Shown: in pieces, positions 1 through 64,000 of the stretch | Layout: the number at the start of each line of letters is the position of its first letter | Numbering within the stretch: position 1 is the stretch's first letter | Assembly: GCA_965178125.1 (NCBI GenBank) | Contig: OZ237758.1 | Location: forward strand, 372,001-436,000 | DNA length: 64,000 bases | Direction of reading: 5' to 3' | From: Bilabrum cf. latius | Taxonomy: Eukaryota | Made by a program: the position numbers and the translations under genes | Notes under the pieces: model-generated | The model's input: the letters and a program-made list of their open reading frames with translations, nothing else | Databases searched by the model: none | Told to the model about the DNA's origin: nothing

Positions 1-3000
1 CCCTCAGGTCGAAGCTCTTGGGCAGCTGCCTGGGGATGGTTGACTCAGTCTCCATGTCGCCAGAGTCTCGGCCATTCGCGAGGCTGCGGCTGCCCATCGC
101 ACCTGCGCCCACCGCGGCCGAGTCAACGCCTCTGCCACCTGGAATGCGCATGCCTGCCATGATGCCACCCAATCCACCAGCGTGCCCTCCATTGCTGCCG
201 CTGCCTCCCGCTGCGGTGGACATCCAGGCAGCCCTGCCAACGGGCGCCGAGGACCCCGCGTCTGTCACGCTCGTGGTGCTGACAAATGCGGCACCGACGT
301 GCGTGGACGCCCCGATGCTGCCTAGCGCGGACAGCCCGAGGACGTCGTCTGCTTTGCTGCCATGCACCGACAGCAACCCGTGATTAGGTGCCGGCTCCCG
401 CGCTGCTGAAGTCGGTCCGGGGGGCCACGAACCCGCAGCAGTCGCTGGTCCCGACTCGCTCTGGGCCGCAGCTCTGCCGCTGCGTGTGGACGGCACATCC
501 GCGCTGCCGACGCCAACTATCTCGCGGAAATTGGTCGAGCCTTGCGATGCGATAGACCCAGCCCTTCGCCTGCTCCCGCCCCCGCTCGCCACCGATCGGG
601 TGTCCAGCCCGAGCAGGATGGAATCCGTCCTGCGGAAGTCGTACGCCCCAGGGATACTGCCCACGCCCATGCTCCCCTCCGAGTCGGTGTCCAGGGAAGA
701 CGTCGACATGGCGAGGGGATCTAGTGCGCCGTCACCGCGATCCTGACCAAAGCCAGAAGCACGGGGTGCCGGAGGAATATTGCGACCAAGTGACCCGATT
801 GACCTCACCGACGCGCCGTCTGCGCCTTCTGAGCGTGCTCCTGACGACACGTGACGTCCCCGCCTGCCCCTGGCCACCTCGGTACCCTCATCCTCGTCCT
901 CATCATCATCCTCGTCCGATCCGCCCGCCGCACCGCTACCCCCCATTGACACCTGACCCGCAGAAGCATTGCGCTGGGTCGTGGGCTGCCCGTAAGGGGT
1001 GGAGCCCTCGGGCTCGTGCACGTCGTCGGTGCCTGCGTGCGCCGCGCCCGTAGGGCTGTCTGCAGGTCCGGGTGCCCCCGCCAGCAACCGGGTTGGCATC
1101 GCCGGGGTGTTCTCCTGCGTGTCGCTGCTGTGACTTCCTCTGCGCGCGGAATCCACGTGCGGGTCGTCGGGGCTGGGTCTGCTAAGTGCCGAGCCCGTTG
1201 GGTTGAGGAGCGAGTTGCTCGCGGCGAGCAGCCTTGCGAACATTGAGTCGCTCGTGTCCTTGGTGGAGCCGGCCTCCAGCACGGGAGACTGCACGCCCAG
1301 CCTGCCTCCTTTGGACCGCACCGAGCCGCCGTCATCCGCTAGCTCGATCCGCCCGAAGGACGAGTGCCATTCCCGCAGCCTGTGCAGCAGAGCCCCAAGG
1401 AGACCGGCCTCGCCCAGGTAAGCCGCCAGCTGCACTCCGTCCCAGCCCATGGCCTCCACCTCCAGTCCCGCCTTCCTCGCCCTGACCCTGAGGATGGATG
1501 CCGCGGTGTCTCCGCGCCCGCAAAGGAAGGCACGATGTGCTGCGGTCCTGCCGCGCCGGTCCTGCCTGGCCGGGTCAGCACCGCGCTCCATCAACCTGTC
1601 CACAGCCGCGTTGGCACCGCAGCTGGCGGCCAGCAACAGGGGTGTCGAGTACCGTATGCCGCATATCCTCGCAGCACGGCTGGCTGCAGGTACCAGCAAC
1701 GCATCGCTCAGCCTAGCTTCCTGCTCGTCGCTGATGCGGTCAGTGGCAGCCGACAGTATCCTGGACAGAGACACCTCGCCACTATCGCCCCCATCGTCGT
1801 CCCCGTAGGCATCATCGTCATTGCCACCACCCACACCGCCTCGCAAGGCGCCGTCACCAGCCCCTTGCTCCATGCTCCCGCTCCCGTACCCTGCCTCGGC
1901 CATGCTGCTCATGAACGCCAGCGCGGATGAAGACGGCCTCCCACTCGCACCGCCACCTGCACCACGGGACCCAGTCCCTACACTGGCCATTGGCTGTGGT
2001 CCTCTCGTTCGCTAGCCCGCCGGTGGGGGCAGGGAACTCTCATTCCCCAACTCATGCTCCTCGTCTCCTGACTCCATGGCTGCTCCTGCCCGGGCACGGG
2101 ACGCGGCTGGCGATCCTGTGCGAGCCCTACGTCCCTTGGGTGGTGGCTGCACCGACGCGCTCCCTGGAGCTAGCAGCCCCCGCACGTCCGTCCCAATGTC
2201 CATTCCCGTCATTTCCGCCGCTTCCGCCATGGAACCCTGGCCTTCCTGCGTCGGCGACGGTGGCGACATGCAGACGTCCACAGGGACACTCCGTCCTACG
2301 ATAGCCTCGCACATGGCTGGGTCATCGTTTGCGGCCGCTACGTGCAGGGGGCTAATGCCACGGTGTGACAGGCCCACGAGAAGGGCTCTAGCTAGATGCC
2401 CCGGGCATTCCAGCACTGACGAGAGGCTCTCGGACCCCGACACACTACCACCGCCGCTGCTGCTGCTGCTGCTCCCGCTTTCTGCTTCCCGCTGGCGCCG
2501 CTCTCGATTTCGATGCATGCTCATGGCTGCCTCCTGCGGCTCCAGGGCGCAAAAGGCAGCTGTGAGGACCGCTCGAAGACACGGGACTTGCTGGCATCCC
2601 GCGGCGCACCGCAGGGCTGCTCGCCACAAATCAGCGTCAGCAAGGGAAGCAGCGGTCGCTCGCCCTCGACCCTGACCCGGCTGCTGCGGCAGATCATCGT
2701 CGCTTAATCCTCCTAGGTCGGTATCTGGCGTGTCGCTGCTCGCACGCATACTCCCTAATAAACCCTGGTCGCCAATGTCCCAGCCTTGTGCTGCACCGCC
2801 AGACTAGCTCGACCTCGAACCGACCCTCGAAGATATCCCAGCATCATCCGAGGCATCGTGCGCCCTGTACACATCATCGATGTTGAATCTTTCTAATCCA
2901 GTTACTGTGGCAAACATGGATTCGCTTGCCTAGGCTTCGCCGATCCCATTCCCGGACGAGCAGGGGTATAGGTCCAATTTGGTACTGCCGCTGTTTTCGC

Positions 3001-3346
3001 TGCGTCCACCGGTTGGACGATACGGATTTGTCACTTCGCCTTGTGGCTAAGTGTTCATACTTGCTGCATCTGGTGGGTACAGTTGCATAGCTTGCCGCAA
3101 TAATCTGCGTCCAATGCCATCGAAGAGGCTGCCTGCCCCAACTGCAGCAGCCCCAAGGATGCAATTATCAGGGACCCCATGAACCAGTGCTGTGCTGCTC
3201 ATCATATCAATTACATTCTGCGTCGCTGAAAGGATTCGGTCAACCTCAGTCTCTTGTACAGCGGCAATAGCTCGTCGCAAGCGGGCGACAGAAATGCGAG
3301 GCTGTTGCAGGCCCTTCCTTCCAGCCGAAGGATAGCTGTCACTCAT
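1..3346 (-). CDS. Ankyrin-repeat protein with low-complexity regions (3' end runs off the window; TAG read as sense)
   Basis: One frame runs from ATG 3346 to the window edge with no TAA/TGA, only TAG at 3047, 2930, 2804 and 2012. Ankyrin-like motifs: GISPLHVAAANDDPAMCEAIV and YSTPLLLAASCGANAAVDRLMERGADPARQDRRGRTAAHRA. An in-frame TAA at 3386 bounds the 5' end. Confidence 0.75.
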
Positions 3347-3816
3347 GCCTAGCTCCTGTGAAAACTACCGCTTGAATGCGAAACCTTAATGCTTTCAGTT
3401 GTTTGACAAGTGTACTCTGGGTTGCCTCGCCGCATCTGAAACTGAGCAAGTATTCGGGTTTGTTGCGAGCTGTTTTCAGTTGCCGGCGCTCGCGTCGCTG
3501 GGTGGCCAAGAGTGGACTGCAGCTCGTCGGATATGGAAGTGTGTTCGATTTGGCTCATGCTGAAGGGTAATTTGAACACTTGCTTACCTATTTGTGAGTG
3601 TGGCTCTCGTTGGTTGCTGGCACGGGGCCACATCCAGCCCCGCCCATCACTGTCCACCCACTGGCAGGAACCACCGCTTTGTTCAGGCCAGGCAACGCTA
3701 CCAGGCAGCAGTCTTCACTGCCACACTCCATGGGGCTGATAGTAGGAGGCCATGAACGTACATGTGAGCTAAAAGCACAACTGATCTCAAACAACCGTCT
3801 GCCAATGATACAGTCC

Positions 3817-3983
3817 GTTATGCTCCTTTAGGTGCCGGTCAATGTGTAGCCTGTGTATGTGCACGCAACTGAGCCGATACCAGACGGCCGTCAGGCGTGG
3901 CTCAGCTCCTCACTCCTATCAAGAAATAGTACGCACCGCTCAAGCGTGAGTAAACATGACAAGCGCTAGACTTGTTTCAAACA
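3817..3983 (+). repeat. Split direct repeat A, copy 1 (167 bp)
   Basis: gttatgctcctttaggtgcc...cttgtttcaaaca, repeated at 11408 and 18999. Confidence 0.95.
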
Positions 3984-4239
3984 GTGCTTACTTCCGCATG
4001 CTGCGGCTTTGGTGTGTGTCTCAATCCCGGCCTCCGGGTGGGTAGCAACGGGCAGCGGGCGTGCGCCCGCTTTCCCGCCGCCCTCGCCCCAGGTGATACC
4101 ATGGTGTCGCTGCCCTGCGTATTTAGTTATTGTAGGATTTTTCTTGTCTCTTGCTAGAGTCGGATGTCGCCGGCCGCTGGCCCCGCGGCTGCGGCCGTGC
4201 TGTTATGTGATTGTCCGTTCACTGTGCTCGCACCATCAA

Positions 4240-4860
4240 TGTGCTTGACCTTCCGTCGGGCTGGGCTCTCCCAGTGCCGGCCGGGGGTCATAATATGTTG
4301 GAATGGAAGAGTTCTTTAGCTTGATTATGCTGCACGCTGCAGCAAGTCCTTCCCCCGCGCATTCCGCACGCATGCGGTTTGCCGGTGGGTTCCGGACGGC
4401 GCCCTGCATTCGCGAGGTTTTGCCCCATCGGTGCAGGGCATGCTCATGTGTCATGAGTTGCTTTTCTCTTGCTGCTGCAAGACAGGGGTTGTACCCTCCG
4501 CACTCGCACAGCCTTGCGGCTTTGGTTGGACAGCGTCCTCCCTTCAATGGGCTCAGAGTGTGCTTGACCTTCCGTCGGGCTGGGCTCTCCCAGTGCCGGT
4601 CGGGGGTCATAATATGTTGGAATGGAAGAGTTCTTTAGCTTGATTATGCTGCACGCTGCAGCAGGTCCTTCCCCCGCGCATTCCGCACGCATGCGGTTTG
4701 CCGGTGGGTTCCGGACGGCGCCCTGCATTCGCGAGGTTTTGCCCCATCGGTGCAGGGCATGCGCATGTGTCATGAGTTGCTTTTCTCTTGCTGCTGCAAG
4801 ACAGGGGTTGTACCCTCCGCACTCGCACAGCCTTGCGGCTTTGGTTGGACAGCGTCCTCC
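4240..4860. repeat. Internal ~319-bp tandem duplication, element unit 1
   Basis: tgtgcttgaccttccgtcggg... starts at 4240 and again at 4559, with few substitutions. Confidence 0.9.
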
Positions 4861-6644
4861 ATTCAATTTGCTCTGTCTGGCCCCGCGCGGGGTCCAGCAC
4901 CTGCCCCACCAGCATGCGCTGACTTCCTTGCACCTATCTCTTCTAGCAGAGTGCCGAATATGCAGAACGCGGACCCGGTGGCTTCGTCCCGACCACCAGT
5001 CGGGCCCGGAGGGCGGCCAGGCTGACCCAGCAGCAGGCGCTCAGGACGCGGGCCAGGCTGTGGCCGACCCGGAGCGGTACCGGCTCCTCGCTGCATTTCA
5101 TAACCGGCCGGCCGGCCTCTTGGCGGAGGCCACGCAAGCGGCTCGTGAGAAATAGTATACCCCGGACTCAACGGAATATGGTGTTGGACCTTACGGTGGA
5201 CGATGAACACCGGCCCTGAGGCAACGATGCCACAGGTGCAGGCGCAAGCATATTCGCCGCAGCGGCAGTGCTTGCCGTGCCGGCCGGCCCACCTCGTGCG
5301 CGTTTCACGGCAGCAGTCTCGGAACGTCCACAAGGCCTGGCCTACCACCAGTGACTCGGCCCAGACTGGCCTTGTGCTAGCTCGGCTTGATGCAGCTGCT
5401 TGCTGTTTGCCTTGACCGGCTAGGGCGCAAACCTTGCCTCGGGTTTGCTCGGCTTGTGTGCCTTATCGTGCAGATGCACACTGCTTGGCTGTCACATTCT
5501 TGACGACAGGCTGGCCTGGTGCTGGCTTAGCTTGAGCACATCGTAATGCAGCTGCTTGCTGCTTGCATTGAATTAGTGGCTCCGGCACGGTCAGCTGTTC
5601 GTTCGCGAACGTTCAGCTTCTCCCGGATCCAAACACAGACTGGCTTCGTGCTTGCTCGACTTGCTCGCCGTGCAGTGCAACAGCCCGCTACTTGCTCTGC
5701 CTAGCTCCACCACAGACACGCATCGCGCTGGTGACGACGTTGGGGTCGGGTAGTGCACCCACTAGGTCTCTGACTTGCTCGCCCCGGCTTCGATGACCTC
5801 GCGCCTACTTGGGTAGCTGCTCGCTGCTTGGCGTGCTTGACTTGGCAAGTGTGCCTTCTGCTTGCATGGATTGTGAGCCTTGCACTGCAGCTTCTTGCGG
5901 CTTGCGGTGACTGGCTTGGCCCACGACTCGCCGGGTACTGACTTGACTCGGCTTGAAAGCCTCATATTGCAGCTGCTCGCTGGTTATTTTGAGATTATGG
6001 CTCGCCCATGGATAGGCCTCGTGCTTGCTCGGCGCGAGGGCATTCAGTGCAGCTGCTTGCTGGCTGGCTTAGCCTAGATCCGCGGCACACAGTTTCTGCA
6101 CGCCTGTAATGTACAGTTGCATCCGTGCGTGTTGCATCAGATAGCTCGAATTGTACGGCGGATGCTATCTTAGTATCGTATGGAGGCGAGTGATCCCCAC
6201 GATGATGATTCATTGCTGCTCGCCGCAGTTGAGTCCGTCATGATTCTCAAGCAATGCGAACGACGGAAGCTCGGCCATGTGTGCTCCGCCGATAGTCGCT
6301 ACGAACTTTGACTGGCTCTGCAACAGATTGGCATCGTACTTGCTCGGCTTGAGAGCCCTGTATCGCGACTGCTCAATGCTTGCCTATACTGATTGGCTCA
6401 GCCTCACGCGTGCCTCGTGCTGGCTCGGCTGGATGGATGGAGCCTTGTATGGCAGCGGATTGCTGCTTGCCTTCGGTGAGCGGCTCAGCAGCGACTAGAA
6501 TTGTGCTTGCTCGGCGCAAGAGCGCAGGGAAGTGTGGCTGCTCGCGGCCTGCCTTGGTTGCCTCGGCCGCAGCGGTGTCTCGTACCTCTTCGGCGTGTAA
6601 GCCTCGAAGTGCAGCTCAATCGCTGCTTGCTTTGACTTATTGGC

Positions 6645-9600
6645 TCGGCCACAGATTGGCCTTGTGCTTGCTCGACTTGCTAGTCTTGCATTGCAGCTGA
6701 TCGCCATAGCTCGAGTGGCTCTGCCATACATCGGCATAGCTTGCGAGTCTTGCATTGCAGCTGATCGCTGCTTGGCTCGATAGGCATACTGCTTGCCCGG
6801 CTTGCGAGCCTCGCAGTGGCAGTGTAGCTGGACGCTGCTTTACTTGGCTTGGCAACAGACTGGCCCGGTGCTTGCTCGACTTGCTAGTCTTGCATTGCAG
6901 CTGATCGCCATAGCTTGAGTGGCTCCGCCATGCATCGGCATAGCTCGCGAGTCTTGCATTGCAGCTGATCGCTGCTTGGCTCGATAGGCATACTGCTTGC
7001 CCGGCTTGCGAGCCTCGCAGTGGCAGTGTAGCTGACCGCTGTTTGACTTGGCTTGGCCACAGACTGGCCCGGTGCTTGCTCGACTTGCGAGTCTTGCATT
7101 GCAGCTGATCGCCATAGCTCGAGTGGCTCTGCCATACATCGGCATAGCTTGCGAGTCTTGCATTGCAGCTGATCGCTGCTTGGCTCGATAGGCATACTGC
7201 TTGCCCGGCTTGCGAGCCTCGCAGTGGCAGTGTAGCTGGACGCTGCTTTACTTGGCTTGGCCACAGACTGGCCCGGTGCTTGCTCGACTTGCGAGTCTTG
7301 CATTGCAGCTGATCGCCATAGCTCGAGTGGCTCTGCCATCCATCGGCATAGCTTGCGAGTCTTGCATTGCAGCTGATCGCTGCTTGGCTCGATAGGCATA
7401 CTGCTAGCCCGGTTTGCGAGCCTCGCAGTGGCAGTGTAGCTGACCGCTGTTTGACTTGGCTTGGCCACAGACTGGCCTTGTGCTTGCTCGACTTGCTAGT
7501 CTTGCATTGCAGCTGATCGCCATAGCTCGAGTGGCTCGGCCAGACTGCATTCCTGCTGGATAAGCAGATTCGACAAGGCGTCATGCTGACGACTCATTGC
7601 AGCCCGGGCGGTGCCCGGGCGACCAGACTTTGCCAAGACTGGCTCGAGCGGCTGCGCCCGTTCCAATAGCGCAAGGTGGTGGTGCACTGGCTGACCTGCC
7701 TTGAAGGTGCAGTCTCTGCGGCCACCACCCCCCGCCCACGCCATCCCCCGACCTTCCGGCGCCTGCTAGCGATGAGGCATGACACGCATTCGCACTGATG
7801 AGGCAGCATGCATGATTCAGGCAGTATCCGAGGAAGCTGATGACACGCGTGCTGCACGCCGCTCGACTTGCAGGTCTTGCATTGCAGCTGATCGCTGCTT
7901 GGCTCGATAGGCATACTGCTTGCCCGGCTTGCGAGCCTCGCAGTGGCAGTGTAGCTGGCCGCTACTTGACTTGGCTTGGCAACAGATTGGCCTTGTGCTT
8001 GCTCGACTTGCGAGTCTTGCATTGCAGCTGATCGCCATAGCTCGAGTGGCTCGGCCAGACTGCATTCCTGCTGGATAAGCAGATTCGAGAAGGCGTCATG
8101 CTGACGGCTCATTGCAGCCCGGGCGGTGCCCGGGCGACCAGACTTTGCCAAGACTGGCTCGAGCGGCTGCGCCCGTTCCAATAGCGCAAGGTGGTGGTGC
8201 ACTGGCTGACCTGCCTTGAAGGTGCAGTCTCTGCGGCCACCACCCCCCGCCCACGCCATCCCCCGACCTTCCGGCGCCTGCTAGCGATGAGGCGTGACAC
8301 GCATTCGCACTGATGAGGCAGCATGCATGATTCAGGCAGTATCCGAGGAAGCTGATGACACGCGTGCTGCACGCCGCTCGACTTGCAGGTCTTGCATTGC
8401 AGCTGATCGCTGCTTGGCTCGATAGGCATACTGCTTGCCCGGCTTGCGAGCCTCGCAGTGGCAGTGTAGCTGGACGCTGCTTGACTTGGCTTGGCAACAG
8501 ATTGGCCTTGTGCTTGCTCGACTTGCTAGTCTTGCATTGCAGCTGATCGCCATAGCTCGAGTGGCTCTGCCATACATCGGCATAGTGCTTGCTAGTCTTG
8601 CATTGCAGCTGATCGCTGCTTGGCTCGATAGGCATACTGCTTGCCCGGCTTGCGAGCCTCGCAGTGGCAGTGTAGCTGACCGCTGCTTGACTTGGCTTGG
8701 CAACAGATTGGCCTTGTGCTTGCTCGACTTGCTAGTCTTGCATTGCAGCTGATCGCCATAGCTCGAGTGGCTCTGCCATACATCGGCATAGTGCTTGCGA
8801 GTCTTGCATTGCAGCTGATCGCTGCTTGGCTCGATAGGCACACTGCTTGCCCGGCTTGCGAGCCTCGCAGTGGCAGTGTAGCTGACCGCTGCTTGACTTG
8901 GCTTGGCAACAGATTGGCCTTGTGCTTGCTCGACTTGCTAGTCTTGCATTGCAGCTGATCGCCATAGCTCGAGTGGCTCTGCCATACATCGGCATAGCTT
9001 GCGAGTCTTGCATTGCAGCTGATCGCTGCTTGGCTCGATAGGCACACTGCTTGCCCGGCTTGCGAGCCTCGCAGTGGCAGTGTAGCTGACCGCTGCTTTA
9101 CTTGGCTTGGCCACAGACTGGCCCGGTGCTTGCTCGACTTGCTAGTCTTGCATTGCAGCTGATCGCCATAGCTCGAGTGGCTCTGCCATACATCGGCATA
9201 GCTCGCGAGTCTTGCATTGCAGCTGATCGCTGCTTGGCTCGATAGGCATAATGCTTGCCCGGCTTGCGAGCCTCGCAGTGGCAGTGTAGCTGGACGCTGC
9301 TTGACTTGGCTTGGCAACAGACTGGCCCGGTGCTTGCTCGACTTGCTAGTCTTGCATTGCAGCTGATCGCCATAGCTCGAGTGGCTCTGCCATACATCGG
9401 CATAGCTTGCGAGTCTTGCATTGCAGCTGATCGCTGCTTGGCTCGATAGGCATAATGCTTGCCCGGCTTGCGAGCCTCGCAGTGGCAGTGTAGCTGGACG
9501 CTGCTTGACTTGGCTTGGCCACAGACTGGCCCGGTGCTTGCTCGACTTGCTAGTCTTGCATTGCAGCTGATCGCCATAGCTTGAGTGGCTCTGCCAGACT
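6645..9600. repeat. 204/206-bp satellite array inside element unit 1, including a duplicated 515-bp block
   Basis: Period 204 (e.g. 6681 to 6885). Each unit holds GTCTTGCATTGCAGCTGATCGC twice, 64 and 140 bp apart. A 515-bp block starting at ~7540 repeats from ~8055. Degenerate versions of the motif extend back to ~5355. Confidence 0.95.
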
Positions 9601-9751
9601 GCATTTCTGCTGGAAAAGCAGATTCGACAAGGCGTCATGCTGACAGCTCAGTGCAGCCCGAGCGGTGCGCGGGCGAAGAAGCTGAGGACACGCGTGCTGC
9701 ACGCCGCTCTCGACAAGAGTCGGCAATGCTCTCGCACCAGCCGGTGGGCGC

Positions 9752-10480
9752 ATGGCGGTACCACGGATAAGTACATCGACAAGATTGTGGCTTGCGGTTT
9801 CCAGCCAGATCGCAGCTATCGAACAGGCGCAAGGCTTGCTGAACATGCGCACGACCAGGCAGCCCGTGCTCCTGCCACAATTAGTCCTCTCCGTGCTCAA
9901 GTTCTGCAATGACGGCGACTTAAGAGATGTACGGTGTTCGGGACGATGCTAGCGTGGGGGCTTGGCTTCGGCAGCCGCAACTTCGAGCTAATTAACCTCA
10001 AGCATGAGGAGGTCCACATCGCCTGTTCGGGGCCTGTACCGGTTTTCGTGCTCACGCCAAGACAGGGGCGGGTCGATCCGATTAGGCCTATGCCGTCACG
10101 GCTCCCGGCTGTTCGAGGGGGCGAGATTCAGTCGTAGGCTAAAGTATACCTATGCCCTCGATTCTGGCAGGTCGCATGATCCAAGATGGCTGCTCGCCTC
10201 TCACGCGTACCATCGACCACGTCTTTCCCAACTTTGGTGTGTCGCCCCCTGTGCCATACACGTATGCAACGTGGAGAGCCCAGTGGGACGAGCTGCTGCG
10301 CAGCTGCGACCTCCCGCCATCGGGGACCCACACTCCCAGAAGGACGGGTGCCACGCTGTTCGTGGACAGTAGAATCCGGATTATTGGCGCGATCTACGTC
10401 AGATTTTCGGCTGGTCGCCGCAATCCAGCATGCCAGCGGTGTATGCTGAATCAGGTTCTTCAGCGACAGACTAGGCAGTG
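9752..10480 (+). pseudogene. Tyrosine recombinase pseudogene (three frameshifts), element unit 1
   Basis: Successive frames give GLLNMRTTRQPVLLPQLVLSVL / FGTMLAWGLGFGSRNFELINLKHEEVHI (R ~9976) / GTHTPRRTGAT (HxxR ~10329-10340) / DLRQIFGWSPQSSMPAVY (W, Tyr ~10442). These match the R...HxxR...W...Y catalytic signature. Confidence 0.8.
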
Positions 10481-11233
10481 CTCGAAGCACGACGGCGTAC
10501 TGCAGTACGCATGGAACGGGCCCCACCCCGGACTCCGCACCGCTCCTTTCGGAACAACCTTTGCGTCCTCCAGCACGAAGGGGCCGCCATTTTCGGCAAA
10601 TCTGGCCTCTTCGGGACGATTCGAGGCCAGCGAAACCGAGCAGCCGGGTCACAGGCACCTGTACCGGACAAGCACAGCGCACCAGAAGGTCGCCAAACTG
10701 CGGCTTCGCACGCAGGGACCCAAGCACAGGGCCATCACCCAGCGGAAGCAACCGTTGGGAAAACGCAATTACGGCTAGACAGCCAACAGCGAGGAACGGC
10801 AGCTGCCGAGGACGACTCCGACAGCAACACGGGGGGTCAAGCAAGCGACCGCGACCTGTTGCGCACAGCTGAGCTTCGTCAACGCGGCGCAAGACCCCAT
10901 CCAATGCAAGTCGCTGGCCGGTCTGCAGTAGCGACGCTTCGGCAGTCAACAGCGGCACTGGGCACAGTGACGGACGAACCGCACCGAGTGGGCGAGCGAC
11001 AGTCAGCGCGACTGGTCGCAAGGGCCCGGATAAGATAGAACGGCTTGGGCTAACTAGCTGATGCATCAGTATTTGTCAAGCGATTGGCACTACGCTTAGT
11101 GCCAGGTGTCGTGCTACACGACTTATTGTGTATTTGTCATGCGACATAATGCTACACCTTGCTAAGGTGCCCCCAGAGTTTGGTAATGAGCCACACACGT
11201 CTTGGCGAGAGGCAGCCACTGCGCGGCAGCATG

Positions 11234-11574
11234 GTGCAGCTCGCAGCTCGTGTAGCACCCCACGAACGGCCATCGAGGCCGACGTGGTAGGTGCGAGCCG
11301 CGAGGGCCGCTAGCTGGCGGCCCCTCACCAGCTCAAACCAAACTACTGAGGGTAGGTGGAGGTGGTTTATCCACCGCCACTAAGTGCAATATACACGGAA
11401 TCCATTGGTTATGCTCCTTTAGGTGCCGGTCAATGTGTAGCCTGTGTATGTGCACGCAACTGAGCCGATACCAGACGGCCGTCAGGCGTGGCTCAGCTCC
11501 TCACTCCTATCAAGAAATAGTACGCACCGCTCAAGCGTGAGTAAACATGACAAGCGCTAGACTTGTTTCAAACA
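11234..11574 (+). repeat. B (174 bp) + A (167 bp) repeat junction between the two element units
   Basis: B gtgcagctcgcagc...acacggaatccattg is directly followed by A. Confidence 0.95.
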
Positions 11575-11830
11575 GTGCTTACTTCCGCATGCTGCGGCTT
11601 TGGTGTGTGTCTCAATCCCGGCCTCCGGGTGGGTAGCAACGGGCAGCGGGCGTGCGCCCGCTTTCCCGCCGCCCTCGCCCCAGGTGATACCATGGTGTCG
11701 CTGCCCTGCGTATTTAGTTATTGTAGGATTTTTCTTGTCTCTTGCTAGAGTCGGATGTCGCCGGCCGCTGGCCCCGCGGCTGCGGCCGTGCTGTTATGTG
11801 ATTGTCCGTTCACTGTGCTCGCACCATCAA

Positions 11831-12451
11831 TGTGCTTGACCTTCCGTCGGGCTGGGCTCTCCCAGTGCCGGCCGGGGGTCATAATATGTTGGAATGGAAG
11901 AGTTCTTTAGCTTGATTATGCTGCACGCTGCAGCAAGTCCTTCCCCCGCGCATTCCGCACGCATGCGGTTTGCCGGTGGGTTCCGGACGGCGCCCTGCAT
12001 TCGCGAGGTTTTGCCCCATCGGTGCAGGGCATGCTCATGTGTCATGAGTTGCTTTTCTCTTGCTGCTGCAAGACAGGGGTTGTACCCTCCGCACTCGCAC
12101 AGCCTTGCGGCTTTGGTTGGACAGCGTCCTCCCTTCAATGGGCTCAGAGTGTGCTTGACCTTCCGTCGGGCTGGGCTCTCCCAGTGCCGGTCGGGGGTCA
12201 TAATATGTTGGAATGGAAGAGTTCTTTAGCTTGATTATGCTGCACGCTGCAGCAGGTCCTTCCCCCGCGCATTCCGCACGCATGCGGTTTGCCGGTGGGT
12301 TCCGGACGGCGCCCTGCATTCGCGAGGTTTTGCCCCATCGGTGCAGGGCATGCGCATGTGTCATGAGTTGCTTTTCTCTTGCTGCTGCAAGACAGGGGTT
12401 GTACCCTCCGCACTCGCACAGCCTTGCGGCTTTGGTTGGACAGCGTCCTCC
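11831..12451. repeat. Internal ~319-bp tandem duplication, element unit 2
   Basis: Same as 4240-4860 at offset +7591. Confidence 0.9.
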
Positions 12452-14235
12452 ATTCAATTTGCTCCGTCTGGCCCCGCGCGGGGTCCAGCACCTGCCCCAC
12501 CAGCATGCGCTGACTTCCTTGCACCTATCTCTTCTAGCAGAGTGCCGAATATGCAGAACGCGGACCCGGTGGCTTCGTCCCGACCACCAGTCGGGCCCGG
12601 AGGGCGGCCAGGCTGACCCAGCAGCAGGCGCTCAGGACGCGGGCCAGGCTGTGGCCGACCCGGAGCGGTACCGGCTCCTCGCTGCATTTCATAACCGGCC
12701 GGCCGGCCTCTTGGCGGAGGCCACGCAAGCGGCTCGTGAGAAATAGTATACCCCGGACTCAACGGAATATGGTGTTGGACCTTACGGTGGACGATGAACA
12801 CCGGCCCTGAGGCAACGATGCCACAGGTGCAGGCGCAAGCATATTCGCCGCAGCGGCAGTGCTTGCCGTGCCGGCCGGCCCACCTCGTGCGCGTTTCACG
12901 GCAGCAGTCTCGGAACGTCCACAAGGCCTGGCCTACCACCAGTGACTCGGCCCAGACTGGCCTTGTGCTAGCTCGGCTTGATGCAGCTGCTTGCTGTTTG
13001 CCTTGACCGGCTAGGGCGCAAACCTTGCCTCGGGTTTGCTCGGCTTGTGTGCCTTATCGTGCAGATGCACACTGCTTGGCTGTCACATTCTTGACGACAG
13101 GCTGGCCTGGTGCTGGCTTAGCTTGAGCACATCGTAATGCAGCTGCTTGCTGCTTGCATTGAATTAGTGGCTCCGGCACGGTCAGCTGTTCGTTCGCGAA
13201 CGTTCAGCTTCTCCCGGATCCAAACACAGACTGGCTTCGTGCTTGCTCGACTTGCTCGCCGTGCAGTGCAACAGCCCGCTACTTGCTCTGCCTAGCTCCA
13301 CCACAGACACGCATCGCGCTGGTGACGACGTTGGGGTCGGGTAGTGCACCCACTAGGTCTCTGACTTGCTCGCCCCGGCTTCGATGACCTCGCGCCTACT
13401 TGGGTAGCTGCTCGCTGCTTGGCGTGCTTGACTTGGCAAGTGTGCCTTCTGCTTGCATGGATTGTGAGCCTTGCACTGCAGCTTCTTGCGGCTTGCGGTG
13501 ACTGGCTTGGCCCACGACTCGCCGGGTACTGACTTGACTCGGCTTGAAAGCCTCATATTGCAGCTGCTCGCTGGTTATTTTGAGATTATGGCTCGCCCAT
13601 GGATAGGCCTCGTGCTTGCTCGGCGCGAGGGCATTCAGTGCAGCTGCTTGCTGGCTGGCTTAGCCTAGATCCGCGGCACACAGTTTCTGCACGCCTGTAA
13701 TGTACAGTTGCATCCGTGCGTGTTGCATCAGATAGCTCGAATTGTACGGCGGATGCTATCTTAGTATCGTATGGAGGCGAGTGATCCCCACGATGATGAT
13801 TCATTGCTGCTCGCCGCAGTTGAGTCCGTCATGATTCTCAAGCAATGCGAACGACGGAAGCTCGGCCATGTGTGCTCCGCCGATAGTCGCTACGAACTTT
13901 GACTGGCTCTGCAACAGATTGGCATCGTACTTGCTCGGCTTGAGAGCCCTGTATCGCGACTGCTCAATGCTTGCCTATACTGATTGGCTCAGCCTCACGC
14001 GTGCCTCGTGCTGGCTCGGCTGGATGGATGGAGCCTTGTATGGCAGCGGATTGCTGCTTGCCTTCGGTGAGCGGCTCAGCAGCGACTAGAATTGTGCTTG
14101 CTCGGCGCAAGAGCGCAGGGAAGTGTGGCTGCTCGCGGCCTGCCTTGGTTGCCTCGGCCGCAGCGGTGTCTCGTACCTCTTCGGCGTGTAAGCCTCGAAG
14201 TGCAGCTCAATCGCTGCTTGCTTTGACTTATTGGC

Positions 14236-17191
14236 TCGGCCACAGATTGGCCTTGTGCTTGCTCGACTTGCTAGTCTTGCATTGCAGCTGATCGCCATAG
14301 CTCGAGTGGCTCTGCCATACATCGGCATAGCTTGCGAGTCTTGCATTGCAGCTGATCGCTGCTTGGCTCGATAGGCATACTGCTTGCCCGGCTTGCGAGC
14401 CTCGCAGTGGCAGTGTAGCTGGACGCTGCTTTACTTGGCTTGGCAACAGACTGGCCCGGTGCTTGCTCGACTTGCTAGTCTTGCATTGCAGCTGATCGCC
14501 ATAGCTTGAGTGGCTCCGCCATGCATCGGCATAGCTCGCGAGTCTTGCATTGCAGCTGATCGCTGCTTGGCTCGATAGGCATACTGCTTGCCCGGCTTGC
14601 GAGCCTCGCAGTGGCAGTGTAGCTGACCGCTGTTTGACTTGGCTTGGCCACAGACTGGCCCGGTGCTTGCTCGACTTGCGAGTCTTGCATTGCAGCTGAT
14701 CGCCATAGCTCGAGTGGCTCTGCCATACATCGGCATAGCTTGCGAGTCTTGCATTGCAGCTGATCGCTGCTTGGCTCGATAGGCATACTGCTTGCCCGGC
14801 TTGCGAGCCTCGCAGTGGCAGTGTAGCTGGACGCTGCTTTACTTGGCTTGGCCACAGACTGGCCCGGTGCTTGCTCGACTTGCGAGTCTTGCATTGCAGC
14901 TGATCGCCATAGCTCGAGTGGCTCTGCCATCCATCGGCATAGCTTGCGAGTCTTGCATTGCAGCTGATCGCTGCTTGGCTCGATAGGCATACTGCTAGCC
15001 CGGTTTGCGAGCCTCGCAGTGGCAGTGTAGCTGACCGCTGTTTGACTTGGCTTGGCCACAGACTGGCCTTGTGCTTGCTCGACTTGCTAGTCTTGCATTG
15101 CAGCTGATCGCCATAGCTCGAGTGGCTCGGCCAGACTGCATTCCTGCTGGATAAGCAGATTCGACAAGGCGTCATGCTGACGACTCATTGCAGCCCGGGC
15201 GGTGCCCGGGCGACCAGACTTTGCCAAGACTGGCTCGAGCGGCTGCGCCCGTTCCAATAGCGCAAGGTGGTGGTGCACTGGCTGACCTGCCTTGAAGGTG
15301 CAGTCTCTGCGGCCACCACCCCCCGCCCACGCCATCCCCCGACCTTCCGGCGCCTGCTAGCGATGAGGCATGACACGCATTCGCACTGATGAGGCAGCAT
15401 GCATGATTCAGGCAGTATCCGAGGAAGCTGATGACACGCGTGCTGCACGCCGCTCGACTTGCAGGTCTTGCATTGCAGCTGATCGCTGCTTGGCTCGATA
15501 GGCATACTGCTTGCCCGGCTTGCGAGCCTCGCAGTGGCAGTGTAGCTGGCCGCTACTTGACTTGGCTTGGCAACAGATTGGCCTTGTGCTTGCTCGACTT
15601 GCGAGTCTTGCATTGCAGCTGATCGCCATAGCTCGAGTGGCTCGGCCAGACTGCATTCCTGCTGGATAAGCAGATTCGAGAAGGCGTCATGCTGACGGCT
15701 CATTGCAGCCCGGGCGGTGCCCGGGCGACCAGACTTTGCCAAGACTGGCTCGAGCGGCTGCGCCCGTTCCAATAGCGCAAGGTGGTGGTGCACTGGCTGA
15801 CCTGCCTTGAAGGTGCAGTCTCTGCGGCCACCACCCCCCGCCCACGCCATCCCCCGACCTTCCGGCGCCTGCTAGCGATGAGGCGTGACACGCATTCGCA
15901 CTGATGAGGCAGCATGCATGATTCAGGCAGTATCCGAGGAAGCTGATGACACGCGTGCTGCACGCCGCTCGACTTGCAGGTCTTGCATTGCAGCTGATCG
16001 CTGCTTGGCTCGATAGGCATACTGCTTGCCCGGCTTGCGAGCCTCGCAGTGGCAGTGTAGCTGGACGCTGCTTGACTTGGCTTGGCAACAGATTGGCCTT
16101 GTGCTTGCTCGACTTGCTAGTCTTGCATTGCAGCTGATCGCCATAGCTCGAGTGGCTCTGCCATACATCGGCATAGTGCTTGCTAGTCTTGCATTGCAGC
16201 TGATCGCTGCTTGGCTCGATAGGCATACTGCTTGCCCGGCTTGCGAGCCTCGCAGTGGCAGTGTAGCTGACCGCTGCTTGACTTGGCTTGGCAACAGATT
16301 GGCCCGGTGCTTGCTCGACTTGCTAGTCTTGCATTGCAGCTGATCGCCATAGCTCGAGTGGCTCTGCCATACATCGGCATAGTGCTTGCGAGTCTTGCAT
16401 TGCAGCTGATCGCTGCTTGGCTCGATAGGCATACTGCTTGCCCGGCTTGCGAGCCTCGCAGTGGCAGTGTAGCTGACCGCTGCTTGACTTGGCTTGGCAA
16501 CAGATTGGCCTTGTGCTTGCTCGACTTGCTAGTCTTGCATTGCAGCTGATCGCCATAGCTCGAGTGGCTCTGCCATACATCGGCATAGCTTGCGAGTCTT
16601 GCATTGCAGCTGATCGCTGCTTGGCTCGATAGGCACACTGCTTGCCCGGCTTGCGAGCCTCGCAGTGGCAGTGTAGCTGACCGCTGCTTTACTTGGCTTG
16701 GCCACAGACTGGCCCGGTGCTTGCTCGACTTGCTAGTCTTGCATTGCAGCTGATCGCCATAGCTCGAGTGGCTCTGCCATACATCGGCATAGCTTGCGAG
16801 TCTTGCATTGCAGCTGATCGCTGCTTGGCTCGATAGGCATAATGCTTGCCCGGCTTGCGAGCCTCGCAGTGGCAGTGTAGCTGGACGCTGCTTGACTTGG
16901 CTTGGCAACAGACTGGCCCGGTGCTTGCTCGACTTGCTAGTCTTGCATTGCAGCTGATCGCCATAGCTCGAGTGGCTCTGCCATACATCGGCATAGCTCG
17001 CGAGTCTTGCATTGCAGCTGATCGCTGCTTGGCTCGATAGGCACACTGCTTGCCCGGCTTGCGAGCCTCGCAGTGGCAGTGTAGCTGGACGCTGCTTGAC
17101 TTGGCTTGGCCACAGACTGGCCCGGTGCTTGCTCGACTTGCTAGTCTTGCATTGCAGCTGATCGCCATAGCTTGAGTGGCTCTGCCAGACT
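14236..17191. repeat. 204/206-bp satellite array inside element unit 2
   Basis: Same organisation as 6645-9600 at offset +7591. Confidence 0.95.
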
Positions 17192-17342
17192 GCATTTCTG
17201 CTGGAAAAGCAGATTCGACAAGGCGTCATGCTGACAGCTCAGTGCAGCCCGAGCGGTGCGCGGGCGAAGAAGCTGAGGACACGCGTGCTGCACGCCGCTC
17301 TCGACAAGAGTCGGCAATGCTCTCGCACCAGCCGGTGGGCGC

Positions 17343-18071
17343 ATGGCGGTACCACGGATAAGTACATCGACAAGATTGTGGCTTGCGGTTTCCAGCCAGA
17401 TCGCAGCTATCGAACAGGCGCAAGGCTTGCTGAACATGCGCACGACCAGGCAGCCCGTGCTCCTGCCACAATTAGTCCTCTCCGTGCTCAAGTTCTGCAA
17501 TGACGGCGACTTAAGAGATGTACGGTGTTCGGGACGATGCTAGCGTGGGGGCTTGGCTTCGGCAGCCGCAACTTCGAGCTAATTAACCTCAAGCATGAGG
17601 AGGTCCACATCGCCTGTTCGGGGCCTGTACCGGTTTTCGTGCTCACGCCAAGACAGGGGCGGGTCGATCCGATTAGGCCTATGCCGTCACGGCTCCCGGC
17701 TGTTCGAGGGGGCGAGATTCAGTCGTAGGCTAAAGTATACCTATGCCCTCGATTCTGGCAGGTCGCATGATCCAAGATGGCTGCTCGCCTCTCACGCGTA
17801 CCATCGACCACGTCTTTCCCAACTTTGGTGTGTCGCCCCCTGTGCCATACACGTATGCAACGTGGAGAGCCCAGTGGGACGAGCTGCTGCGCAGCTGCGA
17901 CCTCCCGCCATCGGGGACCCACACTCCCAGAAGGACGGGTGCCACGCTGTTCGTGGACAGTAGAATCCGGATTATTGGCGCGATCTACGTCAGATTTTCG
18001 GCTGGTCGCCGCAATCCAGCATGCCAGCGGTGTATGCTGAATCAGGTTCTTCAGCGACAGACTAGGCAGTG
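17343..18071 (+). pseudogene. Tyrosine recombinase pseudogene, element unit 2
   Basis: Same motifs and same frameshifts as 9752-10480. Confidence 0.8.
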
Positions 18072-18824
18072 CTCGAAGCACGACGGCGTACTGCAGTACG
18101 CATGGAACGGGCCCCACCCCGGACTCCGCACCGCTCCTTTCGGAACAACCTTTGCGTCCTCCAGCACGAAGGGGCCGCCATTTTCGGCAAATCTGGCCTC
18201 TTCGGGACGATTCGAGGCCAGCGAAACCGAGCAGCCGGGTCACAGGCACCTGTACCGGACAAGCACAGCGCACCAGAAGGTCGCCAAACTGCGGCTTCGC
18301 ACGCAGGGACCCAAGCACAGGGCCATCACCCAGCGGAAGCAACCGTTGGGAAAACGCAATTACGGCTAGACAGCCAACAGCGAGGAACGGCAGCTGCCGA
18401 GGACGACTCCGACAGCAACACGGGGGGTCAAGCAAGCGACCGCGACCTGTTGCGCACAGCTGAGCTTCGTCAACGCGGCGCAAGACCCCATCCAATGCAA
18501 GTCGCTGGCCGGTCTGCAGTAGCGACGCTTCGGCAGTCAACAGCGGCACTGGGCACAGTGACGGACGAACCGCACCGAGTGGGCGAGCGACAGTCAGCGC
18601 GACTGGTCGCAAGGGCCCGGATAAGATAGAACGGCTTGGGCTAACTAGCTGATGCATCAGTATTTGTCAAGCGATTGGCACTACGCTTAGTGCCAGGTGT
18701 CGTGCTACACGACTTATTGTGTATTTGTCATGCGACATAATGCTACACCTTGCTAAGGTGCCCCCAGAGTTTGGTAATGAGCCACACACGTCTTGGCGAG
18801 AGGCAGCCACTGCGCGGCAGCATG

Positions 18825-19393
18825 GTGCAGCTCGCAGCTCGTGTAGCACCCCACGAACGGCCATCGAGGCCGACGTGGTAGGTGCGAGCCGCGAGGGCCG
18901 CTAGCTGGCGGCCCCTCACCAGCTCAAACCAAACTACTGAGGGTAGGTGGAGGTGGTTTATCCACCGCCACTAAGTGCAATATACACGGAATCCATTGGT
19001 TATGCTCCTTTAGGTGCCGGTCAATGTGTAGCCTGTGTATGTGCACGCAACTGAGCCGATACCAGACGGCCGTCAGGCGTGGCTCAGCTCCTCACTCCTA
19101 TCAAGAAATAGTACGCACCGCTCAAGCGTGAGTAAACATGACAAGCGCTAGACTTGTTTCAAACACCCACCCACCACCCTCGGCGGGGGTGCCTTTGCCC
19201 CCCGTCATCCTTCACTGGTGTGCAGCTCGCAGCTCGTGTAGCACCCCACGAACGGCCATCGAGGCCGACGTGGTAGGTGCGAGCCGCGAGGGCCGCTAGC
19301 TGGCGGCCCCTCACCAGCTCAAACCAAACTACTGAGGGTAGGTGGAGGTGGTTTATCCACCGCCACTAAGTGCAATATACACGGAATCCATTG
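18825..19393 (+). repeat. Terminal B-A-spacer-B repeat block
   Basis: B 18825-18998, A 18999-19165, unique C/G-rich 54-bp spacer 19166-19219, B 19220-19393. Confidence 0.95.
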
Positions 19394-19539
19394 ACGATGC
19401 TGGGAACCGTGTGGACGAAGCCATTTTGGTCGTGTACATTTTGAAGAAGATGACAAAAACATCGAGCGCACGCGCGAACTGAGCACAAGGCAGGCAACTG
19501 AAAAGTCAATCAGTCGAGCACTCATCTCAGACTAGTATA

Positions 19540-20832
19540 ATGTACCAAGGAACTTCCCCGCGTCGGCAGCGTGGGATATCGAAGGAAGAGGCAGCCATGC
19601 TGGCGAAGAAACTCAGTATGCCAACGGCTCAGCAGCTTCGCAAATCTCATTGGCAGGCGCGGGGTCTTGAGGTAAACAACAGCAGCGCCCCATTTGCTCC
19701 AAACCATCGGAAAGTCGTGCATGGCGTGCAGCAGAGAATACAGTCGGCCCGTGCGAAGGAAGCGTTGAGTCCGCTGGAAATGAAGCGAGAGCTGCAGGCC
19801 TCCCGAGTGCGAATCGGTGGAGACTCGCCGAGCAAGAAGACTCCAGGTGCCCGAATGGCAACTGAGGTCGAATGGCAGAATCTCAAGAAGCGCGAGGCAA
19901 TGGAGCAGCTGCGGGTGCCCACCGCGCAGGAAGTCAAGGCTCGGGCCACGGCAGACCACGTGGTGATTCGCGACGACGCTCTCGGAGGAAAAGGGACCGG
20001 AATGGACGCAGCAGTAGGGAGGCCCAATCCCGCTGCGCATCGAGACGGGAGCACCAGGCGGGCGCCCAGCGCTGCCGACAGTGCTCACTCTAGCAAAGCA
20101 CTTGCCTGCTCGCCCCGGTCCATGAGCTACAAGGAGGTGAAGGCGAAGATGACCCAGGACCATCTGGGATTCAGAGGAGGGGTACAGCCTAGTCCTGACA
20201 GGGTGGCTCGCAGGGCGCCAGCACCCGGCGATGCGCGCCTGCTGGGCGAGCGCATGCCGGTTGCAACCAGGGAGTAGAACCGAGCGCGCCACCGCGCGAC
20301 CCAATGGCAGGTAGGAGGGACCGATAGCGGTGCCGTTGGTGCTTCAGCATCGTCACCATCTTCAAAGCACGGTCAGGCCCCTCACCATCGGATCCACGGC
20401 AGGGTACAGGAGGAGAGAAGGAGGCTGTACGAGCAGAGCGTCTAGAGGCAAGTGCCCGCGGGAAACCGCTCGCCTCCTCGGGCTCAGGCCGGATCTCAAG
20501 TGTTCCCCGCCTCTACTTCTTTCCAATCGAGAGGGGCTGCAGAAGGACCACAGGGTGCAGCCGCGCGAGCCAGCCCCGCGATTCGCGGGCCCAAGGACGT
20601 CTACGGTGCAGCGATGTCGTTCGATGACGGCGTTAACGGGGGACAGGGACGGAGCTCGAGGACGGGAACAGGAGTGGGTGGTATGTTGCGCCCGAAGGCT
20701 TCGGATACTGGTTCCACCTCGGCTGCTTCTGCAGGCAGCAGCGGGGCAGCTGGCACTCTGCTGCCGCCGCGAGCTCGACCTGACTAGGTCAGGCGAGCGC
20801 ACAACTTCCGGCACCAGGTGGTGCTAGGATGA
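19540..20832 (+). CDS. Hypothetical basic, probably disordered protein (~430 aa; 3 in-frame TAG)
   Basis: ORFs 19540-20277 and 20452-20787 share a frame. They join through TAG at 20275, 20443 and 20785 and end ...RAHNFRHQVVLG-TGA. Internal similar motifs LSMPTAQQLR and LRVPTAQEVK. Confidence 0.65.
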
Positions 20833-21073
20833 GGTTATTTGTGTATGCCATAAAATGGTGCTTGGTCACCCGGAACTCCGCAGCTGCAATCTCCAGGGTG
20901 TGCCGCACAAGACAGCCGTTGCACCTATGCGACCATCATGATCATTTTATTTGGCAATTTTCCGCGACTTTTCGCGAAGCATTCAAGCGAGATTTCTTGC
21001 ATGTCACTCACGTTGCAAACGAATTGCATGTCCAGAAGTGTGATTCTTAAGTGATACTCAGCTTTCATACGGT

Positions 21074-24000
21074 ATGGGAGCTCCGGGGGAGCCAGGTTAT
21101 AGAGATTCTTGCCTTTGTGACTCGAGAGAGTCCTTTGCCTCGTGGACAGCGGATAGGTTGCCAATCGTCGCCGACCAGGTCACTGATCGCACTCGAGCAA
21201 TTTTAGTTGTCCCTCTCGCTTCATTGCTGCTGTCTGGAGTATTCCTCGTGATGCAAGACACGAGTGTTGGAGAGGAACTGGGTCGCGCGTCATTGATTGC
21301 CGGCGATACGGATGGCTCCATCTGGTATGATTTAGCTCTTGCATGTGCTGGATTTGGTGGAGCAGTCGCCATGTTTACTGTGTCTGGGACGGGCAGGCGC
21401 GCAACTCTCATAGCCGGCAGCATTGGCTCGATGCTTTCGCTGGTGTGGATGGGTTTCATGCTGCAAAGCATCGACTTCCGCTTCGTCCCTTAGGCATTGA
21501 CAGTAGGCCTCGGCGCAGCGAGCATAAGTCTAGGACTATGCCTGGGCGTGTCTATTGTCGCCGTGGTCAGTGCGTGCGCATGCAGGGGCTCAACAGCAAG
21601 CGCGGTGAAGCAGGAGCAGCACTTCCTGCGCGACTGCAAGCAGTACGCTGCTCAGTTGCTTCGAGGCGATCAGATAGCGAAGCGGTCCGAGCTCAAGCAG
21701 CGCGAAAAACGAGAACGAGAACGCGCTCTCAAGCTGGCACGGTCTAACTCGAGAAAGAAGCTCACCAAGCTGCGACCGGGTTCCTTGCCGAGCCCTCGCC
21801 TTTCCGCCCCTGCCAGTGGCCGCAAAGGCATCCAGGCAGCGGCAAGTCCCGTCGGCAATGACGGTGGTACAGTCAGCTATTCTGTTGGGCTCGGCCCTTC
21901 GGATGGGGGCAGCTGCTCTGCGCAGTGCTCGCAGTGCCTGGGCTGGATCCAGACGGAGCTGGACCACTCAGAGCCCCTTGCATTCAGGTGGCCGCAACGC
22001 CTTGTGAGCACCGTGCTGGTCGGCGTCGTGACGTCTCTCCTAGCATATTACGTGTACGGTATCGCGCTGTCGGATCTGCTCAACTCGTTCATCACCGACA
22101 CGATCGAGCCGCTGCAGCAGCAAACGCAGCAGCTCGCTCAAAACACGTCCGGCTTGCTAAATCAGACCAAACTGACGCTTGACACGCTAGAGAAGACGTA
22201 CGGCCTGGATGCAGAGTACTGCACCGATCTATTCCGGAACGTGTCTCGGTTCGACCAGGAGCTCGAAGAATGGGTTGCGAATCGGACCGGTGGGGCGGGA
22301 GTGCCTACATGGCTACCGAATGATGGCAGCGGGGAGCCTTGGCCCGATCACGACGACTAGCTCGAAGATGGTGGCCTACCTGGGATTGCTGGGCAGAGGC
22401 GGCTCCATGGGTTGGAAGTGCCTGCCAGTGAAGAGGGCGACCTGCGGGCTGAAGCCGCCCTGTTCAGTCAATCGGCCGAAAACGGTCCACCCTTCGATCG
22501 ACCACTGCCACTGCTAGTGTCAGTCTCAGGTAGTAGTGCTCAGGCCAACAGAACGAGGGCCCGCATGATGCTGCGTAGAAGCAGTCGAAACACGAAGAGG
22601 ATGCTGCTGCAGTGGCACAGCCACTTTGATTAGAGTGGTGGCAGGGTGCCGCAGCTGTCTTCCGCATCGTGGCTGTGGGAAACTGTTCCTGATACCAAAA
22701 CAGCGGCAGCTAAGCCAAAGACGGGAAGCATTGAAGCGCATCCATTGCACCTGGGACTCTTTCATGCGATCCATGGGTCAGCCCCAGCCGCGCTGCTACG
22801 GGCAGCATCTCGTGCTGGATGGTCCATCACGAAGCTTGGCGCACGGGCCCTTGTCCTGGGCCCCTTTCATCGCGTCAGAGAACAAGCAGGTGAAGAGGTG
22901 AGGTCGGTCATCCGCCAACACTTTGGAAGGGGCGGGGCGGCGGGTGCTTTGGGTCAGCGTGTCCCTGATGCTGCTGGCGTGTCACTCGGTCGTGTCATGG
23001 CACACCACAGGCAGCTCCAGATTGAATCCGACGACTCGATCTCCAGTCCGGGGCAGTTCACCAACGAGCTGCTGGAGGAGTTCTTCCCCGATGTGGTGGC
23101 GCAGGGCGCGAACTTCGAGCAGGTTGGAGCGCTCTGCATGCAAGTCGTCCAGCTCAACGCATCGCTTGCAACGCTGGAGAAGTCTGCGAGCCTGGCAGAA
23201 GGGGCCTCCACCTATGACATGGACCGAATCTACGCCGCTGCGCGCCAGGCCGTGGTAGCAGGCAACACTGTCGCCCTGTGCATCGTGCTGCTCTCATGGG
23301 TCACGGTCATGCCGCGGTACAAGAAGTTGATCCTCTGGCTGCGCAAGGGTACCAAGAGCACCAACCTGAAGCAGGCGGACAGGATCAGAGCCATGGCCAA
23401 CGTGGCCAAGATGCAGGGCAACACGCCGCTGGCCGAGGCCCTCTCGCGCATGGTGCGGCGGTGCCAGCGGGCCCAGCTAACGACAACCGGTGGCCTTCGC
23501 GGCGATGGGATAATAACGACTGCGTAGCCACGGGCTGCAAAACCGCCTCGGTCGAGGCTAGCCTCTATCGCCAGCACGACGTCGTTGGCTTCATCGTTTG
23601 CGTCCGAGTCGACGCGCCGCTCGGCCGAATCGTCACCAGATTGGGGGTAGGAGTACGAAGCTGACACCGGCATCATCGGATCGCAGCTGGCAATCATGCA
23701 GGCAGGGTCGTCAGTTGAGGCCCAGCCGATGAAGCAGCTGGCGGCGCATGATGGTCGTGAGGCAGGGCGATCTGCCGCTACCAAGCCTGCAAAAGCAGCG
23801 AGTGAATCTGCTGCTGCGCTCGGCATTCCAACGGCAGTGGGTGTGTTGCCTCATATGTTCGGATGGCACTTTAACGTGGACGACGGCTTCACAACTATCA
23901 TGGATGTGCACCCGGGCTACTACTTTCCAGACAAGGTGTCCTACCTCGTCCCGCTGGCAGTGTTCAACACGGCCCTGGCGGTGTACGTGATCGCCACGAT

Positions 24001-25639
24001 TCTCGCCGTGCCTCTTTTCGTACTGCTGGTGGAGGACTGGAGGGACAACGTCCTGAAATACGTCTGGGAAAACTACCGATCTTCATTCATCATGATCGCG
24101 GTCGACGTCTCGGTGCGGTTCGGGCTCCTCCGAACGATCATCACGGACCACCAGCACATGCTGTGGAGTCGGGTGTTCCACTTCCTCGACACCGCCTACC
24201 TCTTCTATGCAGCCGTGTTTGGGATCTTGGTTGGGGTGACTCGACTAGCCATGTCGTTCGGTGCCTCGCTTGTCGTCATGGCGAGACCAGACGTGCGCAC
24301 ATTCGCTGCTTTTAAGATCTTCGACGTCTACCACACTGCCTACGTGTCGACGGTGCTGCTGGACCACAGGCACAACAATCCGCTGCTGAGGTGCATGTGC
24401 CATTCCATGCTGGATACGTCTCGTGAAAGGGTCCAAGAGCTAAAGGCTGCGTGCGTGCCGTTTGTCAGGCGGCTCGGGATGCAAGAGAGCAAGGTTCGCG
24501 ACTCGAAAGCATCCAGCGGTATGACGGCACCTGAGCGCGCGCACAGTCTGGAGATGAGCTCCACTAGCACTGTCACCCAGGGAACTGGGCTTGGGCCTGG
24601 GCATCGATCGAGTGAAGCTAAACACGTGCAGCAACGAGAGCGGGAGCTGCCTACCGCGCAAGGCCCACATAGCACTGTGATCAACCCGCTCAATCGAGCC
24701 GTGCAGGATGGGGTATATGGCAGAGAGGGGGCCCGACCGGCCGATAGCTCCATTTCGCGCGGTACGAGGGGGGACTCAGATGAGGTGCCGAACGAGCTGT
24801 ACGGCGCTTCCTCGCCGGTTACCTAGCCTGGCTCCAATTCTTCCGTTGGACCCGGTGGTATTCATGCAGGCCTCCTCCGGGGCCTGCCTGTTGTGGGAGA
24901 ACACGTCCTCGAGGAGAGGCCAGCCCGCCTCCATGCGGTGTGCGGGGCCACCTGCCTGCCAATCCTGGACCACGTGGACGATGATGAACCGCTGCCTGCC
25001 TGGATCCGCAAGGACGACTGCACCGGTCGGCTGTGCGGGGGCGCGCGCGCGGATGCGCAAGAGTGGTTCGATGGTGACAGGCACACGCTCGTGGCCGATG
25101 CTTCGGCCGGGTCGTTCAGGCACCCTTGGCCACAGGGAGCAGCTCCACCAACAACCGCCATCGAGGCAGTGCGCGCGGCGTACAAGCCTGGCGGCGCGCT
25201 CAGGTCGCTGTACATACGGTTCCGGTGGCAGCTGGCCTACACGCTGCTCAACAACCCGCAGCTGATCGAGCTCAGGAAAGATGGGAGCCTCAGAAGGGCG
25301 GGCAAGCCGAACACGGTGAACTCTTCGCAGCAGACTAGCGGCGTGGTGAAGCCAGCTCAGGGACAGCACGAGGAGGAGCTTGAGTCTGCGCCTGTGGTGG
25401 AGGACCGTGGCGGACCTGCTCCTACATCACACCCAGCATCGTAGGCCCAACTCTCGTCTAGGTCCAGGATGGACCGCGTGCGGGGCCAGCTACGCGGCAT
25501 GGTACAGCAACGCGACCAGCCGGGGCCCGCCGCAGCTGCCAGCGCTGCTGTCGGCATCGGTAGCCTGGATGCTTCGCCCTCCCACGCAGACTCCCAAGAG
25601 CATGCATCCGGGCTGGCACCAGTCGGAGATCTGTGCTGA
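21074..25639 (+). CDS. STRA6/RBP-receptor-like multi-pass membrane protein (~1521 aa; 7 in-frame TAG)
   Basis: Six listed ORFs share one frame, broken only by TAG (21491, 22358, 22631, 23525, 23648, 24824, 25442), and end in TGA. Several hydrophobic segments are present. YVSTVLLDHRHNNPLLRCMCHSML and RFRWQLAYTLLNNPQLIELRK resemble the conserved STRA6-family C-terminal motifs. Confidence 0.8.
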
Positions 25640-25974
25640 TTGTTCGGGCAGATGCCTCTACGTAAGCTTGCGTACAGTGCCTCTTTGGTAGATTGCGTGT
25701 GGGGTTGAGTCCAGCTGCCAACATTGCTACCACTCTCTGCGACCTGCGCGCGCCGAAGCGACTGCTTGGCCACATGCTCAATGCATGTCGGCCAATCTGG
25801 TGCCTCGCGCGTGCAAGTATCGGGGGTGGCAAGTGCTTGGGCTAGGGTGGTACCTACAGAGGTCAAGACTTTGGGGCAGATGCAAGCATTAGTACAATTG
25901 ATTGTCTTCGTTCGGAAATCTATCGGGAGCGACCATCAACGCAAGCGGGGGTCAAAGGGCCCACACTGTCCACT

Positions 25975-26997
25975 TCAATCGCCCTTCTTGGACTTGCTCT
26001 TAGCGTTGGCAGCCCGCACAGCCGCCTCGATCTTGTCCCAGCTGGCCTCATCCACCAGGTCACCCACCACGTTGAACTCGCCCGCCAGTGCCCTCTTCTC
26101 GCCCCCGTCCACGGCCACCAGCTCGCCGTTGATCCAGGACGCGTAGTCGCTCATGAGGAAACATACCGCATTGGCCAGCTCTTCCTTGGTGCCCAACCGC
26201 CCCGTGGGGTTCCTCCTGGCCAGCGCCTTCTCAAATTTACCCTCGGGGTCTAGCCTGGAAAAGGCACCCTCTGTGGGGATGGGCCCGGGCTGCACGCCCA
26301 CGAACCGCATGCCCTTCCGGCCCCACTCCGCCGCGAGGCTCTTGATCATAGCTTCCACGCCGGCCTTGGCACACGCAGATGGCACCACGAATGCAGATCC
26401 AGTCTCTGCGTAGATTGTCGTGGTGTAGCAAAAGGTGCCTCTCTTCTGCTGCTCCATGAGCGCCTTTGCGCACTCGAGCGTTACGTTGAACGATCCAACA
26501 AGCACCGTGTTCATGATTGCTTGGAAAGCATTAGTGCTGAGCCGCTCTGTAGGAGAGATAAAGTTGCCAGCGGCGTTGTTTACGACCAAGTCAGGGGTGC
26601 GCCCCGGGAATAGAGCGTCGGAGCCGTCGCCTTCCAAGCCCGAGATCATGGAGCGAACGGCAGAACGAACGGCTGATGCGTCGCGAACGTCTAACGAGAT
26701 ACCCTCAACCCTAGATCCAGTCTCCTTTGACATTTCCGCGGCAGTTTCTTTCACTACGTGTTCTCGTCGACCGCAAATAACCACATCAGCGCCCAGGGTC
26801 GCCAGATGCGTCGCCATTTGCCTCCCCAGCCCGCTGCCCCCACCTGTTACAAGTGCAAGCCGTCCATCAAACGTGCCGCTAGGCAGCATCACTGCATTGT
26901 TCGGTGCAAAAGCAGCGTTTGCCGACAAGTATCGTGTGGCTCCGAAACACTTCGCGGCCGCTTGGGCGCCTGCACGACGAATGGATCGAGCAAGCAT
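25975..26997 (-). CDS. DECR1: Mitochondrial-type 2,4-dienoyl-CoA reductase (SDR family)
   Basis: Arg/Ala-rich presequence; motifs TGGGSGLG, NNAAGNFISPTERLS, TTIYAETGSAFVVPSACAKAGVEAM and QPGPIPTEGAFSRLDP; TGA stop. Confidence 0.93.
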   Translation of the reverse strand: MLARSIRRAGAQAAAKCFGATRYLSANAAFAPNNAVMLPSGTFDGRLALVTGGGSGLGRQMATHLATLGADVVICGRREHVVKETAAEMSKETGSRVEGISLDVRDASAVRSAVRSMISGLEGDGSDALFPGRTPDLVVNNAAGNFISPTERLSTNAFQAIMNTVLVGSFNVTLECAKALMEQQKRGTFCYTTTIYAETGSAFVVPSACAKAGVEAMIKSLAAEWGRKGMRFVGVQPGPIPTEGAFSRLDPEGKFEKALARRNPTGRLGTKEELANAVCFLMSDYASWINGELVAVDGGEKRALAGEFNVVGDLVDEASWDKIEAAVRAANAKSKSKKGD

Positions 26998-27166
26998 GAT
27001 CGTTCAGATATATATACAATCAATGCAGGTCACAGCACTCTTGCGAGGGACAATCTCCTTGACTCAAGATGTGCAATTGTGGTCGATTCGGCGGATCTTT
27101 CGGCCGCTCCAGATGATCGTGTGACGAGGAAACTTCACGGGTCAATTGCACAGCACTACGAAGAAA

Positions 27167-27652
27167 ATGTCCACATCGCCAGAATCCGTACGAAAAGCTA
27201 TCAAAAGCACAATCTTGAGGTGCGCTGGGACAGGGCGGGTGGCCACTGGCCAGTGGGCAGAGTACAGACGGACTTTTGGAGCAGAGGAAGTGCAGACCTT
27301 TGCTGGGCTGTCTGGAGACAGAAATCCGGTGCACTTAGACCCCCACTTTGCTTCAAAGACGCAATTTAAGAGGACGATAGTGCATGGTATGCTATACGGG
27401 GGCATGTTTGGCACAATCTTTGGACAGATCGATGGCAGCATCTACGTGTCCCAGTCTTTTAAATTTCGGAAGCCTGTGTATGTCGGAGCTGAAGTGACAG
27501 CGCGACTAGATATCATGTAGACGAAAGAGAGGGGTGCCAAGCAGTTTGTGTCATGCCGCACGCAAATCATTGACGAAGATGGGGATGTTTGCACCGATGG
27601 TGAGGCCGTCGTGATGCTTCCGATTTCAGCCGAGACGGAGGGCAGACATTGA
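27167..27652 (+). CDS. MaoC-like hot-dog dehydratase ((R)-enoyl-CoA hydratase / HTD2-like), 161 aa, 1 in-frame TAG
   Basis: Hydratase motif FAGLSGDRNPVHLDPHFA...IVHGML and YVSQSFKFRKPVYVG. The final strands (VSCRTQIIDEDGDVCTDGEAVVML) lie after the TAG at 27518. TGA stop. Confidence 0.88.
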
Positions 27653-27737
27653 CAGTACCGGCACCCCACGTAGTGAATTGCATGAATGGAACAACACACT
27701 GCAAAGATGCCACGTGATGGCAGCGCATCTCATCTCA

Positions 27738-29024
27738 TCAGAACCGTCCCGGCAGCTAGAGGTACCCGAAGGCTAGCGGCGCCACGTACACGCTCGCGAA
27801 GCCCACCGCGGTGTACGTGACCAATTTCTGTGGGAGTTCGATCTCGTACCGCTCGTCCGGCCCGATCAATCGCCCCTCGCTCACCTTTGAGTTGCTCGCC
27901 TCCTCGGAGCACCTGCTCGAGTCGTCATCTGCGGACCGACTGCCGCTCCTTCCCCTTCCCCAGGCAGTGATGGTGGCGCTGCCGCCCTTGTCCCCATCCC
28001 CTCCATTGTGGTGACCCGCATCCTTCTCTGCTACAGCAGCCCTGCGCTCTCCCAGTAGGGCCACTAGGAGCGGCCTCACCACCGCCTTGACCGCCTCCTT
28101 GGTCCCGATGGCGATGCCGAAGCCCAGCAGTGTCAGCGGGATCGACGCCGCGAGCTCACCGAGGCCCAGGGCCGTGAGCGGCTGGTCAAAGGCAGAGAGC
28201 TGCTGCTCCCTCCGGAGCAAGTATCCGAAGGTGCAGCCGAGCATGACCCCCAGCACAGTCGTGGTGTCACCGGGCGTGGTGATGTAGGCAGGCGTGGCGG
28301 GCCGGGGGATGAGCGCCGTAGCTAGAACAATAATCGCGGTGATGCAGACGGCTGCAATCAACGGGTCACCGTGCAGCACAAATGCGTCGATTGCCGGGTC
28401 CACGGCGGCGAGTTTGAGAGCGAGCATAATCACTCCTAGCACTCCGCCCGCAACCAAATCCATCGGGTAGTGCGCTCCGAAGACCATCCTGCTGTACGGG
28501 CACAGCACGATCCAAGCAATCGACGGGCCGGTGATCCACCAAAAGTCTTCTGAGCTTGCAGTGTGCTGGTACGCATCAACGATGAGCGAGCCTGCCAGCA
28601 CGATGCTATTGCTCGTGTGAGTCGATGGCAGCCCGTACTCCCCCGCATAATGACTGTCGAACACAGCCACCCCCACTTCGGGGCAGGGCCTCGGTAGCTG
28701 TATAGTATCTTTCAGGGCTTGGCCAACATACAGGGCAAAAGCCCATCCTGGAATCAGGTGGCGGCCGATCGCTTGATTAAAACCCCAATGTGACCATGGA
28801 AGGAATGTTATAAACCAGATCTCGTTGCCGAGCTGAGTGGCAGCAAAACAAATCCAGTAGTGAATCAAAGCGAGGAGCGACCAGCTCTTTTCCTTGCCGG
28901 GCGGTGGTATCCCAGCGGCTGACTGCAACTTCCTCAGTGTTGCGGCCCCTGCAACAACAGTAGGGTGCCAGGCCTTCCGAAGTGGCTCGAACGCCCTCGA
29001 CATGTAATAAAACGTGTCCAGCAT
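27738..29024 (-). CDS. PAP2-family sphingosine-1-phosphate phosphatase-like membrane protein
   Basis: PAP2 motifs KDTIQLPRP, EYGLPSTH and SRMVFGAHYPMD. TAG 27756 is read through to tandem TGA TGA at 27738/27735. Confidence 0.85.
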
Positions 29025-29430
29025 CGCCTAGTGGTGTTTCCCCGCAAGAAATCTTCGCGCAAGTGCGCGCAAGAGGGCATCATCAGGAACCCGGATGCGG
29101 CGCCGCGCCGGAGCGGTGACGCCGTCGGCGAGAGCCCACCCCGGGGCCGCGTGCTTGGATTCGATGTGATAAGGCACGAGGAGCACCGGTGCGACGCGAT
29201 GCCATGACGTGCCACGTTACGGCAGAGACAAGGGGCAAGGGAATCGCAGCTTTTAAGTTCCTATTGTGCCGCGGCGGGAAGCAAGTCCAAGTCGTTCCGG
29301 GTCCTTGGTGCCTGCAAATGGCTGGTGTGGTTGCGCCCCCTCCCAGCGGCAATCCGACCAACAGACAATACACCTGGTGCAATTTGCATAGACTTGCTTG
29401 CATACACTCTGTGATGCGAGCCGCAAGGGC

Positions 29431-29577
29431 CAAGGGGTTCACACGAGCAAGGGACGATGCCGGTGTGCGGTGCTAGTAGTACAAGGGGTTCACACGAGCA
29501 AGGGACGATGCCGGTGTGCGGTGCTAGTAGTACAAGGGGTTCACACGAGCAAGGGACGATGCCGGTGTGCGGTGCTA
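29431..29577. repeat. 51-bp minisatellite, ~2.9 copies (intergenic)
   Basis: caaggggttcacacgagcaagggacgatgccggtgtgcggtgctagtagta at 29431, 29482 and 29533. Confidence 0.95.
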
Positions 29578-29780
29578 CTTCTGGGACCGACCGATGGCGG
29601 GTGGCGGCTGTGGCCATGTTCGAGAGAGCAAGAGCCATGCACTACAGGGAATATCCCTGGCAGGCACACAGTGCATACAGAACACAGTGAAATGGAGATC
29701 ATCATGGATTTTGGGTCGCGTCCAGATCGGCTCGCACACAGTGGGTCACAACCCTATTCGGCGCTCGCTCGCCCGCTCAC

Positions 29781-30272
29781 TCAGGACAGATACGCCTACA
29801 TCTCATCCACTGTGATGTTCCCGTCATGGTTTGAGTCGATCTCTTCGAACTTTGACTCAAGGTATTTCTGGTAATCAGCCACAGAGCCAGCTGACGACTT
29901 CTCGTGCACTTGAAGAAGCGCCGCGAAATCTCGCTGCGGGCCGGTCTTTACAGTCTTGGTGCGGTACGCGAAGCAATCCATGATTGCCTGCTTAAACTCA
30001 GCCAGGGATATCTTTCCATCTGCATCCATAGATTACGATGGGATATTGTGGTGACACAGTGATGCTAAAGATGAAGGCGAACCGCTCGCACAGCCTGACC
30101 TATTTGTCTCACCATGATTGGAGTCCATAAACGACTTTGCGAGACTAATAGCACTCTTTCGCATCGTTTTCTTCATTTCATCGATATGGCGGCTTGAAGA
30201 GGTCTTTGCTAGCCAGATAAGTGCAGTCGAGCCAGCAGCGATCGCGGCAAAGGCGAGAAGATCTGACTCCAT
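29781..30272 (-). CDS. Two-EF-hand calcium-binding protein with N-terminal hydrophobic anchor (exons 30272-30113 and 30019-29781)
   Basis: Removing a 93-nt GTGAG...TGCAG intron (30112-30020, contains an in-frame TAA) restores the loop DSNHDGKISLAEF. The second loop is DSNHDGNITVDEM(TAG)AYLS-TGA. An upstream ATG at 30332 is also possible. Confidence 0.8.
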
Positions 30273-30554
30273 CCTGCGAAGAAAGGGTGATCGCATGCTG
30301 TTAGTACGATATTTCCTGCAAAATGGATTCATATGACCCCAACAAAAGATTCATACTCTGAATGTATTCGTCCGTTCTTGTGGGACCGCATGATGGATCC
30401 GTTCTGTCAGTTTTGATTTTAGCTCCGAATAACAGGTATTTTGGTGGCAGTGTTGTGCACAAAATACACTATATTTCTATGTTTCATGTGAAATTTCATG
30501 TTTCGACAGAGGCTTGACACCAAGTACATTGATTTCGTTCCTGTCTGAATCGGT

Positions 30555-32702
30555 ATGGTATCCCTGTTCGACAGCCGCAGGCGGGACGTTGAATGCCAGA
30601 AGACGGATGTCGCGGCCTTTGTCCGAGAGATGCTCCAAATCAGACAAGAACCAAGCCAAGTCACTGAATTGCGCGTATCGGGCGACCTTTCTTCAAAGCC
30701 TGCCATGACTGCAGTTGTGGACCTGCTGGGCGCAAGCACCACCGTGACCGGGCTACACCTGGATGGTACCTGCATCGGGACTGCAGGTGCGCATCAGATT
30801 GCAGCGAGCTTTGCCGAGCTAGGAGATCGCCAGGCCCCGCTTCAATACCTGATCATGTCGCAGAATGCGAGGATCGATACGCCTGGCATTGTGGCGCTGG
30901 CACGAGCAGCCGCCTCCCATCCGACACTCGCAAGTCTCTACCTCTGTGACTGCAGAGTCGGAAACGAGGGCGCGAAAGCTCTTGCGCAAGCATTGACAAG
31001 CTCCACTTCGCTGGTGTCGCTGGTGTTGCAGAAGTGCGGGATCCGCCGAAGCGGAGCCCTGGCTCTTGCAGCCAGCGTTGTGCAGAAGCCCGTCCAGTTT
31101 ATCAACCTGTCCATGAACCCTATCGGCGACGATGCAGCTGCCGCTCTATTGGATGCGATCAGCACTTGCCCGGCTGTAGATGTGGTAGTCTTGGATTTCG
31201 TACGTGGCGGCGACAAGATGGCCGTGTCGCTGGCACGGTGCTTGGGGCCGGACAGCAAGTGCAGGTTGAAAACAGTCAGCATCGAGAACAACAGCATCGG
31301 GCCTACTGGGGTCGATGCACTGTCCCACGCCATTGCTCGCAGTGACAGATTGTCGCGCCTCTATGGCATGTGCGTCGTCCGAACCCTGCAGTCGTACAAG
31401 CAGCTGGAGGCCGCTGTGCAGGCCGTGAGACAGCGGCGACAGCTGGTCGCAAAGACGACCTTCTTGCCAGACCAGGACGATAGATACACTCGGAACGAGC
31501 TTGAGGGCTTCTTTTCCTGGCGCCAGCGGGCCATGGTGCTGCACCGGCGGGCACATGAGGCCAAGAGGGACGCCGGGCGGATGGGGCGGGCCGCGAAGGA
31601 GGGGAGGCCCCTGGAGCTGGGGAAGCGGGCGCGGCTGGGTGTGCTGGGCGGGGGTCTGGATGTGATGGTGGGGGTGTGCGCGGACTGGTCGATACAGAGT
31701 CGGCTGGGCGTGGCAGGGAGCGAGGTGCTGCAGTGCGATGCATTGTGCGCTGCCTGCTTGGGCGGCCACGCTGACTGTGTGGGAGTGCTGCTGGATGCAA
31801 TGGATGGGGCATGTGGCATGCTCGGGGCATTGCGGGAGGGGGCATGGGCGAGGATGGGCGGGGCAGGGGCTTTGTCAGGCTTCAGCTGCGTGGGCCTGTG
31901 CGCGAGGCTGGTGGGTGTGGATGGGTATGAGGGTGTGTGCTTGCGAGTGGGGGCTTGGGTGGGCAGAGTGCGCGGGTAGCTGGATGGGCTTGCGGGTGCC
32001 TGTGTGGGCGTGTGCGATCGTGCGGTGCAGCTGGAGCGGAGGAGGGACAGGCGTCGGGAGGCGATGGGGGCGGACGCGGCTGCCAAGGAGCAGGCGGAGC
32101 TTGACAAGCTCGAGACTGAGACAGCCGCGCATATGAAGGAGGGGGACGATGCGGTGGAGCTGTGGCAGACTATATGCAGCGGTTGCGACTACTGGTACTA
32201 CAAGTGGGAGTAGGTCTTTAGTACGTATTGGGAATGGTCCGATCTGCAGGGCAAGCGGCTGCGTGCAGAGCAGGCCGAGGAAGGGGCGGACGAGGCCGTG
32301 CGTGAGGCGGTGCGTGTGTGGGAGGGCGTGCGGGGGGGGCTGGAGGGACTGAAGCGGGTGCTGGCGAGGCAGCGGGGCTCGGGTGCTGGGGGAGCAGTGG
32401 GATCGGCTGAGAGCGCTGTGGGGCTGGCCGAGTTGGCGCTGGGGAGGGGGGAGGGGGCTGGGCTGCTGGGTTGTGCGATGGAGGGGGTGGGGCGGCATGT
32501 GTCGGGCGAGGCGGTAGACTGGGGCCGCGTGTGGGATGAGGCCAAGGTGGACAGGTGGGCGGTGGGGGTGGGGGTGGATTCAGCTGTGCAAGGGGTGGTG
32601 CGAGAGGTGATGGGTGGGATCAAGGCGGAGGGGGGAGGGCAGGACAATGGAAGCGATGAGAGCGATGGGGAGACGGGCTCTGAGCACAGTACAGATAGCT
32701 AA
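30555..32702 (+). CDS. RI-type LRR protein A, copy 1 (715 aa; ~9 LRRs, ankyrin-like segment, charged helical tail)
   Basis: ~28-aa repeats such as LASLYLCDCRVGNEGAKALAQAL and VQFINLSMNPIGDDAAAALLDAI; ankyrin-like DALCAACLGGHADCVGVLLDA. The frame continues through two TAG (31977, 32211) to TAA. Confidence 0.85.
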
Positions 32703-32870
32703 ACATACCACTGGTCGAGAACCAGTATACCCCAGATGTATTAAGCCTGGTGCCCTGTCTCGCTCTACGCATTTGATCCCAGCTGTTGCGGCGTTCCAGA
32801 GTCCGGGTTCTAGTATCACGCAGAGCGGATGGGGGAACACATAGCTCATGCTCCACACGCATCTCCCCGC

Positions 32871-34670
32871 TCAGGCCGATCTGCCCTCCTCGACCTGCAT
32901 CACTAGCTAGCAGCGTGGTCCCACCCCGTCGATGCAGCCGCTCTTCCTACCTCTCAGCCAGGCCATGTCGCGGTTCCGCCTCTCCGCAAAATGCAGCAGG
33001 CTCACGCCCGTATCCGTGCCTCCGCCTGCGCTCATTTGATCGCCTGACGCGGCCTCCCCATCCTTTGGTGCCTGGTGGCTCTCGGTTTTAACTGGGCCCT
33101 CGCTATCACCGACCCCCTCTTCCTTGCCGATCGCGGCCTCTTTTCCACCACTGCCAGAGCCAGGAGTGGCCTCTTTTCCACCACTGCCAGAGCCAGGAGT
33201 GGCCTCTTTTCCCCCACTGTCAGAGCCAGGGGCGGCCTCTTTTCCACCACTGCCAGAGCCAGGGGCGGCCTCTTTTCCCCCACTGCCAGAGCCAGGGGCG
33301 GCCTCTTTTCCACCACTGCCAGAGCCAGGGGCGGCCTCTTTTCCACCACTGTCAGAGCCAGGGGCGGCCTCTTTTCCACCACTGCCAGAGCCAGGAGTGG
33401 CCTCTTTTCCCCCACTGTCAGAGCCAGGGGCGGCCTCTTTTCCACCACTGCCAGAGCCAGGGGCGGCCTCTTTTCCACCACTGTCAGAGCCAGGGGCGGC
33501 CTCTTTTCCACCACTGCCAGAGCCAGGGGCGGCCTCTTTTCCCCCACTGCCAGAGCCAGGAGTGGCCTCCCTTTCTTCCATGGCCCTCGCTCCCCCTTGT
33601 GCTGCCCCGCCATCTTCGCCCGCGCCGGTCCCGCGTCTAGCCAAACGTGCAGGATTACCATTCAGTATCCCCTCAAGTGAGGACCATGTTCTCCCCTTAT
33701 CGGACGCCAGTGGGAACATGCATGTCAGAGGCTCGCCCTCTGGATGCCACAAGCCAATCTCCACGAAGCACTGCTTGGGGACCGTAGATCTAGCAAGCGG
33801 GGTGAATAAATCAGAGTCAGGAGGGCACGCTTGTATACCCAAAACTGCATTCACACCGTTAGTCACATCCTTTGCTATTTTCTGCAATTCTTGAATCTGC
33901 CTAGAGCCATCCTCCAGCGGATCAGCTTTCCGGCCTGCTGCCGGTGGCATGACGAACTACTCACGAACTCCACTTTCCTCACTGGCAGCCCGCCATGGAT
34001 ACCCTGCCTCGTCTCGTTCTTTGGGTCTGCCCATCTTGAGTAGCGACCCCTTCCCCACTGCTTTGCTTGGATAATTGGAATTGTACTCGTCAACATCTTC
34101 CAGGAACTTCTTGTAGGCTTTCGTTTCGTCCCTGACTAGCAGTGCATGATATGATGACTCAAGGTTTGCAATTGTCTTTGGTTTTGAGCCCGTTGTTCCT
34201 ATTCCTGGTGACAAATCAACGTACAGAGTTGCAGACAGTGGTTGCATCCAGATTTCCAGCAGCTCGCAGTCTGGACCAGGCAGAGTCAATGAGAGATCTT
34301 GCACTATTTCATCGGCACGTCTCATCACTCCCGAATGCGCGTACTCCGCTACGATTTGAGACCCCGGCAAACACGAATATGCTAGCTCTCCACCAGAATC
34401 AGCGCCAGGCTTTCCTGATCGCTTTTCCTTCAGCTATTGTTGGCACTTTAAGGTCACTCTGTCGAATTTCTCGTCTTTGCCTACTTTCAGAGTGTAAGTC
34501 CAGTGTATGCCATCACCACTGCCAGCCGGTCCCGGACGTCGTGTTTTGATAACAAGAAGATACTTGTATACCACGCCGGAGAAGGTCAATGCATTGGCCC
34601 CGTTGTGCTAAAATTGGCAATTCACAATCAAGAAACAGAATAAAAACGCGGTGCGCAGGGCAACCTACAT
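32871..34670 (-). CDS. Partner protein B, copy 1 (599 codons; signal peptide, 13 x EAAPGSGSGGK-type repeat)
   Basis: Begins ATG-TAG-GTT...: M(Q)VALRTAFLFCFLIVNC...GANA|LTF, a signal-peptide-like start. The single frame is broken only by TAG and ends in TGA. A possible in-frame GTGAG..GCAG intron lies at 33005-32895. Confidence 0.72.
33133..33570. repeat. 33-bp coding minisatellite (13 copies) in partner gene B1
   Basis: ggcctcttttccaccactgccagagccaggggc units; 3 copies in B2 and 1 in B3. Confidence 0.95.
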
Positions 34671-34831
34671 CTGATTGGAAACTGAATTGTGCACTACCTG
34701 CCAGTAGTGTTGGTGGCGGTGCAGTGCGTCCCCAAAGTGGGGTCCCCCAAGACCTCTGGCCCCCAATCAACATTTCGGCCAGAACACTCACCAAGTATGT
34801 TGATTTTGTTTCCGTCTGGATTGGTGTCATA

Positions 34832-36973
34832 ATGGTATCCCTGTTCGACAGCCGCAGGCGGGACGTTGAATGCCAGAAGACGGATGTCGCGGCCTTTGTC
34901 CGAGAGATGCTCCAAATCAGACAAGAACCAAGCCAAGTCACTGAATTGCGCGTATCGGGCGATCTTTCTTCAAAGCCTGCCATGACTGCAGTTGTGGACC
35001 TGCTGGGCGCAAGCACCACCATGACCGGGCTACACCTGGATGGTACCTGCATCGGGACTGCAGGTGCGCATCAGATTGCAGCGAGCTTCACCGAGCTAGG
35101 AGATCGCCAGGCCCCGCTTCAATACCTGATCATGTCGCAGAATGCGAGGATCGATACGCCTGGCATTGTGGCTCTGGCGCGAGCAGCCGCCTCCCATCCG
35201 ACACTCGCAAGTCTCTACCTCTGTGACTGTTGAGTCGGAAACGAGGGCGCGAAAGCTCTTGCGCAAGCATTGACAAGCTCCACTTCGCTGGTGTCGCTGG
35301 TGTTGCAGAAGTGCGGGATCCGCCGAAGCGGAGCCCTGGCTCTTGCAGCCAGCGTTGTGCAGAAGCCCGTGCAGTTTATCAACCTGTCCATGAACCCTAT
35401 CGGCGACGATGCAGCTGCCGCTCTATTGGATGCGATCAGCACTTGCCCGGCTGTAGATGTGGCTTCCTTGCGTTGCGTACGTGGCGGCGACAAGATGGCA
35501 GTGTCGCTGGCACGGTGCTTGGGGCCGGACAGCAAGTGCAGGTTGAAAACAGTCAGCATCGAGAACAACAGCATCGGGCCTACTGGGGTCGATGCACTGT
35601 CCCACGCCATTGCTCGCAGTGACAGATTGTCGCGCCTCTATGGCATGTGCGTCGTCCGAACCCTGCAGTCGTACAAGCAGCTGGAGGCCGCTGTGCAGGC
35701 CGTGAGACAGCGGCGGCAGCTGGTCGCAAAGACGACCTTCTTGCCAGACCAGGACGATAGATACACTCGGAACGAGCTTGAGGGCTTCTTTTCCTGGCGC
35801 CAGCGGGCCATGGTGCTGCACCGGCGGGCACACGAGGCCAAGAGGGACGCCGGGCGGATGGGGCGGGCCGCGAAGGAGGGGAGGCCTCTGGAGCTGGGGA
35901 AGCGGGCGCGGCTGGGTGTGCTGGGCGGGGGTCTGGAGGTGATGGTGGGGGTGTGCGCGGACTGGTCGATGCAGAGTCGGCTGGGCGTGGCAGGGAGCGA
36001 GGTGCTGCAGTGCGATGCATTGTGCGCTGCCTGCTTGGGCGGCCACGCTGACTGTGTGGGAGTGCTGCTGGATGCAATGGATGGGGCATGTGGCATGCTC
36101 GGGGCATTGCGGGAGGGGGCATGGGCGAGGATGGGCGGGGCAGGGGCTTTGTCAGGCTTCAGCTGCGTGGGCCTGTGCGCGAGGCTGGTGGGTGTGGATG
36201 GGTATGAGGGTGTGTGCTTGCGAGTGGGGGCTTGGGTGGGCAGAGTGCGCGGGTAGCTGGATGGGCTTGCGGGTGCCTGTGTGGGCGTGTGCGATCGTGC
36301 GGTGCAGCTGGAGCGGAGGAGGGACAGGCGTCGGGAGGCGATGGGGGCGGACGCGGCTGCCAAGGAGCAGGCGGAGCTTGACAAGCTCGAGACTGAGACA
36401 GCCGCGCATATGAAGGAGGGGGACGATGCGGTGGAGCTGTGGCAGACTATATGCAGCGGTTGCGACTACTGGTACTACAAGTGGGAGTAGGTCTTTAGTA
36501 CGTATTGGGAATGGTCAGATCTGCAGGGCAAGCGGCTGCGTGCAGAGCAGGCCGAGGAAGGGGCGGACGAGGCCGTGCGTGAGGCGGTGCGTGTGTGGGA
36601 GGGCGTGCGGGGGGGGCTGGAGGGACTGAAGCGGGTGCTGGCGAGGCAGCGGGGCTCGGGTGCTGGGGGGGCAGTGGGTTCGGCTGAGAGCGCTGTGGGG
36701 CTGGCCGAGTTGGCGCTGGGGAGGGGGGAGGGGGCTGGGCTGCTGGGTTGTGCGATGGAAGGGGTGGGGCGGCATGTGTCGGGCGAGGCGGTAGACTGGG
36801 GCCGCGTGTGGGATGAGGCCAAGGTGGACAGGTGGGCGGTGGGGGTGGATTCAGATGTGCAGGGGGTGGTGCGAGAGGTGATGGGTGGGATCAAGGCGGA
36901 GGGGGGAGGGCAGGACGATGGAAGCGATGAGAGCGATGGGGAGACGGGCTCTGAGCACAGTACAAATAGCTAA
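34832..36973 (+). pseudogene. LRR gene A, copy 2, premature TGA
   Basis: gac tgt TGA gtc at 35231 where all other copies read gac tgc AGA gtc. Confidence 0.8.
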
Positions 36974-37139
36974 ACATCCCACAGGTCGAGAACCAGTATA
37001 CCCCAGATGGATTAAGCCTGGTGCCCTGTCTCGCTCTACGCATTTGATCCCAGCGGTTGCGGCGTTCCAGAGTCCGGGTTCTAGTATCACGCAGAGCGGA
37101 TGGGAACACATAGCTCATGCTCCACACGCATCTCCCCGC

Positions 37140-38612
37140 TCAGGCCGATCTGCCCTCCTCGACCTGCATCACCAGCTAGCAGCGTGGTCCCACCCCGTCG
37201 ATGCAGCCGCTCTTCCTACCCCTCAGCCAGGCCATGTCGCGGTTCCGCCTCTCCGCAAAATGCAGCAGGCTCACGCCCGTATCCGTGCCTCCGCCTGGGC
37301 TCATTTGATCGCCTGACGCGGCCCCCCCATCCTTTGGTGCCTGGTGGCTCTCGGGCTTAACTGGGCCCTCGCTATCACTGGCCCCCTCTTCCTTGCCGAT
37401 CGCGGCCTCTTTTCCACCACTGCCAGAGCCAGGGGCGGCCTCTTTTCCACCACTGCCAGAGCCAGGGGCGGCCTCTTTTCCCCCACTGCCAGAGCCAGGG
37501 GCGGCCTCCCTTTCTTCCATAGCCCTCGCTCCCCCTTGTGCTGCCCCGCCATCTTCGCCCGCGCCGGTCCCGCGTCTTGCCAAACGTGCAGGCGTACCAT
37601 TCAGTATCCCCTCAAGTGAGGACCATGTTCTCCCCTTATCGGACGCCAGTGGGAACATGCATGTCAGAGGCTCGCCCTCTGGATGCCACAAGCCAATCTC
37701 CACGAAGCACTGCTTGGGGACCGTAGATCTAGCAAGCGGGGTGAATAAATCAGAGTCAGGAGGGCACGCTTGTATACCCAAAACTGCATTCACACCGTTA
37801 GTCACATCCTTTGCTATTTTCTGCAATTCTTGAATCTGCCCAGAGCCATCCTCCAGCGGATCAGCTTTCCAGCCTGCTGCCGGTGGCATGACGAACTACT
37901 CACGAACTCCACTTTCCTCACTGGCAGCCCGCCATGGATACCCTGCCTCGTCTCGATCTTTGGGTCTGCCCATCTTGAGCAATTTGCCCAGTGGCACGGC
38001 ATGTTTCAGATCGACACGCTTGTTGTAGGATCTGACCTTGTCTAAGAACCTCTTGTAGGCTTTCGTTTCGTCCCTGACTAGCAGTGCATGATATGATGAC
38101 TCAAGGTTTGCAATTGTCTTTGGTTTTGAGCCCGTTGTTCCTATTCCTGGTGACAAATCAACGTACAGAGTTGCAGACAGTGGTTGCATCCAGATTTCCA
38201 GCAGCTCGCAGTCTGGACCAGGCAGAGTCAATGAGAGATCCTGCACTATTTCATCGGCACGTCTCATCACTCCCGAATGCGCGTACTCCGCTACGATTTG
38301 AGACCCCGGCAAACACGAATATGCTAGCTCTCCACCAGAATCAGCGCCAGGCTTTCCTGATCGCTTTTCCTTCAGCTATTGTTGGCACTTTAAGGTCACT
38401 CTGTCGAATTTCTCGTCTTTGCCCACTTTCAGAGTGTAAGTCCAGTGTATGCCATCACCACTGCCAGCCGGTCCCGGACGTCGTGTTTTGATAACAAGAA
38501 GATACTTGTATACCACGCCGGAGAAGGTCAATGCATTGGCCCCGTTGTGCCAAAAATGGCAATTCACAATCAAGAAACAGAATAAAAACGCGGTGCGCAG
38601 GGCAACCTACAT
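37140..38612 (-). CDS. Partner protein B, copy 2 (490 codons; 3 repeats)
   Basis: ORFs 38376-38573, 37896-38312 and 37176-37889 share a frame joined by TAG. ATG at 38612, TGA at 37140. Confidence 0.75.
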
Positions 38613-38773
38613 CTGATTGGAGACTGAATTGTGCACTACCTGCCAGTGGTGTTGGCGGCGGTGCAGTGCGTCCCCAAAGTGGGGCCCCCCAAGACCTCTG
38701 GTCCCCAATCAACATTTCGGCCAGAACACTCACCAAGTATGTTGATTTTGTTTCCGTCTGGATTGGAGTCATA

Positions 38774-40915
38774 ATGGTATCCCTGTTCGACAGCCGCAGG
38801 CGGGACGTTGAATGCCAGAAGACGGATGTCGCGGCCTTTGTCCGAGAGATGCTCCAAATCAGACAAGAACCAAGCCAAGTCACTGAATTGCGCGTATCGG
38901 GCGATCTTTCTTCAGAGCCTGCCATGACTGCAGTTGTGGACCTGCTGGGCGCAAGCACCACCGTGACCGGGCTACACCTGGATGGTACCTGCATCGGGAC
39001 TGCAGGTGCGCATCAGATTGCAGCGAGCTTTGCCGAGCTAGGAGATCGCCAGGCCCCGCTTCAATACCTGATCATGTCGCAGAATGCGAGGATCGATACG
39101 CCTGGCATTGTGGCGCTGGCACGAGCAGCCGCCTCCCATCCGACACTCGCAAGACTCAGCCTCTCTGACTGCAGAGTCGGAAACGAGGGCGCGAAAGCTC
39201 TTGCGCAAGCATTGACAAGCTCCACTTCGCTGGTGTCGCTGGTGTTGCAGAAGTGCGGGATCCGCCGAAGTGGAGCCCTAGCTCTTGCAGCCAGCGTTGT
39301 GCAGAAGCCCGTCCAGTTTATCAACCTGTCCATGAACCCTATCGGCGACGATGCAGCTGCCGCTCTATTGGATGCGATCAGCACTTGCCCGGCTGTAGAT
39401 GTGGTAGTCTTGGATTTCGTGCGTGGCGGCGACAAGATGGCCGTGTCGCTGGCACGGTGCTTGGGGCCGGACAGCAAGTGCAGGTTGGACACAGTCATCA
39501 TCGAGAACAACAGTATCGGGCCTACTGGGGTCGATGCACTGTCCCACGCCATTGCTCGCAGTGACAGATTGTCACTCTTCGATTGCATGTGCGTCGTCCG
39601 AACCCTGCAGTCGTACAAGCAGCTGGAGGCCGCTGTGCAGGCCGTGAGACAGCGGCGGCAGCTGGTCGCAAGGACGACCTTCTTGCCAGACCAGGACGAT
39701 AGATACACTCGGAACGAGCTTGAGGGCTTCTCTTCCTGGCGCCAGCGGGCCATGGTGCTGCACCGGCGGGCACACGAGGCCAAGAGGGACGCCGGGCGGA
39801 TGGGGCGGGCCGCGAAGGAGGGGAGGCCCCTGGAGCTGGGGAAGCGGGCGCGGCTGGGTGTGCTGGGCGGGGGTCTGGAGGTGATGGTGGGGGTGTGCGC
39901 GGACTGGTCGATGCAGAGTCGGCTGGGCGTGGCAGGGAGCGAGGTGCTGCAGTGCGATGCACTGTGCGCTGCCTGCTTGGGCGGCCACGCTGACTGTGTG
40001 GGAGTGCTGCTGGACGCAATGGATGGGGCATGTGGCATGCTCGGGGCATTGCGGGAGGGGGCGTGGGCGAGGATGGGCGGGGCAGGGGTTTTGTCAGGCT
40101 TCAGCTGCGTGGGCCTGTGCGCGAGGCTGGTGGGTGTGGACGGGTATGAGGGTGTGTGCTCGCGAGTGGGGGCTTGGGTGGGCAGAGTGCGCGGGTAGCT
40201 GGATGGGCTTGCGGGTGCCTGTGTGGGCGTGTGCGATCGTGCGGTGCAGCTGGAGCGGAGGAGGGACAGGCGTCGGGAGGCGATGGGGGCGGACGCGGCT
40301 GCCAAGGAGCAGGCGGAGCTTGACAAGCTCGAGACTGAGACAGCCGCGCATATGAAGGAGGGGGGCGATGCGGTGGAGCTGTGGCAGACTATATGCAGCG
40401 GTTGCGACTACTGGTACTACAAGTGGGAGTAGGTCTTTAGTACGTATTGGGAATGGTCCGATCTGCAGGGCAAGCGGCTGCGTGCAGAGCAGGCCGAGGA
40501 AGGGGCGGACGAGGCCGTGCGTGAGGCGGTGCGTGTGTGGGAGGGCGTGCGGGGGGGGCTGGAGGGACTGAAGCGGGTGCTGGCGAGGCAGCGGGGCTCA
40601 GGTGCTGGGGGAGCAGTGGGATCGGCTGAGAGCGCTGTGGGGCTGGCCGAGTTGGCGCTGGGGAGGGGGAAGGGGGCTGGGCTGCTGGGTTGTGCAATGG
40701 AGGGGGTGGGGCGGCATGTGTCGGGCGAGGCGGTAGACTGGGGCCGCGTGTGGGATGAGGCCAAGGTGGACAGGTGGGCGGTGGGGGTGGATTCAGATGT
40801 GCAGGGGGTGGTGCGAGAGGTGATGGGTGGGATCAAGGCGGAGGGGGGAGGGCAGGACAATGGAAGCGATGAGAGCGATGGGGAGACGGGCTCTGAGCAC
40901 AGTACAGATAGCTGA
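38774..40915 (+). CDS. RI-type LRR protein A, copy 3 (713 aa)
   Basis: Intact paralogue, two in-frame TAG, TGA stop. Confidence 0.85.
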
Positions 40916-41083
40916 ACATCCCACAGGTCGAGAACCAGTAAACCCCAGATGGATTTAGCTTGGTGCCCTGTCTCGCTCTACGCATTTGATCCCAGCGGTT
41001 GCGGCGTTCCAGAGTCTGGGTTCTAGTATCACGCAGAGCGGATGGGGGAACACATAGCTCATGCTCCACACGCATCTCCCCGC

Positions 41084-41398
41084 TCAGGCCGATCTGCCCT
41101 CCTCGACCTGCATCACCAGCTAGCAGCGTGATCCCACCCCGTCGATGCAGTCGCTCTTCCTACCTCTCAGCCAGGCCATGTCGCGGTTCCGCCTCTCCGC
41201 AAAATGCAGCAGGCTCACGCCCGTATCCGTGCCTCCGCCTGGGCTCATTTGATCGCCTGACGCGGCCTCCCCATCCTGTGGTGCCTGTTGGCTCTCGGTT
41301 TTAACTGGGCCCTCGCTATCACTGGCCCCCTCTTCCTTGCCGATCGCGGCCTCTTTTCCTCCACTGCCAGAGCCAGGGGTGACCTCCCTTACTTCCAT
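41084..41398 (-). other. 5'-truncated partner gene B (open 104-codon mini-ORF or pseudogene)
   Basis: Only the 3' ~317 bp of B is retained, starting at an internal in-frame ATG (MEVREVTPGSGSGGK). Confidence 0.7.
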
Positions 41399-41520
41399 GG
41401 ATATCGGTGGTTGTGCGTCCCCCAAGTGGGGTCCCCCAAGACCTCTGGTCCCGAATCAACATTTCGGCCAGAACACTCACCAAGTATGTTGATTTTGTTT
41501 CCGTCTGGATTGGAGTCATA

Positions 41521-43662
41521 ATGGTATCCCTGTTCGACAGCCGCAGGCGGGACGTTGAATGCCAGAAGACGGATGTCGCGGCCTTTGTCCGAGAGATGCT
41601 CCAAATCAGACAAGAACCAAGCCAAGTCACTGAATTGCGCGTATCGGGCGACCTTTCTTCAAAGCCTGCCATGACTGCAGTTGTGGACCTGCTGGGCGCA
41701 AGCACCACCGTGACCGGGCTACACCTGGATGGTACCTGCATCGGGACTGCAGGTGCGCATCAGATTGCAGCGAGCTTTGCCGAGCTAGGAGATCGCCAGG
41801 CCCCGCTTCAATACCTGATCATGTCGCAGAATGCGAGGATCGATACGCCTGGCATTGTGGCGCTGGCACGAGCAGCCGCCTCCCATCCGACACTCGCAAG
41901 TCTCTACCTCTGTGACTGCAGAGTCGGAAACGAGGGCGCGAAAGCTCTTGCGCAAGCATTGACAAGCTCCACTTCGCTGGTGTCGCTGGTGCTGCAGAAG
42001 TGCGGGATCCGCCGAAGCGGAGCCCTGGCTCTTGCAGCCAGCGTTGTGCAGAAGCCCGTGCAGTTTATCAACCTGTCCATGAACCCTATCGGCGACGATG
42101 CAGCTGCCGCTCTATTGGATGCGATCAGCACTTGCCCGGCTGTAGATGTGGCTTCCTTGCGTTGCGTACGTGGCGGCGACAAGATGGCAGTGTCGCTGGC
42201 ACGGTGCTTGGGGCCGGACAGCAAGTGCAGGTTGAAAACAGTCAGCATCGAGAACAACAGCATCGGGCCTACTGGGGTCGATGCGCTGTCCCACGCCATT
42301 GCTCGCAGTGACAGATTGTCGCGCCTCTATGGCATGTGCGTCGTCCGAACCCTGCAGTCGTACAAGCAGCTGGAGGCCGCTGTGCAGGCCGTGAGACAGC
42401 GGCGGCAGCTGGTCGCAAAGACGACCTTCTTGCCAGACCAGGACGATAGATACACTCGGAACGAGCTTGAGGGCTTCTCTTCCTGGCGCCAGCGGGCCAT
42501 GGTGCTGCACCGGCGGGCACATGATGCCAAGAGGGACGCCGGGCGGATGGGGCGGGCCGCGAAGGAGGGGAGGCCTCTGGAGCTGGGGAAGCGGGCGCGG
42601 CTGGGTGTGCTGGGCGGGGGTCTGGAGGTGATGGTGGGGGTGTGCGCGGACTGGTCGATACAGAGTCGGCTGGGCGTGGCAGGGAGCGAGGTGCTGCAGT
42701 GCGATGCATTGTGCGCTGCCTGCTTGGGCGGCCACGCTGACTGTGTGGGAGTGCTGCTTGATGCAATGGATGGGGCATGTGGCATGCTCGGGGCATTGCG
42801 GGAGGGGGCATGGGCGAGGATGGGCGGGGCAGGGGCTTTGTCAGGCTTCAGCTGCGTGGGCCTGTGCGCGAGGCTGGTGGGTGTGGATGGGTATGAGGGT
42901 GTGTGCTTGCGAGTGGGGGCTTGGGTGGGCAGAGTGCGCGGGTAGCTGGATGGGCTTGCGGATGCCTGTGTGGGCGTGTGCGATCGTGCGGTGCAGCTGG
43001 AGCGGAGGAGGGACAGGCGTCGGGAGGCGATGGGGGCGGACGCGGCTGCCAAGGAGCAGGCGGAGCTTGACAAGCTCGAGACTGAGACAGCCGCGCATAT
43101 GAAGGAGGGGGACGATGCGGTGGAGCTGTGGCAGACTATATGCAGCGGTAGCGACTACTGGTACTACAAGTGGGAGTAGGTCTTTAGTACGTATTGGGAA
43201 TGGTCCGATCTGCAGGGCAAGCGGCTGCGTGCAGAGCAGGCCGAGGAAGGGGCGGACGAGGCCGTGCGTGAGGCGGTGCGTGTGTGGGAGGGCGTGCGGG
43301 GGGGGCTGGAGGGACTGAAGCGGGTGCTGGCGAGGCAGCGGGGCTCGGGTGCTGGGGGAGCAGTGGGTTCGGCTGAGAGCGCTGTGGGGCTGGCCGAGTT
43401 GGCGCTGGGGAGGGGGAAGGGGGCTGGGCTGCTGGGTTGTGCGATGGAGGGGGTGGGGCGGCATGTGTCGGGCGAGGCGGTAGACTGGGGCCGCGTGTGG
43501 GATGAGGCCAAGGTGGACAGGTGGGCGGTGGGGGTGGATTCAGATGTGCAAGGGGTGGTGCGAGAGGTGATGGGTGGGATCAAGGCGGAGGGGGGAGGGC
43601 AGGACAATGGAAGCGATGAGAGCGATGGGGAGACGGGCTCTGAGCACAGTACAGATAGCTGA
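41521..43662 (+). CDS. RI-type LRR protein A, copy 4
   Basis: Intact paralogue, two in-frame TAG, TGA stop. Confidence 0.85.
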
Positions 43663-43829
43663 ACATCCCACAGGTCGAGAACCAGTAAACCCCAGATGGA
43701 TTAAGCCTGGTGCCCTGTCTCGCTCTACGCATTTGATCCCAGCGGTTGCGGCGTTCCAGAGTCTGGGTTCTAGTATCACGCAGAGCGGATGGGGAACACA
43801 TAGCTCATGCTCCACACGCATCTCCCCGC

Positions 43830-44144
43830 TCAGGCCGATCTGCCCTCCTCGACCTGCATCACCAGCTAGCAGCGTGGTCCCACCCCGTCGATGCAGTCGC
43901 TCTTCCTACCTCTCAGCCAGGCCATGTCGCGGTTCCGCCTCTCCGCAAAATACAGCAGGCTCACGCCCGTATCCGTGCCTCCGCCTGGGCTCATTTGATC
44001 GCCTGACGCGGCCTCCCCATCCGTTGGTGCCTGGTGGCTCTCGGGCTTAACTGGGCCCTCGCTATCACTGGCCCCCTCTTCCTTGCCGATCGCGGCCTCT
44101 TTTCCTCCACTGCCAGAACCAGGGGTGGCCTCCCTTACTTCCAT
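43830..44144 (-). other. 5'-truncated partner gene B
   Basis: Same breakpoint (ttccatgg|atatcggtgg) as 41084-41398. Confidence 0.7.
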
Positions 44145-44266
44145 GGATATCGGTGGCGGTGCGTCCCCCAAGTGGGGTCCCCCAAGACCTCTGGTCCCCA
44201 ATCAACATTTCGGCCAGAACACTCACCAAGTATGTTGATTTTGTTTCCGTCTGGATTGGTGTCATA

Positions 44267-46414
44267 ATGGTATCCCTGTTCGACAGCCGCAGGCGGGACG
44301 TTGAATGCCAGAAGACGGATGTCGCGGCCTTTGTCCGAGAGATGCTCCAAATCAGACAAGAACCAAGCCAAGTCACTGAATTGCGCGTATCGGGCGACCT
44401 TTCTTCAAAGCCTGCCATGACTGCAGTTGTGGACCTGCTGGGCGCAAGTACCACCGTGACCGGGCTACACCTGGATGGTACCTGCATCGGGACTGCAGGT
44501 GCGCATCAGATTGCAGCGAGCTTTGCCGAGCTAGGAGATCGCCAGGCCCCGCTTCAATACCTGATCATGTCGCAGAATGCGAGGATCGATACGCCTGGCA
44601 TTGTGGCGCTGGCACGGGCTGCCGCCTCCCATCCGACACTCGCAAGTCTCTGCCTCTCTGACTGCAGAGTCGGAAACGAGGGCGCGAAAGCTCTTGCGCA
44701 AGCATTGACAAGCTCCACTTCGCTGGTGTCGCTGGTGCTGCAGAAGTGCGGGATCCGCCGAAGCGGAGCCCTGGCTCTTGCAGCCAGCGTTGTGCAGAAG
44801 CCCGTCCAGTTTATCAACCTGTCCATGAACCCTATCGGCGACGATGCAGCTGCCGCTCTATTGGATGCGATCAGCACTTGCCCGGCTGTAGATGTGGTAG
44901 TCTTGGATTTCGTGCATGGCGGCGACAAGATGGCAGTGTCGCTGGCACGGTGCTTGGGGCCGGACAGCAAGTGCAGGTTGAGAACAGTCGTCATCGAGAA
45001 CAACAGCATCGGGCCTACTGGGATCGATGCACTGTCCCACGCCATTGCTCGCAGCGACAGATTGTCACTCTTCAATTGCATGTGCATCGTCCGAACCCTG
45101 CAGTCGTACAAGCAGCTGGAGGCCGCTGTGCAGGCCGTGAGACAGCGGCGACAGCTGGTCGCAAAGACGACCTTCTTGCCAGACCAGGACGATAGATACA
45201 CTCGGAACGAGCTTGAGGGCTTCTCTTCCTGGCGCCAGCGGGCCATGGTGCTGCACCGGCGGGCACATGAGGCCAAGAGGGACGCCGGGCGGATGGGGCG
45301 GGCCGCGAAGGAGGGGAGGCCTCTGGAGCTGGGGAAGCGGGCGCGGCTGGGTGTGCTGGGCGGGGGTCTGGAGGTGATGGTGGGGGTGTGCGCGGACTGG
45401 TCGATACAGAGTCGGCTGGGCGTGGCAGGGAGCGAGGTGCTGCAGTGCGATGCACTGTGCGCTGCCTGCTTGGGCGGCCACGCTGACTGTGTGGGAGTGC
45501 TGCTGGATGCAATGGATGGGGCATGTGGCATGCTCGGGGCATTGCGGGAGGGGGCATGGGCGAGGATGGGCGGGGCAGGGGCTTTGTCAGGCTTCAGCTG
45601 CGTGGGCCTGTGCGCGAGGCTGGTGGGTGTGGATGGGTATGAGGGTGTGTGCTTGCGAGTGGGGGCTTGGGTGGGCAGAGTGCGCGGGTAGCTGGATGGG
45701 CTTGCGGATGCCTGTGTGGGCGTGTGCGATCGTGCGGTGCAGCTGGAGCGGAGGAGGGACAGGCGTCGGGAGGCGATGGGGGCGGATGCGGCTGCCAAGG
45801 AGCAGGCGGAGCTTGACAAGCTCGAGACTGAGACAGCCGCGCATATGAAGGAGGGGGACGATGCGGTGGAGCTGTGGCAGACTATATGCAGCGGTTGCGA
45901 CTACTGGTACTACAAGTGGGAGTAGGTCTTTAGTACGTATTGGGAATGGTCCGATCTGCAGGGCAAGCGGCTGCGTGCAGAGCAGGCCGAGGAAGGGGCG
46001 GACGAGGCCGTGCGTGAGGCGGTGCGTGTGTGGGAGGACGTGCGGGGGGGGCTGGAGGGACTGAAGCGGGTGCTGGCGAGGCAGCGGGGCTCGGGTGCTG
46101 GGGATGCAGTGGTATCGGCTGAGAGCGCTGTGGGGCTGGCCGAGTTGGTGCTGGGGAGGGGGAAGGGGGCTGGGCTGCTGGGTTGTGCGATGGAAGGGGT
46201 GGGGCGGCATGTGTCGGGCGAGGCGGTAGACTGGGGCCGCGTGTGGGATGAGGCCAAGGTGGACAGGTGGGCGGTGGGGGTGGGGGTGGATTCAGATGTG
46301 CAGGGGGTGGTGCGAGAGGTGATGGGTGGGATCAAGGCGGAGGGGGGAGGACTGGACAATGGAAGCGATGAGAGCGATGGGGAGACGGGCTCTGAGCACA
46401 GTACAGATAGCTAA
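44267..46414 (+). CDS. RI-type LRR protein A, copy 5
   Basis: Intact paralogue, two in-frame TAG, TAA stop. Confidence 0.85.
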
Positions 46415-46582
46415 ACATACCACTGGTCGAGAACCAGTATACCCCAGATGGATTAAGCCTGGTGCCCTGTCTCGCTCTACGCATTTGATCCCAGCTGTTG
46501 CGGCGTTCCAGAGTCTGGGTTCTAGTATCACGCAGAGCGGATGGGGGAACACATAGCTCATGCTCCACACGCATCTCCCCGC

Positions 46583-46897
46583 TCAGGCCGATCTGCCCTC
46601 CTCGACCTGCATCACCAGCTAGCAGCGTGGTCCCACCCCGTCGATGCAGTCGCTCTTCCTACCCCTCAGCCAGGCCATGTCGCGGTTCCGCCTCTCCGCA
46701 AAATACAGCAGGCTCACGCCCGTATCCGTGCCTCCGCCTGCGCTCATTTGATCGCCTGACGCGGCCTCCCCATCCGTTGGTGCCTGGTGGCTCTCGGGCT
46801 TAACTGGGCCCTCGCTATCACTGGCCCCCTCTTCCTTGCCGATCGCGGCCTCTTTTCCTCCACTGCCAGAACCAGGGGTGGCCTCCCTTACTTCCAT
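46583..46897 (-). other. 5'-truncated partner gene B
   Basis: Same breakpoint as the other short units. Confidence 0.7.
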
Positions 46898-47019
46898 GGA
46901 TATCGGTGGCGGTGCGTCCCCCAAGTGGGGTCCCCCAAGACCTCTGGCCCCCAATCAACATTTCGGCCAGAACACTCACCAAGTATGTTGATTTTGTTTC
47001 CGTCTGGATTGGTGTCATA

Positions 47020-49167
47020 ATGGTATCCCTGTTCGACAGCCGCAGGCGGGACGTTGAATGCCAGAAGACGGATGTCGCGGCCTTTGTCCGAGAGATGCTC
47101 CAAATCAGACAAGAACCAAGCCAAGTCACTGAATTGCGCGTATCGGGCGACCTTTCTTCAAAGCCTGCCATGACTGCAGTTGTGGACCTGCTGGGCGCAA
47201 GTACCACCATGACCGGGCTACACCTGGATGGTACCTGCATCGGGACTACAGGTGCGCATCAGATTGCAGCGAGCTTCACCGAGCTAGGAGATCGCCAGGC
47301 CCCGCTTCAATACCTGATCATGTCGCAGAATGCGAGGATCGATATGCCTGGCATTGTGGCGCTGGCACGGGCTGCCGCCTCCCATCCGACACTCGCAAGT
47401 CTCTGCCTCTCTGACTGCAGAGTCGGAAACGAGGGCGCGAAAGCTCTTGCGCAAGCTTTGACAAGCTCCACTACGCTGGTGTCGCTGGTGTTGCAGAAGT
47501 GCGGGATCCGCCGAAGCGGAGCCCTAGCTCTTGCAGCCAGCGTTGTGCAGAAGCCCGTCCAGTTTATCAACCTGTCCATGAACCCTATCGGCGACGATGC
47601 AGCTGCCGCTCTATTGGATGCGATCAGCACTTGCCCGGCTGTAGATGTGGTAGGCTTACGGTCTGTGCATGGCGGCGACAAGATGGCCGTGTCGCTGGCA
47701 CGGTGCTTGGGGCCGGACAGCAAGTGCAGGTTGGACACAGTCGTCATCGAGAACAACAGCATCGGGCCTACTGGGATCGATGCGCTGTCCCACGCCATTG
47801 CTCGCAGTGACAGATTGTCGCGCCTCTATGGCATGTGCGTCGTCCGAACCCTGCAGTCGTACAAGCAGCTGGAGGCCGCTGTGCAGGCCGTGAGACAGCG
47901 GCGGCAGCTGGTCGCAAGGACGACCTTCTTGCCAGACCAGGACGATAGATACACTCGGAACGAGCTTAAGGGCTTCTCTTCCTGGCGCCAGCGGGCCATG
48001 GTGCTGCACCGGCGGGCACATGAGGCCAAGAGGGACGCCGGGCGGATGGGGCGGGCCGCGAAGGAGGGGAGGCCTCTGGAGCTGGGGAAGCGGGCGCGGC
48101 TGGGTGTGCTGGGCGGGGGTCTGGAGGTGATGGTGGGGGTGTGCGCGGACTGGTCGATACAGAGTCGGCTGGGCGTGGCAGGGAGCGAGGTGCTGCAGTG
48201 CGATGCACTGTGCGCTGCCTGCTTGGGCGGCCACGCTGACTGTGTGGGAGTGCTGCTGGATGCAATGGATGGGGCATGCGGCATGCTCGGGGCATTGCGG
48301 GAGGGGGCATGGGCGAGGATGGGCGGGGCAGGGGCTTTGTCAGGCTTCAGCTGCGTGGGCCTGTGCGCGAGGCTGGTGGGTGTGGATGGGTATGAGGGTG
48401 TGTGCTTGCGAGTGGGGGCTTGGGTGGGCAGAGTGCGCGGGTAGCTGGATGGGCTTGCGGATGCCTGTGTGGGCGTGTGCGATCGTGCGGTGCAGCTGGA
48501 GCGGAGGAGGGACAGGCGTCGGGAGGCGATGGGGGCGGACGCGGCTGCCAAGGAGCAGGCGGAGCTTGACAAGCTCGAGACTGAGACAGCCGCGCATATG
48601 AAGGAGGGGGACGATGCGGTGGAGCTGTGGCAGACTATATGCAGCGGTTGCGACTACTGGTACTACAAGTGGGAGTAGGTCTTTAGTACGTATTGGGAAT
48701 GGTCCGATCTGCAGGGCAAGCGGCTGCGTGCAGAGCAGGCCGAGGAAGGGGCGGACGAGGCCGTGCGTGAGGCGGTGCGTGTGTGGGAGGGCGTGCGGGG
48801 GGTACTGGAGGGACTGAAGCGGGTGCTGGCGAGGCAGCGGGGCTCGGGTGCTGGGGGAGCAGTGGGATCGGCTGAGAGCGCTGTGGGGCTGGCCGAGTTG
48901 GCGCTGGGGAGGGGGGAGGGGGCTGGGCTGCTGGGTTGTGCGATGGAGGGGGTGGGGCGGCATGTGTCGGGCGAGGCGGTAGACTGGGGCCGCGTGTGGG
49001 ATGAGGCCAAGGTGGACAGGTGGGCGGTGGGGGTGGGGGTGGATTCAGATGTGCAGGGGGTGGTGCGAGAGGTGATGGGTGGGATCAAGGCGGAGGGGGG
49101 AGGGCAGGACGATGGAAGCGATGAGAGCGATGGGGAGACGGGCTCCGAGCACAGTACAAATAGCTGA
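47020..49167 (+). CDS. RI-type LRR protein A, copy 6
   Basis: Intact paralogue, two in-frame TAG, TGA stop. Confidence 0.85.
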
Positions 49168-49331
49168 ACATACCACAGGTCGAGAATCAGGATACCCCAG
49201 ATGGATTTAGCCTGGTGCCCTGTCTCGCTCTACGCATTTGATCCCAGCGGTTGCGGCGTTCCAGAGTCCGGGTTCTAGTATCACGCAGAGCGGATGGGAA
49301 CATAGCTCATGCTCCACACGCATCTCCCCGC

Positions 49332-49646
49332 TCAGGCCGATCTGCCCTCCTCGACCTGCATCACCAGCTAGCAGCGTGGTCCCACCCCGTCGATGCAGCC
49401 GCTCTTCCTACCCCTCAGCCAGGCCATGTCGCGGTTCCGCCTCTCCGCAAAATGCAGCAGGCTCACGCCCGTATCCGTGCCTCCGCCTGGGCTCATTTGA
49501 TCGCCTGACGCGGCCTCCCCATCCTTTGGTGCCTGGTGGCCCTCGGGCTTAACTGGGCCCTCGCTATCACTGGCCCCCTCTTCCTTGCCGATCGCGGCCT
49601 CTTTTTCACCACTGCCAGAGCCAGGGGTGACCTCCCTTACTTCCAT
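49332..49646 (-). other. 5'-truncated partner gene B
   Basis: Same breakpoint as the other short units. Confidence 0.7.
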
Positions 49647-49768
49647 GGATATCGGTGGCGGTGCGTCCCCCAAGTGGGGTCCCCCAAGACCTCTGGTCCC
49701 CAATCAACATTTCGGCCAGAACACTCACCAAGTATGTTGATTTTGTTTCCGTCCAGATTGGTGTCATA

Positions 49769-51910
49769 ATGGTATCCCTGTTCGACAGCCGCAGGCGGGA
49801 CGTTGAATGCCAGAAGACGGATGTCGCGGCCTTTGTCCGAGAGATGCTCCAAATCAGACAAGAACCAAGCCAAGTCACTGAATTGCGCGTATCGGGCGAC
49901 CTTTCTTCAAAGCCTGCCATGACTGCAGTTGTGGACCTGCTGGGCGCAAGCACCACCATGACCGGGCTACACCTGGATGGTACCTGCATCGGGACTGCAG
50001 GTGCGCATCAGATTGCAGCGAGCTTCACCGAGCTAGGAGATCGCCAGGCCCCGCTTCAATACCTGATCATGTCGCAGAATGCGAGGATCGATACGCCTGG
50101 CATTGTGGCGCTGGCACGGGCTGCCGCCTCCCATCCGACACTCGCAAGACTCAGCCTCTCTGACTGCAGAGTCGGAAACGAGGGCGCGAAAGCTCTTGCG
50201 CAAGCTTTGACAAGCTCCACTTCGCTGGTGTTGCTGGTGTTGCAGAAGTGCGGGATTCGCCGAAGTGGAGCCCTAGCTCTTGCAGCCAGCGTTGTGCAGA
50301 AGCCCGTGCAGTTTATCAACCTGTCCATGAACCCTATCGGCGACGATGCAGCTGCCGCTCTATTGGATGCGATCAGCACTTGCCCGGCTGTAGAGAGGGT
50401 AGTCTTGGATTTCGTGCATGGCGGCGACAAGATGGCAGTGTCGCTGGCACGGTGCTTGGGGCCGGACAGCAAGTGCAGGTTGAAAACAGTCAGCATCGAG
50501 AACAACAGCATCGGGCCTACTGGGATCGATGCGCTGTCCCACGCCATTGCTCGCAGTGACAGATTGTCAATCTTCGATTGCATGTGCGTCGTCCGAACCC
50601 TGCAGTCGTACAAGCAGCTGGAGGCCGCTGTGCAGGCCGTGAGACAGCGGCGGCAGCTGGTCGCAAAGACGACCTTCTTGCCAGACCAGGACGATAGATA
50701 CACTCGGAACGAGCTTGAGGGCTTCTCTTCCTGGCGCCAGCGGGCCATGGTGCTGCACCGGCGGGCACATGAGGCCAAGAGGGACGCCGGGCGGATGGGG
50801 CGGGCCGCGAAGGAGGGGAGGCCCCTGGAGCTGGGGAAGCGGGCGCGGCTGGGTGTGCTGGGCGGGGGTCTGGAGGTGATGGTGGGGGTGTGCGCGGACT
50901 GGTCGATGCAGAGTCGGCTGGGCGTGGCAGGGAGCGAGGTGCTGCAGTGCGATGCATTGTGCGCTGCCTGCTTGGGCGGCCACGCTGACTGTGTGGGAGT
51001 GCTGCTGGATGCAATGGATGGGGCATGTGGCATGCTCGGGGCATTGCGGGAGGGGGCGTGGGCGAGGATGGGCGGGGCAGGGGCTTTGTCAGGCTTCAGC
51101 TGCGTGGGCCTGTGCGCGAGGCTGGTGGGTGTGGATGGGTATGAGGGTGTGTGCTTGCGAGTGGGGGCTTGGGTGGGCAGAGTGCGCGGGTAGCTGGATG
51201 GGCTTGCGGGTGCCTGTGTGGGCGTGTGCGATCGTGCGGTGCAGCTGGAGCGGAGGAGGGACAGGCGTCGGGAGGCGATGGGGGCGGACGCGGCTGCCAA
51301 GGAGCAGGCGGAGCTTGACAAGCTCGAGACTGAGACAGCCGCGCATATGAAGGAGGGGGACGATGCGGTGGAGCTGTGGCAGACTATATGCAGCGGTTGC
51401 GACTACTGGTACTACAAGTGGGAGTAGGTCTTTAGTACGTATTGGGAATGGTCCGATCTGCAGGGCAAGCGGCTGCGTGCAGAGCAGGCCGAGGAAGGGG
51501 CGGACGAGGCCGTGCGTGAGGCGGTGCGTGTGTGGGAGGGCGTGCGGGGGGGGCTGGAGGGACTGAAGCGGGTGCTGGCGAGGCAGCGGGGCTCGGGTGC
51601 TGGGGGAGCAGTGGGATCGGCTGAGAGCGCTGTGGGGCTGGCCGAGTTGGTGCTGGGGAGGGGGAAGGGGGCTGGGCTGCTGGGTTGTGCGATGGAGGGG
51701 GTGGGGCGGCATGTGTCGGGCGAGGCGGTAGACTGGGGCCGCGTGTGGGATGAGGCCAAGGTGGACAGGTGGGCGGTGGGGGTGGATTCAGATGTGCAGG
51801 GGGTGGTGCGAGAGGTGATGGGTGGGATCAAGGCGGAGGGGGGAGGGCAGGACGATGGAAGCGATGAGAGCGATGGGGAGACGGGCTCTGAGCACAGTAC
51901 AAATAGCTGA
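49769..51910 (+). CDS. RI-type LRR protein A, copy 7
   Basis: Intact paralogue, two in-frame TAG, TGA stop. Confidence 0.85.
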
Positions 51911-52075
51911 ACATACCACAGGTCGAGAACCAGTATACCCCAAAAGGATTAAGCCTGGTGCCCTGTCTCGCTCTACGCATTTGATCCCAGCGGTTGCGGC
52001 GTTCCAGAGTCTGGGTTCTAGTATCACGCAGAGCAGATGGGGAACACAGCTCATGCTCCACACGCATCTCCCCGC

Positions 52076-53482
52076 TCAGGCCGATCTGCCCTCCTCGACC
52101 TGCATCACCAGCTAGCAGCGTGGTCCCACCCCGTCGATGCAGTCGCTCTTCCTACCCCTCAGCCAGGCCATGTCGCGGTTCCGCCTCTCCGCAAAATGCA
52201 GCAGGCTCACGCCCGTATCCATGCCTCCGCCTGCGCTCATTTGATCGCCTGACGCGGCCTCCCCATCCTTTGGTGCCTGTTGGCTCTCGGTTTTAACTGG
52301 GCCCTCGCTATCACTGGCCCCCTCTTCCTTGCCGATCGCGGCCTCTTTTCCCCCACTGCCAGAGCCAGGGGCGGCCTCCCTTTCTTCCATGGCCCTCGCT
52401 CCCCCTTGTGCTGCCCCGCCATCTTCGCCCGCGCCGGTCCCGCGTCTTGCCAAACGTGCAGGATTACCATTCAGTATCCCCTCAAGTGAGGACCATGTTC
52501 TCCCCTTATCGGACGCCAGTGGGTACATGCATGTCAGAGGCTCGCCCTCTGGATGCCACAAGCCAATCTCCACGAAGCACTGCTTGGGGAACGTAGATCT
52601 AGCAAGCGGGGTAAATAAAGCAGAGTCAGGAGGGCACGCTTGTATACCCAAAACTGCATTCACACCGTTAGTCACATCGATTGCTATTTTCTGCAATTCT
52701 TGAATCTGCCCAGAGCCATCCTCCAGCGGATCAGCTTTCCGGCCTGCTGCCGGTGGCATGACGAACTACTCACGAACTCCACTTTCCTCACTGGCAGCCC
52801 GCCATGGATACCCTGCCTCGTGTCGATCTTTGGGTCTGCCCATTTTGAGCAATTTGCCCAGTGGCACGGCATGTTTCAGACCGACACGCTTGTTGTAGGA
52901 TCTGACCTTGTCTAAGAACTTCTTGTAGGCTTTCGTTTCGCCCCTGACTAGCAGTGCATGATATGATGACTCAAGGTTTGCAATTGTCTTTGGTTTTGAG
53001 CCCGCTGTTCCTATTCCTGGTGACAAATCAACGTAGAGAGTTGCAGACAGTGGTTGCATCCAGATTTCCAGCAGCTCGCAGTCTGGACCAGGCAGAGTCA
53101 ATGAGAAATCTTGCACTATTTCATCGGCACGTCTCATCACTCCCGAATGCGCGTACTCCGCTACGATTTGAGACCCCGGCAAACACGAATATGCTAGCTC
53201 TCCACCAGAATCAGCGCCAGGCTTTCCTGATCGCTTTTCCTTCAGCTATTGTTGGCACTTTAAGGTCACTCTGTCGAATTTCTCGTCTTTGCCCACCTTC
53301 AGAGTGTAAGTCCAGTGTATGCCATCACCACTGCCAGCCGGTCCCGGACGTCGTGTTTTGATAACAAGAAGATACTTGTATACCACGCCGGAGAAGGTCA
53401 ATGCATTGGCCCCGTTGTGCCAAAAATGGCAATTCACAATCAAGAAACAGAATAAAAACGCGGTGCGCAGGGCAACCTACAT
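52076..53482 (-). CDS. Partner protein B, copy 3 (468 codons; 1 repeat)
   Basis: ORFs 53246-53443, 52766-53182 and 52112-52759 are joined by TAG. ATG at 53482, TGA at 52076. Confidence 0.75.
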
Positions 53483-53638
53483 CTGATTGGAAACTGAATT
53501 GTGCACTACCTGCCAGTGGTGTTGGTGGCGGTGCGTCCCCCAAGTGGGGTCCCCCAAGACCTCTGGTCCCCAATCAACATTTCGGCCAGAACACTCACCA
53601 AGTATGTTGATTTTGTTTCCGTCCAGATTGGTGTCATA

Positions 53639-55786
53639 ATGGTATCCCTGTTCGACAGCCGCAGGCGGGACGTTGAATGCCAGAAGACGGATGTCGCGGC
53701 CTTTGTCCGAGAGATGCTCCAAATCAGACAAGAACCAAGCCAAGTCACTGAATTGCGCGTATCGGGCGATCTTTCTTCAGAGCCTGCCATGACTGCAGTT
53801 GTGGACCTGCTGGGCGCAAGCACCACCGTGACCGGGCTACACCTGGATGGTACCTGCATCGGGACTGCAGGTGCGCATCAGATTGCAGCGAGCTTTGCCG
53901 AGCTAGGAGATCGCCAGGCCCCGCTTCAATACCTGATCATGTCGCAGAATGCGAGGATCGATACGCCTGGCATTGTGGCGCTGGCACGGGCAGCCGCCTC
54001 CCATCCGACACTCGCAAGTCTCAGCCTCTCTGACTGCAGAGTCGGAAACGAGGGCGCGAAAGCTCTTGCGCAAGCTTTGACAAGCTCCACTTCGCTGGTG
54101 TCGCTGGTGTTGCAGAAGTGCGGGATCCGCCGAAGTGGAGCCCTGGCTCTTGCAGCCAGCGTTGTGCAGAAGCCCGTGCAGTTTATCAACCTGTCCATGA
54201 ACCCTATCGGCGACGATGCAGCTGCCGCTCTATTGGATGCGATCAGCACTTGCCCGGCTGTAGATGTGGTAGTCTTGGATTGCGTGCGTGGCGGCGACAA
54301 GATGGCCGTGTCGCTGGCACGGTGCTTGGGGCCGGACAGCAAGTGCAGGTTGGACACAGTCATCATCGAGAACAACAGTATCGGGCCTACTGGGGTCGAT
54401 GCACTGTCCCACGCCATTGCTCGCAGTGACAGATTGTCACTCTTCGATTGCATGTGCGTCGTCCGAACCCTGCAGTCGTACAAGCAGCTGGAGGCCGCTG
54501 TGCAGGCCGTGAGACAGCGGCGGCAGCTGGTCGCGAGGACGACCTTCTTGCCAGACCAGGACGATAGATACACTCGGAACGAGCTTGAGGGCTTCTCTTC
54601 CTGGCGCCAGCGGGCCATGGTGCTGCACCGGCGGGCACACGAGGCTAAGAGGGACGCCGGGCGGATGGGGCGGGCCGCGAAGGACGGGAGGCCTCTGGAG
54701 CTGGGGAAGCGGGCGCGGCTGGGTGTGCTGGGCGGGGGTCTGGAGGTGATGGTGGGGGTGTGCGCGGACTGGTCGATGCAGAGTCGGCTGGGCGTGGCAG
54801 GGAGCGAGGTGCTGCAGTGCGATGCATTGTGCGCTGCCTGCTTGGGCGGCCACGCTGACTGTGTGGGAGTGCTGCTGGATGCAATGGATGGGGCATGTGG
54901 CATGCTCGGGGCATTGCGGGAGGGGGCGTGGGCGAGGATGGGCGGGGCAGGGGCTTTGTCAGGCTTCAGCTGCGTGGGCCTGTGCGCGAGGCTGGTGGGT
55001 GTGGATGGGTATGAGGGTGTGTGCTCGCGAGTGGGGGCTTGGGTGGGCAGAGTGCGCGGGTAGCTGGATGGGCTTGCGGATGCCTGTGTGGGCGTGTGCG
55101 ATCGTGCGGTGCAGCTGGAGCGGAGGAGGGACAGGCGTCGGGAGGCGATGGGGGCGGACGCGGCTGCCAAGGAGCAGGCGGAGCTTGACAAGCTCGAGAC
55201 TGAGACAGCCGCGCATATGAAGGAGGGGGACGATGCGGTGGAGCTGTGGCAGACTATATGCAGCGGTTGCGACTACTGGTACTACAAGTGGGAGTAGGTC
55301 TTTAGTACGTATTGGGAATGGTCCGATCTGCAGGGCAAGCGGCTGCGTGCAGAGCAGGCCGAGGAAGGGGCGGACGAGGCCGTGCGTGAGGCGGTGCGTG
55401 TGTGGGAGGGCGTGCGGGGGGGGCTGGAGGGACTGAAGCGGGTGCTGGCGAGGCAGCGGGGCTCGGGTGCTGGGGGAGCAGTGGGATCGGCTGAGAGCGC
55501 TGTGGGGCTGGCCGAGTTGGCGCTGGGGAGGGGGGAGGGGGCTGGGCTGCTGGGTTGTGCGATGGAGGGGGTGGGGCGGCATGTGTCGGGCGAGGCGGTA
55601 GACTGGGGCCGCGTGTGGGATGAGGCCAAGGTGGACAGGTGGGCGGTGGGGGTGGGGGTGGATTCAGATGTGCAGGGGGTGGTGCGAGAGGTGATGGGTG
55701 GGATCAAGGCGGAGGGGGGAGGGCAGGACGATGGAAGCGATGAGAGCGATGGGGAGACGGGCTCCGAGCACAGTACAAATAGCTGA
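53639..55786 (+). CDS. RI-type LRR protein A, copy 8
   Basis: Intact paralogue, two in-frame TAG, TGA stop. Confidence 0.85.
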
Positions 55787-55951
55787 ACATACCACAGGTC
55801 GAGAACCAGTATACCCCAGATGGATTCAGCCTGGTGCCCTGTCTCGCTCTACGCATTTGATCCCAGCGGTTGCGGCGTTCCAGAGTCTGGGTTCTAGTAT
55901 CACGCAGAGCGGAGGGAACACACAGCTCATGCTCCACACGCATCTCCCCGC

Positions 55952-56266
55952 TCAGGCCGACCTGCCCTCCTCGACCTGCATCACCAGCTAGCAGCGTGGT
56001 CCCACCCCGTCGATGCAGTCGCTCTTCCTACCTCTCAGCCAGGCCATGTCGCGGTTCCGCCTCTCCGCAAAATGCAGCAGGCTCACGCCCGTATCCATGC
56101 CTCCGCCTGGGCTCATTTGATCGCCTGACGCGGCCTCCCCATCCTGTGGTGCCTGTTGGCTCTCGGTTTTAAATGGGCCCTCGCTATCACTGGCCCCCTC
56201 TTCCTTGCCGATCGCGGCCTCTTTTTCCCCACTGCCAGAGCCAGGGGTGGCCTCCCCTACTTCCAT
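55952..56266 (-). other. 5'-truncated partner gene B
   Basis: Same breakpoint as the other short units. Confidence 0.7.
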
Positions 56267-56388
56267 GGATATCGGTGGCTGTGCGTCCCCCAAGTGGGGT
56301 CCCCCAAGACCTCTGGTCCCCAATCAACATTTCGGCCAGAACACTCACCAAGTATGTTGATTTTGTTTCCGTCTGGATCGGTGTCATA

Positions 56389-58530
56389 ATGGTATCCCTG
56401 TTCGACAGCCGCAGGCGGGACGTTGAATGCCAGAAGACGGATGTCGCGGCCTTTGTCCGAGAGATGCTCCAAATCAGACAAGAACCAAGCCAAGTCACTG
56501 AATTGCGCGTATCGGGCGATCTTTCTTCAAAGCCTGCCATGACTGCAGTTGTGGACCTGCTGGGCGCAAGCACCACCGTGACCGGGCTACACCTGGATGG
56601 TACCTGCATCGGGACTGCAGGTGCGCATCAGATTGCAGCGAGCTTTGCCGAGCTAGGAGATCGCCAGGCCCCGCTTCAATACCTGATCATGTCGCAGAAT
56701 GCGAGGATCGATACGCCTGGCATTGTGGCGCTGGCACGAGCAGCCGCCTCCCATCCGACACTCGCAAGACTCAGCCTCTCTGACTGCAGAGTCGGAAACG
56801 AGGGCGCGAAAGCTCTTGCGCAAGCATTGACAAGCTCCACTTCGCTGGTGTCGCTGGTGTTGCAGAAGTGCGGGATCCGCCGAAGTGGAGCCCTGGCTCT
56901 TGCAGCCAGCGTTGTGCAGAAGCCCGTCCAGTTTATCAACCTGTCCATGAACCCTATCGGCGACGATGCAGCTGCCGCTCTATTGGATGCGATCAGCACT
57001 TGCCCGGCTGTAGATGTGGTAGCCTTGCGTTGCGTACGTGGCGGCGACAAGATGGCCGTGTCGCTGGCACGGTGCTTGGGGCCGGACAGCAAGTGCAGGT
57101 TGGACACAGTCGTCATCGAGAACAACAGCATCGGGCCTACTGGGATCGATGCACTGTCCCACGCCATTGCTCGCAGCGACAGATTGTCAATCTTCGATTG
57201 CATGTGCGTCGTCCGAACCCTGCAGTCGTACAAGCAGCTGGAGGCCGCTGTGCAGGCCGTGAGACAGCGGCGGCAGCTGGTCGCAAAGACGACCTTCTTG
57301 CCAGACCAGGACGATAGATACACTCGGAACGAGCTTGAGGGCTTCTCTTCCTGGCGCCAGCGGGCCATGGTGCTGCACCGGCGGGCACATGAGGCCAAGA
57401 GGGACGCCGGGCGGATGGGGCGGGCCGCGAAGGAGGGGAGGCCTCTGGAGCTGGGGAAGCGGGCGCGGCTGGGTGTGCTGGGCGGGGGTCTGGACATGAT
57501 GGTGGGGGTGTGCGCGGACTGGTCGATACAGAGTCGGCTGGGCGTGGCAGGGAGCGAGGTGCTGCAGTGCGATGCACTGTGCGCTGCCTGCTTGGGCGGC
57601 CACGCTGACTGTGTGGGAGTGCTGCTGGATGCAATGGATGGGGCATGTGGCATGCTCGGGGCATTGCGGGAGGGGGCATGGGCGAGGATGGGCGGGGCAG
57701 GGGCTTTGTCAGGCTTCAGCTGCGTGGGCCTGTGCGCGAGGCTGGTGGGTGTGGATGGGTATGAGGGTGTGTGCTTGCGAGTGGGGGCTTGGATGGGCAG
57801 AGTGCGCGGGTAGCTGGATGGGCTTGCGGGTGCCTGTGTGGGCGTGTGCGATCGTGCGGTGCAGCTGGAGCGGAGGAGGGACAGGCGTCGGGAGGCGATG
57901 GGGGCGGACGCGGCTGCCAAGGAGCAGGCGGAGCTTGACAAGCTCGAGACTGAGACAGCCGCGCATATGAAGGAGGGGGACGATGCGGTGGAGCTGTGGC
58001 AGACTATATGCAGCGGTTGCGACTACTGGTACTACAAGTGGGAGTAGGTCTTTAGTACGTATTGGGAATGGTCCGATCTGCAGGGCAAGCGGCTGCGTGC
58101 AGAGCAGGCCGAGGAAGGGGCGGACGAGGCCGTGCGTGAGGCGGTGCGTGTGTGGGAGGGCGTGCGGGGGGGGCTGGAGGGACTGAAGCGGGTGCTGGCG
58201 AGGCAGCGGGGCTCGGGTGCTGGGGGAGCAGTGGGTTCGGCTGAGAGCGCTGTGGGGCTGGCCGAGTTGGCGCTGGGGAGGGGGAAGGGGGCTGGGCTGC
58301 TGGGTTGTGCAATGGAAGGGGTGGGGCGGCATGTGTCGGGCGAGGCGGTAGACTGGGGCCGCGTGTGGGATGAGGCCAAGGTGGACAGGTGGGCGGTGGG
58401 GGTGGATTCAGATGTGCAGGGGGTGGTGCGAGAGGTGATGGGTGGGATCAAGGCGGAGGGGGGAGGGCAGGACAATGGAAGCGATGAGAGCGATGGGGAG
58501 ACGGGCTCTGAGCACAGTACAGATAGCTGA
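56389..58530 (+). CDS. RI-type LRR protein A, copy 9
   Basis: Intact paralogue, two in-frame TAG, TGA stop. Confidence 0.85.
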
Positions 58531-58698
58531 ACATACCACAGGTCGAGAACCAGGATACCCCAAAAGGATTAAGCCTGGTGCCCTGTCTCGCTCTACGCAT
58601 TTGATCCTAGCTGTTGCGGCGTTCCAGAGTCTGGGTTCTAGTATCACGCAGAGCGGATGGGGGAACACACAGCTCATGCTCCACACGCATCTCCCCGC

Positions 58699-59013
58699 TC
58701 AAGCCGACCTGCCCTCCTCGACCTGCATCACCAGCTAGCAGCGTGGTCCCACCCCGTCGATGCAGCCGCTCTTCCTACCTCTCAGCCAGGCCATGTCGCG
58801 GTTCCGCCTCTCCGCAAAATGCAGCAGGCTCACGCCCGTATCCATGCCTCCGCCTGGGCTCATTTGATCGCCTGACGCGGCCTCCCCATCCTGTGGTGCC
58901 TGTTGGCTCTCGGTTTTAACTGGGCCCTCGCTATCACTGGCCCCCTCTTCCTTGCCGATCGCGGCCTCTTTTTCCCCACTGCCAGAGCCAGGGGTGGCCT
59001 CCCTTACTTCCAT
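58699..59013 (-). other. 5'-truncated partner gene B
   Basis: Same breakpoint as the other short units. Confidence 0.7.
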
Positions 59014-59135
59014 GGATATCGGTGGCTGTGCGTCCCCCAAGTGGGGTCCCCCAAGACCTCTGGTCCCCAATCAACATTTCGGCCAGAACACTCACCAAGT
59101 ATGTTGATTTTGTTTCCGTCTGGATTGGAGTCATA

Positions 59136-61283
59136 ATGGTATCCCTGTTCGACAGCCGCAGGCGGGACGTTGAATGCCAGAAGACGGATGTCGCGGCCTT
59201 TGTCCGAGAGATGCTCCAAATCAGACAAGAACCAAGCCAAGTCACTGAATTGCGCGTATCGGGCGATCTTTCTTCAGAGCCTGCCATGACTGCAGTTGTG
59301 GACCTGCTGGGCGCAAGCACCACCGTGACCGGGCTACACCTGGATGGTACCTGCATCGGGACTGCAGGTGCGCATCAGATTGCAGCGAGCTTTGCCGAGC
59401 TAGGAGATCGCCAGGCCCCGCTTCAATACCTGATCATGTCGCAGAATGCGAGGATCGATACGCCTGGCATTGTGGCGCTGGCACGAGCAGCCGCCTCCCA
59501 TCCGACACTCGCAAGTCTCTACCTCTGTGACTGCAGAGTCGGAAACGAGGGCGCGAAAGCTCTTGCGCAAGCATTGACAAGCTCCACTTCGCTGGTGTCG
59601 CTGGTGTTGCAGAAGTGCGGGATCCGCCGAAGTGGAGCCCTGGCTCTTGCAGCCAGCGTTGTGCAGAAGCCCGTCCAGTTTATCAACCTGTCCATGAACC
59701 CTATCGGCGACGATGCAGCTGCCGCTCTATTGGATGCGATCAGCACTTGCCCGGCTGTAGATGTGGTAGCCTTGCGTTGCGTACGTGGCGGCGACAAGAT
59801 GGCCGTGTCGCTGGCACGGTGCTTGGGGCCGGACAGCAAGTGCAGGTTGAAAACAGTCAGCATCGAGAACAACTGCATCGGGCCTACTGGGATCGATGCA
59901 CTGTCCCACGCCATTGCTCGCAGCGACAGATTGTCGCGCCTCTATGGCATGTGCGTCGTCCGAACCCTGCAGTCGTACAAGCAGCTGGAGGCCGCTGTGC
60001 AGGCCGTGAGACAGCGGCGGCAGCTGGTCGCAAAGACGACCTTCTTGCCAGACCAGGACGATAGATACACTCGGAACGAGCTTGAGGGCTTCTCTTCCTG
60101 GCGCCAGCGGGCCATGGTGCTGCATCGGCGGGCACACGAGGCCAAGAGGGACGCCGGGCGGATGGGGCGGGCCGCGAAGGAGGGGAGGCCCCTGGAGCTG
60201 GGGAAGCGGGCGCGGCTGGGTGTGCTGGGCGGGGGTCTGGAGGTGATGGTGGGGGTGTGCGCGGACTGGTCGATGCAGAGTCGGCTGGGCGTGGCAGGGA
60301 GCGAGGTGCTGCAGTGCGATGCACTGTGCGCTGCCTGCTTGGGCGGCCACGCTGACTGTGTGGGAGTGCTGCTTGATGCAATGGATGGGGCATGCGGCAT
60401 GCTCGGGGCATTGCGGGAGGGGGCATGGGCGAGGATGGGCGGGGCAGGGGCTTTGTCAGGCTTCAGCTGCGTGGGCCTGTGCGCGAGGCTGGTGGGTGTG
60501 GATGGGTATGAGGATGTGTGCTTGCGAGTGGGGGCTTGGGTGGGCAGAGTGCGCGGGTAGCTGGATGGTCTTGCGGATGCCTGTGTGGGCGTGTGCGATC
60601 GTGCGGTGCAGCTGGAGCGGAGGAGGGACAGGCGTCGGGAGGCGATGGGGGCGGACGCGGCTGCCAAGGAGCAGGCGGAGCTTGACAAGCTCGAGACTGA
60701 GACAGCCGCGCATATGAAGGAGGGGGACGATGCGGTGGAGCTGTGGCAGACTATATGCAGCGGTTGCGACTACTGGTACTACAAGTGGGAGTAGGTCTTT
60801 AGTACGTATTGGGAATGGTCCGATCTGCAGGGCAAGCGGCTGCGTGCAGAGCAGGCCGAGGAAGGGGCGGACGAGGCCGTGCGTGAGGCGGTGCGTGTGT
60901 GGGAGGGCGTGCGGGGGGGGCTGGAGGGACTGAAGCGGGTGCTGGCGAGGCAGCGGGGCTCGGGTGCTGGGGGAGCAGTGGGATCGGCTGAGAGCGCTGT
61001 GGGGCTGGCCGAGTTGGCGCTGGGGAGGGGGAAGGGGGCTGGGCTGCTGGGTTGTGCGATGGAGGGGGTGGGGCGGCATGTGTCGGGCGAGGCGGTAGAC
61101 TGGGGCCGCGTGTGGGATGAGGCCAAGGTGGACAGGTGGGCGGTGGGGGTGGGGGTGGATTCAGATGTGCAGGGGGTGGTGCGAGAGGTGATGGGTGGGA
61201 TCAAGGCGGAGGGGGGAGGGCAGGACAATGGAAGCGATGAGAGCGATGGGGAGACGGGCTCCGAGCACAGTACAGATAGTTGA
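59136..61283 (+). CDS. RI-type LRR protein A, copy 10 (last in array, unique 3' flank)
   Basis: Intact paralogue, two in-frame TAG, TGA stop. Sequence after 61283 no longer matches the array spacer. Confidence 0.85.
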
Positions 61284-61434
61284 GCATAATTTTCATGGAT
61301 CAAGATGGTTGAATGTTATGATAACCTTATTTCTTCTCCGGTTCATGATCTCGGTGGTGAGGCCGAAAGAAACTGGATTCCGAATCGATGGCACAGGAAC
61401 TATGAAAAAGACCATTATAAAAGCAGTGATAGAA

Positions 61435-63108
61435 TCAAAAATCACCGTCCACTCTCCCCCCGTTTCGCACGTCTTCGATGTCCTCCCTCGAAAGCAAGTG
61501 CTTCTGCTCCAAATCGGCCGGATCCAGGCCAGACCCTTCCTCCGCCGGGACCTCCCCGTTCAGCTCCGCCAGCACCTGCGTGACCGACTTGTTCTTCGTC
61601 TCCGGTACGAATATGAGAATAAACACAAAGGTCAGCCCGAGGATCACGGCGAAGGGCAAGAAACTGTAGGCTCCCAGAGCGGACTGCATGGGAAGGAACC
61701 CCAGCCCGACCGCCAGGTTGGCCAACCAGTTGCACAGCGCGCCGAAAGACATGGCGGTAGCACGGGGCTTGCTGGGGAACAAGTCGCTCCCGATCATCCA
61801 CGGGATGGCCCCGAGCCCGATCTCAAATCCCGTGACAAAGACGAGCACCATGGCGATCGCGAGCCAGTTGAGCGACTCTACCGCGCTGCCCTTGGCGTCC
61901 TCTTTCGTGATGAGGAAGACGGTGAGAAGCACCTGGGAGACGAGCATGCTCCCCGCGCCGATGATCAGAAGGATCCTTCGTCCGCACGACTCGATCATCA
62001 CCACGGCCAGCACGGTCGCCAGCGCGTTCACCACCGAGGCCAACAGCGAACCTGACACTGCCGCCACGCCCGCCTTCTGGAACGTGTCCGAGGAGTAGTA
62101 GAAGACCACGTTGATGCCAGACAGCTGCTGCGCGATGGTCAGAACCAGCATGATGGTGAGACTCCGCCGCAGCCGCTGGTCTCCCAGGACCTGCCACAGG
62201 CTGGGTGCCTCCTCGTCCTGCCCCTGGGCGGCCTCCCGCTGCAGCTGCTCCAGCTCCCTGGAGATTTTGTTCCCTGCGCCCGGTGCTGTGGTGTCTCTGA
62301 GCTGCTGCAGGCTCTTCTGGGCCTCTTGCTGGCGGCCCTGGGCGAGGAGATACCTGGGGGACTCCGGCATCATGAGACATAGCGCCACCTGCACGCCGCC
62401 GAGCACCGCGCTGATGAGCAGCAGGATGGGCCAGTTGGTCGCGTAGGGCGAGGCGCCGCTCGGGAGGTTCTTCTGGAGCTGGGTGCCAGGGTCCACCGTG
62501 ACGGCGAGGTAAAGGAGCTGGCTCGCCACGATGCCGATAACCACGGCGAACTACGCAAGCGTGCCGAACGTTCCGCGCATATGCTGGGGGGCAATTTCGC
62601 CCAAATACAGGGGTCCGATCACGCTGGCTCCGCCGGAGCCGAAACCCGACAAGAATCGGCCCACAGCCAAAAGACCGTAACCGACGGGTCCCCGCAGTCC
62701 CTTCTATCCAGCCATAAACTAAAGCACGCCCTGCAAGACGAACACGACACCCGACCACACGAGCCAGCTTCGCCGGCCCAGCGCGTCGGCAATGTATCCA
62801 CCGGACTACGCTCCGACCATACCGCCTAGCGTAAACATCGACACAATCACGGACCAAAGCACTACGTGATCACCGTAATCGTCCATTTTAAGATCGCTTA
62901 TCACCGAGTTTTCGGGCAAGTTAAGCACTCCCGTGTGCCACCCGAACTGGAACCCGCCAAACAAGCTCAGGCCTGCGACCACGTACAACCACCCACTAGG
63001 CACCGGCTAGTTCGTGACATTAGAATTCTACTTGGATTCATCCTATCCATTGATAGTATCAAACCCTCTCTGATCTACCAATGGGGCTGTTGCACTTTCA
63101 CGCTCCAT
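61435..63108 (-). CDS. MFS sugar porter, GLUT/SLC2A-like (557 aa; 7 in-frame TAG)
   Basis: Motifs GGFQFGWHTGVLN, DALGRR, YLGEIAPQHMRGTFGTLA(TAG)F, PESPRYL, QQLSGINVVFYYS, GLGAIPW and VPETKNKS. TAG at 63043, 63028, 63007, 62806, 62719, 62704 and 62551; TGA stop. Confidence 0.92.
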
Positions 63109-63386
63109 TGGCTTTGTTCGAAGCTGCCTGGCGCGAATGATGACCTATGTACGCTCAAATAAGCAGTAGATGCAGCTACAAGCCCAATTTAAACCAGAAG
63201 TGCGTGAGACACTCCAGGACAAACGAAGAACTACTGCTATGGCCGCGTCGACTGGTCGCCGTGGATCCTTCGCAAAGTGTACGCTACATTAATAATAATA
63301 CCGTAGATGCATTGCACGGTCAAGCAGGCAGGTTGCCGAACACTTTAAATTGCTGCAGATCACTCTTCGGTAGAGTTTTTGGTTTG

Positions 63387-64000
63387 ATGTCGTCTGGTTA
63401 TTTGTTGAAAAATGCTCGTTTGTACGAGTTTTCTGCCGTAAATCTGTGTAAAGTGCCTCCATGGCTGATTTCACGATCACAGTAGGTCGCCAGGAGACAT
63501 GGTAGCTCTCTGCAGTCGCACAGGCGGACTAATTCGGCTGTCAGGCTCCAGTCTGTGCTTGATATGAGGCATGCGCACCATGAATGCGCTCGTCCTGTTT
63601 CGACTACCGCGACAGAGGCATCTCTCCGGCAGTCTACAAGACCCATGCAGACAACGACCCCATTGGACGATGGCAGCGAGAGCGAGTGGCCGTTGAGCGA
63701 TTCAGATTCAGTACCAGCTCTACAACATGGCGGCACGCACAGAGATGGTTCGAAATTTGAAAGTGCAGCTTCAGTGGAGCCATCGGATGATCTGTCGGAC
63801 ATGACGGACTGGATAGCTGCGGCGCAAGAGAATGCATCCCTCGATGAGTAGCACAGCTCTGCGGGAGATGTGCGCAGATCCGACACAGTCGATACAAGCT
63901 CCGGCTGGCTGCTCGCTCCCAGGGATGACGCCATTCGCATGCAGACAGGCAAGACCGCCGAGGAAGCCTATGGCAAGGCAGCCGTACGCTTCCGAAGGGC
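63387..64000 (+). CDS. Hypothetical protein, 5' part only (start uncertain)
   Basis: The frame is open from 63147 to the window end except for TAG at 63483 and 63849. Candidate ATGs at 63147, 63387 and 63564. Confidence 0.45.

Follow-up and report, generated by a model that had tools for sequence, protein, structure and literature searches.

Changes in the nuclear genetic code are rare. The code in which UAG specifies glutamine corresponds formally to NCBI translation table 15. A split in meaning between UAG and UAA is rarer still, being limited to a handful of nuclear lineages (PMC5304391; PMC11687900). In the fornicate Iotanema spirale, UAG is read as glutamine while UAA and UGA serve as stops (PMC5304391), and glutamine has likewise been assigned to UAG, but not to UAA, in the ciliate Protocruzia tuzeti and two phyllopharyngean ciliate lineages (PMC11687900). 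UAG alone has been reassigned to leucine in the rhizarian exLh (PMC5304391) and to serine in Scotinosphaera (cited in PMC11687900). Recoding of TAG to glutamine is also described for crAss-like and other gut phages (PMC9523058).

The window examined in this work (i.e., the whole stretch of 64,000 nucleotides) has a GC content of ~60%, is dense in genes and contains few introns. It very probably represents nuclear DNA in which glutamine has UAG as a third codon in addition to CAG and CAA, UGA serves as the working stop, and UAA is not a sense codon, most likely still terminates, and is rarely used. As in Iotanema spirale, UAG alone has become a glutamine codon without reassignment of UAA, and the tRNA-Gln (CUA) and altered eRF1 that are predicted for that organism would fit here as well. 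However, Iotanema is an anaerobic metamonad that is reported to have UAA as its primary stop codon (PMC5304391), whereas in the GC-rich window UGA ends every well-supported gene and UAA is rare. Moreover, one gene of the window specifies a 2,4-dienoyl-CoA reductase of mitochondrial type that is extended at its N terminus, and this gives no hint of an anaerobe of that kind. P. tuzeti and the phyllopharyngean ciliates share the codon assignment, but neither gene content nor architecture looks ciliate-like here, given the GC content of 60%, the ~22 kb contig of the source run that contains this stretch, the tandem LRR array and, for two proteins, best matches among named sequences that are metazoan; this contrast as a whole is only an impression. 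The exLh and Scotinosphaera codes similarly decouple UAG from UAA, but the amino acid differs, as Leu was found at none, and Ser at only one, of the 13 partner positions considered below. Lastly, the gut phages recode the same codon to the same residue, but there the code is switched during infection (PMC9523058), whereas the window is cellular eukaryotic DNA with eukaryotic gene families and an inferred intron of spliceosomal type. A table-15-like code is already known in a few lineages, of which the organism studied here is probably another member. The suggestion of the first-pass annotation that this is a rare reassignment of that kind is borne out with regard to UAG as glutamine, UAA as non-sense and UGA as a stop, whereas termination at UAA is only inferred.

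The seven homology-supported coding sequences of the window contain 20 in-frame TAG, no TAA and no internal TGA in 4,551 codons; in their two off-frames TAA occurs 14/16, TAG 42/24 and TGA 77/82 times. The gene for a GLUT-type sugar porter (61435..63111, minus strand), recognized by its translation and the Pfam domain Sugar_tr, is intronless, ends in TGA and carries, after the ATG at 63111, seven TAGs (63045-63043, 63030-63028, 63009-63007, 62808-62806, 62721-62719, 62706-62704, and 62553-62551). The match to Sugar_tr (PF00083; 8.6e-105) extends over profile positions 6-447 of 452 and spans four of these codons, and in comparisons with solved structures (best GLUT4, 5.9e-69, and GLUT3, 3.6e-68) no gap is present at the TAG. 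In the MaoC-like dehydratase gene (27167..27652, plus strand, TGA end), the MaoC_dehydratas match (3.8e-20; residues 45-142) runs across a TAG at 27518-27520. The earlier claim that frame and domain continue past the TAGs is therefore supported by uninterrupted Pfam matches in both proteins, and the positions that had been given for MaoC, RGTFGTLA-TAG-F (62553-62551) and GVL-TAG-F (62721-62719) are accurate.

Other TAGs are located close to the ends of genes. The PAP2-family phosphatase gene (27738..29024, minus strand; Pfam PAP2, 1.1e-13) has a TAG at 27758-27756, five codons before its TGA, and the EF-hand gene (29781..30350, minus strand), whose 5' limit is an upstream in-frame stop and whose start codon is not fixed, has one at 29798-29796, four codons before TGA. 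The exiting helix of the EF-hand requires residues beyond the TAG, and where TAGs lie 4–9 codons ahead of the TGA the tails beyond them are conserved in sequence or length, as seen for PAP2 and for the MaoC protein of the relative described below. A STRA6-like gene (21074..25639, plus strand; 1,521 codons, TGA end) also contains seven in-frame TAGs, all outside the stretch matched by RBP_receptor (5.4e-16; residues 1043-1133), and an ankyrin-repeat gene (2..3346, minus strand), the 3' end of which lies beyond the window, has four after its first ATG. These numbers, and those of one each in MaoC, PAP2 and EF-hand, two in each LRR ORF and four to five in the partner ORFs, agree with the initial counts. 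The accompanying statement that nearly every gene is split by TAG holds for the genes then listed, but the 2,4-dienoyl-CoA reductase gene of the SDR family (25975..26997, minus strand, TGA end; adh_short_C2, 2.3e-42), whose homologs P0124 and P0125 are 98% and 88% identical to it, has none.

By means of this reductase gene, relatives of the window were retrieved, including a syntenic metagenomic one (contigs L001 and L002) with ~74% nucleotide identity. Three orthologs in L001, which share 65-83% amino acid identity with those of the window, contain 11 in-frame TAG but no TAA or TGA in 934 codons, with TAA present 6/7 times in their off-frames. For both species together, the in-frame counts are 31 TAG, 0 TAA, and 0 TGA in 5,485 codons. 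The trait is therefore shared by at least one other species. The proposal that TAG is a sense codon is sustained by whole Pfam domains, homolog alignments that are free of gaps at TAG sites, conserved C-terminal tails and the same habit in the relative; UAG is read through both within conserved domains and near C-termini.

TGA, and never TAA, closes all eight of the complete genes with homology support, and the PAP2 orthologs of the window and L001 terminate at the same aligned position; UGA terminates. The status of UAA is less direct. TAA is scarce everywhere, occurring 169/171 times on the two strands of the window (TAG, 479/428; TGA, 804/713), and the raw observation that it is never exonic is insufficient, although this claim does hold after frame and codon-ratio tests. 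In the window, CAA:CAG is 35:117 whereas TAA:TAG in the same ORFs is 0:21; the corresponding ratios for L001 are 8:12 and 0:12. From the CAA/CAG ratio ~14 TAA are expected and none is observed (Poisson P of zero ~6e-7). On these statistical grounds there is good support for excluding TAA from the sense codons.

An alternative that deserves consideration, although we regard it as improbable, is that UAA and UAG both specify glutamine, UAA being rare because of GC richness and UGA being the only stop. Such a code (NCBI table 6) is used by many ciliates, hexamitin diplomonads and some ulvophyte algae. The ending of all eight genes in TGA and none in TAA is in accordance with it, as is the fact that, of the three triplets, TAA is overall the least frequent; additionally, the sole TAA "stops" lie at the end of an LRR ORF that lacks a clear coding signature in its 3' half. 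UAG would specify glutamine under table 6 also, but the shortfall of TAA (0, vs. 33 TAG and a CAA:CAG ratio of 43:129 in the same ORFs) is difficult to reconcile with it, particularly as the lower-GC L001 uses CAA freely (8 vs. 12 CAG) and yet has no TAA against 12 TAG, and as TAA does occur in the off-frames of the same genes in both species. Furthermore, the in-frame TAA of the EF-hand gene lies in a 93 nt GT-AG intron (30112-30020, minus strand), inferred from the sequence without RNA, whose removal joins ...GAC TCC AAT CAT G to AT GGA AAG... and restores the canonical loop DSNHDGKISLAE, which is broken in the unspliced form.

Evidence that TAA is an active terminator is confined to a set of 10 LRR (RNI-like) genes arranged in tandem (30549..61283, plus strand), which are 98-100% alike, spaced at 2,746-2,753 bp or 3,870-4,277 bp, and have two in-frame TAGs in each ORF. 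At a single alignment column, copies 1, 2, and 5 have TAA (ending at 32702, 36973, and 46414) and copies 3, 4, and 6-10 have TGA (ending at 40915, 43662, 49167, 51910, 55786, 58530, and 61283), exactly the alternation that had been reported. Past this codon the sequence looks non-coding, and a second in-frame TAA alternates there with TTA and TCA; the exchange of TAA for TGA among ten paralogues, followed by such sequence, also speaks against table 6. However, the differences between copies fall preferentially on third codon positions within the LRR half (4, 1, 8 and 2, 0, 10-11 for the three positions), whereas no such bias is clear for the 3' half, whose end bears the exchange and which lacks a clear coding signature, and the true coding 3' end is consequently not proven. 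Of the original statement that TAA and TGA both terminate, the part concerning TGA is thus secure (8/8 ends, no internal occurrence and the PAP2 orthologs), whereas termination at TAA is only inferred, with the alternation in the LRR paralogues as its sole basis.

A context-dependent code of the Condylostoma or karyorelict type, in which a codon may act as stop or sense, was also considered and rejected: TAGs situated 4–9 codons before TGA are read through (PAP2, L001 MaoC, EF-hand), and none of the eight complete homology-supported genes ends in TAG, although this is a small sample.

As judged from comparisons of the sequences, glutamine is almost certainly the meaning of TAG and has the best support of any residue. 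When orthologs from the window and L001 are paired, 13 TAG sites can be compared, and the residue opposite TAG is Gln in five cases, Gly in three and Phe, Ser, Ala, Cys, and Arg in one each. Against a background of 40 Gln in 1,838 aligned residue sides (2.2%), the binomial probability of 5/13 is ~7e-6, and for sites with flank identity of at least 60% the proportion is 5/10. The commonest non-identical partner of Gln is TAG (five, vs. three each for Lys and Glu), and two of the five Gln partners are encoded by CAA, which is two mutational steps away from TAG. The MaoC ortholog of L001 alone has five TAGs, four of which are opposite Gln codons of the window (CAG three times, CAA once). No TAG site is common to the two species, as is expected if TAG interchanges freely as a synonymous codon. 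In PAP2, the window tail GYL-TAG-LPGRF corresponds to GYLQLPGRF in a 95%-identical ortholog (P0244), which has Gln at the TAG, and to RYLGLQGRY in L001, which has Gly. Lastly, the sugar-porter TAG at 62553-62551 is opposite the Gln of GTLNQL in GLUT3 and GLUT4, and opposite Gln in 11 of 11 homologs and in 119 of 120 of a larger GLUT-type set, which confirms the earlier assertion that this position of the RGxxGTLxQ motif is a conserved glutamine. A parallel argument from a GxxLQ pattern for the TAG at 62719 is not supported, since this column is occupied by Met in 117 of the 120 homologs and by Gln only in the closest of them (P0005). The ortholog partners, P0244 and the near-invariant column together sustain the initial identification of TAG as most likely glutamine, although the test rests upon 13 + 1 + 4 usable sites rather than a genome-wide inference, and the sugar-porter homologs are mostly redundant insect isoforms, so that the 120 counts are not independent.

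Several columns do not favour glutamine, and it may be asked whether UAG has another meaning (the known options being Leu, Ser, Glu, Tyr, Trp, and Lys) or is ambiguous. Only five of the 13 ortholog partners are Gln, the other eight being divided as listed above; three sugar-porter columns are mainly hydrophobic in distant homologs (Phe in 117/120, Met in 117/120, and Leu/Ile/Val); and at a highly conserved column of the reductase, where L001 has TAG and the window AGG (Arg) between identical flanks, homologs show Lys (100/118) or Arg (17/118). Among 113 distant homologs of MaoC, the columns concerned vary and are polar in character, Gln being present in 20/108, 6/112, and 15/113 where listed. 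TAG also alternates with other codons in sequences whose coding status is unproven. One set consists of the partner ORFs (copy 1 at 32871..34766, minus strand; copies 2 and 3 at 37140-38708 and 52076-53776), which end in TGA, contain four to five in-frame TAGs and have no Pfam match or proven start; four TAGs are present in all three copies, and at one TAG of copy 1 the other two copies have TGG. The other is a region of 204-bp repeats (~6.5-9.7 kb and 14.1-17.3 kb), where TAG alternates with TCG or TTG but which has three open frames and provides no coding evidence. However, no residue other than Gln exceeds 3/13, the three Gly are near expectation (10.7% of aligned residues), and Glu, Tyr, Trp, and Lys, like Leu, are never found as partners. 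In view also of the near-invariant Gln column and the Gln of the 95%-identical PAP2 ortholog, little room is left for a different residue.

The notion that the standard code applies, with the TAGs arising from errors of sequencing or assembly, from lesions in pseudogenes, from short introns or from sites of U to C editing (to CAG) in mRNA, draws some support from the one inferred intron and from the absence of any run recorded as RNA, by which editing is not formally excluded, but it is scarcely tenable, as all seven sugar-porter TAGs are identical in four runs from three studies, frames are broken by TAG alone unlike with random lesions, single codons correspond without insertion at the TAGs, which are therefore not introns, and a second species has its TAGs elsewhere in the same strongly conserved genes. 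The check for assembly error rests upon contigs of runs X5, X6, and X7, which come from two studies different from the one that produced the likely source run, X1, and which span the seven TAGs with no differences, gaps or joints. The contigs of X5 and X6 are about gene-sized and end near the gene ends, which is at most a weak hint of UAG-bearing transcripts, the library type being a guess.

To account for UAG as glutamine, we envisage that the window is nuclear DNA from a GC-rich (~60%), gene-dense and intron-poor eukaryote, in which UAG would be read as an ordinary glutamine codon alongside CAG and CAA, UGA would be the working stop, and UAA, while not sense, would most likely remain a seldom used terminator. 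Decoding may be carried out by a tRNA-Gln with the anticodon CUA, pairing with UAG and not UAA, and the N-terminal domain of eRF1 is predicted to be blind to UAG while still recognizing UGA and presumably UAA; both components are inferred from known codes of this type (PMC5304391). Neither the window nor L001-L003 yielded a tRNA gene, and the eRF1 gene is not within the window. With no run recorded as RNA and no proteomic data, the presence of UAG in mature mRNA and of glutamine in protein is inferred and not demonstrated.

It is possible, though we advance this only tentatively, that the reassignment arose independently in an unrecognized, non-ciliate, aerobic clade with compact GC-rich genomes and an effectively UGA-only stop, comprising at least two species and a strain-level relative of 95-98% identity. 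UAA would then have been nearly abandoned and UAG captured for glutamine, and the origin of the code under GC rather than AT pressure would be at odds with the route by which UAR codons are usually captured. Our literature search found no published report fitting this case. Both the sugar porter and the reductase have their best matches, among named sequences, in metazoans, and the window also holds a STRA6-like gene, based upon which the clade could be a unicellular relative of animals, but a single-gene tree gave no placement of the organism.

A further high-GC, nearly UGA-only lineage, together with its relative, would provide one more independent case in which to study the co-evolution of release-factor specificity and suppressor tRNAs, and would bear on whether compositional pressure drives code change. 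For this organism and its relatives, annotation by the standard code is wrong, and gene calling in metagenomes will detect too few genes of the clade and mis-size them. Public protein collections already hold fragments cut at these TAGs: P0125 begins directly after the TAG of the L001 SDR gene, P0245 begins after one TAG of the L001 PAP2 gene and ends at another, and P0246 stops at residue 117, just ahead of the MaoC TAG of the window. With two species that differ in TAG usage, it also becomes possible to measure directly how a codon spreads after recent capture, TAG accounting for ~12% of the glutamine-type codons in the window and ~35% in L001.

The window is compact eukaryotic DNA of about 60% GC, in which the genes are mostly uninterrupted and lie 86–340 bp apart, and the fragments into which many of its reading frames appear to be divided merge into full-length genes once TAG is counted as a residue. 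The genes recognized by homology comprise an ankyrin-repeat gene (2–3346, minus strand), a STRA6-like gene (21074–25639, plus), a mitochondrial-type 2,4-dienoyl-CoA reductase (25975–26997, minus), a MaoC-like dehydratase (27167–27652, plus), a PAP2 phosphatase (27738–29024, minus), a small EF-hand gene (about 29781–30350, minus), an RNI-type LRR gene in 10 tandem copies (30549–61283, plus) and a GLUT-type sugar porter (61435–63111, minus). The match of the sugar porter to Pfam Sugar_tr (8.6e-105) extends over profile positions 6–447 of 452 and spans four TAGs, the Pfam MaoC domain crosses the TAG of its gene, and the reductase gene contains no TAG. Within seven coding sequences of the window (4,551 codons) there are 20 in-frame TAGs and no TAA or TGA, and the two off-frames of the same DNA contain 42 and 24 TAG, 14 and 16 TAA, and 77 and 82 TGA. 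As TGA is the commonest and TAA the rarest of the three stop-type triplets in the window, the lack of in-frame TGA is strong on its face, and the lack of in-frame TAA required a separate test. The coordinates and per-gene TAG counts of the first-pass annotation proved correct when rechecked by translation and codon counting, and its proposal that TAG is a sense codon, which we now regard as next to certain, is borne out by the frame counts, the unbroken Pfam domains and the related species described below. The partner ORFs (of an unknown family) and the 204-bp repeats, where coding is unproven and where alternations of TAG with TGG, TCG and TTG are seen, were excluded from this evidence.

A search of public collections with the reductase sequence identified near-identical and 87%-identical proteins, and a search of metagenomes identified two overlapping contigs, L001 and L002, from a related organism. 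L001 (54% GC) is syntenic with the window over the PAP2, MaoC and reductase genes, with a nucleotide identity of about 74%. Its three genes (934 codons) contain 11 in-frame TAGs and no TAA or TGA, and all three terminate with TGA. The three window/L001 ortholog pairs contain 13 TAG sites, each of which has TAG in one species only, indicating that TAG has been gained and lost like any synonymous codon. By our own arithmetic, TAG makes up about 35% of the TAG, CAG and CAA codons of these orthologous genes in L001, and its share in the window (60% GC) is about 12%. It was also observed that the predicted proteins from this clade in public collections (P0124, P0125, P0245, and P0246) are fragments bounded by TAG codons: the reductase homolog P0125 starts directly after a TAG of the L001 reductase, the PAP2 relative P0245 starts past one TAG of the L001 PAP2 gene and stops at another, and P0246, from a 95%-identical relative, stops at residue 117, one residue short of the TAG in the MaoC gene of the window. 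Standard-code gene calling thus mis-annotates organisms of this clade. In L002 (1348–2780, minus), the ortholog of the STRA6-like gene is found in pieces in different frames and seems much shorter than the 1,521-codon gene of the window; this could be due to introns, a different structure or sequencing errors, and these pieces were left out of the codon-by-codon comparison with the TAG sites of the window.

Assembly error as the source of the TAGs is opposed by contigs from four sequencing runs, viz. X1 (near-identical to the window and its probable source), X5, X6, and X7, the last three of which belong to two studies other than that of X1. In the sugar-porter region, these contigs show no differences, gaps or joints, and all seven TAGs of this gene are covered in each of them. 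The X5 and X6 contigs (1,771 and 1,683 nt, respectively) are of about gene length and stop near the gene ends, which is at most a weak hint of an mRNA origin; none of the runs is listed as RNA, the library type of X5–X7 (RNA) is only guessed, X5 is flagged as probably DNA, and these runs were used for sequence identity only. Since an intron is inferred in the window, the idea that the TAGs are hidden within them had to be checked, and it is excluded by single-codon, gap-free alignments.

The only intron that we recognized is in the EF-hand gene, the other genes being read as single exons. In this gene, a TAA separates two ORFs that share one reading frame, and a 93-nt GT-AG intron (30112–30020, minus; beginning with GTGAG and ending in CAG), also in frame, is inferred at this point. 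Its excision joins ...FMDSNH to DGKISLAEF..., and the canonical 12-residue calcium-binding loop so formed closely resembles the second loop of this gene, DSNHDGNITVDE. Both the intron and its splicing are inferences from the genomic sequence, under which the sole in-frame TAA near a coding region would be removed rather than read.

TAG does not double as a stop. In three cases (PAP2, the MaoC gene of L001 and the EF-hand gene) a TAG is located 4–9 codons upstream of the TGA stop. Two other taxa conserve the five residues that follow the PAP2 TAG and end at the same position, the tail beyond the TAG of the L001 MaoC gene is equal in length to that in the window, and the exiting helix of the EF-hand protein needs residues beyond the TAG. 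Of the eight complete genes that are supported by homology, none terminates with TAG.

With regard to the amino acid specified, the residues opposite TAG at the 13 sites in the three ortholog pairs were Gln (5), Gly (3) and one each of Phe, Ser, Ala, Cys, and Arg. Gln makes up only 2.2% of the aligned residues, and its occurrence at five of these sites represents an approximately 17-fold excess (binomial P ~7e-6, our arithmetic); the three Gly residues are near expectation from a background of 10.7%. Leu, Glu, Tyr, Trp, and Lys were not found opposite any of the 13 TAGs and Ser was found once, and no other amino acid approaches Gln as the meaning of this codon. Conversely, where Gln is not matched by itself, its most frequent partner is TAG (5, vs. 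3 each for Lys and Glu). Because Gln itself is only 50% conserved between the two species, the finding of Gln opposite five of the 10 TAG sites in well-aligned context is what is expected of a Gln codon. CAA, which is two mutational steps away from TAG, encodes two of these five Gln residues. Additionally, P0244, a 95%-identical PAP2 ortholog, contains GYLQLPGRF where the window reads GYL-TAG-LPGRF; the PAP2 homolog search found only two proteins, both close relatives, and no column statistics are given.

The sugar-porter TAG at 62553–62551 is matched by Gln in all 11 selected homologs and in 119 of 120 homologs, many of which are redundant insect isoforms. It aligns with the Q of GTLNQL in the solved structures of GLUT3 and GLUT4, a position which we take to be that of the sugar-binding residue Gln161 of GLUT1. 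At three other TAG columns of this protein, distant homologs carry Phe, Met or Leu/Ile/Val, and Gln occurs at one of these three hydrophobic columns in P0005, the closest homolog. One TAG of the L001 reductase falls in a Lys/Arg column with flanks identical to those in the window. The MaoC columns, which were examined in 113 of the 149 homologs retrieved (length ≤260 residues, distant homologs), are variable, polar and only mildly enriched in Gln, and they are not decisive. The N-terminal TAGs of the sugar porter were not used, as the alignment to the N-termini of its homologs (columns 752–764) was not meaningful. The assignment of TAG to Gln in the first-pass annotation is thus upheld by the ortholog partners, the Q of P0244 and the conserved GLUT column, and we consider it very likely to be correct. 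Just past the TAG-encoded Gln, the sugar porter also contains an insertion of about 15 residues (within DPGTQLQKNLPSGASPYATN; 62460–62530, minus; residues about 254–277 of P0001), which is absent from all aligned GLUT-type homologs.

The status of TAA was examined in the same ORFs, in which the CAA:CAG ratio is 35:117 in the window and 8:12 in L001 and the corresponding TAA:TAG ratios are 0:21 and 0:12. The sharper test is provided by L001, since its GC content is lower and codons ending in A are freely used. If TAA were used for Gln in the manner of CAA, about 14 would be expected; the observation of none (Poisson P(0) ~6e-7, our arithmetic) indicates that TAA is not a sense codon, a conclusion in which we have high confidence. 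That TAA and TGA both terminate had been claimed from their alternation at the end of the LRR ORF. For TGA this stands, as every well-supported gene terminates with it, and the alternation itself is confirmed: in a single column, TAA is the terminal codon of copies 1, 2, and 5, and the seven remaining copies have TGA there. Downstream of this codon, a second in-frame TAA alternates with TTA and TCA, and the sequence past the terminal codon therefore behaves as non-coding. However, an excess of third-position differences among the copies is clear in the LRR half of the ORF alone; the 3' half has differences by codon position of 5, 11–13, and 13–15 without a clear excess, and hence the true 3' end of the LRR coding sequence is unproven. 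As this alternation is the sole positive evidence, the role of TAA as an active stop is less certain, and we regard it only as probable. The antisense ORFs of 630 aa in the LRR region appear to be artefacts of GC-rich sequence.

By analogy with known UAG-only codes, UAG would be read by a tRNA-Gln with the anticodon CUA, and eRF1 would have lost affinity for UAG and retained recognition of UGA; neither the tRNA nor eRF1 has been examined. A single anticodon change separates this tRNA from tRNA-Gln(CUG), and it cannot pair with UAA (PMC5304391). A tRNA scan detected no tRNA genes in the window or in L001, L002 and a further metagenome contig, L003. UAG is reported to encode Gln with UAA unreassigned in Iotanema spirale (PMC5304391) and in Protocruzia tuzeti and two phyllopharyngean ciliate lineages (PMC11687900), and other reported UAG-only changes are to Leu in a rhizarian and to Ser in Scotinosphaera (PMC5304391, PMC11687900). 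In contrast to Iotanema, the window encodes a mitochondrial-type enzyme of fatty-acid oxidation, which makes it unlikely that the organism is Iotanema. It is also not ciliate-like in appearance, although its lineage is unplaced. A literature search found no report matching the code of this organism, with supplements and many journals outside its scope. The code itself is of a known type, to which this lineage is probably a new addition; interest is added by its high GC content and by an almost exclusive reliance on UGA for termination.

An Rfam scan found no family matches in the window, and hence no rRNA for placement. A maximum-likelihood analysis of the reductase was based on 32 rows (the window, L001, and 9 named and 21 unnamed homologs picked from 120 listed). 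The resulting tree isolates the window and L001 sequences on a long branch (length 1.06), without a supported sister group, and a Protein Atlas look-up of this protein gave family-level matches only. The closest sugar-porter homolog, P0005, is a transcriptome entry; searches for other relatives of this protein found only bacterial homologs (25–31% identity) in genome contigs and none in viral contigs. The best named homologs of two window proteins are metazoan and a STRA6-like gene is also present, which is no more than a lead.

The LRR copies are 98–100% alike, and three of the intervals in their array are widened by copies of the partner ORF, which is located on the opposite (minus) strand and is recognized as an ORF only. 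It carries a variable GSGSGGKEAAP repeat: copy 1 contains about 20 units, and copies 2 and 3 contain few. A segmental duplication (4444–11075 and 12035–18666, spacing 7,591 bp) was also observed, the two segments having identical ORF sets and 300-nt reference copies that are 100% alike. Each segment contains an array of 204–206-bp tandem repeats (about 6535–9705 and 14126–17296), open in three minus-strand frames and with no Pfam match of note. Lastly, the GC skew of the plus strand (4-kb windows) is persistently positive, 0.10–0.27, over 36001–64000 across the LRR array, and near zero over 4–28 kb.

Follow-up and report, generated by a model that had tools for sequence, protein, structure and literature searches.

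A tandem array of ten LRR genes with amino-acid diversity at a predicted binding surface in a microbial eukaryote with TAG as a glutamine codon

Background

Plant resistance-gene clusters consist of tandem paralogues that exchange sequence and carry an excess of amino-acid changes at the solvent-exposed x residues of their LRRs, set in a conserved scaffold. Lamprey VLRs are likewise LRR proteins, with their repertoire in the concave-face residues. To our knowledge, very little has been learned at the molecular level about immune-like recognition in free-living protists, and most protist immune candidates were put forward by counting domains, not on signs of selection.

The evolution of plant resistance-gene clusters is treated in passages of PMC6771003 and PMC3113787. 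[quoted passage not shown] 2012, PMC3341825). Tetrahymena possesses young, species-specific, and fast-evolving tandem LRR genes with up to 17 strict tandem inparalogues (passages of Xiong et al. 2019, PMC6564038). In fungi, parts of PMC13449251 and PMC10197012 report that some NLRs govern allorecognition and that NLR genes undergo diversity-enhancing evolution.

Array layout and genetic code

The window, that is, the whole 64-kb stretch of DNA analysed, contains ten tandem paralogous genes, nine of them intact, from a microbial eukaryote in which TAG encodes glutamine. A blastn search of the window with copy 1 returned ten places including copy 1 itself; the other nine are 97.25-98.22% identical to it over 2187-2292 nt. 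The open reading frames have no introns and encode 713-715 residues:

30555..32702, + strand: LRR copy 1, 715 codons, stop TAA, Pfam LRR_6 6.1e-15
31977-31979 and 32211-32213, + strand: in-frame TAG codons of LRR copy 1
34832..36973, + strand: LRR copy 2, interrupted by a TGA at codon 134 (35231-35233), rest full length
38774..40915, + strand: LRR copy 3, 713 codons
41521..43662, + strand: LRR copy 4, 713 codons
44267..46414, + strand: LRR copy 5, 715 codons
47020..49167, + strand: LRR copy 6, 715 codons
49769..51910, + strand: LRR copy 7, 713 codons
53639..55786, + strand: LRR copy 8, 715 codons
56389..58530, + strand: LRR copy 9, 713 codons
59136..61283, + strand: LRR copy 10, 715 codons, final copy of the array

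Likeness of the copy 10 unit to the other units stops at 61279. The lesion of copy 2 is an AGA>TGA change at codon 134. In-frame TAG occurs at codons 475 and 553 in all ten copies, and nine of the ten have no other in-frame stop. The glutamine reading of TAG adopted by the initial sequence-only reading is correct and has independent support; the array serves as a second, independent marker of this code in the organism.

Protein fold and domain content

The protein of copy 1 matches Pfam LRR_6 with 54.5 bits against a cut-off of 23.4 (6.1e-15). Nine RNI-type repeats start at residues 36, 64, 96, 125, 153, 180, 208, 238, and 266, with a spacing of 27-32 residues and strands of the LxxLxLxxN-like form. 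An AlphaFold2 model (pLDDT 68, pTM 0.68) contains nine strand-helix units, and residues ~1-275 are thus modelled as an alpha/beta horseshoe of the RNI type. Foldseek returned 132 PDB matches at E <=0.001, led by mouse ribonuclease inhibitor (3tsr_E, 1.1e-10) and followed by NOD2 (5irl, 5.3e-10, TM 0.66) and NLRP LRR domains, with NLRP3 among the top ones. In a phmmer search against PDB, the LRR part alone was matched (1dfj_I, 1.7e-10). The axonemal LRR proteins LRRC34 and DRC5 score as well as ribonuclease inhibitor, NOD2, and the NLRPs in both searches; hence, the fold gives no pointer to function.

The C-terminal 440 residues (codons 276-715) are rich in G, A, V, and R, belong to no known family, and appear to be lineage-specific. 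Pfam scans detected no NACHT or NB-ARC domain, either in the whole protein at E up to 1 or in residues 291-715 at E up to 10, and the sole matches beside LRR_6 in these scans were sub-threshold (Ank_2, 0.024; ARF7EP_C, 2.7). A hydrophobic N-terminus and membrane-like segments were not found in the LRR protein, whose highest Kyte-Doolittle 19-residue mean is 1.79 versus 2.86 in a neighbouring transporter. Pfam scans and hydropathy therefore bear out the earlier statement that signal peptide and NACHT/NB-ARC are missing, and the protein is probably soluble and cytosolic.

Two assignments were considered and rejected. An NLR or STAND receptor would have a central NACHT or NB-ARC NTPase domain, which neither Pfam nor phmmer against PDB recovered. 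An orthologue of ribonuclease inhibitor is contradicted by nine repeats instead of ~15, by the unrelated C-terminal half, and by an identity of 16-22% to ribonuclease inhibitor chains.

Variable strands and their alleles

Variation among the copies is strongly clustered. As many as 15 variable nucleotides fall in the densest 27-nt window, compared with a permutation maximum of 10 (0 of 5000 permutations reach 15). Windows of 27 nt with at least five variable nucleotides merge into five stretches, four of which correspond to the strands of repeats 4, 7, 8, and 9:

nt 373-385, 607-644, 699-717, and 779-803 of the gene: variable stretches of repeats 4, 7, 8, and 9
nt 1822-1827 of the gene: fifth variable stretch, short, in the C-terminal half
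30927..30953, + strand: copy 1, strand of repeat 4, codons 125-133, model strand E127-131
31176..31208, + strand: copy 1, strand of repeat 7, codons 208-218, model strand E210-215
31266..31286, + strand: copy 1, strand of repeat 8, codons 238-244, model strand E240-242
31350..31373, + strand: copy 1, strand of repeat 9, codons 266-273, model strand E268-270

The repeat 4 patch varies at x3, x5, and x7 (codons 127, 129, and 131) and has four amino-acid alleles, SYC, SCS, SSS, and RSS. The most variable patch is that of repeat 7, with eight nucleotide haplotypes, seven amino-acid alleles, and a D/R alternation at codon 214. Repeat 8 alternates between K, D, and R at x2 and between S, I, and V at x5, and the alleles of repeat 9 are RLYG, LFDC, LFNC, and IFDC. 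The allele strings first read from the sequence were reproduced letter for letter in all ten copies, and the positions given for copy 1 agree within 4 nt (codons 127, 209, 239, and 268 start at 30933, 31179, 31269, and 31356). Each of the nine intact copies does carry a different four-patch combination: nine are distinct among the ten copies, and copies 2 (broken) and 4 are the only pair with the same one.

Strand register, the AlphaFold2 model, and Foldseek agree with the proposal that the beta-strands of an RNI-type horseshoe harbour the variable residues, mostly at x positions. Scaffold positions account for 3 of the 18 amino-acid-variable patch codons (211, 269, and 271), and their changes are conservative (V/A, L/F, and G/C). 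Given this register, established LRR geometry, and a model of moderate confidence, the variable x residues would lie on the concave face.

Selection at x positions

The x positions of LxxLxLxxN were fixed beforehand in all nine repeats. At these positions, pN is 0.0895 and pS 0.0318, a ratio of 2.81, versus 0.28 at scaffold positions, 0.21 at other LRR codons, and 0.33 in codons 276-715. Relative to the background pS, pN at x reaches 2.77 with a bootstrap 95% interval of 1.32-4.86 (<=1 in 0.36% of replicates), all pairwise measures being drawn from ten recombining paralogues and not mutually independent. Codons polymorphic in amino acid number 13 of 45 at x compared with 13 of 230 elsewhere (p=2.5e-5), and the count of non-synonymous to synonymous-only codons is 13:1 at x and 13:20 elsewhere (p=0.00096). 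Variation at x is confined to repeats 4, 7, 8, and 9 plus one site in repeat 5, with none at x in repeats 1, 2, 3, and 6.

Counts of minimum steps gave 23 non-synonymous steps at x on 48.5 sites in repeats 4, 7, 8, and 9, versus a background of 39.5 synonymous steps on 480.9 sites (odds ratio 9.8, p=6e-11). Within the strands of these repeats, non-synonymous and synonymous steps stand at 23:3 for x and 4:4 for scaffold codons (p=0.037), corresponding to N/S values of 1.81 and 0.38. The excess at x over the local synonymous rate is 1.7-1.8; it rests on three synonymous steps and is not significant alone. Synonymous diversity in the patch strands is about threefold the background (odds ratio 3.7, p=0.0096), and variable patch nucleotides are spread 10:11:9 over codon positions 1:2:3. 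Codons 276-715 show 8:14:28 (p=0.0018), and purifying selection on the rest of the protein indicates that the genes look functional. The diversifying selection at x that had been proposed is thus upheld as a non-synonymous excess over the background rate (2.77), but against the local synonymous rate this falls to ~1.8.

Spacers and interleaved genes

Three of the nine spacers hold a minus-strand gene, and six are short:

32871..34670, - strand: interleaved gene A, 599 codons with TAG read as Q, an 11-residue GSGSGGKEAAP-type repeat in 13 copies
37140..38612, - strand: interleaved gene B, 490 codons, 3 repeat units
52076..53482, - strand: interleaved gene C, 468 codons, 1 repeat unit
43663..44266, no strand: example of the six short spacers (601-605 nt), matching the first ~470 and last 116 nt of the long spacer

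The N-terminus of gene A is hydrophobic and signal-peptide-like. Gene A and LRR copy 2 are divergently oriented, with 161 nt between the start of gene A and the ATG of copy 2. Gene A differs from B and C at ~42 nucleotides inside one 80-nt stretch, the remainder being nearly identical. This island is a block replacement of ~75 nt, so block import does occur in the locus. Judging from their sequence, the short spacers are deletion forms that appear to have lost most of the interleaved gene. The adjoining LRR genes of these six spacers are still intact; therefore, pairing of the LRR and interleaved genes is not obligatory. Spacer divergence between units is 0.032, the same as the pS of the genes.

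Recombination and assembly integrity

In the four-gamete test along the whole gene, 1144 of 1830 informative-site pairs are incompatible, with an Rm of at least 31. The view that patch alleles are shuffled holds in that they are recombined among copies. However, the shuffling is gene-wide rather than patch-specific, and combinations are only partly free, as copies 1, 2, 4, and 10 have the same alleles at three patches. Contigs from four other runs carry the same alternative letters and end at patches. One contig of run X8, 2029 nt long, covers all four patches and is nearest to copy 4, with 21 of 24 listed letters in common; a second X8 contig links 61279 to 58531, which is a tandem junction. 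The variants are not private to this assembly.

Proposed explanation and alternatives

Our favoured explanation, which we regard as likely, is a paralogue array homogenised by gene conversion while selection maintains differing predicted binding surfaces. Frequent gene conversion or unequal exchange would keep genes and spacers ~97-98% alike and recombine variants along the whole unit. Selection would maintain and favour amino-acid differences at the solvent-facing x positions in the strands of repeats 4, 7, 8, and 9, and would conserve the intervening leucine/valine scaffold, the remaining repeats, and the C-terminal half. The outcome would be a small germline repertoire in which one constant body is combined with nine putative binding surfaces. 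A variable ligand may be contacted directly by the concave face of repeats 4 and 7-9, with the C-terminal half as a constant output or anchoring part. The likeliest ligand class would be a foreign or selfish protein that evolves fast and belongs to a virus, an intracellular bacterium, or a mobile element. The working mode would resemble that of a plant R-gene cluster, yet the protein is not an NLR. The proteins may plausibly have an immune role. More tentatively, and with considerable doubt, the array might represent an undescribed kind of intracellular recognition. It would be a stand-alone RNI-type LRR germline repertoire without NTPase, TIR, or death-fold domain, whose concave faces are diversified against fast-evolving invaders, whose lineage-specific C-terminal half signals or executes, and which is linked to a co-amplified polymorphic secreted-protein gene.

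The same array and selection could also serve a ligand of the organism's own, in recognition of conspecific non-self, mating, kin, or a selfish element and its antidote, possibly involving the interleaved gene. Fungal NLRs offer precedents in parts of PMC13449251 and PMC10197012. The interleaved gene, with its signal-peptide-like start, is present in three units, has a hyperdivergent island of its own (A versus B and C), and has a 161-nt divergent region in common with the next LRR copy. Nonetheless, it is mostly lost from six of nine spacers next to intact LRR genes, the LRR protein looks cytosolic while this neighbour looks secreted, and position is the sole tie between the two. We consider such an own-ligand role unlikely.

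Adaptive diversification might be absent altogether, if the patches are unconstrained and locally highly mutable or receive short tracts converted from diverged paralogues at other genomic sites. Local N/S values near 1-2 on few synonymous steps, the raised synonymous diversity in the same strands, the even spread over codon positions, and the ~75-nt block replacement in the interleaved gene are all consistent with this. Variation nevertheless tracks the alternation of x and scaffold: codons 127, 129, and 131 vary, whereas the Leu codons 128 and 130 between them are unchanged even at fourfold sites, and scaffold N/S in the same strands is 0.38 against 1.81 at x. The lack of variation at x in repeats 1, 2, 3, and 6 indicates that x positions are not unconstrained as such. 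Moreover, patch haplotypes form one-step series (e.g., SYC-SCS-SSS-RSS and DF-DC-RC), which fit point mutation better than block import, and no 13-mer of the patch haplotypes occurs outside orthologous places within the 64-kb window. A non-adaptive origin thus seems quite improbable. Even less credible is an assembly artefact, in which fewer true haplotypes or two allelic arrays were joined into chimeric copies. Copies 97-98% alike and 2.7 kb long are hard for assemblers, and the Rm is very high. Against this, contigs of runs from other studies contain the alternative letters too, a single 2029-nt contig of run X8 carries the copy-4-type combination unbroken, spacer lengths and a 6-nt indel vary between units in an orderly way, and the frame is kept over 713-715 codons in all nine open copies.

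Under the favoured explanation of conversion with selection, selected residues, a constant scaffold, and nine natural variants within 31 kb of intron-free genes make the recognition question directly testable. Should the proteins serve a purpose other than immunity, the array would still offer a clean case of diversity at a predicted binding surface despite strong homogenisation by gene conversion.

Comparison with known systems

Tandem LRR gene arrays in a protist also occur in Tetrahymena, where the genes consist of 90-bp exons separated by phase-2 introns and vary in how many repeats they encode (passages of PMC6564038). Those passages do not mention targeting of x positions, and the terms 'concave' and 'positive selection' have 0 occurrences in the main text. 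The Ectocarpus family likewise comprises fast-evolving LRR genes in a eukaryote that is neither plant nor animal, but PMC3341825 describes shuffled one-repeat exons and a ROCO GTPase in the protein. The array instead has intron-free frames, nine fixed repeats, and no GTPase domain, and its diversity lies in point changes in four strands and exchange between whole genes.

The predicted horseshoe and repeats of 28-29 residues are features in common with mammalian ribonuclease inhibitor, NOD2, and NLRP LRR domains, from which the protein differs by 15-22% identity, nine repeats instead of ~15, the 440-residue C-terminal half, and the lack of NACHT. Variation at predicted concave-face residues likens the array to lamprey VLRs, which are secreted or membrane-anchored proteins assembled somatically from flanking cassettes. 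Somatic assembly of that type was rejected here on the basis of ten full-length germline genes, no cassette-like 13-mers elsewhere in the 64-kb window, and no signal peptide.

In evolutionary mode, the parallel is with plant resistance-gene clusters of the NLR and Cf type. Tandem paralogues with exchange between copies (1144/1830 incompatible pairs, Rm at least 31) are common to both, as is the contrast in pN/pS between x (2.81, or ~1.8 against a local synonymous rate resting on three steps) and scaffold (0.28). Unlike plant R proteins, the array protein has no NB-ARC or other NTPase, TIR, CC, signal peptide, or kinase. Its repeats are of the RNI type with 27-32 residues rather than the plant-specific 24-residue type, its copies (97-98%) are far more alike, and its host is a microbial eukaryote with TAG=Q. 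As far as sequence can indicate, the pattern matches plant resistance-gene cluster evolution, here in a protein without an NTPase domain.

Genetic code and gene structure

The sequence-only reading of this locus assumed that TAG encodes glutamine in Bilabrum cf. latius, and TAG-rich neighbouring ORFs together with a glutamine alignment to GLUT proteins bear this out. The array's neighbour, ORF 61435..63108 (-), contains seven TAG codons and, when read through them, matches the Pfam family Sugar_tr over positions 6-447 of 452 (4e-107); in the alignments with GLUT3 and GLUT4, one TAG codon of this ORF falls on the glutamine of 'GTLNQL'. Similarly, ORF 21044..25639 (+) runs for 1531 codons with seven TAG and zero TAA or TGA, and encodes an RBP_receptor domain. 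Long single-exon ORFs of this kind (e.g., these two and 2-3385, -) carry five to seven TAG each and lack TAA. No intron is required by the LRR, Sugar_tr or RBP_receptor genes. The LRR genes themselves have in-frame TAG at codons 475 and 553 in all ten copies, and at codon 716 three of them have TAA and the other seven TGA. The TAG-bearing ORFs and the GLUT-aligned glutamine thus indicate that TAG is a sense codon, with TAA and TGA terminating the LRR genes. No tRNA genes were found in the window, and hence no suppressor tRNA-Gln(CUA) was seen there. With a window G+C content of ~60%, the sequence reads as that of a ~60% G+C genome with TAG-only reassignment and few or no introns.

Organization of the array

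Ten head-to-tail units on the plus strand span 30555-61283. The array lies wholly inside the window, as the sequence is unique upstream of ~30518 and downstream of 61279. A blastn comparison of copy 1 against the window returned nine further copies, 97.25-98.22% identical to it.

Features of the LRR array (window coordinates; LRR ORFs are given by their ATG)
30555, plus strand, LRR copy 1
32871-34670, minus strand, interleaved gene A, 13 repeat copies
34832, plus strand, LRR copy 2
37140-38612, minus strand, interleaved gene B, 3 repeat copies
38774, plus strand, LRR copy 3
40916-41520, short spacer
41521, plus strand, LRR copy 4
43663-44266, short spacer
44267, plus strand, LRR copy 5
46415-47019, short spacer
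47020, plus strand, LRR copy 6
49168-49768, short spacer
49769, plus strand, LRR copy 7
52076-53482, minus strand, interleaved gene C, 1 repeat copy
53639, plus strand, LRR copy 8
55787-56388, short spacer
56389, plus strand, LRR copy 9
58531-59135, short spacer
59136, plus strand, LRR copy 10

The LRR ORFs comprise 713 or 715 codons. This difference stems from a 6-nt in-frame indel at codons 669-671 (~32559-32567 in copy 1); five copies are without these nucleotides, and the indel separates copies 1, 5, 6, 8 and 10 from copies 2, 3, 4, 7 and 9. Copy 2 is interrupted by a single change, AGA>TGA at codon 134 (35231-35233), and its remaining frame is open. This copy resembles a recently formed pseudogene, or else a donor in gene conversion.

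Among the nine spacers, the three long ones (1728-2129 nt) each contain a minus-strand gene of 468-599 codons, with 161 nt between its start and the ATG of the following LRR copy. These interleaved genes share a Gly/Ser-rich repeat of 33 bp (11 residues) and a hydrophobic, signal-peptide-like N-terminus; they gave no Pfam match. The other six spacers are short (601-605 nt) and correspond to the two ends of the long ones, namely the initial ~470 nt and the final 116 nt preceding the LRR ATG; of the interleaved gene they retain just the 3' end, which includes a single repeat unit. The short spacers derive from the long ones by deletion, and a pair formed by an LRR gene and an interleaved gene was probably the ancestral unit. 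Gene A differs from B and C at ~42 nt within an 80-nt stretch (~34030-34110, -), plus a 3-nt indel, whereas the remainder is nearly identical; this stretch resembles either a replaced block or an island of hypervariability.

Other repeats occur upstream. A perfect 51-bp tandem repeat (2.9 copies) occupies 29431-29577, ~1 kb before the array. Farther away, the tandem-repeat tracts at 4240-4867 and 11831-12458, and those at 6640-9596 and 14231-17187, have equal lengths at an offset of 7591 nt, which suggests a segmental duplication of ~7.6 kb. The duplicated segment would include degenerate 204/408-bp repeats in an array (14.4 copies, 72% matches).

Domain architecture and relatives of the encoded protein

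In a Pfam scan, LRR_6 (6.1e-15) was the sole match above threshold. Residues 1-275 form nine repeats, starting at residues 36, 64, 96, 125, 153, 180, 208, 238 and 266, and an LxxLxLxxN-like strand is present in every one. A single-sequence AlphaFold2 model of residues 1-340 displays nine strands alternating with helices (pLDDT 68, pTM 0.68). Foldseek places this model with the LRR domains of ribonuclease inhibitor, NOD2 and NLRP proteins, axonemal LRR proteins match equally, and phmmer against the PDB is consistent with this placement. By these matches, the fold is clear and generic. The array protein is not an orthologue of ribonuclease inhibitor. The absence of a signal peptide and of a NACHT/NB-ARC module, as read earlier from sequence, holds: the LRR protein has no hydrophobic N-terminus and no membrane-like segment, and Pfam found no NTPase domain.

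A phmmer search against 1.84 billion representatives yielded 10548 matches; the LRR matches listed share 23-41% identity and cover the LRR part only. Eight of the 150 LRR relatives listed were scanned, with LRR_6 in 8/8, TPR in 1/8 and NACHT in 0/8; they lend no functional label. No close relative was found at E <= 0.001 among 8000 candidates of 393-1252 residues, and 49 pattern matches in metagenome contigs gave 0 confirmed cases.

The C-terminal half (residues 276-715) is rich in G, A, V and R and matches no Pfam family, the best being Ank_2 at 0.024, below its cut-off. A possible resemblance to a WW domain at residues 535-565 was rejected, as Pfam yielded no WW hit with the E limit relaxed to 10. 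Three observations argue that this half is coding. Variable nucleotides in codons 276-715 are distributed 8:14:28 over codon positions 1:2:3 (p=0.0018), pN/pS is 0.33, and an 80-residue protein fragment (P0044) matches residues 446-511 of copy 1 in this frame, with 88% identity over 66 residues. This fragment, which has M at the position of TAG-Q475, is the sole C-terminal match among the matches listed by the same phmmer search.

Diversification of the LRR strands

The allele table drawn up for the ten copies from sequence alone was reproduced exactly. Nine four-patch combinations occur among them, and all intact copies differ; the one combination found twice is that of copy 4 and the broken copy 2. 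Variation is concentrated, with 15 variable nucleotides in the densest 27-nt window against a maximum of 10 in 5000 permutations. Dense variation occurs in five stretches: four coincide with the strands of repeats 4, 7, 8 and 9, and a short one lies in the C-terminal half (nt 1822-1827).

To avoid post hoc site choice, exposed x sites were fixed as strand-motif positions 2, 3, 5, 7 and 8 in all nine repeats (45 codons). At these positions pN is 0.0895 and pS 0.0318 (ratio 2.81), compared with pN/pS of 0.28 at scaffold positions 1, 4, 6, 9 and 11 and 0.21 in other LRR codons. Spacer divergence (0.032) equals the whole-ORF pS, which makes 0.03 a fair neutral yardstick. Relative to background pS, pN at x is 2.77 (bootstrap 1.32-4.86; <=1 in 0.36% of replicates). 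Amino-acid polymorphism affects 13/45 codons at x and 13/230 elsewhere (p=2.5e-5), and the ratio of non-synonymous to purely synonymous codons is 13:1 at x, compared with 13:20 in the remainder (p=0.00096). Variation at x is confined to repeats 4, 7, 8 and 9 plus one site in repeat 5; in repeats 1, 2, 3 and 6 no x position varies.

Local mutation hotspots, or the import of diverged sequence, would also fit the raised diversity of the patches, taken alone. Synonymous change is indeed elevated in the four strands (7 steps over ~28 sites; background 39.5/481; odds ratio 3.7, p=0.0096), and variable nucleotides in the patches fall 10:11:9 over the three codon positions. Accordingly, the proposed diversifying selection at x stands against the background rate, but the excess is modest, 1.8-fold, against the local synonymous rate, a figure based on 3 synonymous steps. 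Against both alternatives, codons 127, 129 and 131 vary, yet the intervening Leu 128 and 130 are unchanged even at fourfold sites. Scaffold positions of these strands have an N:S of 4:4, as opposed to 23:3 at their x positions (p=0.037). The haplotypes form one-step series (SYC-SCS-SSS-RSS; DF-DC-RC), and their 13-mers occur nowhere else in the window, where no donor cassettes were seen. Moreover, raised linked synonymous diversity is expected when alleles are long maintained against homogenisation, as in MHC peptide-binding codons. Diversification of a putative binding face on a homogenised background is thus well supported by these comparisons. DGR-like targeted mutagenesis was rejected as well, since the changes involve more than one base and no template repeat was found in the window.

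Exchange between copies and integrity of the assembly

There are 61 informative sites, and 1144 of the 1830 pairs they form are incompatible by the four-gamete test; the Hudson-Kaplan Rm is at least 31. Such widespread incompatibility indicates that exchange spans the entire gene, synonymous and C-terminal sites included. The 6-nt indel, whose pattern is independent of the patch alleles, is a further sign of exchange between copies. The combinatorial shuffling proposed earlier holds insofar as the copies have recombined, but the patches are not specially shuffled. Their free combination is only partial, with copies 1, 2, 4 and 10 having identical patch 4, 8 and 9 alleles.

The alternative letters are also present in Logan contigs of four other runs, and these contigs break off precisely where the patches lie. 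Breaks at variable sites are expected for a graph of near-identical copies. In one run with a different organism label (X8), a single 2029-nt contig covers all four patches and is closest, among the ten, to copy 4 (21/24 of the letters listed). A second contig of this run connects 61279 with 58531 and so represents a tandem junction (2749 nt); the run also has the 6-nt deletion. These contigs lend partial support against an assembly artefact. In run X4, array contigs reach depths of 257-327, whereas the contig of the transporter next to the array stands at 48.9; the difference is consistent with a multi-copy array, although depth is not a copy number. The 12 run sets, from 6 studies, include none recorded as RNA and three guessed as 'RNA?'. 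One of these (X5) is marked 'probably DNA', and another (X7) has a spacer depth of 32 and a gene depth of ~43, roughly equal coverage of the two.

Comparison with known recognition systems

A candidate immune role is a reasonable hypothesis for the array. The literature search returned analogues (Ectocarpus, Tetrahymena and fungal NLRs) and no account of the family itself, although the array may be published. The underlying principle is already familiar, and the array offers a clean, readily testable case in a little-explored branch of life.

Three sequence features known from plant R-gene clusters are found here, namely tandem arrangement of the genes, sequence exchange among copies and excess amino-acid change at exposed x positions. 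The protein is not an NLR, as it is without an NTPase domain (Pfam). Nor is it of the lamprey VLR type, given complete germline genes, no cassettes in the window and no signal peptide. In PMC3341825, Ectocarpus LRR-ROCO genes gain diversity via exon shuffling. Outside plants and animals, the closest precedents in the literature surveyed are these LRR-ROCO genes, the tandem LRR clusters of Tetrahymena (PMC6564038) and fungal NLRs (PMC13449251, PMC10197012).
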